In this document: positions 1-64,000 of the stretch, one piece after another
How positions within the stretch are numbered: the stretch's first letter is position 1
How the letters are laid out: every line of letters starts with the position of its first letter
From: a virus
Strand: one strand, 5' to 3'
Length of the DNA stretch: 64,000 nt
Virus record (IMG/VR): IMGVR_UViG_3300047321_000170
Coordinates: 1-64,000 of that record
The notes under the pieces: generated by a model
The model's input: the letters and a program-made list of their open reading frames with translations, nothing else
What the model was told of the DNA's origin: nothing
Databases searched by the model: none
Translations under genes and position numbers: made by a program

Positions 1-557
1 GGACGACCGCGTCGATCTCCGTGCCGGCCGGCGCCAACGCGATCGCGAGCGAAACCGAATCCCGGTACGTGACGCTCTCCTACATCGCGGGCGGTCAGAG
101 CCGCCAACAGCACGCTGCCTATAGCCTACACCCGTTCCTCCCCCTCGAAGCCTCTGCGGACGCCGTGCGCGGTCTCCTCGGGGTTGCTTCGGACGAGCTG
201 CCTGACGACGACATCGAGCTGGTCCCCGCCTACTACGACCTGGTGGCCGACAACGGCGACGCGTTCAAGAACGCCTTCACCACCGGCAACCGGCAACGAC
301 AGCAGGCCAACCGGGCGCTCGCGCTGCGCGCTGCGCTCGATGCCCTGCCCTCGTTGCAGCTGCGGGTCTTCCAGGCGCGCACGAGCGAGAACAACACCTT
401 CGGTCGGTTCCAGACCGTTGACTTCCAGCAGCTGCGGGTTGACCTCACGGACCAGCTCGCCGCGGCCTTGAACATCGCCAACGCCTCGACCGCGACGGTC
501 TCGATACCGACGCTGTTCGTGGTGTCCACTCCGACCGACCCGGTGACGAACTCATAA
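1..557 (+). CDS. Putative head-tail connector/virion protein (5' truncated)
   Basis: Frame open from the window edge; precedes neck and tail genes; stop overlaps next ATG. Confidence 0.55.
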   Translation, partial: TTASISVPAGANAIASETESRYVTLSYIAGGQSRQQHAAYSLHPFLPLEASADAVRGLLGVASDELPDDDIELVPAYYDLVADNGDAFKNAFTTGNRQRQQANRALALRAALDALPSLQLRVFQARTSENNTFGRFQTVDFQQLRVDLTDQLAAALNIANASTATVSIPTLFVVSTPTDPVTNS

Positions 558-1072
558 TGTCCGCGCTCCCGTCTCTCACACGCGTCCTGATTAACCTGAC
601 GCGAGGCAACTCCAAGATCTGGGGCGTCGTCAACCTGCCGAAAGGCAGCGCGACGGGCTCCCTCGACTTCAGTCCCGTCGCCAAGATGCTGCTGACGCGG
701 CGCGGCTCGGTGGCGGAACCCGGCGACACGGTCCTGGACCTGGGTGAGCGATACGTGCTTGGGTACTTCAGCGCGGGCGTCAACGACAGCCTGTTCCGGA
801 TGTTCCGCACGCCGCACACGGCCACCGTCACACGCATGTTGACGGGAAAAGATCCCGTGACCCAGCTCGAACGCTCCGGTCGGCCCACCCCCCTCGGGCT
901 GTGCTCGTTCGACCGCACGAACCTCGGCATGACGGGAGACTTTGGCGCACACAAGCGTGTGAGCTATCGGATCATCACCGGCTTCCCGCTGGAGATTAAC
1001 GACATGCTCGACGATCTGAAGATCACGAACGTCCGTAGCGAGCAAGGCGTGGTGATCGCAGAGGCTGAGTAA
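557..1072 (+). CDS. Putative head closure/head-tail joining protein
   Basis: 171 aa, translationally coupled; function from position only. Confidence 0.5.
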   Translation: MSALPSLTRVLINLTRGNSKIWGVVNLPKGSATGSLDFSPVAKMLLTRRGSVAEPGDTVLDLGERYVLGYFSAGVNDSLFRMFRTPHTATVTRMLTGKDPVTQLERSGRPTPLGLCSFDRTNLGMTGDFGAHKRVSYRIITGFPLEINDMLDDLKITNVRSEQGVVIAEAE

Positions 1073-1905
1073 TGCCAACCCTCCAGCAGACATGGTCTGA
1101 GCTTGAGGCTTATGTCGAGCGGATCTTCTTCTCCCAGGTCACGGACAAGATCGCGGGTTACGCCGACGATCTTGCGGTGCAGATCGAGAAGGATATTAAC
1201 CGCTCGCTCAATACGTTCTTCAAAGACCTGGCTGGCCTGATACAGCCGGGACTTGAGGGACCGCCAGACGGCCTTGACCAGTACATGTACGGCAGCTGGG
1301 GGGAACTCAGCAATCGCTACTACAGCTGGAAGAACCCCTCGTCTATCACGAGGGACAACAGAAGCAGCAACTTCTTCATGCTGAGCGAGCTGGCTCGCAT
1401 CAAGCGCAATTCGACGAAGTCAAAGCAGCAGTGGCGTCAAAAGAGAGTGAAGACGGTCAAGCAGCTGAAGGCGAGCCCGAGTCTGCGGATGCAAGTCAGC
1501 AACCTGGCCAACCCCAGCGCTTACTACGGCAAGGTCTCGGTGACGATCGAGTCGCACACCAAAGTCAACCGTGGTGGCCGACGCCAATACAAAGCGGGGA
1601 CGTTCCGTCAAGGCGTCAACGTAGGTGGTCAAGTGATCCGGTCGGCGAGTGACTTTGTCACACTGAGCGTTGTATGGCTCCCGGCCATTAACGGTCTCGA
1701 TCCCCTTACGCGGGGCGTGACGGAGAACCCGCGTGGAGGCGCCGCACTGCCTGACAGCCTGCGAACAAAGTTGCTCAACCATGAACACAACGAGCAAGGC
1801 GTGGCATATCGTCCGCTGCTCGGCCCCTACATGCTGTGGTATCAGGACATGGTGATTCGCAGAATCGTCAAGTCCGCGATAGCCCCTTACGGACCACTGG
1901 AATGA
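1072..1905 (+). CDS. Putative neck/tail completion protein
   Basis: 277 aa basic protein; function from position only. Confidence 0.45.
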   Translation: MPTLQQTWSELEAYVERIFFSQVTDKIAGYADDLAVQIEKDINRSLNTFFKDLAGLIQPGLEGPPDGLDQYMYGSWGELSNRYYSWKNPSSITRDNRSSNFFMLSELARIKRNSTKSKQQWRQKRVKTVKQLKASPSLRMQVSNLANPSAYYGKVSVTIESHTKVNRGGRRQYKAGTFRQGVNVGGQVIRSASDFVTLSVVWLPAINGLDPLTRGVTENPRGGAALPDSLRTKLLNHEHNEQGVAYRPLLGPYMLWYQDMVIRRIVKSAIAPYGPLE

Positions 1906-2363
1906 TCACGACCAACGCCTACGGCGACCATCTGTCGAGCCTGCTCAAGTTCTGCGGCGACTTCGCCGAAGAGATCAACGTACCGGGGCAACCTGACTTC
2001 CAGCCGGTCTACCTCGATGCCTACGAGGACTATGAAGCGTTGCCGGTCGGATCGCTGATCGGTGTCGCCGGCTACACGATCGGAATCGACGAGCACCTGG
2101 CCCACGTCACTGTGATGATCGGGCTCGCGACCGAGAACGATGCGAACGAGTTCCGGTTGACTGCGGCTATGGGGAAGTTAATGAATCGTCTGCTGCCCAC
2201 CAAGCGAATCGACGTGGTCGATTCAGAGACTGGTGAGCAGCTGGGTCAGATGACGATTGAAAACGGCATTCGAACGATGCCGTCGAGTGGAGCAATGGGA
2301 CGATCCATGAAATACATCGCATTCACGGCGTCGTCCGACGTTACTGTCGATTTGACTGCGTAA
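1902..2363 (+). CDS. Putative tail terminator protein
   Basis: ATG 1902 overlaps the upstream TGA; last structural gene before the tail tube gene. Confidence 0.5.
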   Translation: MITTNAYGDHLSSLLKFCGDFAEEINVPGQPDFQPVYLDAYEDYEALPVGSLIGVAGYTIGIDEHLAHVTVMIGLATENDANEFRLTAAMGKLMNRLLPTKRIDVVDSETGEQLGQMTIENGIRTMPSSGAMGRSMKYIAFTASSDVTVDLTA

Positions 2364-2535
2364 GGCTGCGGATCAACTCTGCATCTGACTTCGTGCCAGC
2401 GTCAAGGCCGGCTTCAATGAGAGTGATCAGCTCCGCGTTCTTCGTGCGGCGGTTGATCTTTGCTCGCGCGACGACTTGCTCATGTACCTCGGGCGGAAGT
2501 CGCAACGTGGACGCCACCATGTCTTCAACGTTCAT
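2341..2535 (-). CDS. Arc-family ribbon-helix-helix DNA-binding protein
   Basis: STLRLPPEVHEQVVARAKINRRTKNAELITLIE matches the Arc/Mnt pattern (LRLP...A..N.RS.NAEI); GGAG SD upstream. Confidence 0.85.
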   Translation of the reverse strand: MNVEDMVASTLRLPPEVHEQVVARAKINRRTKNAELITLIEAGLDAGTKSDAELIRSLTQSNRQ

Positions 2536-2567
2536 TCCTTGGTTCTCCTATTAACCAATAAAAACCT

Positions 2568-2606
2568 TTGATTCGAAACGGTAGCACACGTAGCATCCGT
2601 GCTACC
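2568..2606 (+). promoter_or_regulatory. Sigma70-like promoter of the tail tube gene with overlapping inverted repeat
   Basis: TTGATT(2568)-N17-TAGCAT(2591); inverted repeat GGTAGCAC(2580)...GTGCTACC(2599-2606). Confidence 0.5.
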
Positions 2607-2631
2607 AGATTTTTCAACCGGAGAACTAACG

Positions 2632-3423
2632 ATGGCTGGTGAAGCAAAGTCAAATAAGTTCATGCTTGGCGCGGCCACCGTGATGATCGGCCCGCAAAAA
2701 GACCTGTTCAACCTGAACCCCGACGACCACTCGATCGGTCTTGTCAAAAACTTCTCGATCAGCGGCCAGCCGGCATACACCGAACTGACGCAGGGCGTGA
2801 AGAACTCGGTGGTGTATTCGGTGATGACCGGTAACCCCGTCACCGCGACGATGGAAGTCTATGAGCACACGTCAAAGAACCTGGCATACGGCCTGGGTCT
2901 GGACGGCTCTGCGATGGACCCGATCGCCACGAAGACCACGACCAACGCTGACGTTCCTTCGAACATCGCGGGCACGAAGCTGCTCCCGGTGGCCTCGGTC
3001 ACGGACCTCGTCATTGGCGACTGGATTCAAGCCCTCGCTCCCGGCGCGACCGACAAAGTGCTGGTGGCCCGCATCACCGATGTCGACGCTGTTGCGAAGA
3101 CGCTCACGATTGCGGACGACCAGGCGTTCGACTACGCCCTGCCGATCGGCTCGACGGTGCAGAAGGTGAACGTGGTGGGTATCGGCTCGAAGTCCGACCA
3201 GCCGTTCCTGTCGGCCAAGGTCGTCGGCAACCTCGCGGACGGCACGCCGGTCGCGCTGCTGATCCCGAAGATCCGCATCACGGGCGGCTTCACGCTGGCG
3301 TTCAAGACGGACTCGTTCGGCAATCTGCCGTACAAGTTCCAACCGTACGACCTGGTCTCCGACGACCCGTTCTACGATACGTTCCTGCCGTTCGGCCAGG
3401 CGATGCTCGCAGCAGCGAACTAA
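2632..3423 (+). CDS. Major tail (tube) protein
   Basis: ATG 2632 after GGAG; beta-rich; followed by terminator, chaperones and tape measure. Confidence 0.8.
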   Translation: MAGEAKSNKFMLGAATVMIGPQKDLFNLNPDDHSIGLVKNFSISGQPAYTELTQGVKNSVVYSVMTGNPVTATMEVYEHTSKNLAYGLGLDGSAMDPIATKTTTNADVPSNIAGTKLLPVASVTDLVIGDWIQALAPGATDKVLVARITDVDAVAKTLTIADDQAFDYALPIGSTVQKVNVVGIGSKSDQPFLSAKVVGNLADGTPVALLIPKIRITGGFTLAFKTDSFGNLPYKFQPYDLVSDDPFYDTFLPFGQAMLAAAN

Positions 3424-3449
3424 GGTTCTTCGCGGTACTAAAAAGTTCC

Positions 3450-3478
3450 TTGCTGCACCAAGCCCTCAGATTTAAGAT
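3450..3478 (+). promoter_or_regulatory. Sigma70-like promoter
   Basis: TTGCTG-N17-TAAGAT, overlapping the terminator hairpin. Confidence 0.4.
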
Positions 3479-3491
3479 CTGAGGGCTTTTT
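3460..3491 (+). terminator. Intrinsic terminator
   Basis: AAGCCCTCAGAT-TTAAG-ATCTGAGGGCTT running into a T tract. Confidence 0.8.
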
Positions 3492-3514
3492 CATTTGGAC
3501 CACACCACCACCAC

Positions 3515-3949
3515 ATGACCACCACACCTGAAAAACGCCCAGCGCCCGAGCCGCGCTTCAAAGTCATGATCAACGGCGAAGAGCGCACGCTTTTCATGTC
3601 GTTTGGCTTGCTCAATGAGATCTGCCGCGCCATCGGTGGGCTCGAAGCCGCGATCCAGATCCCGGTCGATAACGAGCTGCGCGACTACAGCCTGCTGGCC
3701 GTGCTGTCGAAGCGGGACGAACTGGGTGCCGTTGCTGAAGGCGGCGCCGTCAACCTGCGCACGCTTGACATCGCCGTCGAGGATGTCGAAGAACTGCTGG
3801 CCTGGATCACGGATCACGTCACCGATTTTTTTCTGCGGACGATGGAGAGAGTCGTCAAGGGTCAGCAGAAGAACGCGGAGCGGTTCCAGGCTCTGGCAAA
3901 AAGCAAGCCGGAAAGCTCACCGCCTACACCGACTGGTTCCGCGGCCTGA
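3515..3949 (+). CDS. Tail assembly chaperone (gpG-like)
   Basis: Between tail tube and tape measure; contains T TTT TTT slippery heptamer. Confidence 0.8.
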   Translation: MTTTPEKRPAPEPRFKVMINGEERTLFMSFGLLNEICRAIGGLEAAIQIPVDNELRDYSLLAVLSKRDELGAVAEGGAVNLRTLDIAVEDVEELLAWITDHVTDFFLRTMERVVKGQQKNAERFQALAKSKPESSPPTPTGSAA

Positions 3950-4236
3950 GCTTTATCGAGGGGCTGTGCTGGGCGTTCGACGCAGTCCCTTCTGAAGTGG
4001 CCGGAATTATCTGGAAGTACACACGCGAGGACATTAAAATTCGCACACGCTTGCGCTTGGGTGAGACTCAGGCGCAGCACATGCAGGAATATCAGACGTT
4101 CGCCACCCTTCTCTCCGGAGTTCTCGGCACAAAAGAAGACGACTCAACTCCCGACTCGGACAAGTCATCTTCAGGAGTACCCAGTAACTTCGCGGATGCG
4201 CAGCGTCAACTCGCAGCAGTCTTCGGGAAATCATAG
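3829..4236 (+). CDS. Tail assembly chaperone -1 frameshift extension (gpGT-like)
   Basis: -1 frame open from 3829 to the stop at 4236 (..KLTAYTDWFRGLSFIEGLCWAFDAVPSEVAGIIWKY..). Confidence 0.7.
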   Translation, partial: FSADDGESRQGSAEERGAVPGSGKKQAGKLTAYTDWFRGLSFIEGLCWAFDAVPSEVAGIIWKYTREDIKIRTRLRLGETQAQHMQEYQTFATLLSGVLGTKEDDSTPDSDKSSSGVPSNFADAQRQLAAVFGKS

Positions 4237-4238
4237 GC

Positions 4239-7200
4239 ATGGCCAATCAAGAGCAGGTAAAGAACTTTGAAGTGGGTCTCGGACTCACTGAGGACACCCT
4301 TCGCCAGTATTCGCAGCTGAAGGATGTCCTCGGAGTCATCTACGGCCAGCTGACCAAAGTCAAGCAGGCCGCAGCCGAAATCCAGATCGGGGGTGTCGGC
4401 GCTCGCGGACCCAACGACCCTGCTCTTTCCCAGCAGCTCGCAGCCCTTCAGGCCGAGCTGCGCACCCTTCTCACGTCGATCCGCTCGGGTGGCCCGAACG
4501 CCCAGCTGAACTCGGCCATCCTCTCCGGCCAGCAACAGCAGAAGCAGTTCTCGGACGGGCGCCTCGACCTCGAATCAGCTCGAATTGCGAACGCGCAGGC
4601 TGAGCGTCGCGTGATGCTCGCGAAGCAGGAAAACATCGCTGCGGAAGCACGGCGCCAGTACGCCACCGAAGAGATCGGCCTGACGCGCGAGATCGAGCAG
4701 GTAACGCTGCGCGTCGCGGCTGCACAGAAGCAGCTCACGCAAGCGAGGCTCCAGGAGGACACTATCGCGGAGGGCGCGTCGAAGCGCGCGATCCGCGACT
4801 CACAACTGCGCATGCAGCAGCTGCGCGAAGAGCTGGAGCTGCGCGAGCGCGGCGCGCGCGTACGCCTCGGCAATACGCTCGACAACGGCAATGACGCGTC
4901 GGGCGCGCAGGCTCAACTTAAGGCCGTGCAGGACGCGCGTGCTGCGCTCTCCGACTCGATCCGCAACGCAGCCGGCGCGATCCGTACCGCCGAAAATGAA
5001 GCGAACAGGACGATCGCCCAGAAGACCGCGCCGGTCTCCACCGCGCATTCCGCCGCGATCCGCGAAGACCGCACGCGCGACTACCAGAACGAGCTGGCCA
5101 CCGCACAGGTCGGCCCGCCCGTTGACCTCTACTACAAGGAGCTTCAGCGCCAGGCTCGCGAGCGCGAGGCTGCGGCCGAGAAAGCCCAAGCTGAAGAGCG
5201 CGCGGCGTTCGCCCGCATCCAAAGCCAGATCCGGCCGGCACAGGTAGAGGACCGCCGTCGCCAGCAAGAAGCCGAAGCGCTCGCCGCTCAAATCGGCCCG
5301 CCCACCGACCTCTTCTACAAAGAGCTTCAGCGCAAATCGCGCGAGCTGACCGCTGCTGCCGAGAAGGCCAAGCAGCTTGAGCAGGCCGAGTTCAACCGGC
5401 AGCAGAACCAGATCCGCCCCGCGCAGATCGAAGACCGTCGCCGCCAGGCTGAAGCCGAACAGATGGCTGCTGAGATCGGCCCGCCTGTCGAGCTGTTCTA
5501 TGCCGAGCTTCAGAAGCGCGTCAAGGAGCTGGAAGCTGCTCGCCGCAAGGCTGAGCAGGAGATGCAGAAGCAGCAGGAAGAGTTCAACAAGGCTGGCGCC
5601 AAGTATGGTCCTGACCGTACGCAGCTGCTGAAGCTGCGCGACGCGCAGATGGCCAAGGAGCAACAACAGCAGGAGTCGAACTCGGACATCCGCCAACGCC
5701 GTCACGACCTGACGCTCGGCGACGGCGGCGCTTCCATCGCGATGACTCAGGCCGCGCTGACCACGAACTACTTCGTGACGCAAGGGATCGTCCAGGCGTT
5801 CAAGAGCGCGATCCAGTTCACGGTCGAGTACGAGGAAGCCCTCGCACACCTGAAGACCATCGCGGGCGCGACCGAAGGCCAGATGGCCACGCTTCAGTCA
5901 ACGGTCGAAAGTGTGTCCAACGTGACGCGCTACGGCGCTGTGGATCTGACCAAGGCAGCTGCTGCCCTGTCGGAGACAGGCGTCACCGTCAGCCAGATGG
6001 GCGTCGCACTCAAGGGCGTTGCCGACCTGGCTACGGCCACTGGTGAGGACTTCAACAAGACCGTCGATACGGTCACGGGTGCGCTCGGCGCGTTCAAGCT
6101 GTCGGCTACCGATACGGTCGACATCACGAACATGATCGCGCAGGCGGTCAACTCGTCGCGCCTGACGATGGACAAGCTGAAAACGTCCATCGAAACGGCC
6201 GGCGAGACCGCAAGCGAGGCTGGCGTCTCCTTTAAGGAAATGCTGGCTGCGAACGTGGCCATCACGAACACCGGCACGGCCTCGGGCGCCACGCTCGGGG
6301 GCGGTCTGCGCTCGCTGCTGACGGACCTCGAAAAGCCTAGCGACAAGTTCAAGGCGACGCTCGAACGCGTGGGCCTGACCGAAGACGACATTAACGTCAA
6401 GACGCAAGGTCTGTACGGCGCGATGTCGAACCTGCACGATGCTGGCTTCGACGCAGCCGACGCCATGCAGTCGTTCGACGCGCGCGCCGCGTCGGCCTAC
6501 ACGTCCCTCTCTGGCAACCTCGCCGCGTTCGCAGAATTCGAAACGAGCCTGAATTCGACGGACGCCGCGGCGCGGGCCAACGCGGACCAGATGAAGACGC
6601 TGGGCGCGCAGTACGATCGTTTCAAGAACCAGACGAGCCTGCTGGTCGGAGAAGGCTTTAAGCCCCTGCTCGACGGCTTTAAAGATGTCGTGTCGTTCGC
6701 CGCGGATGCCGAGACGAGTATCCGCAGCATGAGCTTCGCAGTGGAAGCCACCGGCACGATCTTGGGAGGCGCTACGATCGCCTTGGGTACGCAGTACGTG
6801 GGCAAGCTCGGGGGCGGGCTCCTGGGCCTCGCAACGGGCGGTTTCGCGGCTGCTGAGGGCATGGCCGCAGTCGGCGCTACTATGGGCCTGTGGATCGGTG
6901 TCGCAGCCGCAGCCGCAGCAGGAATCGCCTTCCTGGTGAACCGTCTAACGGATTCGAAGAAGGCCTTCGAAGAGCAGCAGACCGCCGTCAACACGGCCAA
7001 GGACACGCTCACCGAGTCGAAGCAGGCCTACGACAGCATCGGCACGACGATCGTGACGCTGACCGACAAGATGGACGCGCTCAACAAGCATCCAGAGATG
7101 CTGAAGCGCGAGATCGACGATGTGGGCAAGCAGTTCGAGAAGTACGGTGAGCAACTGGACAAGAGCGCGATCCAGAAGACGGAAGATCTGATCAAGGTGC

Positions 7201-10200
7201 TGAAGGATCTGCACGACCAGATGGGCCAGAAGTACGAGCTGAACACCGTCCGATACGGCCAGCAGCTCGACCTGTTGACAGTACAGGCTCAGCAACAGGT
7301 GCAGGACACGAATTCAAAGTTCGGCCGCAATGCCTTCAACGGCCCTTCGGACAAGATCGAGCGCGCGCGCTCCAGCAAGAACACCGAGTACGTGGAAGGT
7401 GTCGTCGGCGGGCTGAACGGCGATGACTCACAGTACAACGTGCTGCCTAACGGCCAACGGTCCAGCGGCTATGCGGATCTCGGCGCAGGCCTCAACGCGC
7501 CCAACCTGGCTTCGTTCGTCAAGCTGCTAGGGGATGTCGGCGTCAAGGATCTGGACAAGGTCACATCTGGCTTCAAGGCTGCGCTCGACCCGAATGCGAC
7601 GGCAGACGTTGGCAACGATCCGCAAAAGGCTCAGGCGTACCTGAATCTGCTAGGCCAAGCAAACACCGGCCTGACGGCTGCGCAGATCAAGCTCGGTGAG
7701 CAGCGAAACGCAACGGGCACCGACGACGCTACCAAGCAGCGTATCGACGCGCTCGTGCAAATCTTCGCGAATGCGGGCGACCAGCTAAAGAAGTCGGTCG
7801 AAGCGGGGCAGACGCTGGCTGGAAACCTCAGCCAGAGGAAGGTCACCGAGGCGGATGTCGCGAACATCCAGTATGAGAACAACAACCCTGGTGCGCTCGC
7901 ACGTCGCACGGAGATCGAGAAGGTCATCCAGCGCTCGGTGGCGCTGCGCACCGCTGGCCTCGGCAGCAGCCGCGGTATCGACGATCTCTGGGCCGCTCAG
8001 ATCAACGCCGAAAGCCGTGGTCAGCAGTTCGACGCAAACGGTAGGACGCTTACCTCGTCCAAGGGCGCGATGGGCATCGCTCAAGTCCGTCTTTCGACTG
8101 GACCTGAAGCCGCCCGCCTGGCGGGCGAGACTTGGGACGAGAACAAGTTCCGCAACGACGCTGGCTACAACGAGAAGCTGGGTAAGGCGTACATGTCGCA
8201 CATGCTCGACCTGTACGGCGGTAACAACACGCTCGCGCTGGCTGGGTACAACTGGGGTCAAGGGAACGTCAACAACCTGCTGAAGAAGAAGAACCCGGAT
8301 GGCACGACAAACGACTTCCGCGTGCTGTCGAACAACCTGACTGAATCGGACTTCATCGACAAGCTGCCGAAGGAAACGCGCGACTATATCGCCAGAATCG
8401 GAGGCAGCGGTGCAGGCAACCTTGGACGCTTCGATCGACTCAACAGCAGCATCCCCGTTGCATCGCAAGTGCGCGACCTGAACGACCTGGTCCAGAGCCT
8501 GACCGCGCAGCGCGAAGCGAGCAAAGGCAACGCCCCTGAAGTCGCGTCGATCGAGAAGCAACTCACTGCGGCGAAGACCGAGCTGGCTGCATGGGAAAAG
8601 AAGTTTGACGAAGCGCGGGTTTCTGCCGCCCCGGCTCTCAAGAAGGCTTCCGCAGCGGATGAAGCTGCGTTGAATGCGCGCGTCAAGGCGCTTGACGCGC
8701 AGATCGGTAACTCGCGCAACATCGACGAAGTGCAAGCTATCGGGAAGCAAGCTGACGACACCATCGCAGCGGTGTATGGCCGCAAGATCGACACGCTCCG
8801 CGCTATCAGCCCCAAGGTCAAGACTGCGGACGGCACCCTCGACTACACCGCTGAAGTGCGTCAGCAGATCGAATCGCTCCAGAACGAGCGTGACGAGAAG
8901 ATCAAGGCGCAGGACGAAGCGATCAAGAAGCACATCGAGTCGATCAAAGACGCGTTGGACAAGGCCGAGCTGAAGAAAAACCTCGAAGCCGAAGCTCAGC
9001 AGTTTAAGGACGAGATGTCTGACCTGAAGCAACGTCAGCAGATCGAATCCACCGCGCACAGCACCGGTCTCAAGCAGGCAGCTCAACCCTTCAAGAACGA
9101 CCAGGCCGAAGCCTCGTACATGTCCGACCCGCGCTACTCCGCGCGTTTCAGCCAGGTGCAACGGACTGCCCTGTCGTTCCAGACCGCAGCCGACAGCGAT
9201 CGGAAGGACCAAGCCACGCTGGCTGAGGACCGCCGCCACCAGCTCCAGCTCCAAGCAGAGGAAGAACAGGCAAAGGCTGCGTTCTCGCGAACTGGCTCAA
9301 AGCTGACCGACCGACAAGACGCGCTGAGCAAGTCGACCGACGACAAGGAGCAGGCTCGCATCCAGCAACAGATCAACCAGCTGCTGGATGAACAGCGCAC
9401 TCAGGAGGAGAAGGTCACCGCCGCGTCGGATAAACGCAAGAAGAATGCTGAGGCAATCCTGGAGCTGGAAGAGAAGATCAGCTCGAAGGATGCCTCACCG
9501 ATGGGCCTGATGGAGGGCATCAATGCGGCGAATGCGAACTTCTTGCAACAGCACGACCTGATGGCCAATGCGATCGACGGCTACAACAGCTTGCTCGGCA
9601 CGGCGACGAACTCGTTCGAGCAGTTCTTCGATAGCATCGCAACCGGCTCGCGCAGCGCAGGCCAGGCGATCGGCGACTTCGCTCGCTCGTTCCTGAAGGC
9701 GATGTTGCAGATCCTCGAACAGCAGGCCGCGCTCGCCGCAGTGAAAGCGATCATCTCGGCGTTCGGTGGCGCCTTCGGCAGCTCGGGGCAAGCCGCTGGC
9801 ACGACCTCCGGTGTGAACTCCTACGGGTTCACTATGCCAACCGGGTCGATCCAAGGCGGTTCGGTCGGCTCAACCGGCCTCGTGACACGCGGCGGTGGTT
9901 TCACGCGCTTCGCGGCGGGTGGCTCGGTCAACGGTCCTATCACGACCCGCGACTCGGTCAATGCCCTGCTGAAACCCGGTGAGTACGTGCTGAACTCCGA
10001 CGCGACCGACATGGTCGGCACAGACTTCCTCGACGGCCTCAACTCGAAGGGCAACCGGATGATCTCGAAGAGCACGCCGGCCCCTCTGCCGAAGCGCGAC
10101 GCAAAGCCCTCCTTCACGAACGTCTGGGTCGTGGCACCCGACCAGAAGCCGCAGATGGGGCCGAGCGACGTGGTCGCCATCATGAGCGACGACATCATGC

Positions 10201-10250
10201 GCGGTGGCACCACGAAGCAACTGATCAAGCAAGTAGCGATGGGACAATAA
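4239..10250 (+). CDS. Tape measure protein with internal lytic transglycosylase (SLT) domain
   Basis: 2003 aa, Ala/Gln-rich helical; TMP core; SLT motifs AES..GAMGIAQ..ALAGYNWG..ETRDY. Confidence 0.93.
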   Translation: MANQEQVKNFEVGLGLTEDTLRQYSQLKDVLGVIYGQLTKVKQAAAEIQIGGVGARGPNDPALSQQLAALQAELRTLLTSIRSGGPNAQLNSAILSGQQQQKQFSDGRLDLESARIANAQAERRVMLAKQENIAAEARRQYATEEIGLTREIEQVTLRVAAAQKQLTQARLQEDTIAEGASKRAIRDSQLRMQQLREELELRERGARVRLGNTLDNGNDASGAQAQLKAVQDARAALSDSIRNAAGAIRTAENEANRTIAQKTAPVSTAHSAAIREDRTRDYQNELATAQVGPPVDLYYKELQRQAREREAAAEKAQAEERAAFARIQSQIRPAQVEDRRRQQEAEALAAQIGPPTDLFYKELQRKSRELTAAAEKAKQLEQAEFNRQQNQIRPAQIEDRRRQAEAEQMAAEIGPPVELFYAELQKRVKELEAARRKAEQEMQKQQEEFNKAGAKYGPDRTQLLKLRDAQMAKEQQQQESNSDIRQRRHDLTLGDGGASIAMTQAALTTNYFVTQGIVQAFKSAIQFTVEYEEALAHLKTIAGATEGQMATLQSTVESVSNVTRYGAVDLTKAAAALSETGVTVSQMGVALKGVADLATATGEDFNKTVDTVTGALGAFKLSATDTVDITNMIAQAVNSSRLTMDKLKTSIETAGETASEAGVSFKEMLAANVAITNTGTASGATLGGGLRSLLTDLEKPSDKFKATLERVGLTEDDINVKTQGLYGAMSNLHDAGFDAADAMQSFDARAASAYTSLSGNLAAFAEFETSLNSTDAAARANADQMKTLGAQYDRFKNQTSLLVGEGFKPLLDGFKDVVSFAADAETSIRSMSFAVEATGTILGGATIALGTQYVGKLGGGLLGLATGGFAAAEGMAAVGATMGLWIGVAAAAAAGIAFLVNRLTDSKKAFEEQQTAVNTAKDTLTESKQAYDSIGTTIVTLTDKMDALNKHPEMLKREIDDVGKQFEKYGEQLDKSAIQKTEDLIKVLKDLHDQMGQKYELNTVRYGQQLDLLTVQAQQQVQDTNSKFGRNAFNGPSDKIERARSSKNTEYVEGVVGGLNGDDSQYNVLPNGQRSSGYADLGAGLNAPNLASFVKLLGDVGVKDLDKVTSGFKAALDPNATADVGNDPQKAQAYLNLLGQANTGLTAAQIKLGEQRNATGTDDATKQRIDALVQIFANAGDQLKKSVEAGQTLAGNLSQRKVTEADVANIQYENNNPGALARRTEIEKVIQRSVALRTAGLGSSRGIDDLWAAQINAESRGQQFDANGRTLTSSKGAMGIAQVRLSTGPEAARLAGETWDENKFRNDAGYNEKLGKAYMSHMLDLYGGNNTLALAGYNWGQGNVNNLLKKKNPDGTTNDFRVLSNNLTESDFIDKLPKETRDYIARIGGSGAGNLGRFDRLNSSIPVASQVRDLNDLVQSLTAQREASKGNAPEVASIEKQLTAAKTELAAWEKKFDEARVSAAPALKKASAADEAALNARVKALDAQIGNSRNIDEVQAIGKQADDTIAAVYGRKIDTLRAISPKVKTADGTLDYTAEVRQQIESLQNERDEKIKAQDEAIKKHIESIKDALDKAELKKNLEAEAQQFKDEMSDLKQRQQIESTAHSTGLKQAAQPFKNDQAEASYMSDPRYSARFSQVQRTALSFQTAADSDRKDQATLAEDRRHQLQLQAEEEQAKAAFSRTGSKLTDRQDALSKSTDDKEQARIQQQINQLLDEQRTQEEKVTAASDKRKKNAEAILELEEKISSKDASPMGLMEGINAANANFLQQHDLMANAIDGYNSLLGTATNSFEQFFDSIATGSRSAGQAIGDFARSFLKAMLQILEQQAALAAVKAIISAFGGAFGSSGQAAGTTSGVNSYGFTMPTGSIQGGSVGSTGLVTRGGGFTRFAAGGSVNGPITTRDSVNALLKPGEYVLNSDATDMVGTDFLDGLNSKGNRMISKSTPAPLPKRDAKPSFTNVWVVAPDQKPQMGPSDVVAIMSDDIMRGGTTKQLIKQVAMGQ
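5050..5560 (+). repeat. Three 183-nt (61-aa) tandem repeats inside the tape measure gene
   Basis: GPP(V/T)(D/E)L(Y/F)YxELQ recurs at 5112, 5295 and 5478. Confidence 0.85.
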
Positions 10251-10646
10251 ATGACCGCAACACTCCCGATCTTTGAATTCCCGAACCACATGGTTAGGGA
10301 GACTTACCCGGACCCTGGCACGTCGCTTCAGCTCGGGAACTCGTATCGCTTCGCGACTCCTCCGACCTCGCCCGATCAGCGTGTCTTCACCTTGAGCTTC
10401 CAGACCATCTGGCGTGGAATCAAAGCTGATGGAACGATGGATGCTGACACGTTCTACGACAACAACGCGACGCGTCTACTCCAGTTCTACGAGGCACATA
10501 AGCTGCACAAGACCTTCCAGTACAAGCACAACTGGCTGGGCATGCTGAACGTGCGTTTCAACAAGCCTCTTGAGCTGCCCAACCCCATCAAGGGTGGGGA
10601 CGGATGGACTGAGGACTTCAGCATCGAATTTATTGAAATGCCATGA
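10251..10646 (+). CDS. Distal/minor tail protein (lambda gpM-like)
   Basis: Directly after TMP; FYEAH..HKTF and terminal F.IEFIE pattern. Confidence 0.7.
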   Translation: MTATLPIFEFPNHMVRETYPDPGTSLQLGNSYRFATPPTSPDQRVFTLSFQTIWRGIKADGTMDADTFYDNNATRLLQFYEAHKLHKTFQYKHNWLGMLNVRFNKPLELPNPIKGGDGWTEDFSIEFIEMP

Positions 10647-11137
10647 TCGACAACCTACCAGCCTCCCACATCGCTGAGGCGTACGAGCTTGATGCCGACG
10701 CCAAGGTTGACCTCTTCAAGATCTCTCTAAACCAACTGGCCGGAAGCACGATCGTCGGCATGACAGCGAGAAAAGACGTGGTCTGGCAAGGCATGACCTT
10801 CGAGTCAATCCCGATCTCCCTCTCTGGTGAAGGCGTCAACACGACCGGGGAATGGAAACGGCCAAAGCTCTCCATCGCCAACCCTGACGGAATCTGGTCA
10901 GCCTTCATTGCCCAGGGGAAGATGGACGGAGCGCAAATCACGCGTTACCGAGTGTCGCTCAACGACCTCAACGCCAACGCAGCGATCTATCAGATGAACA
11001 TCTGGCGGGTCTCGAAACCGCTGTCCGTGAACAAGCAGCTGGCTGTATTCGAGTTGCGATCACCCCTCGATGGTCAGCAGTTCCTGCTGCCTGGTCGAGC
11101 CTTCTACCCACCGGAGTACCCCCATGTCTCTCTATGA
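10643..11137 (+). CDS. Minor tail protein (lambda gpL-like)
   Basis: VVWQG..F..IPI..G, RPKLSIAN and FELRSPLD..LPGR motifs. Confidence 0.8.
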   Translation: MIDNLPASHIAEAYELDADAKVDLFKISLNQLAGSTIVGMTARKDVVWQGMTFESIPISLSGEGVNTTGEWKRPKLSIANPDGIWSAFIAQGKMDGAQITRYRVSLNDLNANAAIYQMNIWRVSKPLSVNKQLAVFELRSPLDGQQFLLPGRAFYPPEYPHVSL

Positions 11138-11642
11138 CAAGTTCACAAAAGGCTACGAGGACATCCCGTATGTGGTCGGCAAGGACGATTGCTACGGTAT
11201 CGTGCGCCGATGGATGAGGGACAAGTTCGACCTGAACTTGACAAACTATGCCCGCCCGTTCGGCTGGGACGACCAAGGCTTCAACCTGCTGACCGACTTC
11301 TTCAACCGCGAGGGTTTTCAGATTGTCAGCGTTCCGTTCAACAGGCTGGAGATCGGTGATCTTCTGCTGATGCGCCTGGCCAATCGTAGCGGTCATCCAA
11401 ACCACATCGGGATCTATGTCGGCAACGGGTATCTGCTACACCACCTATTCGCGGCGAAGTCCAAAGCAGATCCGCTGACCAAGCAATGGACCTCGCGCGT
11501 CATAGATGTCATCCGGCATCCGGACGTGACTGAGAAGAACAAAGAGTTGATCGAGAAAGTCGATCTGATGAATTTCCTGCCCCCGCACTTGAAGGCACGT
11601 TATGAACGAATTGCTGCTGGCACACTGGAATCCGAACGTTGA
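11124..11642 (+). CDS. NlpC/P60 tail assembly protein (gpK C-terminal half)
   Basis: DCYGIVR and NHIGIYVGNG.LLHH catalytic motifs. Confidence 0.88.
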   Translation: MSLYDKFTKGYEDIPYVVGKDDCYGIVRRWMRDKFDLNLTNYARPFGWDDQGFNLLTDFFNREGFQIVSVPFNRLEIGDLLLMRLANRSGHPNHIGIYVGNGYLLHHLFAAKSKADPLTKQWTSRVIDVIRHPDVTEKNKELIEKVDLMNFLPPHLKARYERIAAGTLESER

Positions 11643-11961
11643 GCGTTGTGGATTCGTGCTTAATGACGACACCATCGTTGAGTGTCCTAACGTTCACGAG
11701 AACCCCGAGAAATTCTTTGAAATCAGCCTAGAGTCCATCGGACAATACCGGGACCGCGTGGTGGCCACATGGCACACGCACCCTATGACCGGGCCGAATC
11801 TGACGGCTGAGGACTACCGAGCATTCCAGGGATACCCCGAGTGGTTTCACTACATCGTTAGCGAACGCGAGGTCTGGTGCTATTACGTCCGCAACAAGGC
11901 GGTGATTCTCGTCGATGAAAACGATCTATCTGCATGGCTCCCTGACGGAGCGACACCCTGA
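11602..11961 (+). CDS. JAB/MPN (Mov34) metalloprotease-domain protein (gpK N-terminal half)
   Basis: ERCGFV ... WHTHP ... ED JAMM motif. Confidence 0.85.
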   Translation: MNELLLAHWNPNVERCGFVLNDDTIVECPNVHENPEKFFEISLESIGQYRDRVVATWHTHPMTGPNLTAEDYRAFQGYPEWFHYIVSEREVWCYYVRNKAVILVDENDLSAWLPDGATP

Positions 11962-12556
11962 ACCGATCCGCGTCCACGCAACCTCGGTCGCGGAGGCTCT
12001 GACGTACCTGAAGCAGCTCCCCAGCTTCGACGTGGAGAACCCCGTTCCGATCAAGGTGAAAGGCTTTGAATGCCGGGACGCGATCTTCGCCCCGACCGAC
12101 GAGACAGAACTGCACGTCTACCCCGCGCTCTCCGGCGCGGGCGGCAATGGCGGTCTGCTTCAGACGATCATCGGGGCGGTGATTTTCGTCGTTGGTATCG
12201 TCGTGGGCGTGCTCACTTCGTGGACGGGTATCGGCGGCTACGCCGGCTTCGGCATGGCGATGTCGGGCGCCATGATGATGCTCGGCGGCATTCTCGCCAT
12301 GCTTGCGCCAACCCCAAAGGCTGGTAACGCCGGTAGTCAGTCGCTATACATACCTTCGAACCAGAACACGACGAAGATCGGCACCCGAATACCTCTCCTG
12401 TATGGGCGAATCCGGCACTTCGGGCACTACCTGTCATTCAACGTTGACGCGCGCAGGCTCGACGACAGCAAGATGAACCTCGCCGGCTACTGCTCCGGCA
12501 AGACCGACTCGAACGGCATCCGCTATTCCTACGGCACCACTTGCCTGATCGCCTGA
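11915..12556 (+). CDS. Tail assembly protein (lambda gpI-like)
   Basis: Ubiquitin-like N-terminus, Gly-rich hydrophobic middle, NTT..G..IPLLYG motif. Confidence 0.85.
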   Translation: MKTIYLHGSLTERHPEPIRVHATSVAEALTYLKQLPSFDVENPVPIKVKGFECRDAIFAPTDETELHVYPALSGAGGNGGLLQTIIGAVIFVVGIVVGVLTSWTGIGGYAGFGMAMSGAMMMLGGILAMLAPTPKAGNAGSQSLYIPSNQNTTKIGTRIPLLYGRIRHFGHYLSFNVDARRLDDSKMNLAGYCSGKTDSNGIRYSYGTTCLIA

Positions 12557-15500
12557 TGAAACTCGACAAGGACACCCAGGGTATGCGCGGCGCAGGCGGC
12601 GGCTCAAGCGGGCCGCACCGCACCGACGACAACCTCTTCTCGCGAGACGTTGTCGAGATGGTGCTCGCGCTCGGCGAAGGCCCGATCCGCGGCCTCACGA
12701 ACGGCATGAAGTCGTTTTATGTCGGCGGTACGCCGCTTCAATCCGACGATGGCTCGGTCAACTTCGAGTCTTTCAACCTCGGTGTCATGCGCGGCCACGT
12801 TGGTGATCCGCCTGTCAACTATCAACTCGGTGGCGAGACCTCGAACACCGCAGTCGGAGTGCGTCTGTTCCAGGGAACGTGGGTCACGCGTCAGACCGAC
12901 AGCTCACTGGTCAATGTCGTCGATCAGCTTCAGGTCCGGATACAGTTCTCCCAGCTGTACGTGCAGAACAACGATGGCTCGTACAACAACACGGCGCGGT
13001 TCGACATCCAGTATCGTCAGTCGTCGAGCAACGGCGCGTGGACTGCGTACAGCGGGAATACGATCGCTGTGACTGGGAAGACCTCGTCAGGTTACGTGGT
13101 GGATTACTGCTGGGATGTCCCGCGTGTCAATGACACCTGGGATATTCGCGTTCGTAAGCTGAACCCGGATAGCTCGAACACCGACTTCTGTGACTTGAGC
13201 TGGGAAAGCTACCAGATGGTCACGAAGGGAAACCGGACGTATGACCGCGTGGCGCTCATGCACCTGGTGGCTCTCGCCACCAGCCAGTTCACGTCTATCC
13301 CCGACTTCGGCGTTGAGGTGGACGGGCTTGAGATCCTGATCCCTACGAACTACAACGGCGACACGCACACGTATGACCTGTCGGTCCCGACCTGGGATGG
13401 CTCTTTCAAACAGGCCTGGTCCAACAACCCAGCCTGGATCTTGTATGACCTCTTGATGAACACGAACTACGGGTTGAGGAAATACTACCCGTGGTTGACT
13501 TGCAACCGCTTTGACTTTTACGACGCGGCCCAGTGGTGCGACACGCCCGTCCCGAACGGCAAGGGAGGCGTGCAGCCTCGTTACACCTTCAACATGGCGA
13601 TCAAGGACTCGCAGTCTGGTCTCGACATGTTGCAATACGTCGCTGGAACCTTTGGTGCGGTCATTTTCGATGACGCGACGGGTATGGTCCATCTGCGCGT
13701 GGACAAGTGGGAAGAGCCTCAATTGCTTTTCAGTCCGGAGAACGTGACGCCTGAAGGCTTCACGTACACGTACACTGACATGGCAACCCGGTACAACGAC
13801 TTCGAGGTCAACTTCGTCAACCCGGATCTCGACTGGCAGCAGGACATGCGCCCAGCCAAAGATCCTGATCACATCGCCCTCAACGGTCACATCCCGACAA
13901 CCTTCGATGCCATCGGCTGCACCGACGAGCATGAAGCGCTCCGGCGTGCGTACTATCGTCTGATCACGGCGACGACCGAGTGCGCGACGGTCACCTTCAC
14001 GGTCGCCCGCCTTGGTGCGATCGTTGACCCCTACCGGCCGATCGCTGTCGCGGACCCCTCTTCTGGCTTCTCGATGCCGGGTCGAGTCAAGTCGATCTAC
14101 AACGGCGTGATCTACCTGCGAGACGCAATCTATTTCACGGCAGTCCAGAACTACACGCTCAAACTGCAAACGCGCAGCGGTCTCGCACCGCTCGTGGTGC
14201 GCCCGTCTGCTGTAGGCGCGGCGTATCAGCTCACGATCGTCTCCGGTGTCGTACCGCCGAATGACGTGCCAGACCGCACGGTCTTCACCATCGAAGACAA
14301 CGGCGGCTTTGGTATCGCAAAGCCGTTTCGGGCCATCGCTGTCGAGCCGGTCGACAACAACCCGAATTCGTACAAGATCACTGCGGTCGAGATCAACATC
14401 AACAAGCAGTGGGCAGCGGACAACTGCGTGCCGATCGGCAGCGTGCCCTACTCGTTCAAGAACCCGCTGATCCCGCCACCGCCGACAAACATGGTGCTTG
14501 CCTCTGGCACCAATGAGATAATCATTGGGCAGGACGGGTCGATCATGGCTCGGATCTTCGCTTCGTGGGACGCCCCCGGCAGTGCGATGATCGACCACTA
14601 TGACGTGGCGTGGAAACCCTCGAACCAATCGACGTGGACCTACACGACCAGCTCGGGAGAGAGCATCTTCCTCGCGCCGTGTATCACGGGCGTGCTCTAC
14701 GACATCACAGTCTGGGCGGTCAATGCCTTCGGCAACCGCAGCGCACAGCTGTCCGTGTGGGGCTATAAGTGCGTCGGCAAGGACGATCCGCCGAGCAACG
14801 TCACAAACTTCACGATCCAGCGCCGCCAGAACGACATCCTACTGAAGTGGGACGCGATCAAGGACCTCGACCGTGCTGGCTACGAGATCCGCCTTGGCAC
14901 GAGCTGGGAGACGGCCATGCCGCTGGTCACCGACTACCAGGCGACGCAGTTCGCATGGACCACCGACACGGGTGGCATCTATACGTTCCTGATCCGCGCG
15001 ATCGACACGAGCGGCAACTTTTCGCAGCTGGCCACCAAGCAGACCATCAACCTGCAAGGCCCCTCGCCCGTTAAAGGCGTGATCGCCATTCAGTCGGGCA
15101 ACCGCATTGAGTTCCGCTGGAACCCGAATCCGGAAAACAACATCCTCAGCTACGAGATCCGCGAAGGGGACACCTGGGCCACCGCGGTGTTCGTCGCGCA
15201 GACGAAGGCGACCTCGTTCGGGCTGACGGCGGGCGCGGCCGGCACGCGCAAGTTCTGGATCAAGGCCATCGGCTCGCCGGGGATCTATTCGGACAAGGCG
15301 ACCTTCGTCACGACCGATGTGGCGCAGAGCGACAGCACGAACATCATCTACACGAGCGACGAGCTGGTCAATGGCTTCCAGGGCACGCGCTACAACATGA
15401 TCCCGTACGGCAACACGTTGCGGATGGATGATGGGAAGGCCAAGGCCGAGTACATCTTCAGCGTCAACCTGCCGACCGACTTCCGCGCGCAGAACACGCT

Positions 15501-16158
15501 GTTCGTCGGGCTTGATGCGATCGTAGACTTCACCACGAAGTGGTCTGAGGCCACCTTCCCGTGGAACGATCCGAAAGCTCAAGGTCCGTGGGCCGCACAA
15601 GGCGACATCTCGTCGATCAACTACCTGGCCGAGATCGCGATGCTCCGCACGTTGAGCGACGACATGCTGTATTCGTGGAAGCTCGACAACAACCTGACCT
15701 ACTCCGGCCCCGGTGAAGACGGCGCGATCATGGAGGAGCAGAACGTCAGCTACAAACCTGGCAAGTACGGTTCGGGCCTGTTCGTGCAAACGCCCCCGCT
15801 TCAACCGACGCCGACACGCGTCACGTTCAGCACGAACATCCCGAACAACTTCAGTACGCGCCAGTGGATCGTCCCCTACGACTTGCTCGATGACACCTGG
15901 TTCAGCTGCTGCGGTCGCAACGGGCGCCAGATCACCGTTGGCTATCAGGCATCAATTCAGAGCGTCTACGCAATCGATGACGAGGGCGCGAAGATCTCCA
16001 TTCCGATCGGGCTTGAAATCGGAGAGCGCTACTTCGTCGCGCTGACTCAGGACACGACCACACGCACGTTGTTCATCGGTAAGGAAGACGGCTCGACGTA
16101 CAGCGGCACGATCAATGTAGGCGGCATCGGCGCAACCATCAACTACGCACTCTATTGA
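12556..16158 (+). CDS. Tail tip/host-specificity protein (lambda gpJ-like)
   Basis: LGEGPI.GL, WSNNPAWILYDLL and PRYTFN motifs; FN3-like repeats. Confidence 0.92.
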   Translation: MKLDKDTQGMRGAGGGSSGPHRTDDNLFSRDVVEMVLALGEGPIRGLTNGMKSFYVGGTPLQSDDGSVNFESFNLGVMRGHVGDPPVNYQLGGETSNTAVGVRLFQGTWVTRQTDSSLVNVVDQLQVRIQFSQLYVQNNDGSYNNTARFDIQYRQSSSNGAWTAYSGNTIAVTGKTSSGYVVDYCWDVPRVNDTWDIRVRKLNPDSSNTDFCDLSWESYQMVTKGNRTYDRVALMHLVALATSQFTSIPDFGVEVDGLEILIPTNYNGDTHTYDLSVPTWDGSFKQAWSNNPAWILYDLLMNTNYGLRKYYPWLTCNRFDFYDAAQWCDTPVPNGKGGVQPRYTFNMAIKDSQSGLDMLQYVAGTFGAVIFDDATGMVHLRVDKWEEPQLLFSPENVTPEGFTYTYTDMATRYNDFEVNFVNPDLDWQQDMRPAKDPDHIALNGHIPTTFDAIGCTDEHEALRRAYYRLITATTECATVTFTVARLGAIVDPYRPIAVADPSSGFSMPGRVKSIYNGVIYLRDAIYFTAVQNYTLKLQTRSGLAPLVVRPSAVGAAYQLTIVSGVVPPNDVPDRTVFTIEDNGGFGIAKPFRAIAVEPVDNNPNSYKITAVEININKQWAADNCVPIGSVPYSFKNPLIPPPPTNMVLASGTNEIIIGQDGSIMARIFASWDAPGSAMIDHYDVAWKPSNQSTWTYTTSSGESIFLAPCITGVLYDITVWAVNAFGNRSAQLSVWGYKCVGKDDPPSNVTNFTIQRRQNDILLKWDAIKDLDRAGYEIRLGTSWETAMPLVTDYQATQFAWTTDTGGIYTFLIRAIDTSGNFSQLATKQTINLQGPSPVKGVIAIQSGNRIEFRWNPNPENNILSYEIREGDTWATAVFVAQTKATSFGLTAGAAGTRKFWIKAIGSPGIYSDKATFVTTDVAQSDSTNIIYTSDELVNGFQGTRYNMIPYGNTLRMDDGKAKAEYIFSVNLPTDFRAQNTLFVGLDAIVDFTTKWSEATFPWNDPKAQGPWAAQGDISSINYLAEIAMLRTLSDDMLYSWKLDNNLTYSGPGEDGAIMEEQNVSYKPGKYGSGLFVQTPPLQPTPTRVTFSTNIPNNFSTRQWIVPYDLLDDTWFSCCGRNGRQITVGYQASIQSVYAIDDEGAKISIPIGLEIGERYFVALTQDTTTRTLFIGKEDGSTYSGTINVGGIGATINYALY

Positions 16159-16159
16159 C

Positions 16160-16621
16160 ATGGCACACGTAATCTCTGACATCGGCGTGTCAACCAAGGT
16201 CTTGAGCGCCGACTACTTCTACAACGAGTTGATGTCCGACGCCCCTATCGGATACTCGCCTTTTCAACCGTTCGTGCAGGGCGACTATGACTATCAGTCT
16301 GCGTTGTTCCGCATCTCGATGCACTCGGAGAACGGCGACCGCGGTGTCATCAACAAGCTGAACGTTACGGTAGACGTGCCGGATATGTTCGACCGTGGCG
16401 ATCAGATCATCTCCGACACAAGCGGGCCGACCCGCATCTACTTCGCGCGTCCTTTCCACATCCCACCTGTCGTCGTAATCGCGGTGCAAAGCGCAAGCGA
16501 TCCGTGTGTCGCAAAGCTGTACGGTGCGCCGACCCGGCAGTACTTCGACATGATCCTCGAACGCGTATCCGACAAGGCGATCATCGACGGCGCCGCAACC
16601 TGGGCAGCTCACGCGTACTGA
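16160..16621 (+). CDS. Hypothetical tail-associated protein
   Basis: 153 aa beta-rich ORF directly after J. Confidence 0.6.
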   Translation: MAHVISDIGVSTKVLSADYFYNELMSDAPIGYSPFQPFVQGDYDYQSALFRISMHSENGDRGVINKLNVTVDVPDMFDRGDQIISDTSGPTRIYFARPFHIPPVVVIAVQSASDPCVAKLYGAPTRQYFDMILERVSDKAIIDGAATWAAHAY

Positions 16622-16628
16622 AACTCCT

Positions 16629-16656
16629 TTGGCGCACTGGCCTGCGTCGTTAAAAT
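16629..16656 (+). promoter_or_regulatory. Sigma70-like promoter of the fibre/rSAM unit
   Basis: TTGGCG-N16-TAAAAT preceded by AAACTCCT. Confidence 0.45.
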
Positions 16657-16682
16657 TCGGATAGCGAAAGGACACCACCACG

Positions 16683-18116
16683 ATGCAAGCATTTCAACAG
16701 ATACCAGACAGCCAGCGGATCTCCGATTCGCTCGCGCCACTGCTGGACAACGACCGCACCGCGCTGTCGCGCAATGCCGGTCAGGCCTACCCTACCTCGG
16801 GCCTGGTCGTCGGCATGCCGTTCTTCAACTCCACCGAGAAGAAGCTGTACCGACTCGACAGTCTGTCGCCGATCACCTGGACGCTGGAGATCGACTTCAA
16901 CCGCACCTTCGCCTACGCGGACGATTTAGCCGCGGTGGCCGCGAACGCCAATGGGCGCGTGTCGAAGGCAGGCGACATCATGACGGGCTATCTGACGCTC
17001 AACGGCGACCCCACCCAGTCTCTGCACGCGACCTCGAAGCGCTACGTGGACGCGCAGCGCGACGCTGCGATTGCGATCGCAAACCAGGCAGTGCAGCGCG
17101 GCGGCAGCACGATGACTGGTCCGCTGCTGCTCTCCGGTGACCCGACGCAGCCTGCCCAGGCCTCGACGAAGAACTACGCCGACTATCTCTACAGCGCGCT
17201 GAACAATGCGAAGCTGAACCGCAACGGCGACACGCTTGGAGAGGTCTACAACAACGGCTGGTATCGCTCCAACGGAAACGTGGGCTGGTACAGCCAGACA
17301 TACGGCGGCGGCATTTACATGGGCGATGGCTCCTACGTGCGCGTCTACGGGGGCAAGGGCTTCGCCACGGACACGCACACCCTCGAACAGGGCACGGGCG
17401 GCATCTGGACCGCCCGCTATGGCTGGTTGGAGAACTTCTTCGCGCGCGCAGATGCCAACGGCGCACTGACCTCTGTCGGTACGGTGAACAACGGCGGCGG
17501 CGTCATCGCGAACCCGGATGGTTACTACCTTCAGCAGTCGGGCCGTCAAGTCCAGCTAGTCAAGACCTACGTCAACTGCAACTGCAACTGCGCCTGCACA
17601 TGCTTCCCGGCTGGCACTCGAATCCTGCTGGCTGACCGTTCGTGGAAGAACGTCGAGGACATCGTCGTCGGCGATGTGCTCTGGACGCCGACAGGCCCGT
17701 ATCCCGTGCTGGAAATCGAGACGCCGCTGCTCGGCGACCGCGCGCTGGTCTCATTCGAAGATGGCTCCCTGACCTGGACCGACGACCATGCCTTCTGGTC
17801 GCGCTCGGGCGACCGCCAGGGCTTCAGCGTGTTCGACAAGGACTCGTTCATGAACGGTGTGGAGGCCGGCCTCGTCACCGGCCTGATCGACCACAACGAC
17901 ATGATGCAGCTGGATGACTTCACCGAAGTCGCGCATCTGCACGGATGGAAGCAGCAGCCGATCAATGTCGATCGCGAGGTCGATCCTGATACGCGCGTCT
18001 ATCTGCCAATCGTCGGCGGATGCCACATGATCATCGCTGAAGGCTATGTCGTCTCTGCGGGCATGAACGGCTTCGACTTCGATTACGACTCGTTTAACTG
18101 GGAGGGTCTGAAGTGA
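16683..18116 (+). CDS. Tail fibre with Cys-rich motif and C-terminal Hint autoprocessing domain
   Basis: GD.MTG.L.L.GDPT repeats; GWYRSNG..GWYSQTYGGGIYMGD (PilV/shufflon-like fibre block); NCNCNCACT followed by CFPAGTRILLAD..TDDH Hint motifs. Confidence 0.85.
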   Translation: MQAFQQIPDSQRISDSLAPLLDNDRTALSRNAGQAYPTSGLVVGMPFFNSTEKKLYRLDSLSPITWTLEIDFNRTFAYADDLAAVAANANGRVSKAGDIMTGYLTLNGDPTQSLHATSKRYVDAQRDAAIAIANQAVQRGGSTMTGPLLLSGDPTQPAQASTKNYADYLYSALNNAKLNRNGDTLGEVYNNGWYRSNGNVGWYSQTYGGGIYMGDGSYVRVYGGKGFATDTHTLEQGTGGIWTARYGWLENFFARADANGALTSVGTVNNGGGVIANPDGYYLQQSGRQVQLVKTYVNCNCNCACTCFPAGTRILLADRSWKNVEDIVVGDVLWTPTGPYPVLEIETPLLGDRALVSFEDGSLTWTDDHAFWSRSGDRQGFSVFDKDSFMNGVEAGLVTGLIDHNDMMQLDDFTEVAHLHGWKQQPINVDREVDPDTRVYLPIVGGCHMIIAEGYVVSAGMNGFDFDYDSFNWEGLK

Positions 18117-18814
18117 TCCTGCACAAGTCCCTAATCCCGTTCGACCTGGACGAGAACCAGCTGAAGGATATTGGCCCGATCGCTACGGTGATCGAGACGC
18201 CTACCGGCCTCGTGGTCAGCTCTAAGGAGCGCTCGCTCTACTGGCAATTTGATCTCAACAAGGTCGAGTTTGGACTGGATGTCCTGCACCTGGTGAAGAA
18301 CCGCTCCGGCCAGTACGTGCCTGTGTGGGGTAGCGACCTGCATGAGTCAAAAGACAGCTGGTCGGGCGCCATGTTCCGCAAGAACATCGACTCGTTCCAG
18401 CCGATCTGCATTATTGGCGTGTCGAAAGACAAGAAGAGCTTCACTGCCATCTTCTTTATCAGCACGCAGGAGCCGAACAACCTCGACACGCAGGAAGACG
18501 AGTCCGGTGAACCGGGGGACATGCTGCTCAAGCGAGTGATGCCAGAGCTGGCTCCGACGATCGACCGCTGGCATGCGAAGCACAAGCTGCTGAAAGACAC
18601 CAAGACGAACGACTCGCTCGCCGCACTCGAAGCTCAGGTGGATCTGCTGACGCAGTGGGTCGCCGCGCTGATCCCCGAAGAGTACCGCCAGAAACTCCTT
18701 GACGCTGGTGTGCTGACGCTGAAGGATACCGGGGTAGTTGTTGCTGATGTAGTTGCGTTCAAAAGCGCACTACGTGAGCGACAAAAAACCTACCTCACCA
18801 CCACAGCCCAATGA
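18113..18814 (+). CDS. Hypothetical protein coupled between the fibre and radical SAM genes
   Basis: GTGA/ATGA overlaps on both sides; helical C-terminus. Confidence 0.7.
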   Translation: MILHKSLIPFDLDENQLKDIGPIATVIETPTGLVVSSKERSLYWQFDLNKVEFGLDVLHLVKNRSGQYVPVWGSDLHESKDSWSGAMFRKNIDSFQPICIIGVSKDKKSFTAIFFISTQEPNNLDTQEDESGEPGDMLLKRVMPELAPTIDRWHAKHKLLKDTKTNDSLAALEAQVDLLTQWVAALIPEEYRQKLLDAGVLTLKDTGVVVADVVAFKSALRERQKTYLTTTAQ

Positions 18815-20160
18815 CCTCGTTCGTTCTGACAGCGCTCGACGCCCGCGGCGTCGAGCGCGACTTTTTGTACAACAACATGTCGAGTCAGCTGACCGACGCG
18901 AGCACTGGCCGCTCGCTCGTCAGCAAGGCCGGCGACCGCCCATTCAGTCCTGCCCCACCACCGGGCCGCAAGGATGCACTGATACGCACACTGAAGATCC
19001 AGCTCGGGCTCTCGTGCAACTACAGCTGCGAGTACTGCTCGCAGCGCTTCGTGCCTCACGCGGAGCCAACCGGCCCTTACTCTGTCGACCACTTCATGTC
19101 TCGCCTCACCTGGTCCGTCACGCTGGCCGACGATGCCGAAGTCGAGTTCTGGGGTGGTGAGCCGCTGGTCTACTGGAAGACGCTTGTTCCATTGGTGGAC
19201 GCGCTTCGCATGCGCTACCCGGCGCTGACGCTGAAGATGATCACGAACGGCTCGCTGCTCGACGCGAACAAGGTCAGCTGGCTGGTCACGAACGGCTTCC
19301 ATATCGGCCTGTCGCACGATGGCCCCGGTCAGAAGGTGCGCGGTCCTGATCCGCTCGACGAGCCACAGACGCGCGACGCCATCCTCTCGCTGTATCGACG
19401 GCTCGCACCGCTGGGGCGCATGTCGTTCAACACGATGCTGCACAAGGACAACCGGTCGCGCGCGGCAGCGCAGGACTTCTTCGTCAAGCTGACGGGTGAC
19501 GCGAACGTGCCCATCGGTGAGGGCATGCTGATCGACGCCTACGACGAAGGCGGCAAGGGCATGTCCATGCTGGATCTGGACGCGCACATCGACTACCGCA
19601 AGCAGACCTTCGACGAGCTGCGCGCTGGCCGCGCCGTCAACTTCACGAGCGTTACCGGGAAGATCCATGACTTCGCGGACTCGCTTCAGACGAGCCGCCC
19701 CGGCTCCTCGGTCGGCCAGAAGTGCGGCTCGGATCGCAGCGACGTGGTCACCGTGACACTGAACGGCGATGTGCTGACGTGCCAGAATGTGTCGGCAGTC
19801 TCGACGGCCCCCAACGGCAAGCCTCACCGAGCGGGCTCCATCGAGAGCATCGACAGCGTAAAACTCGAGTCCTCGCGCCACTGGTCAACACGCGTGAACT
19901 GTTCGAGCTGCCCGGTCGTGCAGCTCTGCAAAGGCTCCTGCATGTTTCTGGAGGGCGACCTCTGGGACGTGACGTGTGAGAGCGCCTACAGCGACAACGT
20001 GGTGTTCCTGGCCACCGCCCTGTTCGAGCTGACTGGCTGCACCCTGAAGACTATCAAGCCGATGACGGGGCACTTGCCCGAGCACCGTCGCAACGTCTTC
20101 GGCCCACTCACCACCAAGCGGACCACCACCCGCCAACCGATCTGGATCAAACAGCAATGA
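18811..20160 (+). CDS. Radical SAM enzyme with SPASM domain
   Basis: CNYSCEYC, FWGGEPL, ITNGSLL; 7-Cys C-terminal domain KC..GDVLTC..CSSCPVVQLCKGSC..C. Confidence 0.93.
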   Translation: MTSFVLTALDARGVERDFLYNNMSSQLTDASTGRSLVSKAGDRPFSPAPPPGRKDALIRTLKIQLGLSCNYSCEYCSQRFVPHAEPTGPYSVDHFMSRLTWSVTLADDAEVEFWGGEPLVYWKTLVPLVDALRMRYPALTLKMITNGSLLDANKVSWLVTNGFHIGLSHDGPGQKVRGPDPLDEPQTRDAILSLYRRLAPLGRMSFNTMLHKDNRSRAAAQDFFVKLTGDANVPIGEGMLIDAYDEGGKGMSMLDLDAHIDYRKQTFDELRAGRAVNFTSVTGKIHDFADSLQTSRPGSSVGQKCGSDRSDVVTVTLNGDVLTCQNVSAVSTAPNGKPHRAGSIESIDSVKLESSRHWSTRVNCSSCPVVQLCKGSCMFLEGDLWDVTCESAYSDNVVFLATALFELTGCTLKTIKPMTGHLPEHRRNVFGPLTTKRTTTRQPIWIKQQ

Positions 20161-20540
20161 ACGAAGCTACCCAAGCCCTCGACCCCCAACCGTTGATCGA
20201 CGCACTGACGCGCCAGCGCAACGAACAATGCGACCGTGTCGCGCAAGCTGAGGCCGCGCTCTTCTCGACGCAGGCCGCGCTCCAGCAGACGCTGGCCAAC
20301 CAGGCGAAGACGCAGTCGATGCTTGACGACACGCTGGTTGCGATGAAGCAACAGCAGGATCTGCACGCGACCAGTCTGGATGAACGAGAGCGCATCGAAG
20401 CCGGTCTGCGCGATCAGATCAAGAGCTTGGAGTCGCAGCTCGACTCCTACACGCGCGTACCCACAACCGTAGCCGTCTCTGTGGAGATGCCGCCTGAGGC
20501 TCCGGCACCGCTGGCCTATCCGGGGTCAATGCCTACCTGA
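20157..20540 (+). CDS. Hypothetical coiled-coil protein
   Basis: Heptad-like, Gln/Ala-rich; ATGA-coupled to the rSAM gene. Confidence 0.65.
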   Translation: MNEATQALDPQPLIDALTRQRNEQCDRVAQAEAALFSTQAALQQTLANQAKTQSMLDDTLVAMKQQQDLHATSLDERERIEAGLRDQIKSLESQLDSYTRVPTTVAVSVEMPPEAPAPLAYPGSMPT

Positions 20541-20566
20541 CACCACCGTGGTTCAGCGTAGTTCAT

Positions 20567-20596
20567 AAGGGAACCTAACAGGTTCCCTTTTGCTTT
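20567..20596 (+). terminator. Intrinsic terminator
   Basis: AAGGGAACCT-AAC-AGGTTCCCTT followed by TTGCTTT. Confidence 0.8.
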
Positions 20597-20614
20597 GCTG
20601 TGCGAAGAAACTCT

Positions 20615-20643
20615 TTGTGTTGGGTTTACGCGGCCAATAAAAT
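20615..20643 (+). promoter_or_regulatory. Sigma70-like promoter of the lysis cassette
   Basis: TTGTGT-N17-TAAAAT preceded by AAACTCT. Confidence 0.5.
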
Positions 20644-20676
20644 TTCGGCACTCACCACCACCACAGAGTGCCCCTC

Positions 20677-21207
20677 ATGTCCGTCACATCCGATCAGCTG
20701 CGGAAGATCTGGACGCATGCTCCTTCAGTGCGCTGCGTGTCGTTCGCGCCGCTGCTGAGCAGCGCAATGCAGCGCTTTGGCATCGACACCCCCGAAGAGA
20801 TCGTCGAGTTCCTGGCTCAAGTCTCGCACGAGTCTGGCGAAGGCCAGTGGCTCAAGGAGCTGGCCAGCGGCAAGGCCTACGAAGGCCGTAAGGATCTCGG
20901 CAACACGCAACCGGGCTGGGGTGTTCTCTACAAAGGCCGCGGCTTGATCCAATGCACGGGATACACGAACTACGTGCTTATGGGCCATCTGTTGGGCCTA
21001 GACCTGATCAACCATCCGGAGCTGCTGGAAGAGCCCGCTAACGCGTGCTTGAGCGCCGCAGCATTCTGGTGGAACCACCATCTCGATAACCTCGCGTTGA
21101 AGAAGGACTTCGTCGGTGTGACGAAGGTCATCAACGGCGGAACGAACGGCCTCAAGGAGCGTGAAGAGTATCTGGCGCTCGCCCGCGCCGCTCTGGGAGT
21201 GAACTGA
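20677..21207 (+). CDS. Endolysin, glycoside hydrolase family 19
   Basis: FLAQVSHESG, YEGRKDLGN, YKGRGLIQ.TG..NY and TKVINGG.NG motifs. Confidence 0.92.
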   Translation: MSVTSDQLRKIWTHAPSVRCVSFAPLLSSAMQRFGIDTPEEIVEFLAQVSHESGEGQWLKELASGKAYEGRKDLGNTQPGWGVLYKGRGLIQCTGYTNYVLMGHLLGLDLINHPELLEEPANACLSAAAFWWNHHLDNLALKKDFVGVTKVINGGTNGLKEREEYLALARAALGVN

Positions 21208-21617
21208 TGCCACGATCCAGCGACTTCATCGCAAGACTAGGCTTCACGACCTACACACTGGTCGTGTGTCTCACTTCCATCTTCTCTAACAACTGGGTGG
21301 CGGTTGTGAGTCGGTATAGCGGAGGGGCGGTCTTCTCGACGCTCCTCCTGCTGACCGGCACGTTGCTGGTGATCGACCTGGTCATCAACGACCTCATGCC
21401 CGAGCGGTTCGTTTTCCAATGGGGTTTGAAGTGGCGTCACTGGGTCTACCCCTGCGTGTCATTTGCCTTCACGTCGCTCCTTTTTATCGCTGAACAAACC
21501 TATAAGAGCGTCCCTCTCGACGCCCTCGCGGTCTACGGCTCGATGGCCCTTATCGGCGTCGTGCTGAGTTTCCGCAATCTCTTTTCTGAACGGGGTCGAG
21601 TGTGCAAAGAACACTAA
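21207..21617 (+). CDS. Membrane protein (holin/antiholin candidate)
   Basis: About 4 hydrophobic segments; inside the lysis cassette. Confidence 0.6.
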   Translation: MPRSSDFIARLGFTTYTLVVCLTSIFSNNWVAVVSRYSGGAVFSTLLLLTGTLLVIDLVINDLMPERFVFQWGLKWRHWVYPCVSFAFTSLLFIAEQTYKSVPLDALAVYGSMALIGVVLSFRNLFSERGRVCKEH

Positions 21618-22003
21618 GAATCTGGGCGCTCTTGCTGGCGCTCACCTGGTCCGCAGCGGCCTATGCAGCAACCCATGCACAAGTCGCATTCGGTTCTGAC
21701 CTGGCCCGCATCCCGATGCTGGCCTATGTCATCACGATCGTGCTGAGCGGCATCGGTGGCGCCGCTTCCACGCTTCAGAAGCTGTCGCGCGCCGCAGACC
21801 TGTCGCGCTGGCAGCTGGAGGTCGTGAAAGACACCGTGTCGGCAATCGTCGCGGGCCTGCTCGTGTTCTTCCTGTGCGAGTCGTTCGAGTGGGATTCAGC
21901 GCGCGAGGCCTTCGCGATCACGATCGCCGGCTACGGAAACTCGAAGCTGATCGACCTGATGTTCCGCAACTTCGTGAAGCAACTGCCGGAGCCGAAGCAA
22001 TGA
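21602..22003 (+). CDS. Holin
   Basis: Several TM segments, charged C-terminus, just upstream of the spanins. Confidence 0.7.
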   Translation: MQRTLRIWALLLALTWSAAAYAATHAQVAFGSDLARIPMLAYVITIVLSGIGGAASTLQKLSRAADLSRWQLEVVKDTVSAIVAGLLVFFLCESFEWDSAREAFAITIAGYGNSKLIDLMFRNFVKQLPEPKQ

Positions 22004-22536
22004 GCCTCCAATTCACAGCCATTTGTGCCGCCGTCGCCGCGTTGGTTGCGGCAGGCGGCAGCTGGTACGTGACCCGCGATGTCTACAAAGCCGACATCGC
22101 AGTCATGCAACGCGACGCGGCGACTGCGGCGGAACACGCGCAGCAGCATCTCGACAGCGCGCTGGCTTTCGCGCAGACGCAGTCTCAACTCGATCTCAAC
22201 GCGATCGACCAGAACTACAGGACGAAGATCAATGAAAAGGATTCTCAGCATCAGCTCGATGTCGCTGCTGTGCGCAACGGCACTCTCCGCTTGCGTGACA
22301 GCGCCGCAACCTGCCGCGCCGCAGATGAACAAGTTCCAACTGGCACCAGTGTCAGCGGAGCTGATGGAGCCGGTGGTGCCGAACTATCGCCTGCGGCTAC
22401 TGAGTTTCTTCTCGGAGAAGCCGACCGAGCAGACGGCCAAGCCCTTCGCGTTACAGCCCTCCAGCAAGTAGTCGCTGATGACCGCAAGGTCATCGACGAG
22501 CTGGTGCGCAGCTTGATGGGGGTAGCTGCAAAGTGA
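22000..22536 (+). CDS. Inner-membrane spanin (Rz-like)
   Basis: N-terminal TM, coiled coil, VRNG.LRLR..ATC, AELSP and ALQ motifs. Confidence 0.85.
   Translation: MSLQFTAICAAVAALVAAGGSWYVTRDVYKADIAVMQRDAATAAEHAQQHLDSALAFAQTQSQLDLNAIDQNYRTKINEKDSQHQLDVAAVRNGTLRLRDSAATCRAADEQVPTGTSVSGADGAGGAELSPAATEFLLGEADRADGQALRVTALQQVVADDRKVIDELVRSLMGVAAK
22232..22471 (+). CDS. Outer-membrane spanin lipoprotein (Rz1-like), embedded in Rz
   Basis: MKRILSISSMSLLCATALSAC lipobox; Pro-rich; +1 frame inside Rz. Confidence 0.85.
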   Translation: MKRILSISSMSLLCATALSACVTAPQPAAPQMNKFQLAPVSAELMEPVVPNYRLRLLSFFSEKPTEQTAKPFALQPSSK

Positions 22537-23237
22537 CCATCGCTGCTCCGCTCTCAGTCGCGCCTGTCAATCCGGAAGGCCAGCCGATCGTGCTGGTCAT
22601 CGCGCCGGTCTACAACAATCTCGGAACAAACATGCCTGTGAAGCTCCTGCATGGAAGTGGTGCGCCGTCTAATGACATCGGTACGGACGGCGACTCCTAC
22701 ATGAACGACGACAACGGATACTTCTACGGGCCGAAAGCAAACGGCCTGTGGCCGTCTGGCTACTCGCTGAAGGGGAACACCGGGGATCGTGGGCTCGATG
22801 GCGCACCGGGCGATCCGGGGCCTGCTGGCCCCAAGGGCGCTGACGGCGCAGCTGGTCCGCAGGGTCCGAAAGGCGACAGCTTCTATGACGTGTTCACGTA
22901 CCCGATTCCGGACGTGGCGCCGGGGGCGCATGCCGAGCTGGACATGACAGGCTCGGTCCCCTCCTTCGGCAAGACCACCGTCATGTTCCAGTCGGTGCGC
23001 GTGGTCGTGCAGACGGCCGATCCGTACCGCATCGAGATCTGCGAGCGTGACGCGCAGAACGCCGACACGGTGATCTACGCAAGCGCGCCGCAGCTCGACG
23101 CTTCGTACCGTGACAGTCGGCCGTTCACTGCGGACAAGCTCGATCCTGCGAACAAGCTGATCTTCAAGTTCTATAACCAGGCGTCGAGCACGACGATCTC
23201 TGGCGCGCAGTTGCGCACTGTCTCGACGGGAGTGTAA
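22533..23237 (+). CDS. Short collagen-repeat virion/fibre protein
   Basis: GSGAPSNDIG.DGD.Y..YGPK motif followed by about 12 Gly-X-Y triplets. Confidence 0.7.
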   Translation: MTIAAPLSVAPVNPEGQPIVLVIAPVYNNLGTNMPVKLLHGSGAPSNDIGTDGDSYMNDDNGYFYGPKANGLWPSGYSLKGNTGDRGLDGAPGDPGPAGPKGADGAAGPQGPKGDSFYDVFTYPIPDVAPGAHAELDMTGSVPSFGKTTVMFQSVRVVVQTADPYRIEICERDAQNADTVIYASAPQLDASYRDSRPFTADKLDPANKLIFKFYNQASSTTISGAQLRTVSTGV

Positions 23238-26171
23238 ATGCGACCACCGTGGGACTCAGTCAACGACTTCCTTCAGATCTACCCCGGTACGCTGAATCAG
23301 GGGCTGGACCCGGCGAACCTGCGCGACCAGTTCTTCCCGGCCAGCGCGTTCGTGCTGAACGAATCTTTCACGCTGCCTGGCGGAACTGGCAAGACTACCG
23401 GGGCGTGGTCGTCGGATTCTGGCGACCAGACGATGCCGGCCGCGCAGATGGAACCTCGCGTCTACTGCACGAAGGGCAAGGCAACGCTCAACTTCAACGG
23501 CACATCGCTGGTCCTGCGTATTCAGCTTGACTCGGACTGGGGCACTGCCGCGATCTACATCGACGGCAAAGCTCCCAGCACGATGGGTCTGGCTACCGCG
23601 CTCGACACGATCAACTGCAACCTCGACACGTCCAGCTACCCCGGCATGCAGCCGGGAGTGCGTCAGTACATCGACGTGCTGGTGGCAGATGGACTGACAC
23701 CAGGCCTGCACACGGTCGACCTGTATGCGACGAACGGCGGGACTACCAAGTACCTGGTGGTCTCGGGTGCGAAGGTACGCTCGTACAACAAGCAGCCGTT
23801 CGTGCTCAGCGGCTGGAAAGCAGCTAACCTGAATACCGGCAAGCTGACGCTCGCGAACCGTGGTGCGGACGCCGTGCTGAACGTGACGTTGCAGGTTCCG
23901 GCGACGTTCAAGCAGGCAAGCGACGGCACCGCCTTCGCCTCACCGATCGCGGTCGGGAACCTGACGCCTGACTCACAGTTCGACCTCAACTATTCGATCG
24001 ACGGCTCGGGCCAGCCCGACAACGTCTCGATCCCGCTGTACCTGTCGGGGCTCTACCGAGATCCAGCTGGCGCCGTCCAAGTGAACACGCCGTTCACCTA
24101 TGGCATGACCAGCTCCGCGGTCACCTTCGGCCCGCTCAACGGCTGGTCGTTCGACGCGGATACACCCGATGGTTCCACGCGCGCGATCTCGAATGGCACG
24201 GCCAAGACGCTCAGCTTCTTCACGAGCGCAACCTCGGTGGACTTCACACTCCAGCGCGACAACGGCTGGGGCACAGCATCCGTACTGGTCAACGGCGTCT
24301 CGTACGGCACGCTCACGTCCAACGATGCAGTAGGTGGAGGCTTCCTCGCGGTTCAGACGATCTCTGGTCTGCCGGCTGGTAAGAAGCAGGTTGTCATCTC
24401 GACGCTCGGGACAGCAGCTCACCCACTCGTCATCACCAAGATCGCTGGTCAGAACAGCGACTGGTACTCGCAGGTTAATGAAACCATCTTCGTCAACTAC
24501 GCCTTCAGCAACGTACCTCCGTTCGCTGTTGATGCGGCATGGGCGAAGGACGATGTCGGCGTGACGTGGGTCAATCCCGACACCAGCAAGGTGGATCTCA
24601 GCATCCCGCGAGACAGCCGCAATGCAACCGGCGTGCGCGCGTATGCCCGGTTCCCCACCTTCGCGGTCTACTACCAGAGTGGCAAGCAGGACATCCTCTC
24701 CAGCTATGACCTCGTGATCGTGGACCCCAACGGGGTCTCACGACAGGACGTGCAGGCTCTTCAAGCCAAAGGGATCAAGGTTCTAGGATACGTCTCGTTC
24801 GGCGAAGAAGACGGCATCGTGCAGGACATCTACGATCCGAACTCGCCGATCGGCCCGTGGAGGGATGACGGCCTGGGCACTGGCGGCTACGCCTCCTACT
24901 ACAACAAGGGCGGCAACCTGTACGGCGAGCCCACCGAATGCAATCGCGACCTTCAGCGCACACAAGGCCTGAAGCAGTGCGAGCTGGGCCGCGCCGAATA
25001 CTTCACGGGTCGCGGTCGATGCAGCCAGGCCTGCACGTTCGACAGCCGCGCTGGCTACGTGACGTACAGCGCGGGTGGCAAATGCGGCGGTGGCTTCACG
25101 AGCAGCAATAACTGGATTCGTGACGAGTCGGCAGCATGCACGAACGGTGACTGCCCCAAGTACACGCCGGTCAACAAGAAGTGCCCGAAGTGGATCGAAC
25201 CAGATGTGGGTTGGGGGCAGGACTTTTCGCAGACGGAAGACTTCCCTGACCAGAACGGCATCTGGGGCTCGACGTACATCAACCCGCTCGCGCCAAGGTG
25301 GAAGGAGAAACTTCAAACCTTGTACCTTCCGACTGTGCTCGATGCTGGCGTGAAGTACATCGAAGAGGTCAAGACACTCGTGGCCTATGGCTCGACACAA
25401 ATGAGCTTCCGTGCCGCCCACTGGCCGATCGACGATGCCGAAGAGTTGGTCCTCACCAACGCTGACCGCAGCATCACGTACACGCCGAATCTGCACTTCG
25501 GATACGACAAGGCGACCGGCGCGTTCACGATGGACAACAACGTTGGCGTGGAAGACTTCGGCTGGCCTCCGCTCGTCGCGGGACAACAGCTGTTGCTCAC
25601 GTACACGCGCAAAGGCCTGCAATGCGATGGCGTGTTCATGGACACGGTCGATACGGTTGACATCTACCCGTCCGACGCATTCCAGCAGGCGATGGCTGAC
25701 ATGATCAACAGCCTGTTCGACGAGCGTAAGGCCACCACGCCCAAGCTCTTCTGCTCGAACCGTGGCTTCACGATCCTGCCGAAGATCGTCCAGTCGTGTG
25801 AGTACGTCATGTTCGAGAGCTGGCTCACGGACTATGACTTCGAGAAAGGCGTCTATGGCCCGATCACAGATCCTGAGTCCATCGCGTTCAACAACGGTGT
25901 GAAGGCGATGCTCCGTCAGCTGCGGCGTGAGCACACCTTCGATGTTCTGTCGTTGAACTACTGCACGAACGGCCCTGCTGGCAACACGCTGCGTCAGTAC
26001 CTGTATGACACCGACTCGGCGGAAGGCTACATGAGCTGGTCTTCCGTGATTGAACTCGACGACCCACTCCCGCAGCAGCAGATGCAAACGACTGTCGCCG
26101 CCGCGATCCGTTCGAACGTGTGGGCACTGCTGCGCAGCGGCGGTCTCACTGACGGCCAACCTAATAGCTAA
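23238..26171 (+). CDS. Multidomain polysaccharide hydrolase (GH114/PelA-like TIM barrel with N-terminal beta-sandwich domains)
   Basis: FAVYY..YDLVIVDP..KVLGYVSFGE, DGVFMDTVD, NRGF and VMFES motifs. Confidence 0.75.
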   Translation: MRPPWDSVNDFLQIYPGTLNQGLDPANLRDQFFPASAFVLNESFTLPGGTGKTTGAWSSDSGDQTMPAAQMEPRVYCTKGKATLNFNGTSLVLRIQLDSDWGTAAIYIDGKAPSTMGLATALDTINCNLDTSSYPGMQPGVRQYIDVLVADGLTPGLHTVDLYATNGGTTKYLVVSGAKVRSYNKQPFVLSGWKAANLNTGKLTLANRGADAVLNVTLQVPATFKQASDGTAFASPIAVGNLTPDSQFDLNYSIDGSGQPDNVSIPLYLSGLYRDPAGAVQVNTPFTYGMTSSAVTFGPLNGWSFDADTPDGSTRAISNGTAKTLSFFTSATSVDFTLQRDNGWGTASVLVNGVSYGTLTSNDAVGGGFLAVQTISGLPAGKKQVVISTLGTAAHPLVITKIAGQNSDWYSQVNETIFVNYAFSNVPPFAVDAAWAKDDVGVTWVNPDTSKVDLSIPRDSRNATGVRAYARFPTFAVYYQSGKQDILSSYDLVIVDPNGVSRQDVQALQAKGIKVLGYVSFGEEDGIVQDIYDPNSPIGPWRDDGLGTGGYASYYNKGGNLYGEPTECNRDLQRTQGLKQCELGRAEYFTGRGRCSQACTFDSRAGYVTYSAGGKCGGGFTSSNNWIRDESAACTNGDCPKYTPVNKKCPKWIEPDVGWGQDFSQTEDFPDQNGIWGSTYINPLAPRWKEKLQTLYLPTVLDAGVKYIEEVKTLVAYGSTQMSFRAAHWPIDDAEELVLTNADRSITYTPNLHFGYDKATGAFTMDNNVGVEDFGWPPLVAGQQLLLTYTRKGLQCDGVFMDTVDTVDIYPSDAFQQAMADMINSLFDERKATTPKLFCSNRGFTILPKIVQSCEYVMFESWLTDYDFEKGVYGPITDPESIAFNNGVKAMLRQLRREHTFDVLSLNYCTNGPAGNTLRQYLYDTDSAEGYMSWSSVIELDDPLPQQQMQTTVAAAIRSNVWALLRSGGLTDGQPNS

Positions 26172-26181
26172 CGAGGCACCT

Positions 26182-27273
26182 ATGACAGTTCTCTTCACCG
26201 ATGGCATGGACAGCTACGCAACTGCTGCCGATGTCGTGCTTAAGTGGGCCGCTTGCTCGATGGCCTTCGACTCTACTGCTGGCCGCTTCGGCGGTGGCTC
26301 GCTGCACGCCGCGGGTGTGACGCCCCAGTCGCTCGCGACGCCGCTCTTCCCGAGCAACGTCAAGTACGAGACGGTCTTCAACTTCGGCTTCAATTTCAAG
26401 TCGGTCGCCACCGACAGCTACGACTCGATCACCGCAGGCAAGCCGCTCGTCGCACTGCCTAACAACTTGGGCTCGGGCGCCCAGCTCGCAGGCATCCTGT
26501 ATGTGAATCCGGCCAACGGTGGCGGCAACATCGTCATGGGCCTGCTGGGCTCGACGAACCTGGGTCTGCAAGCAGCCGGCCGCGCGAACCTGCTTGATGG
26601 ACGGCAGCACTGGGTCGAAGTGCAGCTGAAGATCTCGTCGAACGCAGCGAACGGCATCTGCACGGTCTACGTTGACGGCGTTCAGGACCTGGTCTACACG
26701 GGCGCGACGGCGGTGGGCGCGCTCACGTCGCTCAACGGCAACGTCAACCTGTGGAACGGCGCACCGAACAACGCGAACGCCCACATCTGGTTCGACGACT
26801 TCATGCTCTGGGACACGACCGGCAACGCTGCATTGGATCTCACAACCTTCCCGGTTGGTCCGCAGCGCATCGTAACGCTGGACCCGAACGCTGACGGTGA
26901 CAACATCGACTTCACGCCGAGCGCGGTGGGCACACACTTCGGTCTTGTCTCCGGTTCCTACAACTCGGCGAGCTACGTGAGCGACGCGAGCGGTAACACA
27001 GGCCATCTTGAACTCTTCAAGTTCCCTGCTCTCCCCTTCGTGCCGAACGCAATCACCACCCTGGTCCTGAACCTGTTCGGCCAGAACCCTGGCTCGACTG
27101 CGCTGAACATTCTGCCGAAGGTGAAGCTCTCGGGCACCGTGGCCACGGGCGCGTCAATCAGGCTCTCGAACGGCGTGAACAAGCTCTCGCAGACATCGTT
27201 CCCGCGTGACCCGGCAGGCAACGTCTGGGTTCCGGCGAACGTCAACATCGTCCAAGCCGGCGTGGGTGACTAA
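26182..27273 (+). CDS. Virion-associated beta-sandwich (ConA/LamG-like) protein
   Basis: LFTDGMD start, HWVEV, VYVDG and WFDDFMLWD motifs. Confidence 0.6.
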   Translation: MTVLFTDGMDSYATAADVVLKWAACSMAFDSTAGRFGGGSLHAAGVTPQSLATPLFPSNVKYETVFNFGFNFKSVATDSYDSITAGKPLVALPNNLGSGAQLAGILYVNPANGGGNIVMGLLGSTNLGLQAAGRANLLDGRQHWVEVQLKISSNAANGICTVYVDGVQDLVYTGATAVGALTSLNGNVNLWNGAPNNANAHIWFDDFMLWDTTGNAALDLTTFPVGPQRIVTLDPNADGDNIDFTPSAVGTHFGLVSGSYNSASYVSDASGNTGHLELFKFPALPFVPNAITTLVLNLFGQNPGSTALNILPKVKLSGTVATGASIRLSNGVNKLSQTSFPRDPAGNVWVPANVNIVQAGVGD

Positions 27274-27827
27274 TGGCCACCGCACTCAAGCGCGTCAGCA
27301 AGGTTCAGCAGGAGGTCGTAGCCAGCCAGGCTTCGAAGCCTGCTGCACGTCAGGTAACCAAGATCTCCGCTGAGCTGGTGCAGACGCTCGGCATCACTGA
27401 GGCAGCGGGGCGTGTCAGCAAGGCCCAGGTCGAAGCCGTGGTCGCGCCGTCCACGCGACCAGCTGCTCGTGCGCTCACGAAGGCGAACCTCGACGTGGTG
27501 GCCGCAGCACTGACGGACGCGCCCACGCGGCAAGTGCGGCGTGCCTACATCGAAGTGCTGTGTTCGCAACAGGAGAAGCTGGTTGTTGGTCTGCCGGATC
27601 TGGGCGAGGTCAACCCTTTCCTCGTGAACATGCCGGTCGTGGCTGTCGTTCGCACAGTGGCCAAAGTCAACGGCCAGGAAGTAGAGACGCCGCTGAATGA
27701 CTGCAAGCGCGTCTGGTATCGGATGACGGTCACGAAGAGCAACGGGCAGCAGCTACTGCCTTTTGTCGACGACGAGCCACGGCTGAAGCCTAACCCCACA
27801 GGACACGACGAGCCTCAAACGTACTAA
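27273..27827 (+). CDS. Hypothetical protein
   Basis: Coupled ORF with a repeated RxV(S/T)K..EVV pattern. Confidence 0.6.
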   Translation: MATALKRVSKVQQEVVASQASKPAARQVTKISAELVQTLGITEAAGRVSKAQVEAVVAPSTRPAARALTKANLDVVAAALTDAPTRQVRRAYIEVLCSQQEKLVVGLPDLGEVNPFLVNMPVVAVVRTVAKVNGQEVETPLNDCKRVWYRMTVTKSNGQQLLPFVDDEPRLKPNPTGHDEPQTY

Positions 27828-27834
27828 GCACCAC

Positions 27835-27854
27835 CGCCCGTCCACCACCGGGCG
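27835..27854 (+). promoter_or_regulatory. Hairpin with TCCACCAC loop
   Basis: CGCCCG-TCCACCAC-CGGGCG, 18 nt before ATG 27873. Confidence 0.6.
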
Positions 27855-27872
27855 CCTACAAGGAAATGGATC

Positions 27873-28190
27873 ATGCCAGCTGGCCGCTACAACCTTTTGA
27901 TCGAGCAAGGCGCAACCTTCCGCCTTCCGTTCATCTATCGCGACGTGGGCGGTAATCCCGTCCAGTTCGACAACATGCAGGGCGTGATGACGCTGTTCGA
28001 TCCGAATGGCACAGTAGTCCTGAAGAAAACATCACCAGATGGTGTGCGCCTCGCAGTCGCAGGCTCGATCGACATCGAGCTGACGGCGGTCGAGACCGCA
28101 GCCCTCTCGGTCGGTGGGACGTATCGCTTCGAGCTGGTCAACGGCACGGATGTCGATCGGGTGCTCAAGGGAACGTGGAGCCTCGAATGA
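27873..28190 (+). CDS. Minor structural/fibre-anchor protein
   Basis: YNLLIEQGATF ... RVLKG pattern seen in phage minor tail proteins. Confidence 0.6.
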   Translation: MPAGRYNLLIEQGATFRLPFIYRDVGGNPVQFDNMQGVMTLFDPNGTVVLKKTSPDGVRLAVAGSIDIELTAVETAALSVGGTYRFELVNGTDVDRVLKGTWSLE

Positions 28191-29674
28191 GCGATACCAA
28201 TCTGGTTGTTGAAGTGCATCCGACGCTGCACAACACCGTCGAAGTGCGCGCGGCCTCTAAGGCGGTGGACGTGCTCCCGCAGACGGGCAATCAAGTCGAT
28301 ACACATCCGCTCTCGCCGCTCGTCGAAGTGCGCGCGCCTGGCCTTCAGGGGCCGAAGGGAGATCCGGGTGATGTCGGCCCGACTGGTCCTGCTGGTGCGC
28401 AGGGCGAGCAAGGTCCGGAAGGTCCGCAGGGCGTGCCGGGTCCGAAGGGCGACGTGGGCGATCACGGGCCGCAGGGCATTCAGGGCGAGAAAGGTGACCC
28501 CGGCGCGCAGGGTCCACAGGGCCTTCCCGGTGTAAAGGGTGACACCGGGCCGCAGGGTTTGCAGGGGCCGAAGGGTGATCAGGGCGACCCTGGCCCGCAG
28601 GGGCCGCAAGGCCTGAAGGGCGACAAGGGCGATCAGGGCGACCAGGGGCCGCAGGGGATTCCGGGTGTGAAGGGTGACACCGGAGCGGCCGGCGCGGCTG
28701 GCGCGCAAGGGCCGGTCGGCCCTGCCGGTGCCGATGGTCTGCAAGGCCCAGCTGGTCCGAAAGGCGACAAGGGTGACCCTGGCGCGCAGGGGCCGCAGGG
28801 CGAGGTTGGCCCGATGGGACCGGCAGGCAGCGGTGAGGGAAGCATCGGCCCGGAGGGGCCGCAGGGTGTGGCCGGCCCGCAGGGGCCGAAGGGCGACACA
28901 GGCGACGTGGGACCGGCAGGCGCGCAGGGGCCGCAGGGTGAACAAGGGCCAGCCGGTGCGGACGGAGCGCAGGGGCCGCAGGGCATCCAGGGCGAGCCGG
29001 GTCCGAAGGGCGACACAGGCGCGCAGGGGCCGCAGGGTATCCAAGGCGAGAAAGGCGACACAGGGGCGCAAGGTCCGCAGGGGCTTCAGGGTCTGAAGGG
29101 TGACCAAGGTGACCCCGGTGCGCAAGGGCCGCAAGGGCTAAAGGGCGACACCGGGGCGCAAGGGCCGCAGGGCTTGAAGGGCGACACCGGGGCGGCAGGC
29201 GCGCAGGGCATTCAGGGGCCGCAGGGCACGCAAGGTGTGCAGGGCGTGAAAGGCGACACGGGCGTGCAGGGACCGCAAGGTGTTGCTGGTCCCACCGGCG
29301 CCACCGGCCCGCAAGGGCCGAAGGGTGACCCAGGCGCTACTGGCCCAGGAGCTATTCCGCTCCCCGGCACGATCGCCACCGCGTCCAAGACACTGGCTCT
29401 CACCGATGCGCCCTCCCCGGCCTATCAGGGTGGCGTGCCGATGAACGTGGCGACGGCGAACACCGTGACCGTCCCGCCGAACGCGAGCGTGGCCTTCCCG
29501 GTCGGCACCATGATCATGGTCGGCCAGCTAGGCGCGGGGCAGACCAGCATCGTGGCCGGATCTGGCGTGACGCTGCGCACCAGCTCGTCGCTGACGCTGC
29601 GCGCGCAGTACTCGTGTGCCACGCTCTGGAAGGTGGACACCGATACGTGGATGGTGATGGGAGATCTGACGTGA
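28187..29674 (+). CDS. Long collagen-like fibre protein
   Basis: About 110 Gly-X-Y triplets (28340-29350); C-terminal [20 protein letters not shown] head domain. Confidence 0.9.
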
Positions 29675-30396
29675 TCCCGGCTGCGTTCCGATACCGCCCG
29701 ACGATTCCCTCGGGCGGGAGCATTCAGGTCGTCTCGACATCGAGCGCGGTCGCTGACGTGGCCGTGGCCAACTCGGGCAACGCGTTCGCCACGCTGCCAG
29801 CGCCATCGGGCATCGTCGCGGGGAACCTGCTGTTTGCGTACGCGGTGTACGACGATTTGAACGCCGTGTCATCCCTCGCGCCTGCCGGTTGGACGGTGCA
29901 GCGCGCGTACAACTACTCGACCCACAACAACACCGGCTTCATAGCCACCTTGTGGAAGATCGCGACCGCCAACGAGCCCGCGAGCTATTCGTTTGGCAGC
30001 GCGAGCATCAACACGATCAGCGTGGGGTGCGTTCAGCTGTCAGGCGTTTCGCAGAGCAACCCGTTCGGCGGGATAGGCCCCACGAATACCAAGATCAACT
30101 CGGCCACGACGACCTTCGCGACGCTCACGCGGGCGGTAGCAGGGCTTGAATTGCTGGTAGCGGGCACGGGCTCCAACTACTCCAGCACTGTCGCGAACGC
30201 GTGGACGCCACCCTCTGGATATACCCAGCTGCCCGCCGTGACGGGCAACTACAACAAGAACAACACGTCCGAGTCGCAGGCGATCTTCGCGGCGTACAAC
30301 CTCAACGCCCCGGTTGGTGCGACGGGGGCCTTGACCGGGACTCTCAATAAGGCTTACTACAACGGCACCTTCAATATCTCCTTCAACCCTGCCTGA
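29671..30396 (+). CDS. Putative fibre-tip/adhesin protein
   Basis: GTG overlaps the upstream TGA; PSG..AG.LL, PAGWT and WKIA...EP.SY.F; rich in Ser/Thr/Asn. Confidence 0.6.
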   Translation: MIPAAFRYRPTIPSGGSIQVVSTSSAVADVAVANSGNAFATLPAPSGIVAGNLLFAYAVYDDLNAVSSLAPAGWTVQRAYNYSTHNNTGFIATLWKIATANEPASYSFGSASINTISVGCVQLSGVSQSNPFGGIGPTNTKINSATTTFATLTRAVAGLELLVAGTGSNYSSTVANAWTPPSGYTQLPAVTGNYNKNNTSESQAIFAAYNLNAPVGATGALTGTLNKAYYNGTFNISFNPA

Positions 30397-30519
30397 TCGC
30401 TGTCACTACGCTACGCAATGAGACGCTAAGGAACGCCCTGGACTATACGATAGTCGGGGCGGAAGACTTGCAATTGAGGGAGAGCGCACATACGATGCGC
30501 CCTCTGGCCAACCCTCAAC

Positions 30520-30723
30520 ATGGAGCAAACGATGACACCCACCACTGTCACCACGCCCACCCCGAAGCTGTACCGAATTCAAGCCGTCATGCAGCAGCTC
30601 AGCGTCTCGCGCGCGACCGTCTATCGTCTCGTGAACAACGGCAAGCTGAAGCTGGTCAAGATCGGCGAACGCTCCAGCGGCATCACCGCGGAGAGCGTTG
30701 ACGCTCTGGTAGCCGGCGCCTAA
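30520..30723 (+). CDS. AlpA-family excisionase/recombination directionality factor
   Basis: LYRI..V...LSVSRATVYRLV..GKL winged helix, next to attP/int. Confidence 0.85.
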   Translation: MEQTMTPTTVTTPTPKLYRIQAVMQQLSVSRATVYRLVNNGKLKLVKIGERSSGITAESVDALVAGA

Positions 30724-31037
30724 CCGGACTCCTCTCTCGGGGGCAGTTTCTCCGCTGCCCCAAGCGGGGCCACTCTCTGTGGCCCCGATCCCAAGAATCC
30801 CCGCCTCGACATCTCCTGCATCATCAGCACACGCAGCTTTTCCAGTGCGACCAGCTGGCCACCCACGTCAACTTCCCAGCAACGCTGCACGACAACCCGA
30901 TAGCTTTCGACCTCGTCGAACAGCTCGCGCATTCGCACGACCTCCAGCACGAGCGCGCGGATCTCGTCTTGAGGGTACGTCCGATACAGGCGTCGCAAGT
31001 CCGTCATCGTCGGCGTTCCGAAATCTGGCAATCGCAT
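30720..31037 (-). CDS. Hypothetical protein, probably SOS-regulated
   Basis: 105 aa ORF with AGGAAG SD and a LexA box 15 nt upstream. Confidence 0.7.
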   Translation of the reverse strand: MRLPDFGTPTMTDLRRLYRTYPQDEIRALVLEVVRMRELFDEVESYRVVVQRCWEVDVGGQLVALEKLRVLMMQEMSRRGFLGSGPQRVAPLGAAEKLPPREESG

Positions 31038-31050
31038 GGCACTTCCTTAA

Positions 31051-31070
31051 TACTGTACGGATATACAGTA
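31051..31070. promoter_or_regulatory. LexA (SOS) box
   Basis: TACTGTACGGATATACAGTA = taCTGT-N8-ACAGta. Confidence 0.85.
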
Positions 31071-31112
31071 TCACGAACGCGCGCGGATGCCAGTACACTC
31101 GGGCGATTTTGC

Positions 31113-31418
31113 AGCTACCCACCCTTCTGCCCTACCACCCCAAAAGTGGGTAGCTAGTCGGGTAGCTAGAGCCTAATTTTACTGGTCTGTTCACCGCAAA
31201 CCCTTATGCAGCAAGGCTGCGAGAAATTCATGAAGATTGCCACCTGCAATCTCCATTGATGTGTTTTAACGTACCGGAGTGTTTCAGGCAATCCCCGGAA
31301 AGCCCTGCCCAGCAAGGGTTCGTGTTCCGTAGTGTTTCATAATGTTTCGCGATACCACGCGAAATATGGGTAGCTAGGTGGGTAGCTAGAGCACGTATAA
31401 TCGCGCCTAGCTACCCAC
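31113..31418. other. attP site with arm-type repeats and core
   Basis: Six GGGTAGCT(AG) repeats (31113 rev, 31146, 31160, 31367, 31378, 31407 rev) flank the core ATGAAGATTG-CCACCTG-CAATCTCCAT (31230-31256). Confidence 0.8.
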
Positions 31419-31432
31419 CACAGAGACCTACG

Positions 31433-32716
31433 ATGGCGCGTAAAACACATCTTCTGGACGACATCCAGATCCGGCACTGGATCGCCAAGGGCGAGCCGGT
31501 CGCCAAGTCAGATGGTGAAGGCCTGACCTTTACCCTCTCCTCAGCCGGCACCGCGAGCTGGATCTTGCGCTACCGCCGAGGCGGCGGTCGCCGTAAGGAA
31601 ATCACGATCGGCAACTATCCGGACATGACGCTCGCCGCGGCCCGAAAGGCTGCTCGTGCCCACCGCGTCGCGGTCGACAATGGGATAGACCCCGCAGCTG
31701 AGAAGAAGGTCGAGAAGGCGCGCTCCGTGCTCGCGTGGACCGTCAACGAGCTGTGCGACGACTACGAGGAGAAGCACCTGGTGGCGCCCCTCTCGAAGTC
31801 CACGATCTATTACCGGAAGTGGGACATCAAGAACATCATCCGGCCTAAGCTGGGTTCGCTCGAAGTTCGCAAGATCCTGCCTGCTGACATCGTCTACATT
31901 CTGGAGAACAGCGGGCGCACCTGGACGGTGAATAAGCGAATCCTTACATCTATGAAGCAGCTCTTTGGCCATGCGCTAGGGAAGCGGATCATCGACGTGA
32001 ACCCCGCCTTCGGTATCGAGATGAAGGCACTGTTCGGCAAACGCCCGCCCGTTCGCAAACGCCTGATGCTCACCGAGGGCGAGCTTCGCAAACTGCTGCC
32101 TGGCATTGACAAGAAGATCGGCCGCGAGAACGGCCTCATGCTGCGCGTGCTGCTGGCTACCTGCGTGCGAACGAACGAGCTGGTCATGGCCCGCAAGCAG
32201 TTCATCGATCTGAAGCGCGGCTCCTGGTTCGTACACGACGAGTCGGTCAAGACTCGTCAAGGCTTCACCGTCCCGCTGGTTCCTGTCGTCATTGGCTGGA
32301 TGAAAGAGCTGTACGCCCTGTCCGGAGACTCCGACTGGCTGTTGCCAGCTCGCAGCAACAAACGCCGCAACCGGCTTGGTGAAACTCATATCGGCAATAC
32401 CACGCTGTGGGCCGCGATCACGCGAGCGTTCCAATCTGAGAAGCTGGAGATGCGTCGCTTCACGCCGCACGATACGCGCAGCACCGCCAAAAGCCATATG
32501 CGGAATCTGGGCATCTCGAACGAAGTCAGTGAGCTTGCGCTTAACCACAAGCTCAAAGGTATGGAAGGGATCTATGACGTGCGAGAAGAGATCCCCGAGC
32601 GACGCGAGGCGATGGAGATATGGGCGCAGTTCATTGCAGACTGCTGCGACGGTAAGGAACCGGAAACGGGCCGACCAACGAACGTGGTCGCATTGAGAAG
32701 GAAGGCTGCGGCTTGA
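31433..32716 (+). CDS. int: Tyrosine integrase (P4-like, with arm-binding domain)
   Basis: SDGEGL..W..RYR..IG.YP N-domain; catalytic R(TCVR), HDTR, LNH and GIY. Confidence 0.95.
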   Translation: MARKTHLLDDIQIRHWIAKGEPVAKSDGEGLTFTLSSAGTASWILRYRRGGGRRKEITIGNYPDMTLAAARKAARAHRVAVDNGIDPAAEKKVEKARSVLAWTVNELCDDYEEKHLVAPLSKSTIYYRKWDIKNIIRPKLGSLEVRKILPADIVYILENSGRTWTVNKRILTSMKQLFGHALGKRIIDVNPAFGIEMKALFGKRPPVRKRLMLTEGELRKLLPGIDKKIGRENGLMLRVLLATCVRTNELVMARKQFIDLKRGSWFVHDESVKTRQGFTVPLVPVVIGWMKELYALSGDSDWLLPARSNKRRNRLGETHIGNTTLWAAITRAFQSEKLEMRRFTPHDTRSTAKSHMRNLGISNEVSELALNHKLKGMEGIYDVREEIPERREAMEIWAQFIADCCDGKEPETGRPTNVVALRRKAAA

Positions 32717-32718
32717 AT

Positions 32719-32743
32719 AAAAACGCCGGCTATGAGCCGGCGT
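32719..32743 (-). terminator. Terminator between convergent int and the early arm
   Basis: AAAA-ACGCCGGCT-ATG-AGCCGGCGT. Confidence 0.7.
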
Positions 32744-32746
32744 GTC

Positions 32747-32980
32747 TTACTGTGCTGTCTGTTCAATCGGCCAAGGCATTTCCATACCTTCGCGAATGAT
32801 TACCGCCATCTCGGTAGCTAGAACCAGCCGGATCTCTGGCGGCAAGTTCAACAGCGGATCTTTGATGTCCCTCCGGTCACACAGATCGTGCAGCACGCCT
32901 AGTGCAACGGCGTCCGCTCGATCAACTGGCTTGTGGCCGCTAAACGGGTACTGAATGCCTCTCGCGATGTCACGGTTCAT
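32747..32980 (-). CDS. Hypothetical protein
   Basis: 77 aa ORF with GGAGG SD. Confidence 0.65.
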   Translation of the reverse strand: MNRDIARGIQYPFSGHKPVDRADAVALGVLHDLCDRRDIKDPLLNLPPEIRLVLATEMAVIIREGMEMPWPIEQTAQ

Positions 32981-33015
32981 GATTGATCCTCCAAGGTCTT
33001 AGCTGTCACTATAGC

Positions 33016-33360
33016 TCACGCTGTCAGCTCCATCACGTCAACCAGCGCGCTCTCGAATTCGAACGGCTCGTAGTCGACCAGCTTGATGCCCCACGATCCA
33101 TCGAGCGGTGGCCAGCCCTCTACCTCCCCGCTGTTGAACGCTGCCTCCGGGTCCATGCGTTCCACGGACAGCGCCATGAACTCGACGCAGAGCATCGTGA
33201 GTACGGCCAGCAGCGCGCTGCCATGCTCGAAGACGCGGTCTTCCGCTCCGCTCCAGAAGTTGTTCAGCTCGTGGGCCTTCTCGTCGGTCAAGATCGAATG
33301 ATCGACCTCGACGGTCATGTCGTAGCCATCGGCGTACGTCAGCTGGTATTGCTTCTTCAT
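33016..33360 (-). CDS. DUF2528-like phage protein
   Basis: MTVEVDH...ELNNFWSG..EGWPPLDGS.GI pattern. Confidence 0.7.
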   Translation of the reverse strand: MKKQYQLTYADGYDMTVEVDHSILTDEKAHELNNFWSGAEDRVFEHGSALLAVLTMLCVEFMALSVERMDPEAAFNSGEVEGWPPLDGSWGIKLVDYEPFEFESALVDVMELTA

Positions 33361-33587
33361 AGGATCTCCTGCTCGCTCGGCTCGAAGGAGTGATCTTCTT
33401 CGAAGCGATACTTCAGCTTACGTTTCCACGCGAACTCTTCAGCGCGGTCCTTGTTTGAGAACAACCACAGGCCCGCGTGCGGCCCAGTCGGGATGCTGCA
33501 TCCAACCGCTTCCGGAAACAGCTTTTCGTCGAAGGAGAAGGCCGGTGTTTTAGGACACACTTCGAACACAATCTCGTTATCGCTCAT
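33357..33587 (-). CDS. Hypothetical protein
   Basis: ATGA-coupled chain, AAGGAG SD. Confidence 0.65.
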   Translation of the reverse strand: MSDNEIVFEVCPKTPAFSFDEKLFPEAVGCSIPTGPHAGLWLFSNKDRAEEFAWKRKLKYRFEEDHSFEPSEQEIL

Positions 33588-33799
33588 GTCGGCTCCTTCG
33601 GAACAGTGGTCATGAAACCGTCGAACAGGTCGCGCATCTTGTCCTGTACGTGCTCACTGGTGATCACGCTGGACTTCGCGACGATGCGAAGCTGGCGAGG
33701 CTGGTTGTTTTTGTCAAAACACTTCGCGCCGAACTCCCACGAGTGGTTGAGCAAGGCGCGGAAGCGGGCAGCGTCTGCCGCTTCAGATCTGCTGGTCAT
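33584..33799 (-). CDS. Hypothetical protein
   Basis: ATGA-coupled; DAARFR motif. Confidence 0.6.
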   Translation of the reverse strand: MTSRSEAADAARFRALLNHSWEFGAKCFDKNNQPRQLRIVAKSSVITSEHVQDKMRDLFDGFMTTVPKEPT

Positions 33800-34113
33800 G
33801 GCGTCTCCTTTTCGACGAGACCCAGCGACTGCGAATACTCCAGGAAGTGCTGGACCTTCGCCAGCTTCTTGCTGATGGCCACATGGTCAGGCTGGCCGAT
33901 GTCGAAGAAGAACTCTCCGTTCGAGACATCACCCAGGCGCTGCACCATAGCGAGCACGTCATTCAGCTCAGCATAAATCCGTTGTGCGTTCGTCTCAGTG
34001 CGCTCCGGGTGACGCTCGCTCAAGCCGAAGTGCGCGGCCTTCAACGCTATCTGCGCAACTTCTGCTGCTTCCTCGGCGAGCTTCACGAGGTAGTACTGCT
34101 GTAGCGTCATCAT
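33796..34113 (-). CDS. MazG-like all-alpha NTP pyrophosphatase-fold protein
   Basis: LAEEAAEV...ELNDV acidic motif. Confidence 0.65.
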   Translation of the reverse strand: MMTLQQYYLVKLAEEAAEVAQIALKAAHFGLSERHPERTETNAQRIYAELNDVLAMVQRLGDVSNGEFFFDIGQPDHVAISKKLAKVQHFLEYSQSLGLVEKETP

Positions 34114-34349
34114 GGCTTCGCTCCTTGCTTCTTCGCGTTGTACGCTGCGATCACTTCCTTCTCCTTCTCCTTGTCACGCTTCGGCATCGCGGCCCACGCG
34201 AGGTAGTTCTCGCCCAGCTCGCCCGACCACGTACCTGTGACCAGCACGCAACCGATGGTGAGCAGCATCATCTTTGCGCCGGCATGCTGCGGCTTCTCGT
34301 AGATCCACTTAACGTCCGGAGCCGAGACGTAGTCTTTACCGAGGGTCAT
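34110..34349 (-). CDS. Hypothetical protein
   Basis: Coupled ORF, 79 aa. Confidence 0.6.
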   Translation of the reverse strand: MTLGKDYVSAPDVKWIYEKPQHAGAKMMLLTIGCVLVTGTWSGELGENYLAWAAMPKRDKEKEKEVIAAYNAKKQGAKP

Positions 34350-34519
34350 AGCTTTTGAAATCCTTTAAATTCTGGGATAAGGAGAACCAGCGCTGCCGCC
34401 ACATCTGCTCGGTCCACTTTTCCGGACCACTTCAGAAGGCCGTCTGATAGCTTGACCTCAATGGTCACTTCACACGGTCTCGGGTGCGGGCAGGGTGGCG
34501 CAATCGTTCCACCTGACAT
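34346..34519 (-). CDS. Hypothetical 57-aa protein (not in ORF track)
   Basis: MSGGTIAPPCPHPRPCEVTIEVK...; fills the gap exactly, ATGA overlap, GGAGG SD. Confidence 0.55.
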   Translation of the reverse strand: MSGGTIAPPCPHPRPCEVTIEVKLSDGLLKWSGKVDRADVAAALVLLIPEFKGFQKL

Positions 34520-34726
34520 TCAATCCTCCTGCGGAAACGCTGTGCGGCGCGCGTCGTAGCTCACTTCGAGCATCCCTCCGCACACGTTGTCAGTGAACAT
34601 CTCGCCCTTGAAGTCACCAGCTTGCAGCTCCAGCAGCCGGTTGCAGTGCGGGCACTTCACGAAGATGTCGTTGCTGTTGCTCTCGCGGTGATACTTCTTC
34701 ACCCCCAGGATCTCATTGAGGGCCAT
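34520..34726 (-). CDS. Small zinc-ribbon-like protein
   Basis: CPHC..DNVCG; ATG 34726 coupled to the upstream stop. Confidence 0.55.
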   Translation of the reverse strand: MALNEILGVKKYHRESNSNDIFVKCPHCNRLLELQAGDFKGEMFTDNVCGGMLEVSYDARRTAFPQED

Positions 34727-35034
34727 CAGTGCGTCTCCGTCACGATGGTTTCCGTCTCTTGCCGGTGGCAGTTCTTGCCGCAGCTCACGGTGTACTGACG
34801 GTCGGTCGAGACCATGCTGTTCGGGCACTTGGTGAAGTAGTGATTCGTGTCGCCTACCTTGAACGCGTAGACATCACAACCGTCCTTCTTACGGATGATG
34901 TGTGGCTCTCGCTCAGCTGCTTCGCGTGCAGCCTTTTCCGCCTCGCCCTTCTTGTACCAGTCGGACTCCGAGCAGCTGTACATGCCAAAGACGGCGAGCG
35001 CTCCGAGGCTGATAACAATGATGAAGTCTTTCAT
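34726..35034 (-). CDS. Membrane-anchored/lipoprotein hypothetical
   Basis: Hydrophobic N-terminus ending YSC; DGC.VY.F motif. Confidence 0.6.
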   Translation of the reverse strand: MKDFIIVISLGALAVFGMYSCSESDWYKKGEAEKAAREAAEREPHIIRKKDGCDVYAFKVGDTNHYFTKCPNSMVSTDRQYTVSCGKNCHRQETETIVTETH

Positions 35035-35097
35035 CGGACACCTAATAAAATTTGGATAACTTTTAGTTGGGTAGATCCCGCCGAAGCGGGATCAACT

Positions 35098-35289
35098 TCA
35101 GTCCAGCAATGTATGGCAACGCCCACACTGGTCCCGAAGCTTCATGCCAGGGAACTTATGGCTCGGACCCGTCTTCCGCGTCTCACGCTTGTGATAGCCG
35201 AACAGGCACGTTACGCGCTGCCAGAACGGCATCCCCTCCGGGAACCAAGGCATTGACTCGTTGCGGCGTGTGATGTCATCTCCGTTCAT
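35098..35289 (-). CDS. Hypothetical protein
   Basis: CLFGYH...CGRC motif; coupled to the kinase gene. Confidence 0.55.
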   Translation of the reverse strand: MNGDDITRRNESMPWFPEGMPFWQRVTCLFGYHKRETRKTGPSHKFPGMKLRDQCGRCHTLLD

Positions 35290-35885
35290 TGGTCACCCAG
35301 CGCGTTGACCTTGTCGAACAGATCGTCGGCCTGCAACTCCAGACCGTGAATGTCGCCCTCGACATTGGTGATCACGAAGTCGAACGGCCAGTCGTCGAGC
35401 CCGCCTTCGCTGCTGTGGTCCTGCACGGCACGCGGCACGCCAGGGCGGTTCACGCGCACGAAGGTCGTCTGCACGTCAGACGCTATGAGGCGGTCGCCTT
35501 CTCCGTGCCGATAGCGCCAGTCATCGATCACATAGATGCTATGAGGCTCGCTGCGTTCGTCGGCATGAATGCCCGTGACCACGAGGTTCGCCCAGAACAG
35601 CGGCGAAATCCTGCGGCCCATGTCGCCCAGCTCGCGCATCAACCCGCGTGGTGACATACCGAACAGCTCGCGGATAGGTAGGTTCTTCAGGGTCGCGTGG
35701 TCGACGATCTTTCGCGCTTCCATCAAGTCGTCCCCAGCGCTGGCCAACAGAACGGCGGTCATCTCCTTGATCGGAGCAGCAAAGCGCGTGCGCTTTACGC
35801 CGTATGTCGAAAGCAGGTAGTTGGCCACGGTGGACTTGCCGTGACCCATGTCGCCAGATAGCGCAATGATTCGAGGTTTCATCAT
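35286..35885 (-). CDS. Deoxynucleoside monophosphate kinase
   Basis: P-loop GDMGHGKS; FAAPIK, SPR.LM..LG, IDDWR and HSSE motifs. Confidence 0.85.
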   Translation of the reverse strand: MMKPRIIALSGDMGHGKSTVANYLLSTYGVKRTRFAAPIKEMTAVLLASAGDDLMEARKIVDHATLKNLPIRELFGMSPRGLMRELGDMGRRISPLFWANLVVTGIHADERSEPHSIYVIDDWRYRHGEGDRLIASDVQTTFVRVNRPGVPRAVQDHSSEGGLDDWPFDFVITNVEGDIHGLELQADDLFDKVNALGDQ

Positions 35886-36853
35886 GCCTCCCGACGCGGG
35901 TAGATCTCGTCGGCATCCATCGCCGCCTGGACCTGCGCACGCAGCCCGCTTTTCTGCGATTGCGTCAACGGTTGACTGAAGAACTTCACCATCTCGTCGT
36001 GAGTCAACGTGCGTCGCAGCCGACCTCCTGTGTACGGCGGCAGCACGGCCTCGACTTCCTGACGGTGTTGCTTCCAGCCACGCAGGTTGCCGAAGCGCTC
36101 GTTCGCGCCGACAGTCGGCGTTGCCTGGTGCTCTGTCGGCGAGGCGTGGATTGGCTGGGCGCCGACGAGGCGGTCATAGCGCTCACGCTCCTTTTCGACG
36201 GACGGGTTGCCATCGAACGGCGTGTAGCTGATCCGTGCACAGCGAGCGACCGACAGCTTTTTCTGGTCGTCGAGCGGGAGCGAGCGGCGCTCTTCGGTGA
36301 GAACATACGGGAGATGCCATTCGCCCCCGCGCAGCACGCGCGGAACGCTCAGCTCGATAGCAACCATGATCTCGATGGCCAGGTCGCGCATCGTGGGATC
36401 GGCGTCGGGGTGGCAGCGCAGCAGATCGAAGTTGTCCCAGTCCGTGCCGCTGAGCAGCGCGTCAACATACTGGTGCGCTTCGGTGACGCGGTTGGCAATC
36501 TGCTTGTGCGCGCCGAGCTTCATCATGCTCCAGCTGATCGCTGCGGAGAGCTTCGCGTGCGTGCGCCAGAGTGCCTTCACGCCGAACAGACGCAGACCCG
36601 TCAGCGCCGCGCCCGCTTGCATGCCAGCCTGGTTGCTACCCCATTCGCTCGGACAGGCCGGGTCGCTCCAGATCTGCTTGAGCATGGTCTTCACAGGCTT
36701 CGCACGCGAGGAACCGGCGTTCTTCGACAGTGCGCGATGCGTGTTGACTTCTGCTAGGACGATGCGCGGATAGCGCACCTGAACGGTCGTGAATCGAACA
36801 CCCGCAAGAGAGATCGAATCTTCGATGACCTTGGCCAGAATAGTAGGTTTCAT
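35882..36853 (-). CDS. thyX: Flavin-dependent thymidylate synthase-like protein
   Basis: THRALSKNAGSSRA, ARCARISY and HASPTEHQA motifs. Confidence 0.75.
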   Translation of the reverse strand: MKPTILAKVIEDSISLAGVRFTTVQVRYPRIVLAEVNTHRALSKNAGSSRAKPVKTMLKQIWSDPACPSEWGSNQAGMQAGAALTGLRLFGVKALWRTHAKLSAAISWSMMKLGAHKQIANRVTEAHQYVDALLSGTDWDNFDLLRCHPDADPTMRDLAIEIMVAIELSVPRVLRGGEWHLPYVLTEERRSLPLDDQKKLSVARCARISYTPFDGNPSVEKERERYDRLVGAQPIHASPTEHQATPTVGANERFGNLRGWKQHRQEVEAVLPPYTGGRLRRTLTHDEMVKFFSQPLTQSQKSGLRAQVQAAMDADEIYPRREA

Positions 36854-36861
36854 CTTCGGTT

Positions 36862-36885
36862 CAGGGCCGGTGGTGGACGGCCCTG
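36862..36885 (-). promoter_or_regulatory. Hairpin with TCCACCAC loop
   Basis: mRNA CAGGGCCG-UCCACCAC-CGGCCCUG, 8 nt before the thyX ATG. Confidence 0.65.
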
Positions 36886-36897
36886 CCTGTTGTCGTT

Positions 36898-37473
36898 TTA
36901 GGAGTTGCGTGCGTCGAGACCGCCCTTGTCTGCTCGTGCTTCAGCAGCGGCGTTCGAGTAGGCATCGGGGAATCGTTCGCGCAGCTTGGCGATGTTCTCT
37001 TCCATCACGTCTTCGATGGCGAAGCCCAGTGCGTCGCATGCGTGCGCTACCGCACAAACGACATTCAGGACACCACGCATAATGGAATCCTTCGACGACG
37101 CATCGCTCAAGTTCGGAAGCCCGAAGGCAATAAACCCGGTCTCGATGGCCAAGCGGAAAGAAACCAGCTTCAACTTCTCCGTGAGCGAATAGCTGTCGAA
37201 GTCGTCGAACAGATACTGATACTCGGGAATGTCGAACTCCAGAGCGTCACAAGCGATAGCGGCATACCAGAGGGTGTCGCCCAGCTCTTCACGCATGTGC
37301 GCGACGAACTCGGGGCTTAGCTTCTTGCCGTAGATCGCAACCCGTTTCACTGTGGTGGTGAATTCGCCGCTCTCGGTGGCCAGACCGAGGATGGCGTGCT
37401 CAAGGCGCAGAAAGGCCGTGGCCAACGGCTTTTCTGTGCGAAGAGCGAGAGGTACGTATTCTTGAAAGTTCAT
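36898..37473 (-). CDS. MazG-like nucleoside triphosphate pyrophosphohydrolase
   Basis: MNFQEY..ALRT, LGLATESGE, EELGD.LWY and NIAKL.ER(F)P motifs. Confidence 0.85.
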   Translation of the reverse strand: MNFQEYVPLALRTEKPLATAFLRLEHAILGLATESGEFTTTVKRVAIYGKKLSPEFVAHMREELGDTLWYAAIACDALEFDIPEYQYLFDDFDSYSLTEKLKLVSFRLAIETGFIAFGLPNLSDASSKDSIMRGVLNVVCAVAHACDALGFAIEDVMEENIAKLRERFPDAYSNAAAEARADKGGLDARNS

Positions 37474-37501
37474 GATGTGGTGGTAGTGGTGGTGGTGAAA
37501 T

Positions 37502-37849
37502 TCAATAGGTCTCGGGCGGCGCTGTGAACCACAGCCGGCGCGCGACGACTTCCTCGACGGGAAAGGCATACTGGATTAGGTAGCCTTCATCCATCTTCTG
37601 CATAAGCGTCAACTCCCCCTTGTCATGCTTGATCTTGCAGATTGCCAATCGTCCAAGATCCGCGTCGGGCCACCGGCGCTCGCCGCGGTTGCGGCGGGCG
37701 ATGATGTGGGGGTAGTGCTTCGGCTCGCCCCACCCTGCGAGGGGTAGCTCGCGCATCACTTGGGCAACCCGCTCAACGGTGGTGTCGAGGAGCGTAGCGA
37801 TGTCGGGCGGGGTGTAGTTCTGATCCAGTAGAGTCTTTATGTTTTCCAT
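37502..37849 (-). CDS. Hypothetical protein with N-terminal HTH-like segment
   Basis: YTPPDIATLLDTTVERVAQV. Confidence 0.55.
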   Translation of the reverse strand: MENIKTLLDQNYTPPDIATLLDTTVERVAQVMRELPLAGWGEPKHYPHIIARRNRGERRWPDADLGRLAICKIKHDKGELTLMQKMDEGYLIQYAFPVEEVVARRLWFTAPPETY

Positions 37850-37860
37850 AGGCGGTCAGT

Positions 37861-39894
37861 TCATGCAGCTTCCTTCAGGGGTAGCGTGAAAACGTGATCT
37901 GCGATCGGCCGCTTGTGCGTCACAACGATCACCTGTTTGATGGTCTCCTTCAAACGCTGAAGGCACTCAGCGGTGTAACGGGCGCGCTTCTCGTCCATCG
38001 ACTCGTCGAACTCGTCGGCCATGAACACAGAGAACACACCGTTGGTCAGAACCTGACCGAGACCGATCCGCAAAGCGAGATTGGCCACGGCCTTGCCCGA
38101 ACCCGACAACGTCTGAACCTGCTGGCCATCGACCGTGATGTTGAACTCGTCGTCAACGACGATTGAGCTGCGAGCACCACCCGTCATCTGGTTGATCAGC
38201 ATGGACGCGACCTTGTTCAGCGATGGCACCAGGTACGACTTGATGACCACCTTCGCCTCGGCGATCGCAGCCTTGGCGTTTGTCCAATCCGTGGACTGCT
38301 CCAGCAGCCCGTCCATCTTCAGCTTGTCCTCCACGTAGGAGCGCACAGAAGCCTCGTAGGCGCCCTGGGCCTGCTCATAAGCACGCGAGGCCACCAGGCG
38401 CTCTTCCAGAGCCACCAGACGCCCTTCTACGGGCTCCAGCTCCCGGATGCGTGCCTCGCGCTCCTTGAGCTGGGCGAAGAACTGCTCGTACGCGGCTACC
38501 TGCGCGCCGTGGGCCAGGAGCGCGCCATCGAACTTCTGGCGTTCAGCGATGCGCCCCGATTGGTCCGGATTCGCTTTCAGCAGATCGTCCAGCTGCACGA
38601 TGTTCTTCGCGTTGGCCTCGAACGCCTCGACCTTCTCAGCGATCTGCTTGACCTTCTCGTCCATCTTGGCCGCGATCTGCTCTTTCTCAGCCGCAACGTC
38701 ACGCTCCAGCTGCGGAATCGAGTCTTCGAGCTGCTTCTTCAGATCGACGTTGAACTGGAGAGCGCGCTGCGCGTTCAGGTAGCCAGCCGAATACTGCGAC
38801 GGCTGGATCTCGATCGCGTCCGCATAGGCGTCCAGCTCCTCGCTCGCGACCGGCCAGGTGTGCGAGCACTTCGGGCACGAGTGGTGACCCTGTGCCAGCA
38901 GCTTCTGCTTCGCCGCCCAACGGGCGTGCTTCTCGTTGCGGCTGAACTGTTCGTCGATCGCGGCGGTCGTCATCTCCGGCAGCTTCAGCTCGGCCAGCTT
39001 CGCGCGGACCTGTGCCAGCTGCTTGGCCGAATACGACTCACCATCGAGCTGGGCGGCGAGCTTCAGCAACTCACCCTCGACAGTCGTTTTCTCGCGCATG
39101 ATCTGCGAGGCATTGCTGTCCGCCAGCTTGCGGGCGTCGAGCAGCTGCCCGCGGATGTCCTGAAGACTTTGAAGCGTCGCGACCGTCTCGTTGACCTCGC
39201 ACACGGGCGCCACCGGCTCGGCTGGCTTGTTGGCAACCATGCCGCGCAGCTGGTTCAACTCCGTCGCGATCAACACAGCTTCCTGACGCTTCAGCGCCAG
39301 CGTCGAGCTGCTTTCGTAGTTCTCCGGGACTTCCGGCTGGACTGGCTCACGCAAGACGCCCGCGATGCCCTCGGCCTGGCGCGCAAACTTCAGCGCCTGC
39401 TCGCCCGCTTCCTTGATCAGATCGTCCAGCACGGCGAGGCCGACAGTCTGGTCGACGATCTTCTTGCGCTCACCAGGCTTCGCGTCCGACAGAGCTTCGA
39501 CGGCCCCTTGCATCACTGCGTTGGCCATCGTGAACACGCTGTAGTCGTAGCCGAAGATCTCTTTCATCTTCAGGTTGACCGGCTTCGTACCGACCGCAAC
39601 ATCGTGCTCAGCGTTGTCGTTCAGCGGCGCACGAATCAGTTTTGCGTTCTTGATCGTGCGGTTGACGCGGTAGCGCTGATCCTTGACGACGAAAGTCAGC
39701 GTGACATCGAGCTTCTTATAATCGTCGGCGACACCGCGCAGCGCGACGCTGCCCCACAGCGCGAACAGAATCATTTCAAGCGTGACCGACTTGCCAGATT
39801 CATTCTCACCAGTGATCGCTGTCTGGCCAGCCTGGAAGTTGAAGACCGAATGCGGATGACGGAAGCCGTTCTTGATGATCAATTGTTCAAGCAT
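37861..39894 (-). CDS. SbcC/Rad50-like SMC ATPase
   Basis: Walker A GENESGKS, coiled coil, CPKC hook, LSGSG signature, ADEFD, VTH. Confidence 0.92.
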   Translation of the reverse strand: MLEQLIIKNGFRHPHSVFNFQAGQTAITGENESGKSVTLEMILFALWGSVALRGVADDYKKLDVTLTFVVKDQRYRVNRTIKNAKLIRAPLNDNAEHDVAVGTKPVNLKMKEIFGYDYSVFTMANAVMQGAVEALSDAKPGERKKIVDQTVGLAVLDDLIKEAGEQALKFARQAEGIAGVLREPVQPEVPENYESSSTLALKRQEAVLIATELNQLRGMVANKPAEPVAPVCEVNETVATLQSLQDIRGQLLDARKLADSNASQIMREKTTVEGELLKLAAQLDGESYSAKQLAQVRAKLAELKLPEMTTAAIDEQFSRNEKHARWAAKQKLLAQGHHSCPKCSHTWPVASEELDAYADAIEIQPSQYSAGYLNAQRALQFNVDLKKQLEDSIPQLERDVAAEKEQIAAKMDEKVKQIAEKVEAFEANAKNIVQLDDLLKANPDQSGRIAERQKFDGALLAHGAQVAAYEQFFAQLKEREARIRELEPVEGRLVALEERLVASRAYEQAQGAYEASVRSYVEDKLKMDGLLEQSTDWTNAKAAIAEAKVVIKSYLVPSLNKVASMLINQMTGGARSSIVVDDEFNITVDGQQVQTLSGSGKAVANLALRIGLGQVLTNGVFSVFMADEFDESMDEKRARYTAECLQRLKETIKQVIVVTHKRPIADHVFTLPLKEAA

Positions 39895-39904
39895 GTCGTT
39901 CTCC

Positions 39905-40924
39905 TTAGACCGTTTCGTTGCGCTTTTCGAGGTACTTCGTCAGGAGCACGCTGGACGTTTCGGCGGTGACACCATGCTTCGTGAAGCAGCGCGACAGGAT
40001 GTCCTGCATGTCGAACGATTCCGTTTGCACGGTGATGTCCACGAAGTCCTCGCCGTTGTCGGCGATCGGCTGCGTCGTGGTAGCCCACGCATCGAACTCG
40101 AAGTCGATCTGCTCACCGGGCTTCAGCCGAACGCGCACCGCCTTGTCGTGGAACTGGGTCGGGTCAGCCGCAACCGCCGCGCGCAGCTCTTCGAGCGACA
40201 ACGTGACGTACGTGTTGTTGTCCGGATCTTCACCGTGACTGTACGGTTGCATCGAGCCGGGGAACACCACGCGAATGCCGTTGATCATGTCGTCGAACGG
40301 GCGGTGATCGTGGCCGCTGACCACCAGCTTGGTGAAGGGCTTCAGCTCGAATAGCGGCACGGCGTTGTGCGGATTCTCGTCGAACGTCACACGATCCCAA
40401 TGGCCGACGACGAGATCAAACTCCATGAAGCCGTCTTTGCTGAGGCCAAGGTCGCGCGCCATCTCCTTCGAGTTGCGGAACGGATGCCACGGCACCACGC
40501 CGAGGCGGAACAGACCCGCCTGGATGATCTCGGTATCGTCGAGCGAGATGACGATGTTCTGCACGCCGAGGAGCAGCTGATGGAGAAGATCGTAGGAGCT
40601 GGCTTTATCTGCGTCGCGCGAGGCGTCATGGTTTCCACGCACCAGCACGAAGATCGTGTCCGGACGGGCCACAGCGGCTTTGCGATAAGCCATCGCCACT
40701 TCAAGGACGATCTCTGGCGGCACCACGTAGGTGTCGAAGATGTCGCCGAGGCAGATGTTGACATTCACTTCCGCGTACAGCTCTTCGTTGAACTGCGCAG
40801 CGATCGCGGCTTCACGTTCGCCGCGACGGTTCAGCGGGACACCAGTGAGAAAGTTGCGGCCCCGATGCACGTCGCCGATAAAGCCGACCTTCTGGCCAGC
40901 GATTTCCATAATCTTCATGTTCAC
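39905..40924 (-). CDS. SbcD/Mre11-like nuclease
   Basis: GDVH, LGDIFD, GNHD, GH and SGHDH phosphoesterase motifs. Confidence 0.9.
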   Translation of the reverse strand: MNMKIMEIAGQKVGFIGDVHRGRNFLTGVPLNRRGEREAAIAAQFNEELYAEVNVNICLGDIFDTYVVPPEIVLEVAMAYRKAAVARPDTIFVLVRGNHDASRDADKASSYDLLHQLLLGVQNIVISLDDTEIIQAGLFRLGVVPWHPFRNSKEMARDLGLSKDGFMEFDLVVGHWDRVTFDENPHNAVPLFELKPFTKLVVSGHDHRPFDDMINGIRVVFPGSMQPYSHGEDPDNNTYVTLSLEELRAAVAADPTQFHDKAVRVRLKPGEQIDFEFDAWATTTQPIADNGEDFVDITVQTESFDMQDILSRCFTKHGVTAETSSVLLTKYLEKRNETV

Positions 40925-41025
40925 GACCTTGTGAAAATCTTGCTGAGGATGAAGATCACCGCGGCGGTGACTACCGCCGCGATGATTACTTCGATCGACT
41001 TGCGAATTCGATCAGGCAACGGCAT
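40921..41025 (-). CDS. Small single-TM protein (34 aa)
   Basis: MPLPDRIRKSIEVIIAAVVTAAVIFILSKIFTRS; GGAG SD; stop overlaps the sbcD GTG. Confidence 0.45.
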   Translation of the reverse strand: MPLPDRIRKSIEVIIAAVVTAAVIFILSKIFTRS

Positions 41026-41656
41026 CGACGACATCTCCGGCTGCTTGCAGCGAAGGATGTTTCGTCGAGTGCTCGCGCACAGCAAACAGCACCTTGATCT
41101 GGTGGAACACGTCGAACAGGGCGCTATGGGCGGGGCCAACGAACGGGATCAGGCGCTCGAACTCGGGAGGGGTCTGCGGCCAGTAGCGGCCACGAATCCA
41201 CGAGTTCATGTCGTTCGTCTGGCGGAAGTGGAACGGGTTCTGCACTTCGAACTGCTTGCAGTAACTTTCAATGAACGGATATTCGAAGTGCGACGGCTTC
41301 GCCCAGAGGCGCAGCGTGTCGTTGTACGGGTCAGTGCCGACGCGAGCCCACGTCACGAAGTCCTGCATGACCTTCGCGGGGTTCTCGCTGCGCTGCATGA
41401 TGCTGGTCAGGATCTCGCGCTTGTCTTTGAGCCACCAGCTGCGCGTCTCTTCATCGAAGTAGCGCTTGGGCGGCATGATCAGGCAGCGGTCGAAGGTGTC
41501 AGGATGGATCTCGCCTGAAGCGAGGTCGAAGCGAACGGCGGCGATCTGGATGATGGCGTTCTCGTCGGAGCGAGTACCAGTCGTTTCCAGGTCAACCATG
41601 AAATCAAGGCATTTTACGGTCATGTTGGGTGGCCAGAAGTTGTGAGAAAAGCACAT
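41012..41656 (-). CDS. DEDDh 3'-5' exonuclease (alternative start 41623)
   Basis: VDLETTG, IIQIAAV and HSALFD motifs. Confidence 0.85.
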   Translation of the reverse strand: MCFSHNFWPPNMTVKCLDFMVDLETTGTRSDENAIIQIAAVRFDLASGEIHPDTFDRCLIMPPKRYFDEETRSWWLKDKREILTSIMQRSENPAKVMQDFVTWARVGTDPYNDTLRLWAKPSHFEYPFIESYCKQFEVQNPFHFRQTNDMNSWIRGRYWPQTPPEFERLIPFVGPAHSALFDVFHQIKVLFAVREHSTKHPSLQAAGDVVDAVA

Positions 41657-42068
41657 GGTTCGAGATTCGGTGGTGGTCGATCTCGGCCCACTTCATCGAC
41701 TTTGTGGTGTTATCGATGATGTGCGACGCGTGGACTGCATACCAGATTCCATACGACTCTCGCCGGATGAAGAAGTAATAGTCCCCGCCTGCTGCTACTG
41801 CCTTGCGTGCTGCGCGCCACTGGTTCTTGGCGATCATGCTGAAGGGGAAAGACGGCTCCTTCACCGTGCTCTTCACTTCAGCGTAGAACATGCGGCCTTC
41901 CCATGTGACTGTGAAGTCAGAAGGCTGTGCGTCCTTGATTGCTCGTTGAAGCCCAGTGGCACCGCGCACATGCGCCGTGTCGGTAAGTCGCTCGACTGCT
42001 GCGCGCTTACCGAAAGGCGCAAAGAAGGAGATGAACTCCTCCTCTGCATCCTTCCAGACTTGCTTCAT
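41604..42068 (-). CDS. RecU-like Holliday junction resolvase (PD-(D/E)XK)
   Basis: E.EF...PSDF...YAEVKS...Q motif. Confidence 0.75.
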   Translation of the reverse strand: MKQVWKDAEEEFISFFAPFGKRAAVERLTDTAHVRGATGLQRAIKDAQPSDFTVTWEGRMFYAEVKSTVKEPSFPFSMIAKNQWRAARKAVAAGGDYYFFIRRESYGIWYAVHASHIIDNTTKSMKWAEIDHHRISNHVLFSQLLATQHDRKMP

Positions 42069-42151
42069 TTTTTCTTTGACTACGTGGTGGTGGTGTGCAT
42101 CGATTATATCTAGCTAGTACCTCTAAGGTTCAAGGAACTAGCTGATAGTTA

Positions 42152-43474
42152 TCACACTACTTTGTCTGTGCGAAAGCGCACGAACACCGGGTTGCGAAGC
42201 GACCCTTCGGAGGTCTTCTCCATGTACTCGCATTCGAGTATCCAGCCCAGCATCTCCTCACGCCGCTCCCAGAACTCGTGGCGTTGTGCGCGCGTATAGC
42301 CACCGCCCACGTTGACTCGGAACGAACTACCATCTTCCAATTTTCCCTCGATGGTGAAACCACCGAGTACGTGCTCGAACTGGCTCTTTTTCTTGCCGTT
42401 GTAAAAGCCGACAATGCGCCCTTCTGCCGTGTCCAGAGGCTTGCCCTTCAACCAATGCGGGCTGCGGCCCCACACATACGGCGCGCGCTTCGCCTTCAGC
42501 ATGAAGCCCTCGAATCCCTGCGCGAGCGCCAGGTCGAAGAACGCCTTTACTTCGTCCCGGTTGTTCACGGTCTGCTTGTAGCTCGGCAGGAGCTTGCCGG
42601 TCCACTGGAGCCCTTCCTCCGTCTCGACCGCGCAGACCTTCTCCAGCGCCGCGTCGAGCAGCTCGCTGCGCTCTTCCTGCGGGCGCACGCAAGTCTGCTG
42701 GTCCCACTCCACCTTCGTGAGCCAATCGTAGGCATAGAAGCGCAGCTGCGAGCGGTCAGCGCCATCCTTCTTGGACTTCGACGTGGCCGTCCAGCTTGGG
42801 TGCTTCTCGCCTGGAGCGACCACATGGATCATCAGCTCGCCGTCTAGCACCATCGGCTGATCGCCGACCAGCGCCTGGCGCAGTGCCTGCATGTCGGCGT
42901 CGAACAGCGTGCCCATCCAGTACGTCTGGTCAAGACCATCGCGCGAATACCCGACGACCGGCTGGCCGGGGTAGACGAAGACCGCTGTGCGTTGGCCGTC
43001 CATCTTGAACTCGATCTGGGCGGGGAACTCTGGGTCATGCTCGGCATACTTCTCGGCCAGCATCACGTCGAACACGGGGATCAGGCCGGGGAAGACCTTG
43101 TTGATCTCCTTCGCGCCGATGCCCACGCGCAGGTTCTTGCGCAGCACTGCCGCGAGGTTGTCGGCCGTCTCGACCGAGTATTGCGCCAGCGTGCAGCGAA
43201 TCACGTCCTTCGCCGCGTTGCCGGTCAGTCGGCGCGTCGCCAGTGACAGCAGCAGCTGGACGAACTCTTCACCGTTGTCCACGTCCTCGGCGCGGTAGTC
43301 ATCAGGCAGATCGAAGTCTTTCACCCCGTACGTCACGAAAGGCGACAGCGCTGCGACCAGCATCTTCTTGGCAAACTCTTCAGGGTCAGCACCGAGCTTG
43401 GTGATAGCTTCGATCTTCTCGTTCTTGCTGCTTGTTGCCCGGCACTCGGCCATCAGTCGGTTGAAACGTCTCAT
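42152..43474 (-). CDS. ATP-dependent DNA ligase
   Basis: EFKMDGQR, LDGE, EGFMLK, WLKGK and SLRNPVF motifs. Confidence 0.93.
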   Translation of the reverse strand: MRRFNRLMAECRATSSKNEKIEAITKLGADPEEFAKKMLVAALSPFVTYGVKDFDLPDDYRAEDVDNGEEFVQLLLSLATRRLTGNAAKDVIRCTLAQYSVETADNLAAVLRKNLRVGIGAKEINKVFPGLIPVFDVMLAEKYAEHDPEFPAQIEFKMDGQRTAVFVYPGQPVVGYSRDGLDQTYWMGTLFDADMQALRQALVGDQPMVLDGELMIHVVAPGEKHPSWTATSKSKKDGADRSQLRFYAYDWLTKVEWDQQTCVRPQEERSELLDAALEKVCAVETEEGLQWTGKLLPSYKQTVNNRDEVKAFFDLALAQGFEGFMLKAKRAPYVWGRSPHWLKGKPLDTAEGRIVGFYNGKKKSQFEHVLGGFTIEGKLEDGSSFRVNVGGGYTRAQRHEFWERREEMLGWILECEYMEKTSEGSLRNPVFVRFRTDKVV

Positions 43475-43692
43475 GCTTTCAAGTCCTCTTCTACTGCTGC
43501 CTTTGCTTCGGCGACGATACGCACGGCTTCGTCACCCTCCCCGTTGATCGTCATGAGCCGCGCGATCTCGCGAAGACCCTCTTTCAGCGCTTGCGAATCG
43601 TTGACTCTGCTGCCGAACGCCTCACGCGACCTGTAGCCACTAGCGGTGGCGATGTAGATATCAACTTCGCTGTGTACGATCTTGTTGCTCAT
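43471..43692 (-). CDS. Hypothetical protein
   Basis: ATGA-coupled between pol and ligase. Confidence 0.6.
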   Translation of the reverse strand: MSNKIVHSEVDIYIATASGYRSREAFGSRVNDSQALKEGLREIARLMTINGEGDEAVRIVAEAKAAVEEDLKA

Positions 43693-46409
43693 GCTGTTGC
43701 TTCCTCTTCCTGTTGTGCCTCAGCCGGCATGCCGTCGAGGATGTAGTCCAGAATCGCCTGGCGCTCTTCACGCGTGGCACGCTTGCCCCAACGGTCTTCC
43801 GCGATACACGGCAGACCCTTCTGCATTTCCATCAGCTCGACCTGGCCGTCAGGGCACTTCTCCTTGTTCCACGGCTGCATGGTCTTGCCGATAGCAAGGG
43901 AAGAGTCCAGCTTCAGGTTCTTCATCAAGCCAGCGTCTTCGATCATCACTTCGTAGAAGTCGTCAAAGAAGTCGATCACTTGCGAGCGCGGCACGCTGTA
44001 GATCAGTTCGTCGTGAATCAGCAGATAGAAGCGGGCGCGGTAGCCACGCTCAGCGATGCGCTGCTTCATGCGGATAATTGCGCGCTTCGCGAGCGCTCCA
44101 CCGAGACCCTGAACCTTCGCGTTCACGCACTGGTTACCAGCGCGGCGATTGATCTTCTTGATCACTGCATCACCGAAGGCTGCGATCGCCGGATCTCCAT
44201 AAGAAGCGAACTTCTGCTTCATGATGTTGATCCACTCGTAGGTCGCCTCGAAGCGGTCACGGCGATGGTGATCGGGTAGTTCAACGTAGCCGCGCTCGCG
44301 GGCTTCCTCGATCGTGCTGACGCGCCACTCTTCAGCCACAGAGAACGTCGCGCGGTACTTGTCGACCATCTCCCACATGAACTCGCTCGACCATCCCAGC
44401 GCTTCGCCGGTCGTGCCCAGGGCGCCCGAATACCAGTAGCCGAAGTTCGCCGGCTTGCCGATGTCGGTACGCAGCTGCTTCTTGTTGGGGTTCGACTCGT
44501 ACTCGTCGTCGGTCAGCCCCATCAGACCCGTCACGGCTTCCTTGTGCAGATCCTCGTGAGGCCGCTGGCCATAGGCCTTGCGGAACTTCGGATCGTTCGA
44601 GTAGTCGCCGATGATCACCAGCTCGACAGCGGACCAGTCGGCCGACACGAGCACATGCTCTTCGCCTTCAGCATCGTCGTCATCGGCCTCGAAGAAGCCG
44701 CGGACATACACCGCCTCGCCGAACTTGCTGAGCTGCTGGCCATTCGGGTTCTGGCACGAGCTGCGACGTGTCGCCAGCATCGACGACATCTGCGGGTACA
44801 CACGACCTGTATCGGGATCGACTAGGCACAGGTAAGGCGTCAGGTACAGCTTCACGCGCTGTGAGATAGAAGCCATCTCCTTGTACGCGCGGAACATGGT
44901 CATGCCCGCCTCGTAGCGCTTGATCAGCTCCTGGAGCGCTGGCAACGTCTTGGCCGACAACTTCAGGTCAGCGCTGACCTCACCAGTCTTCTCGTCGATG
45001 CAACCCTTCAGGATCTCGTCGTTGTAGCGTTTGATCCAGCGACGCTCCAGCTCGACGCGGCAGTCACCATCGCTTTGCGTCTTGCCATCGGCCTGCATAT
45101 ACGAGCCACGCAGCAAGTCATAGATGATCGTCCGCATCGGCATGTAGTGGATGAGGTTCACGCCGCTCGACTCTTTCACGCCGCGCTCGATCGCCCAGGC
45201 GTTCGATACCGGGCCGCGCGTCTGCATGCACTGCTCGAAGTCGTCGTCGCTGTCGTCGGACTTCGCCCACTTCTCGATCTGCGTGCGGTACTTCTTGTAG
45301 CCTTCGCTTCCCTTCGCAGGATCGAAGTACCACTTGTCGTACTTGGCCAGCTTCTCGTGTGGCTCCTCGGGGAACGGGAGCAGATCGCGGATCGCAGCCT
45401 TCATGGTCCGCAGGCAGCGCGCTTCGTTCTCGCGCTCCTGATCGCGTCGGGAGAGCACCGCCTTACCGTTCAGCTTGATGCCGTGTTGCCACGCCTTCGA
45501 GGCCTCTTCGACGAAAGGCATCTCCTGTTGCATGAACGTGTTGAACACGGGCGGGTTCGTCGCCATGATGAAAGCCATCACGCGGTGGAAGAGCTGCAAG
45601 CACCAGTAGGCGTCATCGACGCCGTACTCGTAGACCTCGTCGCCCGTCAGCTGACCCATGTGGGCGCGGCCCCGTAGCGTCTCCTCGAAGGTCGCCATCT
45701 TGTAGCCGAACCAGCTGTGGACGGCCCGCTTCAGGTCGTAGCCGATCTTGATCGACGCGACGTAGCCGTTGTAGCTGTGCGCTGAATCCGACTCCTTCGC
45801 GATGACCTTGTAGAGCAGATCTTCCTGGTCCGCGTTCATGGTCTGGCCAGGCTCGTATCCAGCGAACACGCGCGAGACGGCCGGCAGCAGGCGCTCGATG
45901 CCACCGAGTCCCGGTTCGCGGAACCGATCGATGAAGTAGGTATCCGGCGAGTACGCCGTCACGCACAGCTGCAACGTGCAGATGACGCGTGTGCCGAGAT
46001 CAAAGCCTGCGGCTTTGGCCATCATCGTCCACTCGAAGCTCGCGTTGTGGATGACCCAGTACGCGTCGGGCTTCTTCGCGGCCAGCAATGTGAGCGCTTG
46101 CGCAAGCGGCACACGGTTCTCGATGTCGGCGTGTGCGAGGTTGATGTAATACCCATGATGGTTTTCATCCGGGTACAGCGAGAATCCAGTTACGGTCGTG
46201 CGGTTCGTGTCGAAGACGAGCTTGGTGTTGCCGCCCTTCTTGCCTTCGTCGTTGATCTTCATGAGACGGTTCAGACCCTCGTGTCGACGAGAGTCTTCCG
46301 TTTCAATGTCGAATCCGATGAACCCCTTGCCCGCAACTTCTTCAATGATGCGCGGAGCCAGTTCGGCCCAATTGCGCGCATCAACGAGAACTTTGCGATC
46401 GGCTTCCAT
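43689..46409 (-). CDS. polA: DNA polymerase family A with 3'-5' exonuclease
   Basis: FDIET and HNA.FE exonuclease motifs; ADWSAVEL, GKPANFG..Y, IHDEL. Confidence 0.92.
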   Translation of the reverse strand: MEADRKVLVDARNWAELAPRIIEEVAGKGFIGFDIETEDSRRHEGLNRLMKINDEGKKGGNTKLVFDTNRTTVTGFSLYPDENHHGYYINLAHADIENRVPLAQALTLLAAKKPDAYWVIHNASFEWTMMAKAAGFDLGTRVICTLQLCVTAYSPDTYFIDRFREPGLGGIERLLPAVSRVFAGYEPGQTMNADQEDLLYKVIAKESDSAHSYNGYVASIKIGYDLKRAVHSWFGYKMATFEETLRGRAHMGQLTGDEVYEYGVDDAYWCLQLFHRVMAFIMATNPPVFNTFMQQEMPFVEEASKAWQHGIKLNGKAVLSRRDQERENEARCLRTMKAAIRDLLPFPEEPHEKLAKYDKWYFDPAKGSEGYKKYRTQIEKWAKSDDSDDDFEQCMQTRGPVSNAWAIERGVKESSGVNLIHYMPMRTIIYDLLRGSYMQADGKTQSDGDCRVELERRWIKRYNDEILKGCIDEKTGEVSADLKLSAKTLPALQELIKRYEAGMTMFRAYKEMASISQRVKLYLTPYLCLVDPDTGRVYPQMSSMLATRRSSCQNPNGQQLSKFGEAVYVRGFFEADDDDAEGEEHVLVSADWSAVELVIIGDYSNDPKFRKAYGQRPHEDLHKEAVTGLMGLTDDEYESNPNKKQLRTDIGKPANFGYWYSGALGTTGEALGWSSEFMWEMVDKYRATFSVAEEWRVSTIEEARERGYVELPDHHRRDRFEATYEWINIMKQKFASYGDPAIAAFGDAVIKKINRRAGNQCVNAKVQGLGGALAKRAIIRMKQRIAERGYRARFYLLIHDELIYSVPRSQVIDFFDDFYEVMIEDAGLMKNLKLDSSLAIGKTMQPWNKEKCPDGQVELMEMQKGLPCIAEDRWGKRATREERQAILDYILDGMPAEAQQEEEATA

Positions 46410-46411
46410 CG

Positions 46412-46591
46412 TTACTCCTGCGCAGCTTTTTGCGCGCCGACCAGCGCGATGGCCAGGTTGGCGTGCTCCGGGTGTGCATTGAGCAGATCGTGGAGCTGGT
46501 TGGCGAGCCCCCACACCTTCGCCTTGACGATAGGTTCGAGCTTGCCTATCTCGTCCTCGACGAGCTTCAGTTGATGCTGAGCGATGTTCAT
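46412..46591 (-). CDS. Hypothetical 59-aa protein (not in ORF track)
   Basis: MNIAQHQLKLVEDEIGKLEP...; fills the gap. Confidence 0.55.
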   Translation of the reverse strand: MNIAQHQLKLVEDEIGKLEPIVKAKVWGLANQLHDLLNAHPEHANLAIALVGAQKAAQE

Positions 46592-46616
46592 TGTTTTGAT
46601 CCGTGGTGGTGGTGAT

Positions 46617-47393
46617 CTACAGCAGGAAATCCTTCAGAACTTCGTTGAGCACGCGGTCATTGCGCTCTCCGACTACCAGGTTCTTCAGGAGGTCTTCATG
46701 GGGCATCTCATAGAAGCCTGTGATCTCCCACATGGCCTTGAGGACTGCCTCGTTCTCTTTGACCCAAGTGAGAGGCTTCTTACCGAGATTGAAGGAGCCA
46801 GCTTCGCTGTCCCAGGACGGGACATAACCCTCGGTGAAGTATTGGAGCCAGCGCTCGCGGTCGCAGTGTTCCCACGCCTTCTCGCCGAATCCTGGGATGC
46901 CTGTGATCTTGTCCGACTTGTCGCCGACGAGCGTCTTCATGAGGCGCACTTCAGACCACGCGGTGTTGTCGTAGTGGATGTTGTCGCGACCCATGATGTG
47001 CGTGTGTACGCCATCACAGGACGCGAGAAAGTCGCCGTCTGTCGAGTGGATGTTGATGCGGTCTACGAGCGGCCGGTAATGCTTGGCCAGCTGCGTGATC
47101 ACGTCATCTGCTTCCCAGCCAGCGATCTCCAGCGACATGCAGCGCGTAAAGCGCAGCACCTGCTTGAAGAGGTCCATCGTCTTGTAGAACACATCGGGTG
47201 GCGGCACTCGGCCTACCTTATAGCCAGGGTAAATCTTGCGACGGCGCTCTTTCGAGCCGTGGCCGTCCCAGACCCAGATGATTGTGTCGAACATGGGGAG
47301 CATGTTCATTTCATAGAGAACGTCACGGATCGTGCCGTTCGTCTCGAACTTGACGCGGAACTGGTTGTTCCCGTCGATCAGGTGAAGTGCCAT
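46617..47393 (-). CDS. 5'-3' exonuclease/flap endonuclease
   Basis: LIDGNN, R...YPGYK.GR, EADD, STDGD and LVGDKSD.I.GIPG.G motifs. Confidence 0.92.
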   Translation of the reverse strand: MALHLIDGNNQFRVKFETNGTIRDVLYEMNMLPMFDTIIWVWDGHGSKERRRKIYPGYKVGRVPPPDVFYKTMDLFKQVLRFTRCMSLEIAGWEADDVITQLAKHYRPLVDRINIHSTDGDFLASCDGVHTHIMGRDNIHYDNTAWSEVRLMKTLVGDKSDKITGIPGFGEKAWEHCDRERWLQYFTEGYVPSWDSEAGSFNLGKKPLTWVKENEAVLKAMWEITGFYEMPHEDLLKNLVVGERNDRVLNEVLKDFLL

Positions 47394-47414
47394 GTGGTCC
47401 TCGCGTGGACGTAG

Positions 47415-47447
47415 AAAAAGCCGCGGGCTCTTTCGAGTCCGCGGCTT
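47415..47447 (-). terminator. Intrinsic terminator
   Basis: mRNA AAGCCGCGGACUC-GAAA-GAGCCCGCGGCUUUUU. Confidence 0.85.
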
Positions 47448-47464
47448 CCGATGACGCTAGGCAG

Positions 47465-48205
47465 TTACGCCGTCGCGCCTTCTTCCTGCTCCACTTCGAC
47501 GTATTCGCCGAGCGACGCCCAGCACATCACGCCCCAGGCGTTGCCCGCCTTGTTCGTCATGCGCTTCGACGTGACCTTCACATGCACTTGCGCGCCGATC
47601 AGACCTTCCTGCATTACGCGCTGGTAGAAGTCCTGCCATTCGCGCCAGTTGGTCGTCGAGGTCGCGTAGCCCACGCGTTGACCGGCCTTCGCCAGCACCG
47701 TGCCGTCCGGTGCGAGGACATCCTTGATCAGAACCATCGGCACGTCAACGGAGCGGTACGGCTTCGCCTTGTTGTCGATGTTCGCAGCCTTGGTGACTGC
47801 TTCGTTCCACGAGATGCCCTTGTCCGACTGCACGCCGTCATACGTCGACCAGTACTGCGCCGGGTTACCGGCCTTGATCGACATCTTCGGCGCGAAGCCG
47901 ATGCCTTCGGTCATGTCGATGTAGGCTTCGAATTCGGTGATCAGCTTGTCGCCGGCAGTGCCGATCAACATACCGAATTCTTTCACCTTCGCCCAGACAT
48001 CGACGTTCATCGCGCCGGTCATGAGCTGGTCCATCGACAACTTCTGGCCGGGGGCCGCAACTGCGCCCACTGCGGTCGTACCTACGACTGCGGGAACACC
48101 AGCGCCGCCTGCTGCTGCGGCTGCTGCTGCGGAGGGTGCGGCTGCTGCTGCGATCGCGCCAGCGTTAGCTTGAGCGCGTTCGATTGCTGCTTGGATCGGG
48201 TCCAT
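47465..48205 (-). CDS. Putative single-stranded DNA-binding/annealing protein
   Basis: Replication context, strongly biased codons, aromatic beta core, acidic tail, own terminator; function inferred. Confidence 0.5.
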   Translation of the reverse strand: MDPIQAAIERAQANAGAIAAAAAPSAAAAAAAGGAGVPAVVGTTAVGAVAAPGQKLSMDQLMTGAMNVDVWAKVKEFGMLIGTAGDKLITEFEAYIDMTEGIGFAPKMSIKAGNPAQYWSTYDGVQSDKGISWNEAVTKAANIDNKAKPYRSVDVPMVLIKDVLAPDGTVLAKAGQRVGYATSTTNWREWQDFYQRVMQEGLIGAQVHVKVTSKRMTNKAGNAWGVMCWASLGEYVEVEQEEGATA

Positions 48206-48381
48206 GTAAAAGCTCCAGTTTCATTAGCCAGGTTTCTGTGTCTTACTGCCCTCGCTGCTAAGGTGGTGGATCTCAGCGGCGAGTTCGAAGATCTTAACTT
48301 CGACCTTCTAACTATTCAATCGCATGTATATGCTACTTGCGACTGATAGATCCGCTTACGTGCTACTGCGCACATTCATTT

Positions 48382-49824
48382 TCATGAGAAGTCAGCCATA
48401 GAGATTTTGCGAGCGTGTGCCTTGCTCTTATCGAACATCTCTTTCTGGTCCTGACGCCGTTGTTCTGACAGCCTGAAGATCTCCTTCGTCGGATCGACCT
48501 TGTTTGCCTCAGTAGACTTCTGCTCGATGATCTGCATGATCCGCTGGTCAATCGAGTCGCGGTATTCGAGCACGTAGATCAGCAACGCTGTCTCACGCTT
48601 TCCACGAATACCTCGGCGATATGCCTGTACGAATGAGTCATCCATGTAGTTGAGCGAGCAGAAGACCATCACCTTCAGATGGTTCCAGTTAAAGCCAACG
48701 CCTGCCGTGTCAGCTGATGCAACCACGCAGTCGAGATGCCCAGCGCGGAACGCCTGGTCGATACCAGCTCGGCGTGCAGACGACACCGTGCCGTTGATCA
48801 GTCCGACGCGCAGACCCATCGACTTGGCGATTTCAACGATGCGCTCCTGCTCGGGGATAAGACACGCGAAGATCGCGATCGGCTCGCCCGACTGCTTGGC
48901 ATCTGCCAGGTGGATCTTCAAGCGTTCGTCCTTGCCTGTAGATTCGCCCTTGGCAATACCGAAGGTCTCCGGATGCGACATGATCTGACGGCATCGCATG
49001 GCATTGACTGCGGGTGTTGCTCCCTCCAGGAACTCGTCTTCCAGCTCGACCAGCGCTTCGTCTTCCATCTCCTCGTATGCGACGCGCTGCTTCGGCGACA
49101 TGTCGCACAGCTCGGTGACAATCACCTTGGCCTCTGGACCGTGGACTTCAGTGAAGGTATGGCGCACCGCGACGCGGGCCAGCACTGCCGACAACTTCTC
49201 GTGGTTGGTCCAACCGATCGTTTCGCCGTTAGCGCCTTGCAAGCGGTGGTAGCCGAGGAAGCCACCATAGGAGCCATAGAAGCGAGGTTCGATCACTTCG
49301 ATCGTTGGGTATGCACTGCCGAGATTGCCCTTGATGATCGTGCCGGTCATGCCCAGGTAATACTCGATCTGACGCATCGACAAGATCCAGTTCGTCGTGC
49401 GGCCGGCATTGTAGCCAGCGTAGCCAAGGTGCAGTTCGTCAACGACCACGGCGTTCAGCTCGGGCTGATAACTCTTCATCGCCTGCCAGTTATCTGACCA
49501 CTGCTGGAAGCCCATGATGAAGACTTTGGCTTCACGGTTCTGCATCTGCCTTTGGCGGCGCTTGCGATCACCATCGACTACCTGGACATCCTTGCTGTTG
49601 AAGCGCGTGAACTCCAGGATCTCGTCGCGGTTCTTACGCAGTAGCGACATCGGCATGACGAACGCCGTCTTCACGCCGCAGTTGTGCCAGAGGTAGTCCA
49701 TGTAGACGACCGCACTGCCGGTCTTCTGGCACGCCGGGTCAGACAAATTGAGGCAGCGCTTGGTCGCGATGTAGAACGCAAGATCGGCGATCTGGTGCTC
49801 GCGTAGAGCTTTCTTTTCAGTCAT
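48382..49824 (-). CDS. SF2 (SNF2-like) helicase
   Basis: LREHQ, KT, VVDELH, MTGT, GVGFN and QAYRRG.R motifs. Confidence 0.88.
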   Translation of the reverse strand: MTEKKALREHQIADLAFYIATKRCLNLSDPACQKTGSAVVYMDYLWHNCGVKTAFVMPMSLLRKNRDEILEFTRFNSKDVQVVDGDRKRRQRQMQNREAKVFIMGFQQWSDNWQAMKSYQPELNAVVVDELHLGYAGYNAGRTTNWILSMRQIEYYLGMTGTIIKGNLGSAYPTIEVIEPRFYGSYGGFLGYHRLQGANGETIGWTNHEKLSAVLARVAVRHTFTEVHGPEAKVIVTELCDMSPKQRVAYEEMEDEALVELEDEFLEGATPAVNAMRCRQIMSHPETFGIAKGESTGKDERLKIHLADAKQSGEPIAIFACLIPEQERIVEIAKSMGLRVGLINGTVSSARRAGIDQAFRAGHLDCVVASADTAGVGFNWNHLKVMVFCSLNYMDDSFVQAYRRGIRGKRETALLIYVLEYRDSIDQRIMQIIEQKSTEANKVDPTKEIFRLSEQRRQDQKEMFDKSKAHARKISMADFS

Positions 49825-50113
49825 TGGTTCTTCTCTTCTTCAGCTCAGCTTCCATCACTTGAAGACGGCGGCTAATGCGCTGTTTCAGATACCGCTCCAG
49901 TTCGGCGTCGAACTCTTGCTCAGCGAACATCTGGGCGTACTCACCTGTCAGCCCGGTCGGCGGAAGTGGGCGTGGCAGCGCTTCAGTGGGCGTGACCCAT
50001 CCGTTGCGACGCAGGAATTTGATCGCGTTGTCCAGATGCGCGTCGTCCATCTGCACGATAGAGAGTTCGCGCCCATCTCGGGTTCTCCAGACGGTGGGGT
50101 CAGGCCTACTCAT
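49817..50113 (-). CDS. Hypothetical protein
   Basis: WRTRDG..I..MDD.HL.N.I motif common in phage ORFs. Confidence 0.6.
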   Translation of the reverse strand: MSRPDPTVWRTRDGRELSIVQMDDAHLDNAIKFLRRNGWVTPTEALPRPLPPTGLTGEYAQMFAEQEFDAELERYLKQRISRRLQVMEAELKKRRTND

Positions 50114-50333
50114 CGTGGGTCTCCTCCATGTCCATTGCAAAGTTATGCAGCGCTTTCGTCGCCTCTTCAAAGCGACGTTCTGCCTTTCGCAGCTTGCGGT
50201 AGGCCTTCACCCACTCCGGGTGCTCGCGTTCGAGATCCGGCAGGATCTTCTCGAAGTCAACGAAGCTCTCAGGCTGCTTTTTCTCGGTGTAGTAGCAGAG
50301 GCTGAAGAGGTCGCCGGCTTTCAGCTTGCTCAT
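50106..50333 (-). CDS. Hypothetical protein
   Basis: Coupled ORF, GGAGG SD. Confidence 0.55.
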   Translation of the reverse strand: MSKLKAGDLFSLCYYTEKKQPESFVDFEKILPDLEREHPEWVKAYRKLRKAERRFEEATKALHNFAMDMEETHDE

Positions 50334-50593
50334 GCCGATCCTCCCGCGTCTGCATGCCGCGCGTCGTGGTAGCTGCACCACGCGTCGGGCGACACCTTGT
50401 AGTAGAAGCCGTTGCGATCCTGGATCAGCAGCCGATGCTCCATCAGCTTGCCGAGGATCGCTCCAGCGGTGCGGCCATGTGCGTTGGCCATGTCGGCGAG
50501 CGACATGCCCGACTCGAAGCGCGCCTTCAGCTGTGCGCGCTCTTCCGGCGTCCAGGTCGTTCCAGCGTTACTGCGGTTGAAGGTCTCGCTCAT
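50330..50593 (-). CDS. Small HTH/Myb-like DNA-binding protein
   Basis: AG..WTPEE..L...F..G....MA..HGRT.GAI motif. Confidence 0.65.
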   Translation of the reverse strand: MSETFNRSNAGTTWTPEERAQLKARFESGMSLADMANAHGRTAGAILGKLMEHRLLIQDRNGFYYKVSPDAWCSYHDARHADAGGSA

Positions 50594-50868
50594 TTGTTCT
50601 TGCTCCCATCGTTCCAGTCCCACGCTTGCCAGTCGCCGTTTTCTGGCAGCTCAGCCTTGACCTCGCGACCGGCCCACTTCTCGAAGGCTTCCATGCTCAC
50701 CTTCGGGTAGCGACGACCGTTGGTGACACTTGGGCTGTCGTACTGGACCTGCGAACCGAACGAGTCGATCCAGAGAATTTGGCGATCATTCACCAGCGGC
50801 CTCAACATTGAGCCGGCAGCGACCGGGCGCTTCGCGCGCCATACCTGCCCCACCTGGAACTTGCTCAT
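50590..50868 (-). CDS. Hypothetical protein
   Basis: ATGA-coupled ORF. Confidence 0.6.
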   Translation of the reverse strand: MSKFQVGQVWRAKRPVAAGSMLRPLVNDRQILWIDSFGSQVQYDSPSVTNGRRYPKVSMEAFEKWAGREVKAELPENGDWQAWDWNDGSKNK

Positions 50869-51584
50869 GCTGCCCTCCCCCGTGCCTGCGGCAGATCCGA
50901 AAGCGGATCTTCGCGCCGCGCGTGCCGCTTCAGCACCGTCATGCCAAGGGCTTCGAGCGGCAACGAAACGATGTGGCCTTCCTCACCGGCCAGGAGAGCC
51001 GTTTGCAGCCGCACAGCGGGCTTGCTGACGATCAGGTCAGCCGTACCCGTCACGATTACGCGGCGGGCGCTGTAGCGGGCCTGGGAGACGATCTCGTCGA
51101 GGATCTTCTGGTGCTTCGGCGTGGCCTGCGTGAGGACCAGCGGTTGCACGTTCGTGCGGTCCAGCTCGAAGACCAGGTCCGACATCGAGAAGTGCCATAT
51201 GCGGCGCACGATCGGCGTGAGCGGGCTGCTCATGCGCGACAGCGTCAGCAGCGTCAGGTTCAGCTCGTCGTTGGTGTCTTCCACCACGTAGACGCCGGCC
51301 TCGTGGTCCTGCTTAGGGATCGGCAGCATGGCCTGGACCAACGGGTCGCGCGCAAGCGCCTGAAACTGCTTCCAGTGGATGACATCCGGCACTGGGGCGC
51401 CGGTCGGGAACAGGTGGTTGCACATCGCGCGTCTCGACGGGACGACCAGGAACGGCGACGGCGCGCGCAGCGACATGAAGTTCTGCACGGAGCGCGCCTG
51501 GTGCAGATAGGCGATGCCTTCAGGCGTCCAGTGCAGGCCATACATCGCCACTTCGATCTTGTTGTTCTGTACTTCTGTATTCAT
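50865..51584 (-). CDS. Hypothetical protein
   Basis: 239 aa, ATGA-coupled on both sides. Confidence 0.65.
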   Translation of the reverse strand: MNTEVQNNKIEVAMYGLHWTPEGIAYLHQARSVQNFMSLRAPSPFLVVPSRRAMCNHLFPTGAPVPDVIHWKQFQALARDPLVQAMLPIPKQDHEAGVYVVEDTNDELNLTLLTLSRMSSPLTPIVRRIWHFSMSDLVFELDRTNVQPLVLTQATPKHQKILDEIVSQARYSARRVIVTGTADLIVSKPAVRLQTALLAGEEGHIVSLPLEALGMTVLKRHARREDPLSDLPQARGRAA

Positions 51585-51985
51585 AGCTTGACCAGTTCGT
51601 TGAGCGGCTTCTTCGTGTACTGCACGAGATCCATAAGATCCATGAGCGTCACGTCATAGCGCCCGTGTTCGACAGCGAGCACCTTGTGTGCGGTCCAGCC
51701 CAAGCGTTCCGCGCATTCGCGGCGGGTTTGCTTGAGTTCCAGGACGCGGTGGGTGGCCAGTAGTTCGCCGAGCTTTTCATGCACGCGCGAGAGGGACTTG
51801 CGCGGCTGCTTCGGCTGATCGTCGGGGGTCTCTGGCTTCTTCCGGTTTGCAGCGGTCACGCCTTTGGCGCGCACGATCGCCCTGATCGATGGAACCGATA
51901 GGGAGAAGTCGCGCGCGAGCTTCGAGGCGGGAACACCGGACGCGTAGAGATCCGCGATCTGTTGATCGCGTTCCTCTTTGCACAT
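51581..51985 (-). CDS. Two-HTH transcriptional regulator (C-terminal XRE-like)
   Basis: N-terminal HTH plus TRRECAERLGW....VE.GRYD.TL. Confidence 0.7.
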   Translation of the reverse strand: MCKEERDQQIADLYASGVPASKLARDFSLSVPSIRAIVRAKGVTAANRKKPETPDDQPKQPRKSLSRVHEKLGELLATHRVLELKQTRRECAERLGWTAHKVLAVEHGRYDVTLMDLMDLVQYTKKPLNELVKL

Positions 51986-51992
51986 GGGAAGA

Positions 51993-52220
51993 TCAGACCT
52001 TCTGGAAAGGGAAAGTCTGGGGGTTCTTCTTGATCAGCCGGCTGAAGGTGCTGCCGAACGATTCCGCGGTGGTCAGTTGATCGACCGTGCCTTGATCGAC
52101 GTTGCTGTACTGATACTCGTCGCCGTTCTTCACGAAGACGATGTTCAGCTTCTTGTTGTTCGCGTCATAGGCGAACGCCGAGATTTGTGACGAAGTCACA
52201 GGTGTGTAGCCAGGTTTCAT
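51993..52220 (-). CDS. KTSC-domain protein
   Basis: PVTSSQI....YD....L.I.F..G..Y.Y.NV......L..AES.G..F..IK. Confidence 0.85.
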   Translation of the reverse strand: MKPGYTPVTSSQISAFAYDANNKKLNIVFVKNGDEYQYSNVDQGTVDQLTTAESFGSTFSRLIKKNPQTFPFQKV

Positions 52221-52292
52221 GTTTCGATCCAGTAGATGAAAGTTATTACAGTAGGACGCTCGGTGGTGGACGTGCGTCTTACCGTATGCTGT

Positions 52293-52565
52293 TTAGATAA
52301 CTGCCGTGATGTTCTCCTTCTTGACGGGGTGTTCCATGTGGACGGAGACGACCGGATGCGTGCGACCGTAGATCGTGAGACAGATCGGATCGCCAGCATT
52401 CAGCCGTGCAAGTTCTTCAGGAGTCGGCAACCAGAATGAAGAGTAGGCATTCGACTCTTCATCGCGGTGTGCTGGCAGCGTGTGGCACTTGCCGTCTTTC
52501 GCCTCGTCCCAGTTAGTGGGTGCGCCGAGCCGCGCGTTCGTCAGCGTTGTGTCAACGATGTTCAT
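52293..52565 (-). CDS. Hypothetical protein
   Basis: GAP.NWD...C..LP...S.W.PT.EEL..LN.G..I.L pattern. Confidence 0.65.
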   Translation of the reverse strand: MNIVDTTLTNARLGAPTNWDEAKDGKCHTLPAHRDEESNAYSSFWLPTPEELARLNAGDPICLTIYGRTHPVVSVHMEHPVKKENITAVI

Positions 52566-52783
52566 GCGGTCCTCCCGTGCGCGGCCTTCCAGACGATCCA
52601 GTAGCGGTGGACCTCGCTGTTGAGGTAGCCATCGTCTTTCGGATCACGTTCGAGCGACAGGCCTTCGAGGATTTCCAGCTTCTCGAACACGTCGCGGCGC
52701 AGCCAGCCATAGCGGCGCTTCTCGTACTTGCGCCGGATCGGCATGGGGAACGGGCTGGCGGGTTGGGGCTGTGCTGTGGTCAT
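52562..52783 (-). CDS. Hypothetical protein
   Basis: ATGA-coupled ORF. Confidence 0.55.
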   Translation of the reverse strand: MTTAQPQPASPFPMPIRRKYEKRRYGWLRRDVFEKLEILEGLSLERDPKDDGYLNSEVHRYWIVWKAAHGRTA

Positions 52784-53040
52784 GACGGAACCCTCGTGCG
52801 CCGCAGGCGGTCACGCAGACCCTTGAGCTTGTTCTTCTGCTCTTTGGTCAGCATGTTCGTGTTGAGCAGGTTCTTGACTGCCTTGTTCCACTTCTCGCGG
52901 TTGACGGTCTTGGGCTCCGGATCACCCTCTTCGGTGATCGCGATCAGCTCCTTGTAGGTGAGCAGCTTCTCGCCGGTCGTCATCATCGCGGTGAACGCGG
53001 CGGAAGCCGCGTTAGGCGTGGTGGTCGATTTCGATTCCAT
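52780..53040 (-). CDS. Hypothetical protein
   Basis: Coupled ORF. Confidence 0.5.
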   Translation of the reverse strand: MESKSTTTPNAASAAFTAMMTTGEKLLTYKELIAITEEGDPEPKTVNREKWNKAVKNLLNTNMLTKEQKNKLKGLRDRLRRTRVPS

Positions 53041-53338
53041 TGTGGGTGCTCATGAAGATGCCCACGATCGACGGATCGTCGATTGCTTGTCCGAACCAGT
53101 GGCCAGGGTCCAGACGGGCATTGATGATTGTTTTCATCTCCTCCCACATCTTCAAGCCTTCATCGTTCCAGAACATGTGGTGGTTGTCCCGGATCGCCTG
53201 CTTGAGTCCATGCGGAAGGTACTTTTCTTTCAGCTCGACGAACGCGTCGATGTCAACTTTTAGCAACACTCCAAGGCCGACATCGACCACGTCACGCATC
53301 GCGCCGCTCTCGGCCTGATACACGACGAGTGCGGTCAT
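53012..53338 (-). CDS. Hypothetical protein
   Basis: ATG 53338 coupled to the upstream stop. Confidence 0.55.
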   Translation of the reverse strand: MTALVVYQAESGAMRDVVDVGLGVLLKVDIDAFVELKEKYLPHGLKQAIRDNHHMFWNDEGLKMWEEMKTIINARLDPGHWFGQAIDDPSIVGIFMSTHNGIEIDHHA

Positions 53339-53547
53339 TGCGTCACTACCGCGTTCGGCGGGAACTCGCTCAGCTCGAAGAGATTGAACTTCTCGACTAC
53401 TTGCAGAGCCTTGAGCGTGTTCATCGTCTTCATCCACGCGTCGAGCACGCGTGGGTGATCGAAGTAACGCGTCTGGACTTCTCCCGACGCGTACGTGATA
53501 AACATCACGAGCTTGTCACCTGGATAGATGGTCTTTTCCAACGGCAC
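53335..53547 (-). CDS. Hypothetical protein
   Basis: GTG start after AAGGAGG. Confidence 0.55.
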   Translation of the reverse strand: MPLEKTIYPGDKLVMFITYASGEVQTRYFDHPRVLDAWMKTMNTLKALQVVEKFNLFELSEFPPNAVVTQ

Positions 53548-54064
53548 GTAAAACCTCCTTGATCATCTCTGGCGGAAAATCCGCCATGTATGGGTGGTTA
53601 GCGACATCATCGTAACAACGCGGCTGCGTGACGGCGAGCAGAGACTCCATCAGCTCCTTGCATTCCTGCCGTTGCTCGGTGCGCGGATCTCCGGTTGGCG
53701 TTCCGGCCATGAACATCGCTGCATCCTTATCGCGCAATAGCCAGTGATCGGGGTTGCAACACAGGGTGTTGCCGCAACGGTTCACCAGGCGGTACTTCGG
53801 CGTCTTCAGGATATGCGGGGTCGACCACTCGTACACGATCTTGTGCGGAGCCATGCGCTTGTTCTTTCCCAGCTTCACGAGACCGTAGGGCTTCGTGACG
53901 ACAGGCTGATAGAACGGCGTACGGTCGCGGGTTCGCATCATCTGCAAACGCGGGCCGGCCTTCGTCTTGGCTCCTGTCCAGGGCCAGCAGACGTTAGGCG
54001 TTCCGAAGTTGGTGATGCGAGACTTGATGCGATCGACGAGCAGCTGAAGCTGTTCCTCGGTCAC
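53516..54064 (-). CDS. HNH/His-Me finger endonuclease-like protein
   Basis: CWPWTGA, YG, HKIVY and CGNTLCCNPDH motifs. Confidence 0.7.
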   Translation of the reverse strand: MTEEQLQLLVDRIKSRITNFGTPNVCWPWTGAKTKAGPRLQMMRTRDRTPFYQPVVTKPYGLVKLGKNKRMAPHKIVYEWSTPHILKTPKYRLVNRCGNTLCCNPDHWLLRDKDAAMFMAGTPTGDPRTEQRQECKELMESLLAVTQPRCYDDVANHPYMADFPPEMIKEVLRAVGKDHLSR

Positions 54065-54159
54065 AGGCCACCTTTGCGGGGCGCAGAAGAAAGGGGTTTC
54101 ATGTTGACTCCATTGTCAGAATGCTCAAGCGCGGTGGTGGTCGCGCATCCTACAGATAC

Positions 54160-54192
54160 AAAAAAGCCGCGCCTGGCAGGGCGCGGCTTTTT
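54160..54192 (-). terminator. Intrinsic terminator (bidirectional form)
   Basis: AAAAAAGCCGCGCC-TGGCAG-GGCGCGGCTTTTT. Confidence 0.85.
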
Positions 54193-54202
54193 CGGGTACG
54201 GC

Positions 54203-54625
54203 TTAGTGCGCCGACTTAGCCAGCGTCGGGATCAGCTTGAAGTGCTTCGACAGATACGTCAGCACCTGGTCGCCGTGTTCCGCGAGGTTCGACAGCAGCG
54301 CTTCTTCGGTGATCGCGGCCGGCAGCGTGCGACCTTCAGCGACCGTGGTGCCGTCGACAACGACCGGCTCGATCACTTCGGTCTTCGCGCCCTTGAACAA
54401 CAGGCCGATGGCCTGCTTCAGCGTCGCGGTGCGCTCGGCGACGAACGCTTCACGGGCCTTCTGTTGAGCCTGGAAGGCGGCTTCTTGTGCCGGGGTCCAG
54501 TTGGTCGCGGCCTTCGGTGCGCCGCGCAGTGCGCGAGGCGTCTTACCGTCATTGCCACCCTTGCTCTTGGCCGGGGCTGCGTTCGTCTTCGTCGTCTTTG
54601 CGTTCGTGGTGGTGTTCGTGTCCAT
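54203..54625 (-). CDS. Hypothetical protein with basic low-complexity N-terminus
   Basis: 140 aa, AGGA SD, own terminator. Confidence 0.65.
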   Translation of the reverse strand: MDTNTTTNAKTTKTNAAPAKSKGGNDGKTPRALRGAPKAATNWTPAQEAAFQAQQKAREAFVAERTATLKQAIGLLFKGAKTEVIEPVVVDGTTVAEGRTLPAAITEEALLSNLAEHGDQVLTYLSKHFKLIPTLAKSAH

Positions 54626-54723
54626 CTTCTAGTTCCTGGTACAGGTTAAAGAACGTCAGGCCAGTGACGTGGTTTCACCTAGCCCGTGGTGCGGGCCGGG
54701 CAGTTTCGATCCGGTATCGGGTA

Positions 54724-54963
54724 TTACAGAGCGCGGTTGTTCGCCAGCTCGGCGTTGAACACGCGACCGCGAGCAGTATTGCCGCGCAGTTCGTAGGAGA
54801 CCTTAGCATCCTCGAACTGCTTAGTGATATAGCCGTGGATTTCAACGCCATCCCATTCAGCAGGCATCACTTCGATTGCCTTTACGACCTTGTCGGTCAC
54901 CGTCTTCAGGAGGTCTTTAGCGAACTTGCGCTTTTGGGCCAGGCTCAGCGTCTTCTGTTGCAT
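54724..54963 (-). CDS. Hypothetical protein
   Basis: 79 aa, AAGGA SD. Confidence 0.6.
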   Translation of the reverse strand: MQQKTLSLAQKRKFAKDLLKTVTDKVVKAIEVMPAEWDGVEIHGYITKQFEDAKVSYELRGNTARGRVFNAELANNRAL

Positions 54964-55241
54964 TTGGTTACAAATCCTTTATAGGTCGTCGATATTACCT
55001 TACTAGGTCGCTCTGTGGTGGAAGATTTGACCTTTCTTTTTGTGCTTAAGACATCCTCTCACACGTTGACCGCCTGCTCAGGATATGTCTTGCGTGAAGG
55101 CGTATAACCGCCGACCCGTCTGTACGCTGCACGGCGTACATCGAAGGTTCGAATTGTAAGATGAAACCTTCAATCTTGGGGCTGCAACTATACGATAGTT
55201 ACGTTCCTTTCTTCTCGTAAGGTTCGCCACCGCACAGTCTT

Positions 55242-55424
55242 TCAGATCCCTAATTCTTTTGCCACCAGGGCAACTTCCTCGTCGCTCAATGCGGCGAACT
55301 GTTGTATTAGCAGGGTGCTCAAGGCATGCTCATAGCCGACTGTGCAGGCCTGCACCATCGCGGCAGCAACGAGCGCGGTGCGGATCACTTCAGGTTCACG
55401 AAGCATCATGGTCGTATCCTTCAA
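55242..55424 (-). CDS. Hypothetical protein
   Basis: Short ORF; start may be 55409. Confidence 0.4.
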   Translation of the reverse strand: MKDTTMMLREPEVIRTALVAAAMVQACTVGYEHALSTLLIQQFAALSDEEVALVAKELGI

Positions 55425-55465
55425 GAAAGAAGCCGCCTCGCGGCGGCTTTGATAGATGGGCTACC

Positions 55466-55879
55466 TCACTCGACAGCTGGCTGTAGGTGGATTGAGTCGT
55501 CCATTGAGATTCGGTACAGACGCGAGCGCGTCGGGATCGTCACAGACACCGTCGAGTCGGCCGCGCCGAGTGCCCGTAGTGAGTTCAGGCCAGCTGTAAT
55601 GATGTGCTCGCCGGCAGGCAGGTAGACCGTGAGCGCTTCACGCTGCTCGATCGTCGCCACTTTCGCGCCGTCTACCCAGACAGCCAGCGTTGCCCCTCCC
55701 TTTCCAAAGCCGGCATCGCGTACGATCGTCAGGCTCTGCGCGCCCTCGCGTGGGCTTGTGAGACTCGTCGCCAGGATCTGATCTCTCGGGACGGGCTTCG
55801 TTTCGCTCAGTGGCACCAAGCTAGTCGCGCAGCCGGCAAGTGCGGCGGCAAAGGTGAGCATTATCAGGATGCGGCGCAT
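55466..55879 (-). CDS. Outer-membrane lipoprotein
   Basis: MRRILIMLTFAAALAGC lipobox; followed by hairpin 55430-55449. Confidence 0.8.
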   Translation of the reverse strand: MRRILIMLTFAAALAGCATSLVPLSETKPVPRDQILATSLTSPREGAQSLTIVRDAGFGKGGATLAVWVDGAKVATIEQREALTVYLPAGEHIITAGLNSLRALGAADSTVSVTIPTRSRLYRISMDDSIHLQPAVE

Positions 55880-55938
55880 TGAATCCCCGTCTTATAGTTG
55901 AAAGGATCGAAGTATGCCGCATCATGGTGTCGCTCCGC

Positions 55939-56718
55939 TCAGTCAAGGAAGAAGTGGCCGTTCTCTTCGGTGAATCCGTTATGCCGCAGATCCCCTTCCC
56001 AGTAGTGCTCCCAGTCGATGTAGCCGAACATCGGATGCTGGTCGTCGATCAGCCCGGTCTCGACGGCCCAGTCCATCGCGAAGTCCTTTACGCTGTCCCA
56101 GTGGCCGCGATATGCGTCGCGGAACTTGTCGACCGACGCGTCCTTGAGGTCGCCGCTCTGGCATGTATTGACCCAGATCATAAAGGCTTCCATCTCTTCG
56201 TCGCTGTCCAGCTCGCCGAGCACTTCCTCGATCTTCGCGATCTCGGACAGCGGCGTGTACTCGCCGATCAGCCCGTTCGGGTAGCCTTCGTGATCGTGGA
56301 TCGCGTACTCCTCTGACGAGGGCAACTTGCCTGCCCCGTGGCAGCGCTCGCACACCTTGACCTCGATGTTCTCGCCGGCCTGGAACGCCTCCAGCGCGGC
56401 AAGGCGTGTCGCGCCCACGTAGTTCATCGCGTCGAGGTCCTGCTCAGCCACCCAGCGACCATCGGCCAGCATGCGGGCGTTCCAGCCCTTCGTCTCGATG
56501 GCGTTGTCCAGCTGCTCTTCGAGTGTGTTGTCCCCCTCGCAGTCGGGGCACGTCACCAGCACGTTCGGGAAGCGGCTGGTCAATAAGACCTTGTCTCGTA
56601 CTTCCTCGTACAGCTCGTCGGCGTCCATGCCTTCGGTGTCGATCCAGGTGCCATGCAGAACGCCGTTGTTGTACGACGCAAGACAGGCCACATAAATGCG
56701 GCGGTCGGTTGTAGTCAT
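55939..56718 (-). CDS. ardA: Antirestriction protein ArdA with Zn-finger-like insertion
   Basis: RIYVACLASYN.G.LHG.WID, EEYAIHDHEG and YIDWE motifs; highly acidic. Confidence 0.88.
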   Translation of the reverse strand: MTTTDRRIYVACLASYNNGVLHGTWIDTEGMDADELYEEVRDKVLLTSRFPNVLVTCPDCEGDNTLEEQLDNAIETKGWNARMLADGRWVAEQDLDAMNYVGATRLAALEAFQAGENIEVKVCERCHGAGKLPSSEEYAIHDHEGYPNGLIGEYTPLSEIAKIEEVLGELDSDEEMEAFMIWVNTCQSGDLKDASVDKFRDAYRGHWDSVKDFAMDWAVETGLIDDQHPMFGYIDWEHYWEGDLRHNGFTEENGHFFLD

Positions 56719-56809
56719 GATGTGGTGGTGATGTTAGGTACAGACGGGCAGACAGAGCGCGGGGCCAGCCGCTTCTCTGTGAGCTATGGAATTGGGGGCT
56801 GCGGGTATG

Positions 56810-56835
56810 AAAACAGCGCGCCTCAGCGCGCTGTT
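56810..56835 (-). terminator. Intrinsic terminator
   Basis: mRNA AACAGCGCG-CUGAGG-CGCGCUGUUUU. Confidence 0.65.
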
Positions 56836-56867
56836 CTTGCTGCTATTCGGTGCTGCGATTCTCCGGC

Positions 56868-57086
56868 TTACAGGTTTGTAGCCATCGAGTTGTGCAACGT
56901 TTCGCGCTCGTCTGCGGCGACTTGCGTGCTGAGGCGGGTCTTGCGGTTCTTCAGGCCCGCGACCTTTGCAGCCCAGTGCTCTTGAGCGGCTTGCGCTTCG
57001 AGCAGTTCGAGTTCGCACTCGCGCAGTTGGTGCTTCGCTTCCGCTTTCGGGTTTTTGAAATTAAACAGGCTGGCCAGATAACGCAT
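56868..57086 (-). CDS. Hypothetical coiled-coil protein
   Basis: 72 aa, AAGGA SD. Confidence 0.6.
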   Translation of the reverse strand: MRYLASLFNFKNPKAEAKHQLRECELELLEAQAAQEHWAAKVAGLKNRKTRLSTQVAADERETLHNSMATNL

Positions 57087-57117
57087 GATTGATCCTTCAA
57101 TGTGGTGGTGGTGGTGA

Positions 57118-57342
57118 TTACAACGGTGCTTCTACGGCCTGCTGCTCTGACGTGATCTGGAATCCGCACTCGCGCATCCAGTCGAGGGCGATGTTCGCCC
57201 AGTCAGTTGTTCCGAGTTCCCAACCGAACAGCTCTTCGAGCTTTTCGATCGGCGTCATAGCCAGGATCTGCCTGTCCTGGCTCATGTCGGTCTCGTCAAG
57301 GTTGCGTCGTTGACGCAGGATCTGCAAAACGTCGAGTCGCAT
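57118..57342 (-). CDS. Hypothetical protein
   Basis: 74 aa, GAGG SD. Confidence 0.6.
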   Translation of the reverse strand: MRLDVLQILRQRRNLDETDMSQDRQILAMTPIEKLEELFGWELGTTDWANIALDWMRECGFQITSEQQAVEAPL

Positions 57343-57348
57343 GCCGCC

Positions 57349-57570
57349 TCACTTGAGGTAGTGCTGAATGATGCCCATTGCGACGATGACCGTGAAGCCG
57401 AGGCCGTACAGCTTGTTACTCAGACGCGACTCCATCAGCTCAAGATCCTTCTTCGTGGCTACCTGATCCACGAGCGCTTCATTGAGACTTTCGGCCAAGG
57501 CTTCAGCCTGTTCGCGGGTCATCGAACCTTTGTCCTGCATCTTTCTTGCGAACTTCAGGGTGTCGATCAT
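57349..57570 (-). CDS. DUF1640/CCDC90-like membrane-anchored protein
   Basis: DTLKFAR.....G....QAEA...VATK.DL plus a C-terminal TM. Confidence 0.75.
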   Translation of the reverse strand: MIDTLKFARKMQDKGSMTREQAEALAESLNEALVDQVATKKDLELMESRLSNKLYGLGFTVIVAMGIIQHYLK

Positions 57571-57624
57571 TGTTGGTTCCCTCATTTCCTTTTCACCATT
57601 CTAGAACTTTCCGCAGCTCGGCAG

Positions 57625-58305
57625 CTATTGTTGATAGACCAGGTTGTCGTCGCCGAGATACAGGTCAACATTGCCCGCGCTCTTCGCCGCCGCAGTGAGC
57701 GCGTCGCGCACGTCCTGCGGCAGCTCGTTGCGGTCCCAGAAGCCGGTGCCGTGGCCGGCGCGTGTCAGCCAGAAGTCGTGACCGGCGCGCTCGGCCGTGT
57801 AGCCGTTGACTTGCAGCGCGGCGAGCAGTTGCGGCTCTGCGAAGTCGCAGAAGTCCTTGCACTCTTCGCGAAACGTGGTACGCGTCTCGTCGGCCGGTTC
57901 GTACTCGTCGAGACTGACAGTTGTCTCGCCATCGTCATCAACGACGACATCTGTGCTCGACCACAGCGCGGCGGTCTCGTAGCCCTGGACGAAGTCGTCG
58001 AACCACAGCTCACGCGGGGTCTCGACGATCTCGACGTTCGGGTACTCGGCGCGGACAGCCTCCAGAGCCTCCCAGCGGTCCTTGGCACGCAGGAAGAACT
58101 CCACGTCACCCTCAACCTCGACAGCCCGCCACAGCGGCTCTCCTGCGCCCCAGTACGCCCCTCCCGCGTCATAGTCGCCGTCGACGAACGGGATATGGTG
58201 GACGACGAGCTTGATCGCGCCTTCGCGATCCCCGTCAGTGTGCGTGTCGGGGCGACCCATTGGGGCGCCGCGTGCGCTGCCTACTTCGGTGAGTGCTCGG
58301 ATCAT
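57625..58305 (-). CDS. Hypothetical acidic protein
   Basis: YD.GGAYWG and AGHDFWLTR.GHG.GFWDR conserved-looking blocks. Confidence 0.7.
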   Translation of the reverse strand: MIRALTEVGSARGAPMGRPDTHTDGDREGAIKLVVHHIPFVDGDYDAGGAYWGAGEPLWRAVEVEGDVEFFLRAKDRWEALEAVRAEYPNVEIVETPRELWFDDFVQGYETAALWSSTDVVVDDDGETTVSLDEYEPADETRTTFREECKDFCDFAEPQLLAALQVNGYTAERAGHDFWLTRAGHGTGFWDRNELPQDVRDALTAAAKSAGNVDLYLGDDNLVYQQ

Positions 58306-58796
58306 TGCGGGCCTCCAAGCTCGTCGGGCACGTCCACTTCTTCGCGGAAAGTCGAGGCCACGTAGCAGCGCATGGCTGCGATCTTCGCGGTCGGTCCATA
58401 CGTCACGCTGGCCACGTAGAACTGATACATCGCGTCATGCTGCTGATGCTCGGTCGATTCGGACCAGGATTGTTGCCCGCGCTCGGCGCACCACACGGGG
58501 ATACGGACATCGTTGGTATAGCCCTGCGCGTCCTTGCCCCAGTCGTCATCGCTGCGAATGATGCTGATGCCTTCGCGCTCGATGATGTCCATCGCCTGCA
58601 AGCTGTCGACGGACGGGCAGAAGCGGTGGAAGTGCGGCGCGGAGCCGGGGTGGTTCTCGCGCTCGATCCACGCTGGCGTCGTCGCTTCGACGCGGCAAAT
58701 CTTCACGACACGGTCTTCCTTCCACTGCTTGTTGAGTGCAGCGGCTACAGCCCAGTCAAGCGCCGCGCCGAGCAAGTCTTTAGTTTTGATCTTCAT
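58302..58796 (-). CDS. DUF2591/NinX-like protein
   Basis: L.G.ALDWAVA, PS.D, IIERE.I and GPT..IAAMRCYVAS motifs. Confidence 0.75.
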   Translation of the reverse strand: MKIKTKDLLGAALDWAVAAALNKQWKEDRVVKICRVEATTPAWIERENHPGSAPHFHRFCPSVDSLQAMDIIEREGISIIRSDDDWGKDAQGYTNDVRIPVWCAERGQQSWSESTEHQQHDAMYQFYVASVTYGPTAKIAAMRCYVASTFREEVDVPDELGGPQ

Positions 58797-58800
58797 GTTT

Positions 58801-59133
58801 TTAGTCCGAGTAGCGTGCTTCACGAATTCGATTGCCTTCGACGAGATCGCCCCAGCAGCCGACCGTCATGTTCAGGCCGTGAAAGAGGATCGTCGTTGCG
58901 TAGGTGTCGCCGGCATTGCAGTAGTACACGTCGTAGCCGGTGCTGCGATGCACGCCCAGGAACTCGACGCCATACGTTTCGATCAGCTTGTCGATCTGGT
59001 CGCGCGCATCTTTGCGGTTCGTGACTGTCTTCCAGACCTTGCGCACCTGCGCGGCGATCTGAGGCGTGACATCCTTGATCTCTTGCAGCCGCTTGCTCGA
59101 AGCGGCGCGGCGGTCGTTGATGTGGGCCATCAC
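58801..59133 (-). CDS. Hypothetical protein
   Basis: GVE...Y.N.GDTY..T...WGD.VE motif. Confidence 0.65.
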   Translation of the reverse strand: MMAHINDRRAASSKRLQEIKDVTPQIAAQVRKVWKTVTNRKDARDQIDKLIETYGVEFLGVHRSTGYDVYYCNAGDTYATTILFHGLNMTVGCWGDLVEGNRIREARYSD

Positions 59134-59363
59134 TCGCCTCGCTCGATCTTGATGATCGGATACTTCAGCGTCAGCACATCGTCGTGCTTAGTGATGATCG
59201 CGAGGGCCATGCCGACCTTGAGGTCCGGGTAATCAAGGAGGGTCGTGCCGTTCCACAGATCTGCCTGGAATGGCTGACTGTCCATGACTTTGCCGTCTTC
59301 GTCTATCGTCCAGCGGAGAAAGTCCTGGCCGTGGTCTTCGAACTCAATGCGGGTGGTAGTCAT
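59130..59363 (-). CDS. Hypothetical protein
   Basis: FEDHGQDFL.W...PFQ..W pattern; coupled start. Confidence 0.6.
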   Translation of the reverse strand: MTTTRIEFEDHGQDFLRWTIDEDGKVMDSQPFQADLWNGTTLLDYPDLKVGMALAIITKHDDVLTLKYPIIKIERGE

Positions 59364-59662
59364 CACTCGTCGTCCTCGTCTTTGACGGGGACCATGCGCT
59401 TGCCGGCGAAGTGCTCGTCGAGCGTCGCCTTCACTTCCTTCGCGGCGTCGCGCCAGGCAAGCGGGTGGATAAGGCCGTTGTTGCCGATCTGCTCGACGGC
59501 TTCTTCGTCGGTCAGCTTGGCGACTTTGTCGGCGTGCTTCGCCAGCGCGTCCATGATGAAGAGCTGGGAGATAGGACCGCACTTCGCGAATTCCATCAAC
59601 TCGGTGATGGTCTCAGTGTTCGTTGCGTTACGCATTTGCTTTTGCTTTTGCTTCTTGGCCAT
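59363..59662 (-). CDS. Hypothetical protein
   Basis: Start MAKKQK at 59662, behind a CACCACCAC leader. Confidence 0.6.
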   Translation of the reverse strand: MAKKQKQKQMRNATNTETITELMEFAKCGPISQLFIMDALAKHADKVAKLTDEEAVEQIGNNGLIHPLAWRDAAKEVKATLDEHFAGKRMVPVKDEDDE

Positions 59663-59713
59663 GATTACTCTGTGGTGGTGAGTGAGTGATGATGGAATGT
59701 TCAAAGTTAACAT

Positions 59714-59941
59714 TCAGAAGAGCTGGATTTCAGCTCCGTGCAGCTTGTGTTGCAGGCACTGCTGTGTAGCCCACTGCTCGGTTTCTTCGAGCGTGAACCA
59801 GTCGCGGCGACGCGTCTCGCGGCAATAGTCGCGGATGACTCCATCGTTGTTCTTGATCTTGAACACGACTTGCCAGTTATTGTTCTTCCGCCATTCGGCG
59901 GTCAGGTCTTCGTCGGTGAAGCGACGTGTGATTTCAGGCAT
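59714..59941 (-). CDS. Hypothetical protein
   Basis: AGGAG SD before ATG 59941. Confidence 0.55.
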   Translation of the reverse strand: MPEITRRFTDEDLTAEWRKNNNWQVVFKIKNNDGVIRDYCRETRRRDWFTLEETEQWATQQCLQHKLHGAEIQLF

Positions 59942-59949
59942 GTTCGCTC

Positions 59950-60243
59950 CTAGTCGTTCCAGACGAGATAACGCTGGGCGCAATTGCCACAGGTTTCGAG
60001 GCTGGGACTGTTCCCCTCCGGGCTGATGACGTGAGGTAGAGTCCGAGCGCCACACAGCAGGCACGTTGTCGGCTGATCCCCGGCGAGTATGTCGCGCACA
60101 GGCTCATTCGATCTGTTGGCGCGGTCGGACAGGTCCTTGCCAAGGGCACGTTGCCGGTCCATCGAGGTCTTGCTCCACGTATGGTCGGCGGGTAGCTCAG
60201 GACGCCGTGTCAGGCTTAGCAGCTTCTTGATCCAGTTCTTCAC
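59950..60243 (-). CDS. Hypothetical Zn-finger protein
   Basis: CLLC..CGNC. Confidence 0.55.
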   Translation of the reverse strand: MKNWIKKLLSLTRRPELPADHTWSKTSMDRQRALGKDLSDRANRSNEPVRDILAGDQPTTCLLCGARTLPHVISPEGNSPSLETCGNCAQRYLVWND

Positions 60244-60485
60244 TTCTTCCCCTCAAGTTGAACAGTCAGACACTCGTCATACTTCTTGCCGAGATAGTGG
60301 AACGCGCGACCGCGCGTCCACTTCGTTCGCACACGCCACCAACGGCTGTTCCACAGCACGAGGTAGTACGGCTCTTCTTGCTCGTTCACGGGCAAGATGT
60401 ATTGCACCTGGACGCGTGTTGTGCAGAAGCTGTCGAACGAAGTGCCGTCGAGCGTGCGGCACTTCGTATGAACCCAGGCTTTCAT
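60240..60485 (-). CDS. Hypothetical protein
   Basis: ATGA-coupled ORF. Confidence 0.55.
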   Translation of the reverse strand: MKAWVHTKCRTLDGTSFDSFCTTRVQVQYILPVNEQEEPYYLVLWNSRWWRVRTKWTRGRAFHYLGKKYDECLTVQLEGKK

Positions 60486-60826
60486 GCGCGCACCCAATAG
60501 GTCTCGTCGCTGAAGCTGACTTCCTTGTAGTCCTGCTTCAGCGCGTCAGCGGCTTTGGTCCAGTCGATGTAGTCATACGGCCAGCCGCTGACATTGCCCA
60601 TGCCCGAGGCGTAGTCTTCGCACCACTTCTCAAAGTGGTGGTCAGCGATCAGGGTCCACTCATCGCAGCTCCCGGTTGCGCTGTCGCCTTCGTCGAGCAG
60701 ATCCGTCAGGTCTTTCAGAAGCTGCGCGTCATTTCCGTCACACGTCTCCTTGACCTGATCGGCCTGCTCACCAATCGCGGCGATGATGTCGCTGCGAGTG
60801 ATGATTCGTTGTCCGGTGTCGATCAT
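60482..60826 (-). CDS. Acidic protein resembling the ArdA C-terminal domain
   Basis: GWPYDYIDWTKAADALKQDY. Confidence 0.55.
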   Translation of the reverse strand: MIDTGQRIITRSDIIAAIGEQADQVKETCDGNDAQLLKDLTDLLDEGDSATGSCDEWTLIADHHFEKWCEDYASGMGNVSGWPYDYIDWTKAADALKQDYKEVSFSDETYWVRA

Positions 60827-61314
60827 TTCGATTCCCCGTTGAGAATGCGTACAGCCTTGTTGTATTCGACGCGCTCCGGTGCCCACTCTTCGTAGGGCTC
60901 TTCAAAGCGCGGCTTGAGCTGGTCGAGCGCCCACGTCAGCACCTGTTCGAGCTGCCAGATCCGATAGCGCAGCTGCTCCTTCTCGCTCTCTTCGCGTTCG
61001 AGCGTGTGCCGCACAGACTCGGCCTCTTCCTTCGTCAGGAACTCGTCGCTGTACACGCCACCGCCGCGATGGCGGCTGACGCGGAAGCGTGGTATCGAAC
61101 CTTCACGCTGCAACGTCTCGACAACAAACGGGCAATGGTTATACGTCGCCGGCTTGAGCTTCGACTGGAACTTGTGCTCGCGGTTGACGCACTCGACGAT
61201 GTGCTTCGCGTCGGCCTCTTCCATGTCGCTCGCGACCAGCATGTCGTTGGCGTCGAAGATCTGGCTGTAGTTGCCTTTTGCTGCCCAGTTCCAAGGCAGC
61301 TTCTTCACTTCCAT
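60823..61314 (-). CDS. Hypothetical protein
   Basis: LPW....ADA.HIV.CVN motif. Confidence 0.6.
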   Translation of the reverse strand: MEVKKLPWNWAAKGNYSQIFDANDMLVASDMEEADAKHIVECVNREHKFQSKLKPATYNHCPFVVETLQREGSIPRFRVSRHRGGGVYSDEFLTKEEAESVRHTLEREESEKEQLRYRIWQLEQVLTWALDQLKPRFEEPYEEWAPERVEYNKAVRILNGESK

Positions 61315-61682
61315 ATTTCCTCCAATTGGTCTTTGTAGATCTCAAGGATTGCGGCGTGATTCTTGATGTCGCCTTCCTTGTACACGTAGCGGATCAGCTC
61401 CTTGATCATCCGCATGTCATGGATCAAGGAGCTGTAATAGTCGGGACCGTTGTCGCTGAAGCGGGCGCCTGTGCAGATGCCCGCGTTTCCATCGAAGTGC
61501 AGCCGCAGCACATAGCACTCGACCTCTTCACCTTTGAAGTACGACAGGCGATCCCACGGGCCGACGATCAGCCGGTCGGCCGCGATGAAGCGCTCCATGA
61601 CTTCGGTCTTCACCTTGATCATTCGATCCGTGTTGTGATGCGGCTCGAACTTCCACTCGCGACCGAACTTGTCCGTGTGCAT
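61305..61682 (-). CDS. Hypothetical protein
   Basis: GGAGGAG SD. Confidence 0.6.
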   Translation of the reverse strand: MHTDKFGREWKFEPHHNTDRMIKVKTEVMERFIAADRLIVGPWDRLSYFKGEEVECYVLRLHFDGNAGICTGARFSDNGPDYYSSLIHDMRMIKELIRYVYKEGDIKNHAAILEIYKDQLEEIWK

Positions 61683-61683
61683 G

Positions 61684-62001
61684 TCACTCCTCCTTCAGGA
61701 TGAAGCCGCAGTAAGCGGTGTCTTTCACGATGATCGCCGGGTGGCCGTAGCCTTCCGGCCCGCTCGTCGTCGCTTCGAGCGTGTGATCGGCCCAGCGCTG
61801 CCAGCCAGTTAGCTCTTGCGAGGTCTCGTAAGACTCCTGATCGACGAACTCGATGGTCAACGTGTGCAGCCACTCGAAGTGGAAGATGCCGTTGATTTCG
61901 AAGCTCTTGTCTTTCGCCGCGTCGTTGATAGCGTCAGACTCGGCTTCAGTCAGGCCTTGAGGGTACGGGAACGGGTAGCCGTTCAGAAGGATCAGCCGCA
62001 T
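61684..62001 (-). CDS. Hypothetical protein
   Basis: Tightly packed ORF. Confidence 0.6.
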   Translation of the reverse strand: MRLILLNGYPFPYPQGLTEAESDAINDAAKDKSFEINGIFHFEWLHTLTIEFVDQESYETSQELTGWQRWADHTLEATTSGPEGYGHPAIIVKDTAYCGFILKEE

Positions 62002-62369
62002 GATTCGTTGTTCTCCTCTTCATACTTCAACCACACCCACGCTTGCACGAAGCAGCCTTCGTCACCACGCGAGACGAGTGCACCATCGTCGATCTCGATG
62101 TTGTCGTCGGAGCCAATCGCATAATTGTCGCGAGCGGCCTCGATCTCGGCGGGCGTCGCGCGCTCTTCTTCAGGCTTCACGATGTAAGCCATCGTGTCGC
62201 ACTCAGGGCAGCGGCCGGCCGGCGACGGATCACCAGGCGTGAGCGAACAGTCGTCGATGTCCTTGAGATCGGAGAACACGCCTTTCCAGTCGCAGTCATC
62301 ACAATGGCAACGAGCGTCGTCCGCGATGCCGTCGATGGACGCGGTGTAGGTGAAAAATCGATCGCTCAT
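61992..62369 (-). CDS. Hypothetical Zn-finger protein
   Basis: CDDC..PAGRCPEC. Confidence 0.6.
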   Translation of the reverse strand: MSDRFFTYTASIDGIADDARCHCDDCDWKGVFSDLKDIDDCSLTPGDPSPAGRCPECDTMAYIVKPEEERATPAEIEAARDNYAIGSDDNIEIDDGALVSRGDEGCFVQAWVWLKYEEENNESCG

Positions 62370-62848
62370 AGGTATTTCCTTTTCACTGCTTCAACAACAC
62401 GATCACAGGTCGCCACGTCGAACCATCCGATGTGGCATACATCGACGCTTGCGAGGCCCAGCATCTTGGCGAGCCAGGCATAGGCCTCCTTGCGCGTCAT
62501 CAAGCGTGTCTGCCACAGCGGGTTGAATGCCGCCTTCGCTCGCTTGCGTGCCTCGCGTGTCGGCGCATCGGCGAGAGTGCCCAGTGGTATTCCGGTGAAC
62601 GGGTGCAGCCCTACATACGCGCCGCATCCGCCGCACAGAAACGCCCAAGGCCATTCGCCGTAGGGTCGGCCGTAGATCTCCTCGTTGTTGACGATCGAGA
62701 CACTGCCAGGGCAGTACGGACAGGTCGTGGGCTGCGGCAACGGGTTCGTGACTCGTGCCGTCGCGCGCCGAGACGGATTCCACGGCGTCTTGCCACCGCT
62801 TGCGCGGTCAAACGCTTCTTGCATCGCGTTCATGGTCAGTGCGTTCAT
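62366..62848 (-). CDS. DUF3268-like zinc-finger protein
   Basis: CPYC, C..CGAYVG.H..T..PLGTLA and AY.WLA..LG...CHIG.FD motifs. Confidence 0.8.
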   Translation of the reverse strand: MNALTMNAMQEAFDRASGGKTPWNPSRRATARVTNPLPQPTTCPYCPGSVSIVNNEEIYGRPYGEWPWAFLCGGCGAYVGLHPFTGIPLGTLADAPTREARKRAKAAFNPLWQTRLMTRKEAYAWLAKMLGLASVDVCHIGWFDVATCDRVVEAVKRKYL

Positions 62849-63114
62849 CCGTTGAGCCTCGCGTTGTCGTAGGCGAAGCTCTGCGCGTCGTCGATGTCCG
62901 TGTTGAACGGACAGATCACTTCGTAGACGCTGACGGAGTAGCCAGCACGGTGGTCGATGTTGGCCTGCTCGTCACGGTCATCGACAAACGAGAACAGCTT
63001 GACGACGAGATCGCCGTTGTTGCGGTTCTTCGACTCGACCGCGTGGAAGATGACGGTCTCGTCACTGCGCATGTCTATCGCCGAGAGCTTGGCGATGTAG
63101 CGGTTGAGGCTCAT
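62845..63114 (-). CDS. Hypothetical protein
   Basis: ATGA-coupled, GAGGAG SD. Confidence 0.55.
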   Translation of the reverse strand: MSLNRYIAKLSAIDMRSDETVIFHAVESKNRNNGDLVVKLFSFVDDRDEQANIDHRAGYSVSVYEVICPFNTDIDDAQSFAYDNARLNG

Positions 63115-63347
63115 GCCTGCTCCTCGATAAGTGCAGGACTGCACGTATCGACGTGCTCGTCGGTGTGGAAGATGACTTCAACGCGTTGCATACGCGCGAC
63201 GAAGAACTCTTTCTGGACGTAGCCGCTGCCGCCCTTGTTTGCTTCCTGCTTGGCGTGGGCGATCGCGTTCTTCGAAGATGCGAACTCACGCGCTCGATAA
63301 GCACCCGTCTTGGTGGTGATGCGGGTGCGATAGATCGGTTTGCTCAT
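63111..63347 (-). CDS. Hypothetical protein
   Basis: ATGA-coupled ORF. Confidence 0.55.
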   Translation of the reverse strand: MSKPIYRTRITTKTGAYRAREFASSKNAIAHAKQEANKGGSGYVQKEFFVARMQRVEVIFHTDEHVDTCSPALIEEQA

Positions 63348-63547
63348 GACGTTTTGTTTTCCAGTTGCTCGATGCGTTTCAGCGCCTGTTCGAGTCTTGA
63401 TTCAAGTTGACCGACATAGTCGGCGAGCCAGAGCACACCTTCCTGAGTCTGTGCAATGCGCTCGCCTTCAGTGAGGTCACGTATGGTCACAGTGAGGACG
63501 CCGCCCGTGAGCGGATCACGGGCGCGACCTCTGCGTTCGCGGGGCAT
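63344..63547 (-). CDS. Hypothetical protein
   Basis: Coupled ORF with coiled-coil end. Confidence 0.5.
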   Translation of the reverse strand: MPRERRGRARDPLTGGVLTVTIRDLTEGERIAQTQEGVLWLADYVGQLESRLEQALKRIEQLENKTS

Positions 63548-63549
63548 GC

Positions 63550-64000
63550 TCAGTCATCCGTCATAACGTCGCGCTCGGCCCAGAACTGAGCTTTAGCGGC
63601 TTCATGCGCGTCTTCTTCAGCCTCGCGCTTCTCTTCTTCCTTCGCCTGATACTCGCGCTCGCGATCCGCAGCGTGTTCAGCCATGCTGTCCGCGGCGTAG
63701 GCCGCTGACATCTCTTCGTCGTAGACGTGGTAGCTGACCTCACTAGCCATACCCTCGCCCATGCTCCAACCTGCAAGCCATCCGCGACCATGTGGCAACG
63801 CCAGCACTAGGCCGCGGATCTTCGCGTCCTGATAGTCATCGCAGTACCAGCCGGTGTGGTGGATTCGCGTAGCAATGTCGTCGCACCACTTCCAGCGCAG
63901 CTGGAACGGATTGCCGCCGCTGTCGGACAGGTAGAAGCCGATACCATCGGTGTTGTTGGGCGTCGGCGATCCGTAGTAGCCGCTCGTGCAGCAGCGCTTT
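63550..64000 (-). CDS. Hypothetical protein (5' truncated)
   Basis: Frame open to the window edge (..HTGWYCDDYQD..IRGLVLALPHGR..). Confidence 0.65.
   Translation of the reverse strand, partial: KRCCTSGYYGSPTPNNTDGIGFYLSDSGGNPFQLRWKWCDDIATRIHHTGWYCDDYQDAKIRGLVLALPHGRGWLAGWSMGEGMASEVSYHVYDEEMSAAYAADSMAEHAADREREYQAKEEEKREAEEDAHEAAKAQFWAERDVMTDD

Follow-up and report, generated by a model that had tools for sequence, protein, structure and literature searches.

In an 83-kb phage, we identified a putative maturation module for tail fibres that carry an Asn-Cys ladder. It comprises the ladder protein, a radical SAM (rSAM)/SPASM enzyme that likely cross-links the ladder through thioethers, and an accessory protein, with a fibre-fused Hint domain that would remove itself; we put the probability of this reading at about 0.65. 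Because the enzyme accompanies ladders in almost every related locus sampled, it is probable that phages use enzymes to modify the fibre tips with which they bind the host, thioether cross-links in the ladder being our best guess at an inferred chemistry.

The window, that is, the whole 64-kb stretch of the phage that was analysed, contains the module at positions 16683–20540, where the ORF listing places four overlapping genes on one strand. Its features are listed below.

16629–16656, + strand: weak sigma-70-like promoter match, TTGGCG-16-TAAAAT (1 site found versus 0.7 expected in shuffled sequence)
16683–18116, + strand: tail fibre–Hint fusion gene, 477 aa, with homology to annotated tail fibres
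17571–17600, + strand: Asn-Cys ladder VNCNCNCACT, residues 297–306, predicted to become the C-terminus once Hint has cleaved
17601–18113, + strand: Hint (BIL/hedgehog-like) autoprocessing domain, residues 307–477, assigned from Pfam, an AF2 model and Foldseek
17601–17603, + strand: Hint Cys1, C307, conserved
17778–17789, + strand: Hint TDDH, the TxxH block B (T366-D-D-H369), conserved
18113–18814, + strand: 233-aa accessory protein with an N-terminal beta domain and C-terminal helices, of no known family
18811–20160, + strand: rSAM/SPASM enzyme, 449 aa (phrog_1802, 1.2e-58; TIGR04085; ten invariant Cys)
19015–19038, + strand: rSAM motif CX3CX2C, CNYSCEYC (C69, C73, C76), invariant
19723–19977, + strand: 7-Cys SPASM motif, C305-x13-G319-x4-C324, C364-x2-C-x5-C-x3-C377 (C364/367/373/377) and C389, invariant
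20157–20540, + strand: 127-aa protein, clade-specific, found in JWF-like loci only
20567–20599, + strand: terminator-like hairpin and T-run; in JWF, the matching relative place is occupied by an annotated terminator

The first-pass annotation had described a four-gene, translationally coupled unit bounded by its own putative promoter and a terminator. The gene junctions are indeed 4-nt overlaps (GTGA, ATGA and ATGA), but the description holds only within the phage's own clade, because the fourth gene is not conserved outside JWF-like loci; its 127-aa product matched no family in Pfam, PHROG or NCBIfam. The promoter match is at chance level and was rejected as evidence, while the hairpin and T-run are plausible as a terminator given the annotated counterpart in JWF. 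The remaining anatomy was recovered as described: the ORFs for the fibre–Hint fusion, the 233-aa protein and the rSAM/SPASM enzyme are present in the sequence with all of their motifs. As the strict ladder motif occurs only once in the window, there is no separate short precursor in it, consistent with the earlier statement that none lies nearby.

We assign the 477-aa product as a tail fibre from homology and gene position; its presence in the virion is inferred. Residues 92–257 match annotated tail fibres from many phages, the protein matches phrog_16641 (E = 3e-8), and its N-terminal 85 aa are common to fibres encoded behind gpJ-like genes at other loci. The gene itself sits after gpJ and gpJ's partner in the tail module. 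Within the fibre, the ladder is directly abutted by CFPAGT, the first Hint block. Alignment of ladder tails revealed three invariant cysteines (C53, C55 and C57), and across 67 distinct tails Cys is preceded by Asn in 321 of approximately 466 cases, with Asn accounting for 14% of the residues in them.

Ladder and enzyme were found together whichever of the two was used as the starting point. Among 111 non-redundant loci in which an enzyme relative is preceded by 3 kb or more of sequence, 101 encode a same-strand upstream protein ending in (N/A/D)-C repeats; no ladder was found under this search pattern in the other 10, including L084 and L094, for which 7 kb of upstream DNA was available in each case. 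In the opposite direction, 80 loci were fetched solely through a blind search at the DNA level for NCNCNC(N/D/A/T)C, 53 of which are true C-terminal ladders, and an rSAM relative lies 4–2,516 nt downstream in all 42 true ladders with at least 3 kb of downstream DNA. These counts do not represent independent events, as many of the loci are related to one another. The link persists despite changes in fibre size (65 to 624 aa), gene order and phage type, with ladder-enzyme spacing ranging from 4 to 5,100 nt. The pairing is present in the siphovirus JWF, in the Ackermannviridae phage RSP15, whose ladder protein ends in ...SNTNCQCGN, in the jumbo phage RP12, where an unannotated 65-aa ORF (...NCNCNCACTRGSL followed by the stop codon) lies ahead of 3–4 rSAM genes, and in Burkholderiales prophages, where 3 of the 6 genome stretches fetched show it. 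Some ladder modules contain 2–4 different rSAM genes together with putative 2OG oxygenases.

The two-way co-occurrence is the pattern that the first-pass annotation had proposed looking for, and the outcome named there as refuting, enzyme homologues commonly lacking Cys-repeat fibres, did not arise in either direction of search. The co-occurrence supports the inference made there that the Cys/Asn tail of the fibre is the substrate of the enzyme, which is rarely found without a ladder (10/111). Substrate identity itself remains inferred, as there are no biochemical or proteomic data on any member of the module. No experiment connects enzyme and ladder, and phages pass on their modules in blocks, so that the two could merely travel together in a tail/lysis gene block while the real target, for example a host metabolite or nucleic acid, lies elsewhere. 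We give this explanation almost no weight: the pairing holds across unrelated fibre architectures, variable spacing, different accessory genes and phage types, and it was recovered from a ladder-only start too.

Judged by its sequence, the enzyme is a member of the radical SAM superfamily and the SPASM subfamily. All ten of its motif cysteines (3 + 7) are invariant in an alignment with 20 relatives, and it scores 29.6 bits against the TIGR04085 SPASM model (cut-off 27); as a single sequence, it falls just below the cut-off of Pfam PF04055 (26 versus 29.5 bits). A profile search of the PDB retrieved 8vpo (1.8e-17; the enzyme from a cyclopropyl-synthase study), CteB (1.9e-12) and anSME (5.5e-11). 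The nearest solved or curated relatives, namely the 8vpo enzyme, CteB, anSME, PapB and QhpD, are peptide or protein maturases. Assignment as a PapB, QhpD, anSME or CrpC-type equivalog was rejected, as none of the curated cut-offs is even approached (PapB, 49.7/340 bits; QhpD TIGR03906, 48/453; anSME, 41.2/349; CrpC TIGR04463, 25.3/525). The best NCBIfam match, PapB (3e-13), covers the N-terminal core only. The chemistry of the enzyme stays inferred because all curated family cut-offs are missed. Pfam and NCBIfam models detected no RiPP recognition element (RRE), a domain of approximately 90 aa, only approximately 58 residues being present ahead of the SAM motif.

The NxxcB/NxxcA and PapB-type ranthipeptide maturases, as well as CteB, are rSAM/SPASM systems that link a Cys sulfur to a side-chain carbon a few positions away. 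As a point in common, the N-C-N-C ladder holds overlapping N-x-x-C motifs, although N-C dipeptides that stand alone ahead of the ladder do not fit this spacing. Unlike the substrates of these systems, the ladder sits on a structural protein (65–690 aa across loci) rather than on a leader-core peptide. The six 'catalytic proximity' positions of the enzyme, mapped from the PDB profile alignment (S77, W114, I144, S168, Q325 and N326), fit neither CteB (F, F, T, S, H, Q) nor StsB (Y, T, I, S, K, L), the only two enzymes compared, as given in PMC10288494. This lining, together with the absence of any match above a curated family threshold, leaves room for the enzyme to act on the ladder without forming thioethers, for instance by producing formylglycine or dehydroalanine from Cys, epimerizing alternate residues or creating C-C or C-O links. 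The additional rSAM and oxygenase genes of some modules likewise suggest several chemistries. Nevertheless, we regard the non-thioether alternative as unlikely. Cys itself is the invariant feature of the substrate, and the ladder lacks the sulfatase-type C/S-x-P/A-x-R motif. YydG and similar epimerases rely on a Cys as H-donor, whereas no conserved Cys other than the ten cluster ligands was found in the enzyme across the 20 aligned relatives, which is a weak argument against epimerization.

Cys-x-Cys repeats are also typical metal-thiolate ligands, and alternating cysteines would all point to the same face of a strand. The ladder could therefore form a metal or Fe-S site in the tip of a trimeric fibre, with the enzyme loading or tailoring the site in the absence of cross-linking. 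The ladder peptides of RP12 and their neighbour have H-T-H motifs just upstream, a point in favour of such a site. However, the known metal sites of fibres, the His-x-His iron of T4 gp37 and the zinc of gp12, need no dedicated enzyme, and covalent chemistry better fits both the strict pairing with a peptide-maturase-type rSAM/SPASM enzyme and the marked bias towards Asn ahead of Cys. We consider a metal site improbable, more so than a different radical chemistry.

The C-terminal domain of the fibre belongs to the Hint superfamily, with the fold of its predicted model, Cys1 and TxxH all as in BIL and hedgehog domains. Pfam Hom_end_hint matches 10 of 14 homologues (best 8.8e-13). The AF2 model of the domain (pLDDT 84) retrieved BIL2 (6y75) as the best Foldseek match (E = 6e-8), along with the DnaB mini-intein, hedgehog (1at0) and BIL (2lwy). 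A reading as a protein-splicing intein was rejected: the terminal His-Asn is absent and there is no C-extein, the fibre ending in ...NWEGLK followed by the stop codon; nor is a terminal Asn conserved. The domain is present in 16 of 101 ladder loci, leaving approximately 85% of ladder proteins without it. In Hint-less homologues of the fibre, the stop codon lies 0–12 residues past the ladder, and their C-terminus coincides with the predicted Hint cut site, as in L020 (...RYNCNCACDCC). Given that most homologues terminate immediately behind the ladder, Hint cleavage, which is itself inferred, would recreate the free C-terminus usual among relatives. The proposal in the first-pass annotation that Hint unmasks the ladder is thus strengthened.

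Hedgehog and Tetrahymena BUBL/BIL domains transfer a C-terminus to another nucleophile, and the best fold match here, BIL2, comes from the BUBL locus. With Cys1 and TxxH present and both C-extein and terminal Asn absent, the Hint thioester might hand the fibre C-terminus to a thiol within the ladder, a lysine on a different virion protein or a molecule of the host. Such a transfer is a distant prospect: hydrolysis is the simplest outcome, and because approximately 85% of ladder proteins lack Hint, transfer cannot be essential to the role of the ladder. Self-removal resembles that of the peptidase S74-type chaperone domains found at the C-terminus of phage fibres and tailspikes, which cleave themselves off, in that Hint would leave the fibre after its job. 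In contrast to S74 domains, it has a Hint fold, its cut would expose an enzyme-associated Cys ladder, and most relatives do without it.

The 233-aa protein also tracks with the module, in which it represents one of two accessory families that exclude each other. Its family or an unrelated family of approximately 290 aa is present in 98 of 101 ladder loci, with both together in none; the 233-aa family occurs in 31 of the 101, mostly abutting the rSAM gene. We claim no homology between the two families, as profile-profile comparison gave a probability of 0.1%. The 233-aa protein has no family match in Pfam, PHROG or NCBIfam, and Foldseek against the PDB returned nothing at E ≤ 0.001. Using VIA-align, the best match of its N-terminal domain was SPP1 gp22 (2xc8; Z 5.3, 95 residues, rmsd 3.5), which is middling, and the helical part matched generic hairpins only. 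An earlier suggestion that this protein serves as chaperone or adaptor holds as far as association with the module is concerned, while the role itself is only inferred.

We propose that three conserved parts, the ladder protein, a dedicated rSAM/SPASM enzyme and one accessory protein, would operate as follows. In the infected cell, the accessory protein may present or chaperone the fibre tail to an enzyme predicted to hold a SAM cluster plus two auxiliary [4Fe-4S] clusters. The enzyme would abstract hydrogen from ladder residues, and Cys sulfur would most likely be linked to a carbon in a residue close by, the commonest neighbour being Asn. The resulting thioethers would yield a compact, covalently locked fibre tip independent of redox state. 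After or before enzyme action, the order being inferred, Hint would undergo an N-S acyl shift at Cys307 and remove itself, leaving the ladder as a free C-terminus, the state encoded directly in most relatives. There is about an even chance that this extends to a system shared by several tailed-phage morphotypes, in which ladder, rSAM/SPASM enzyme and alternative accessory proteins place radical cross-links in receptor-binding fibre tips, Hint is an optional self-removing cap and the jumbo-phage ladder resides on free 65-aa peptides.

The closest precedents for the module are CrpC/CrpA and QhpD/QhpC. CrpC of Methanococcus voltae is a SPASM enzyme with three [4Fe-4S] clusters that installs ranthionine thioethers in a whole protein, acting on the C-terminal Cys-rich repeats of a protein encoded alongside (PMC13692751, 2026); QhpD installs thioethers in the whole protein QhpC, as cited in that article. 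The module shares with both a SPASM rSAM enzyme beside a whole protein with C-terminal Cys repeats. It differs in being viral, in its inferred substrate, a tail fibre of a phage whose strict Asn-Cys ladder is sometimes Hint-capped, in having no detected RRE, and in scoring far under the CrpC and QhpD model cut-offs. Our literature search found no paper on ladder fibres or on phage rSAM fibre maturation.

The host range of phages and their stability are determined by receptor-binding fibres, which, to our knowledge, have so far been seen as plain polypeptides, at most self-cleaved or metal-bound. If the wider reading of a system shared by several morphotypes is correct, no earlier case of a virus structural protein modified enzymatically in the RiPP manner would precede it. 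A dedicated radical enzyme rewiring the fibre tip would represent a hidden layer in phage-host recognition and would carry RiPP-like chemistry over from small peptides to proteins of the virion. It could also account for some recombinant fibres failing when made without neighbouring genes. The isolated phages JWF, 2-1 and RSP15 make the module open to direct testing.

The enzyme family is large, comprising more than 2,600 proteins at E ≤ 1e-10, with relatives encoded on at least 556 IMG/VR stretches. The rSAM protein of Thermus phage phiMa (24% identity) was left outside the family because phiMa has no ladder. Campylobacter phage matches to the enzyme cover the N-terminal core only.

Comparative data make it very likely that the radical SAM/SPASM enzyme encoded in the window is functionally linked to the ladder, a C-terminal run of (N/A/D)-C repeats, on the tail fibre of the same gene unit, whose surroundings are as follows.

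Genes and sites around the four-gene unit
12541–16158: gpJ-like central fibre gene, 5' of the unit
16160–16621: 153-aa gene, between gpJ and fibre genes
16683–18116, plus strand: tail fibre–Hint gene (477 aa)
18113–18814, plus strand: gene for the 233-aa protein
18811–20160, plus strand: radical SAM/SPASM enzyme gene (449 aa)
20157–20540, plus strand: gene for the 127-aa protein
20567–20599: hairpin and T-run, 3' of the unit

The coupling of the four plus-strand reading frames proposed in the first-pass annotation is supported by junctions overlapping as GTGA, ATGA and ATGA, while the promoter it placed at 16629–16656 matched at chance level only. A GC-rich hairpin of 12 bp with a T-run after it (GACTTTTTGT) was also seen at 18832–18858, within the first 20 codons of the enzyme gene; this could be an internal attenuator or, given that 4 terminator-like sites were found vs 3.0 expected, a chance occurrence. 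The virus record that contains the window has terminal repeats and a length of 82,936 bp, and the window is collinear with both Burkholderia prophages and Achromobacter phage JWF; the 127-aa gene is restricted to the JWF-like clade. Genes downstream of the unit encode a GH19-type endolysin, holin-like and spanin-like proteins and a collagen-like fibre. In the stretch 20668–23237, the lysis cassette (GH19-type endolysin, two membrane proteins and spanin-like gene) is located between the ladder fibre module and the second, collagen-like fibre gene (22533–23237), an order identical in JWF. The 153-aa protein, probably the fibre-docking part, corresponds to the C-terminal domain of 396–455 aa proteins in other clades (loci L015, L020 and L022). 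Between 28001 and 30000, GC content rises locally to 0.69 with positive GC skew, and is ~0.60 elsewhere.

We identified at least 556 IMG/VR stretches encoding a relative of the enzyme and, in a set of 5.8 billion proteins, more than 2,600 related proteins at E ≤ 1e-10, all unnamed. The first-pass annotation had proposed searching phage genomes for co-occurrence of the enzyme with ladder fibres, and such pairing was borne out from both directions. Among 111 loci with distinct enzyme sequences and ≥3 kb of upstream DNA, 101 have a gene upstream on the same strand whose product ends in an (N/A/D)-C ladder. Conversely, searching IMG/VR DNA for a pattern encoding NCNCNC(N/D/A/T)C retrieved 80 loci, 53 of them with true C-terminal ladders; in the other 27, the match fell in an internal motif or in an AT-rich repeat within a short frame. 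A relative of the enzyme lies downstream on the same strand, 4–2516 nt away, in 42 of these 53, and the remaining 11 have less than 3 kb of downstream DNA. None of the 53 had enough downstream DNA but no enzyme (42/42). Two enzyme loci with 7 kb of upstream DNA (L084 and L094) yielded no C-terminal ladder; in L084, a 2,087-aa protein (471–6731) carries NCDC internally only. A strict form of the ladder motif is present in 103 of the 4,879 long reading frames across all loci, nearly all of them the module's ladder proteins. The 67 distinct 60-residue tails have 3–8 ladder Cys each, preceded by Asn in 321 of about 466 cases (Asn overall, 14%).

In the window fibre, residues 92–257 are similar to proteins annotated as tail fibres in many phages and to phrog_16641, and the first 85 residues are common to fibres located after gpJ-like genes in other loci. 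The ladder, VNCNCNCACT (residues 297–306; nt 17571–17600), is followed by a C-terminal Hint domain of 171 residues that starts with CFPAGT at residue 307. Its identification rests on Pfam, model matches and motifs: 10 of 14 homologues matched Hom_end_hint (best 8.8e-13), Cys1 and the TxxH block (T366–H369) are conserved, and the AF2 model (pLDDT 84) resembles the BIL2 domain of Tetrahymena (E 6e-8, TM 0.77), as well as DnaB mini-inteins, a bacterial intein-like domain and the autoprocessing domain of hedgehog. As the window Hint domain lacks a C-terminal His-Asn and an extein, only N-terminal cleavage is expected, giving a new fibre C-terminus ...NCNCNCACT. Only 16 of 101 ladder proteins carry Hint, the others ending 0–12 residues past the ladder, and the domain is thus an optional part of the module. 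Clear orthologues of this fibre share its N-terminus, and one of them, a 314-aa protein in L020/L032, terminates (...RYNCNCACDCC*) where the window Hint starts. These orthologues are the best evidence for our inference that Hint would be removed to leave the free ladder as the functional end.

The enzyme belongs to phrog_1802 (1.2e-58) and carries, besides a canonical seven-Cys SPASM motif, the CX3CX2C motif (C69, C73 and C76); each of these ten Cys is invariant across 20 relatives. It scores above the SPASM model cut-off and far under those for PapB, QhpD, anSME, CcpM, SCIFF and TIGR04463, and, among solved structures, those closest to it are of the 8vpo enzyme (from a cyclopropyl-synthase study), CteB and anSME. 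Together, these comparisons place it in a distinct family within the peptide/protein-maturase class, with chemistry not given by homology. The six positions that line the active site (S77, W114, I144, S168, Q325 and N326) agree with neither CteB nor StsB (comparison lists, PMC10288494), and no RRE was seen for the enzyme.

We favour a chemistry in which thioether links would be formed in the ladder, the bond type being inferred, because Cys is the invariant substrate feature, the closest enzyme classes form such links and SPASM enzymes do so on whole proteins: CrpC in the Cys-rich CrpA of Methanococcus voltae (PMC13692751) and QhpD, as cited in that paper. The missed family cut-offs, dissimilar lining and lack of a visible RRE call for caution, and it remains possible that the ladder binds metal or undergoes other radical chemistry. 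With thioether formation as the favoured reading, the module is inferred to be a case of radical SAM/SPASM enzymes maturing Cys-rich proteins in which the substrate is a virion fibre, both chemistry and virion presence being inferences; it differs from known systems in that the Hint cap is optional and the accessory protein can be of either of two types. Full-text literature searches returned nothing describing fibres that end in a ladder or fibre maturation by radical SAM enzymes in phages.

The 233-aa protein matched no known family, and its model (beta domain plus helices; pLDDT 84) gave no convincing fold match; its profile retrieved 359 cluster representatives of ~240 aa. In other clades, a ~290-aa protein with no detectable relationship to it is encoded immediately 3' of the ladder gene instead. 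The split across the 101 ladder loci (233-aa type, 31; 290-aa type, 67; neither, 3; both, 0) suggests interchangeable accessories, putatively adaptors or chaperones, although part of this exclusivity may merely be clade structure. Some modules have added putative 2OG oxygenases or further radical SAM genes. Extra genes lie at L015 5372–5998, L020 5397–6008 and L002 6021–6851; these encode either a protein of ~205 aa whose match to a 2OG-Fe(II) oxygenase is weak (PF13759, E 5e-4) or one of ~288 aa showing an H-x-D...H pattern. Both kinds are absent from the window and may be further tailoring enzymes.

The pairing is also present in Ralstonia phage RSP15, where a fibre 'fragment' terminates ...SNTNCQCGN*. 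In Burkholderiales, the enzyme was found in 7 of 301 species genomes, with a ladder visible in 3 of 6 upstream stretches fetched. Ralstonia jumbo phage RP12 (L035) has an unannotated 65-aa reading frame (2955–3152) with a GAGGA RBS, terminating ...NCNCNCACTRGSL* (...SHTHVFYDNYGSNCNCNCACTRGSL*). The stop codon of this frame overlaps the ATG of ORF075. Downstream of it lie three radical SAM genes confirmed by Pfam, a fourth whose motif is CX3CX2C-like, and a DUF3050 gene. Reading frames of 67–82 aa that resemble it occur in L133 and L141. Finally, 2–4 different radical SAM genes sit beside one ladder protein in L024, L025, L033 (4960–5982), L120, L133, L147, L169 and L170.

Follow-up and report, generated by a model that had tools for sequence, protein, structure and literature searches.

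A phage-encoded small RNA as a candidate partner of conserved CCACCAC hairpin loops and open (CAC)n leaders

Motif hairpins and open leaders

The window, a stretch of 64,000 nucleotides from the 82,936-bp genome of a Burkholderia phage, carries seven stem-loops whose loop reads NCCACCAC in the mRNA sense, at the positions and with the arms given by an earlier sequence-only reading (Table 1). When they were folded with the motif held unpaired, six of the seven were stable (-11.0 to -17.3 kcal/mol), and the weakest, at 55005-55033, has stronger counterparts at the same junction in two of three relatives (G002 and G003). The window contains 43 copies of the motif, where 7.3 would be expected, and in the hairpins the motif always lies in the loop. 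Of the 61 CCACCAC sites in the whole genome, 11 form part of an 8-9-nt loop whose hairpin folds at -10 kcal/mol or better, while 40 flank shuffles gave an expectation of 0.72 and a maximum of 2. Among these 11 sites, one is the opposite strand of the small RNA gene described below and two lie in coding sequence; the additional hairpin at 53167..53194, also inside coding sequence, may be a chance occurrence. In a covariance-model scan, four of the hairpins scored between 26.5 and 36 bits.

Table 1. Motif hairpins, open leaders and the small RNA gene
Feature	Position	Strand	Fold (kcal/mol)	Covariance model	Context
Hairpin CGCCCG-UCCACCAC-CGGGCG	27835..27854	+	-11.8	29.2 bits, E 5.8e-5	stop of preceding gene 7 nt before; ATG (27873) 18 nt after
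Hairpin CAGGGCCG-UCCACCAC-CGGCCCUG	36862..36885	-	-17.3	36 bits	8 nt upstream of ATG (36853), thymidylate-synthase-like gene
Hairpin CGAGAUCG-ACCACCAC-CGAAUCUCG, one bulge	41661..41685	-	-15.0	E 0.18	within 3' end of resolvase ORF, upstream of exonuclease gene
Hairpin CUCGCCGCUGAG-AUCCACCAC-CUUAGCAGCGAG	48251..48283	-	-16.4		45 nt upstream of ATG (48205)
Hairpin GUAAGACGCACG-UCCACCAC-CGAGCGUCCUAC	52251..52282	-	-15.6	29.3 bits	GGAUCGAAAC-AUG (52218-52230) 32 nt further on
Candidate hairpin UCCGGGACA-ACCACCACA-UGUUCUGGA	53167..53194	-	-12.7		inside coding sequence
Hairpin GCGCG-ACCACCAC-CGCGC	54129..54146	-	-11.0	26.5 bits	canonical terminator 14 nt before; 13-codon upstream ORF 26 nt after
Interrupted hairpin AGGUC..UCU-UCCACCAC-AGA..GACCU	55005..55033	-	-7.4	E 0.058	41 nt upstream of ATG (54963)
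Hairpin	71453	-			outside window
Tandem hairpins	80772, 80822	+			outside window, before major capsid gene
Open (CAC)4	3503..3514	+			abuts ATG 3515, tape-measure chaperone homologue; no Shine-Dalgarno
Open (CAC)3	16673..16681	+			ATG 16683 1 nt on
Open UCACCACCACAG	18796..18804	+			ATG 18811 6 nt on
Open CUCACCACCACCACAGA	20653..20664	+			GTG 20668 3 nt on, endolysin homologue
Open CCACCACAGAG	31415..31421	+			ATG 31433 11 nt on; TATAAT 13 nt before
Open (CAC)4-UA-CCACCAC	37477..37497	-			ATG 37473 3 nt on, MazG-like
Open (CAC)4	42084..42095	-			ATG 42068 15 nt on, resolvase; TATAAT 7 nt before, kept in relatives
Two-motif leader, (CAC)4 directly followed by GGAUCAAAAC-A-AUG	46589..46614	-
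Open (CAC)3	56722..56730	-			ATG 56718 3 nt on, ArdA antirestriction homologue
(CAC)5 then GGAUCAAUC-AUG	57084..57116	-
Open CUCACCACCACAGAG	59672..59680	-			ATG 59662 9 nt on
Small RNA gene, ~165 nt	72290-72453 (L062 8290-8453)	+			outside window; antisense to flanking operons

CCACCAC loops are kept in five related phages or proviruses of ~80 kb and in a Burkholderia paludis prophage, in many cases at matching gene junctions with other stem sequences. In 5 of the 6 genomes of this clade, NCCACCAC was the commonest loop of the intergenic hairpins whose loops have 8 nt (21 of 1253 pooled); it was absent from the Achromobacter phages JWF and 2-1, which have no such motif loops. At the 36862 junction, all four relatives having the gene carry the hairpin, with stems changed to AGGGGCG/CGCUCCU or CAGGGGCG/CGUCCCUG. 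The hairpin at 48251, whose loop has 9 nt in this genome and 8 nt in the relatives, is kept in four of five on unrelated stems (CUCGACGUG/CACGGCGAG; CUCACCCCC/GGGGGUGAG). The hairpin at 41661 is kept in three of five, with a compensating change in G002 (AUAG/CUAU) inside coding sequence; that at the 52251 junction is found in two of five, and the one at 27835 recurs in one relative (L012). The proposal that stems vary while pairing and loop persist holds for a conserved, non-random family, with patchy conservation: the hairpin at 54129 is kept at none of four orthologous junctions and that at 71453 at none of five. The target stems are almost purely Watson-Crick, with 17 G-U against 15 A-C cells; therefore, this comparison does not name the strand or distinguish RNA from DNA folding of the targets.

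That the hairpins lie within about 70 nt upstream of a start means little in this phage, whose genes are separated by short gaps. The hairpin at 41661 sits in the resolvase ORF, and the true exonuclease start is probably ~70 nt downstream rather than 4 nt; that at 54129 precedes the short upstream ORF. Gene calls and start codons came from a simple caller, and at least two starts (capsid, exonuclease) were wrong. Several hairpins are 40-148 nt away from the start codon, so that a block of the ribosome is no obvious outcome there.

The suspected link between the hairpins and the open (CAC)n leaders was borne out, and both belong together. The windows surrounding the open runs fold at ~0 kcal/mol, and the distances from motif to start cluster at 0-3 and 9-16 nt. 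Seventeen open leaders of this genome have flanks with U at -3 (10/17), C at -2 (13/17) and A at -1 (14/17), followed by A at +1 (11/17), G at +2 (7/17) and A at +3 (8/17). The mean anti-Shine-Dalgarno pairing of 20 motif-bearing genes in this genome was -2.1 kcal/mol, compared with -5.6 kcal/mol in 33 genes that have a leader of their own but no motif (p ~1e-4).

A small RNA gene complementary to the motif

Beyond the window, the same genome contains a gene for a putative small RNA (sRNA); it comprises a promoter of its own, four hairpins that covary and an intrinsic terminator. The promoter-like site found by scanning is of the sigma-70 type (TTGCAA-17-TATAGT, + strand), and its position is constant across 10 homologues in which the stretch separating the hexamers has diverged. 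The consensus fold comprises 34 pairs, 15 of them with compensating changes; G-U outnumber A-C cells by 52 to 5 among 340, consensus energies favour the + strand over the opposite strand (-48.3 versus -38.5 kcal/mol), and the fold z-score is -3.3. An Rfam scan of the locus, with E up to 10, gave no match to GcvB or C4. In a search of RNA runs, none contained this DNA.

The first hairpin exposes a conserved 17-nt apical loop, UGAUCUGUGGUGGUGAG (seed 1), in which GUGGUGGUG is the exact complement of the CCACCAC motif, and the loop is complementary to the fuller leader consensus UCACCACCACAGA as well. The flank consensus of the open leaders is the complement of UCUGUGGUGGUGA, which means that the match extends beyond the repeat. 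A second conserved and exposed segment, the linker GUUUUGAUCC (seed 2), is complementary to GGAUCAAAAC at start codons. Two features fit the match less closely: a 3-bp inner helix (AUC:GGU) in the predicted fold partly occludes seed 1 and leaves UGUGGU fully open, and the first base of the target loops is mostly U, with no selection there, where pairing with the sRNA would need A.

The sRNA was detected with nhmmer in all six genomes of the motif clade, in neither Achromobacter phage and in all four further proviruses. B. paludis MSh1 has a single copy of the 16-mer from the sRNA loop, at a distance of 8.6 kb from the capsid gene of the prophage; the 16-mer was not found in JWF or 2-1 with at most one mismatch allowed. 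In G005 the sRNA is present and the hairpin excess is small (3 versus 0.9 expected). Of 115 leaders here, 15 contain a contiguous complement of seed 1 of at least 9 nt, and the five relatives have 6-14 such leaders each, against 1/111 in JWF, 0/112 in 2-1 and 0.6-0.8% of genome tiles; RNAduplex energies at loose thresholds did not separate leaders from coding sequence. Seed 1 is invariant in all homologues found, which leaves no compensatory-change test for the hairpin loops, and its link to them consists of complementarity and co-occurrence.

Seed 2 has changed together with the leaders. It reads GUUUCGAUCC in G002, where GGATCGA stands in six leaders and GGATCAA in none, whereas the other five genomes together have 3 and 26, respectively (Fisher p = 5e-5); the sRNA changed from U to C and the leaders from A to G. 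The switch is visible at orthologous leaders, namely those of the capsid gene and the orthologues of 46412 and 66585, and the G002 orthologue of the two-motif leader at 46589..46614 is GGAUCGAAAC, which matches the G002 sRNA. GGATCAA is also present in three leaders of JWF and two of 2-1, and it is partly an ordinary ribosome-binding site. Some targets have two parts: 12 of 29 seed hairpins have GGAUC(A/G)A...AUG downstream within 150 nt, and in the capsid and 51993-type leaders the two elements are 32-34 nt apart.

Proposed action on translation and alternative readings

The sequence itself shows the motif family, a structured sRNA gene, its complementarity to the motif, the co-occurrence of the two, and the way in which seed 2 and its leaders changed jointly. 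That the RNA is produced, that it pairs with its targets and that repression results is inferred. It is fairly probable that this one phage-encoded sRNA, acting in trans, targets both the NCCACCAC hairpin loops and the open (CAC)n leaders. Seed 1 would kiss the hairpin loops in a loop-loop contact of 7 bp and pair with unstructured leaders over 9-14 nt, and seed 2 would pair with GGAUC(A/G)AAAC immediately upstream of start codons. Since the motifs occupy sites that lack a Shine-Dalgarno sequence, pairing would occlude ribosome binding, and translational repression is probably the outcome. The sRNA probably controls translation of about one fifth of the phage genes; ~20-25 genes would be affected, drawn from all classes, with capsid, lysis, replication and antirestriction genes among them. 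When the sRNA is absent, the C-rich motif would bind ribosomes or enhance translation independently of a Shine-Dalgarno sequence. The earlier suggestion of an undescribed phage RNA regulon is retained as far as it concerns a phage-wide post-transcriptional regulon, for which there is no Rfam entry and none was found in literature searches. Its protein-bound part found no support: the partner of the hairpin loops is likely to be RNA, not protein.

A rather unlikely alternative is that the single-stranded CCACCAC acts alone, as a Shine-Dalgarno-independent ribosome-binding or enhancer element or as a site for a host or phage RNA-binding protein, and that the sRNA match is secondary or irrelevant. 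This reading overlaps with regulation by the sRNA, which also assumes such a basal function. The motif-bearing genes indeed lack Shine-Dalgarno sequences, and the clustered motif-to-start distances agree with it. CCACC was the top 5-mer among non-Shine-Dalgarno sites selected in vitro for fast translation, and phages with C-rich 5' UTRs, a Burkholderia phage among them, were noted (Barendt et al., 2012, PMC3310771); in Salmonella, ACA motifs are described as enhancing translation (PMC3879156). However, the same account by Barendt et al. (2012) reports C-rich sites as poor performers in vivo in E. coli, which speaks against this reading. GUGGUGG is absent from the 16S rRNA of three relatives of the Burkholderia host, and this rRNA has a canonical anti-Shine-Dalgarno tail. 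Pfam scans of 54 phage proteins (10 clade-specific and 44 early) yielded no RNA-binding family, and a six-frame genome search yielded no NusG. Copies of the core CGWCCACCACCG number 12-25 per 6.5-8.6 Mb in five Burkholderia genomes, compared with 10-15 for the control, and this lack of enrichment indicates that the host itself makes no wide use of the motif. Nor would this reading account for the consensus of the flanks, the presence of motif and sRNA in the same genomes or the parallel change at seed 2.

It is improbable that the sRNA activates its targets, with pairing to Shine-Dalgarno-less leaders opening structure, stabilising the mRNA or aiding recruitment of the ribosome. High-output genes are among the targets (capsid with its two tandem hairpins, tape-measure chaperone, endolysin), and both exposed segments of the sRNA contain UGAUC, complementary to GGAUCA of the 16S 3' tail. 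However, seed 2 pairing would cover approximately positions -13 to -4 relative to the start codon, an arrangement that as a rule prevents initiation, the open runs abut the ATG, and no precedent was found in the literature.

Even less credence is given to the hairpins as structural RNA, that is, as factor-dependent terminators, antiterminator or processing sites, or stabilisers at operon junctions, with the loop kept for a protein of the machinery. Several hairpins directly follow stop codons, and JWF has annotated intrinsic terminators instead at two of the junctions (a U-tract terminator at the equivalent of 36862 and a terminator at that of 52251). The hairpin at 48251 begins 7 nt after a -10-like TAAGAT and could be a 5'-terminal stabiliser. 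Nothing was found that points to antitermination or processing, as had been suggested from the sequence: no hairpin has a U tract, ordinary terminators exist elsewhere (e.g., just upstream of 54129), RNase III would call for longer stems than these of 5-12 bp, and a genome has about ten sites instead of one or two close to promoters. Nor would this reading account for the open (CAC)n runs at start codons. An element acting on DNA, as lagging-strand-template hairpins for priming or helicase loading or as a Chi-like GTGGTGG signal oriented with replication, is hardly credible: the motif reverses its direction along with the genes at ~32.9 and 75.7 kb, which would be compatible with bidirectional replication too, and the stems are almost purely Watson-Crick, but the motif is concentrated in leaders beside start codons without Shine-Dalgarno sequences, its exact complement is carried by an RNA gene, and the open runs form no hairpin.

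Relation to known systems

Conserved sRNA loops that kiss hairpin loops of target mRNAs near the ribosome-binding site are known from RNAIII of S. aureus and from OxyS-fhlA; both are host RNAs, and the loop motif is common to several targets. In RNAIII the polarity is reversed, as C-rich sRNA loops pair with G-rich Shine-Dalgarno loops. The P4 CI RNA is an RNA immunity factor that acts by premature termination. Together with the c4 antisense RNA of P1/P7, another small phage RNA of this kind that pairs in trans and shuts off lytic functions (PMC12197685, citing Citron and Schuster, 1990), it resembles the present case in that loop sequences of a phage RNA pair with short complementary sites on phage mRNA. 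These RNAs differ in having one or two sites in a single operon, whereas ~20-25 sites genome-wide and two seeds are proposed here.

A conserved loop on variable stems is shared with lambda boxB/N and the GGA loops of CsrA, to which the hairpins had first been likened. Those loops bind proteins; here no candidate protein was found among those scanned and a complementary RNA was found, the sites are far more numerous than nut sites, and there is no GGA.

GcvB of enterobacteria is similar in that one sRNA with an exposed G/U-rich seed pairs with C/A-rich elements just upstream of many start codons, and the elements it targets are described as translation enhancers themselves (PMC3879156). It differs in being host-encoded and directed at host amino-acid genes, whereas the present sRNA is encoded by the phage and matches the phage's own genes through a strict CCACCAC motif, part of which is displayed in hairpin loops. 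The C-rich non-Shine-Dalgarno sites of Barendt et al. (2012, PMC3310771) likewise place CCACC-type sequence directly before starts without Shine-Dalgarno sequences. For those sites broad pairing with 16S rRNA is proposed; here the 16S of the host relatives holds no 7-mer complement, and one fixed sequence is matched by a phage RNA.

Hairpins and open leaders carrying the CCACCAC motif

The 82,936-bp IMG/VR record, whose bases 1-64000 form the window, has direct terminal repeats. Its rightward genes extend from about 75.8 kb through the terminal repeat to 32.7 kb, and its leftward genes from 75.6 kb to 33.0 kb. Among named phages, the closest are JWF and 2-1 of Achromobacter, with patchy identity of about 70%. 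A search with the SbcC-like protein returned ten IMG/VR relatives (57-78% identity), several of which are proviruses in isolate genomes, and a search with the capsid protein returned a prophage in Burkholderia paludis MSh1 (81% identical). Because of these isolate proviruses and the capsid match, Burkholderia is probably the host genus of the clade. Five relatives of about 80 kb (G001-G005), together with JWF and 2-1, were used for whole-genome comparison. Genes were called with a simple in-house caller, whose starts are approximate and in two cases (capsid, exonuclease) visibly wrong.

All seven hairpins that the sequence-only reading had described were recovered at their reported positions, and three more lie outside the window (see the table). 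The CCACCAC motif occurs 43 times in the window, compared with 7.3 expected. When the motif was held unpaired across the whole genome, 11 of 61 sites fell in 8-9-nt loops of hairpins at -10 kcal/mol or below, against a mean of 0.72 and a maximum of 2 in 40 flank shuffles, so the frequency in this genome is far from that of shuffled sequence. One of the 11 sites comes from the sRNA gene treated below, read on its other strand, and two lie within coding sequence. The same count gave 8, 6, 5, 7 and 3 hairpins in G001 to G005 (0.57, 1.55, 0.90, 1.00 and 0.88 expected, respectively), 1 in JWF (1.32 expected) and 0 in 2-1 (1.00 expected). When intergenic hairpins with a perfect stem and an 8-nt loop are ranked by loop sequence, NCCACCAC comes first in five of the six clade genomes (21/1253 pooled), and it is found in neither JWF nor 2-1.

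The idea of a conserved loop on changing stems was borne out by a gapless alignment of 29 hairpins from the six genomes and by the junctions shared across relatives. The first loop base is variable, whereas the remaining seven are constant throughout, and the stems show two-sided changes at all ten positions. Paired cells make up 78% of the stem alignment against 48% after shuffling, a percentage that is partly built in, as the set was picked by folding; G-U and A-C cells (17 vs 15) do not name a strand. The covariance model that the same reading had called for, built from these 29 hairpins, gave 28 matches at E <= 0.01, all confined to the six clade genomes or the B. paludis prophage; in JWF and 2-1 no score was better than E 0.36. 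The independent evidence is positional conservation. At eight junctions with an orthologous downstream gene, JWF and 2-1 have 0/8 hairpins each. The stems at the 48251 junction are unrelated among genomes (CUCGCCGCUGAG, CUCGACGUG or CUCACCCCC). The gene following the 27835 hairpin has no orthologue in the seven genomes compared; its hairpin is nevertheless kept in L012, a stretch from a relative.

Positions of the hairpins, the sRNA gene and neighbouring features (genome coordinates; hairpins by start; L062 is the stretch holding the sRNA gene)
Feature	Position	Strand	Hairpin at the junction in relatives
Hairpin	27835		
Hairpin, thymidylate-synthase gene junction	36862		4/4
Hairpin	41661		3/5
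Hairpin	48251		4/5
Hairpin	52251		2/5
Hairpin	54129		0/4
Hairpin	55005		2/3
Hairpin, outside the window	71453	-	0/5
Tandem hairpins before the major capsid gene, outside the window	80772 and 80822	+	4/5, mostly a tandem pair
sRNA gene, outside the window	72290-72453 (L062 8290-8453)	+	
Third invariant sRNA segment	~72357-72371 (L062 8357-8371)		
Promoter-like TTGACG-N16-TAGTCT	72487-72514 (L062 8487-8514)	-	
Resolvase leader	42096-42108	-	
ArdA-type antirestriction gene	55939-56718	-	
CAC run in relative G005	69464-69509 of G005		
Exonuclease start region	41590-41656	-	
13-codon upstream ORF	54061-54102	-	
GTGCAG-N2-4-CTGCAC palindromes, outside the window	~71340-71400, 65670-65690, 68150-68170	-	

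Unpaired (CAC)3-5 runs or CCACCAC also stand 0-16 nt before many start codons. In the six genomes pooled, the motif lies no more than 40 nt upstream of 87 out of 653 genes. The best pairing of these 87 leaders with the 16S tail averages -2.5 kcal/mol, whereas the mean is -4.8 kcal/mol for the 241 genes that lack the motif and have a gap of 15 nt or more. The values in this genome alone are -2.1 kcal/mol (20 motif genes) and -5.6 kcal/mol (33 motif-less genes; p about 1e-4). Judged by their sequences, the hairpin loops and the open leaders belong together and replace the Shine-Dalgarno sequence.

Several individual leaders deserve description. In the resolvase leader, a consensus TATAAT lies 7 nt upstream of a (CAC)4 run, because of which the run may be the 5' end of the transcript. 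The TATAAT is also found before the resolvase (CAC)4 in the ten relatives of the SbcC search, including the stretches L012-L020, with TATACT in L020. A gene whose product is an antirestriction protein of the ArdA type (Pfam E 8e-28), extended at its N-terminus by a zinc-ribbon-like part, has a (CAC)3 run and no Shine-Dalgarno sequence in its leader. About 15 CAC units precede a small gene in G005, so the length of the run is unstable.

A conserved predicted small RNA gene

The sRNA locus lies antisense to the flanking operons. A scan detected a promoter-like TTGCAA-17-TATAGT on the + strand, whose position is kept in 10 homologues, and the gene ends in a hairpin with a U run; an own promoter and terminator of this kind would mark a separate gene for a trans-acting sRNA. 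The predicted first stem, GCUGCG/CGCAGC, encloses a 17-nt loop, UGAUCUGUGGUGGUGAG, and is followed by three further hairpins, the linker GUUUUGAUCC and a strong terminator. Homologues were found with nhmmer in all six clade genomes, as well as in four further proviruses. JWF and 2-1 gave no homologue at E up to 10, and inspection of the equivalent gap revealed nothing alike. A 16-mer from the sRNA loop is present as a single copy in B. paludis MSh1 and has zero copies in JWF or 2-1. In MSh1, 8.6 kb separate it from the capsid gene of the prophage, which is the spacing observed here.

The consensus fold of ten homologues contains 34 pairs, 15 of which have compensating changes on both sides, and loop 1 is invariant over a changing stem (GCUGCG, GCUUCG, GCUUGA, GCUUCA). 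Conservation of this kind would be expected of a trans-acting base-pairing sRNA. The G-U cells outnumber the A-C cells (52 vs 5) and the fold of the opposite strand is weaker by about 10 kcal/mol; therefore, the folded strand is the + strand. Rfam gave 0 matches to the whole genome at the gathering threshold, and an E-value scan at the locus returned no related family, with neither C4 antisense RNA nor GcvB listed at E <= 10.

The wider distribution of these elements was surveyed in IMG/VR. An anchor scan for sRNA variants returned 36 stretches, 11 of which are true homologues, all with an identical loop, and the remaining 25 are chance matches in coding sequence. An exact 14-mer scan returned at least 115 stretches; of the 80 examined, 58 have only the 3-bp stem inherent in the pattern, which fits chance matches.

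Two features of the locus may be added. A third invariant segment, GGUGGCCAGC, makes up the apical part of stem-loop 3 (loop GGCCA) and also holds GGUGG, a partial complement of the motif. Next to the gene, a promoter-like TTGACG-N16-TAGTCT is directed antisense into it, and its spacer is a LexA-type box, CTGT-N8-ACAG. An SOS-triggered antisense promoter was rejected as a general part of the system, as the box stands beside the sRNA in just two of the six genomes, this one and G001.

Complementarity between the sRNA and phage leaders

The flanks of the 17 open leaders in this genome favour U (10/17, at -3), C (13) and A (14) on the 5' side and A (11), G (7) and A (8) on the 3' side. Together with the motif, these flanks make the complement of UCUGUGGUGGUGA, so the complementarity extends beyond the core. 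A contiguous complement of at least 9 nt to seed 1, the apical loop of the sRNA, was found in 15 of 115 leaders in this genome, in 14/97, 12/109, 6/107, 13/101 and 6/124 leaders of the five relatives, and in 1/111 and 0/112 leaders of JWF and 2-1; the background is 0.6-0.8% of genome tiles. The sRNA thus has a predicted exposed seed with several putative targets above background, although an inner helix of 3 bp is predicted to close loop 1 partly. When matches of 7 nt or more to either seed are counted, the number of leaders rises to 24 of 115, or roughly one gene in five. Contiguous complements were counted instead of RNAduplex energies, which at loose thresholds did not separate leaders from coding sequence. 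The computed contact between a hairpin loop and the sRNA loop comprises 7 bp, at about -12 kcal/mol.

Seed 2, the linker, is complementary to GGAUCAAAAC, which recurs directly before start codons. In G002 the linker has the variant GUUUCGAUCC, and its leaders contain GGATCGA six times and GGATCAA not at all, compared with 3 and 26 occurrences in the other five genomes pooled (Fisher p = 5e-5). The switch is visible at orthologous leaders, namely those of the capsid gene and of the orthologues of 46412 and 66585. A compensating change between seed and leader is therefore seen at seed 2; the sequence of seed 1 is the same in every homologue recovered. Putative targets of U-bearing sRNAs have both A and G at the matching position, in keeping with wobble pairing. 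GGATCAA is also present in leaders of JWF (3) and 2-1 (2); therefore, it is partly an ordinary ribosome-binding site that has since been matched by the sRNA. A seed-2 site lies within 150 nt downstream of 12 of the 29 hairpins, with a gap of 32-34 nt at the capsid and 51993-type leaders. This joint recurrence of hairpin and seed-2 site suggests two-point binding by the sRNA.

Proposed function, competing explanations and other loci

The motif family, the conserved sRNA and the complementary leaders support the earlier proposal of a phage-wide RNA regulon. The analogy to protein-bound hairpins made with it was dropped, as the proteins scanned gave no candidate and the phage carries a predicted complementary RNA. 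In its place, we consider it reasonably probable that the hairpin loops and leaders are target sites of the sRNA. Most simply, the hairpin loop would be a structured version of the target, which would keep the 7-nt word single-stranded in G+C-rich leaders and would suit a loop-loop contact. Both the open runs and the seed-2 sites extend into the region where ribosomes bind, so pairing would presumably repress translation. Weighing against this reading, the first hairpin-loop base shows no selection for pairing, and some hairpins are far from any start codon.

It is also conceivable, but very unlikely in our estimation, that the sRNA acts in trans as an adaptor that substitutes for the missing Shine-Dalgarno sequence and tethers mRNAs to the ribosome. 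GUGGUGG would then hold CCACCAC of the mRNA while the adjacent UGAUC pairs with GGAUCA in the 16S 3' tail. UGAUC is indeed present in both exposed sRNA segments, and the leader flanks are mostly unpaired with it. If this were true, roughly one phage gene in five would rely on a single phage RNA for its translation.

Recognition by a protein received no support. Antitermination of the lambda N/boxB type would place one or two hairpins near promoters, whereas about ten are spread over early and late regions; no N-type candidate was found, although small arginine-rich proteins could escape Pfam. No RNA-binding or NusG/RfaH-like protein was detected among 10 clade-specific proteins (Pfam, PHROGs) or 44 early proteins (Pfam), and a six-frame search of the genome gave no NusG. 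One of the 44 early proteins weakly resembles the Alc family of T4 (PF17527, E 0.0019). Hairpins bound by CsrA/RsmA require GGA in the loop, whereas each of the 29 aligned hairpins displays NCCACCAC there. Direct pairing with 16S rRNA was rejected too: three 16S genes from relatives of B. paludis, whose own draft gave no 16S match, have a normal tail and lack any stretch complementary to the motif, with neither GTGGTGG nor GTGGTG present and TGGTGG only at internal positions 89 and 249. Intrinsic terminators would need a U run, which follows none of the seven hairpins; JWF has ordinary U-run terminators at two equivalent junctions instead of motif hairpins. A host repeat can be dismissed, as the core 12-mer is at background in five Burkholderia genomes.

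Should the hairpin loops and leaders be sRNA targets, some 20-25 genes of the phage itself, drawn from all classes, would be controlled by one phage RNA, and a fixed 7-nt word, at some sites displayed in hairpin loops, would replace the Shine-Dalgarno sequence. A temperate Burkholderia phage would then have a master switch at the RNA level, which may act as, or alongside, an immunity system. It would also be a natural case of loop-loop recognition across a whole regulon and of initiation on C-rich leaders that is independent of a Shine-Dalgarno sequence. Since sRNA and leaders changed together in one relative, the proposed pairing lends itself to a direct test.

P4 CI RNA, RNAIII and OxyS offer analogies to the proposed system. 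A literature search found no paper on the CCACCAC motif or the sRNA. GcvB acts on C/A-rich enhancers with similar logic (PMC3879156), as do the loop-borne antisense sites of P1/P7 c4, treated in a 2025 review that describes phage small RNAs with one phage gene or host genes as targets (PMC12197685). In vitro selection has yielded C-rich ribosome-binding sites of the CCACC type; such sites were also noted in phage 5' UTRs, and they performed poorly in E. coli cells (PMC3310771).

Further loci were noticed in the same regions. The probable start of the exonuclease is not 41656, which is the longest-ORF call, but the ATG from which MVDLETTG is read, immediately behind the stop codon of the resolvase. 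A 13-codon upstream ORF (MKPLSSAPRKGGL) is preceded by a good GGAG site. Its last bases, GTGA, overlap the GTG start of a 182-aa gene at 54064, and the arrangement looks like a case of translational coupling or a leader peptide. Several leaders of the early region, also in G001, contain the small palindrome GTGCAG-N2-4-CTGCAC with T runs behind it, which could be an operator or a short attenuator.
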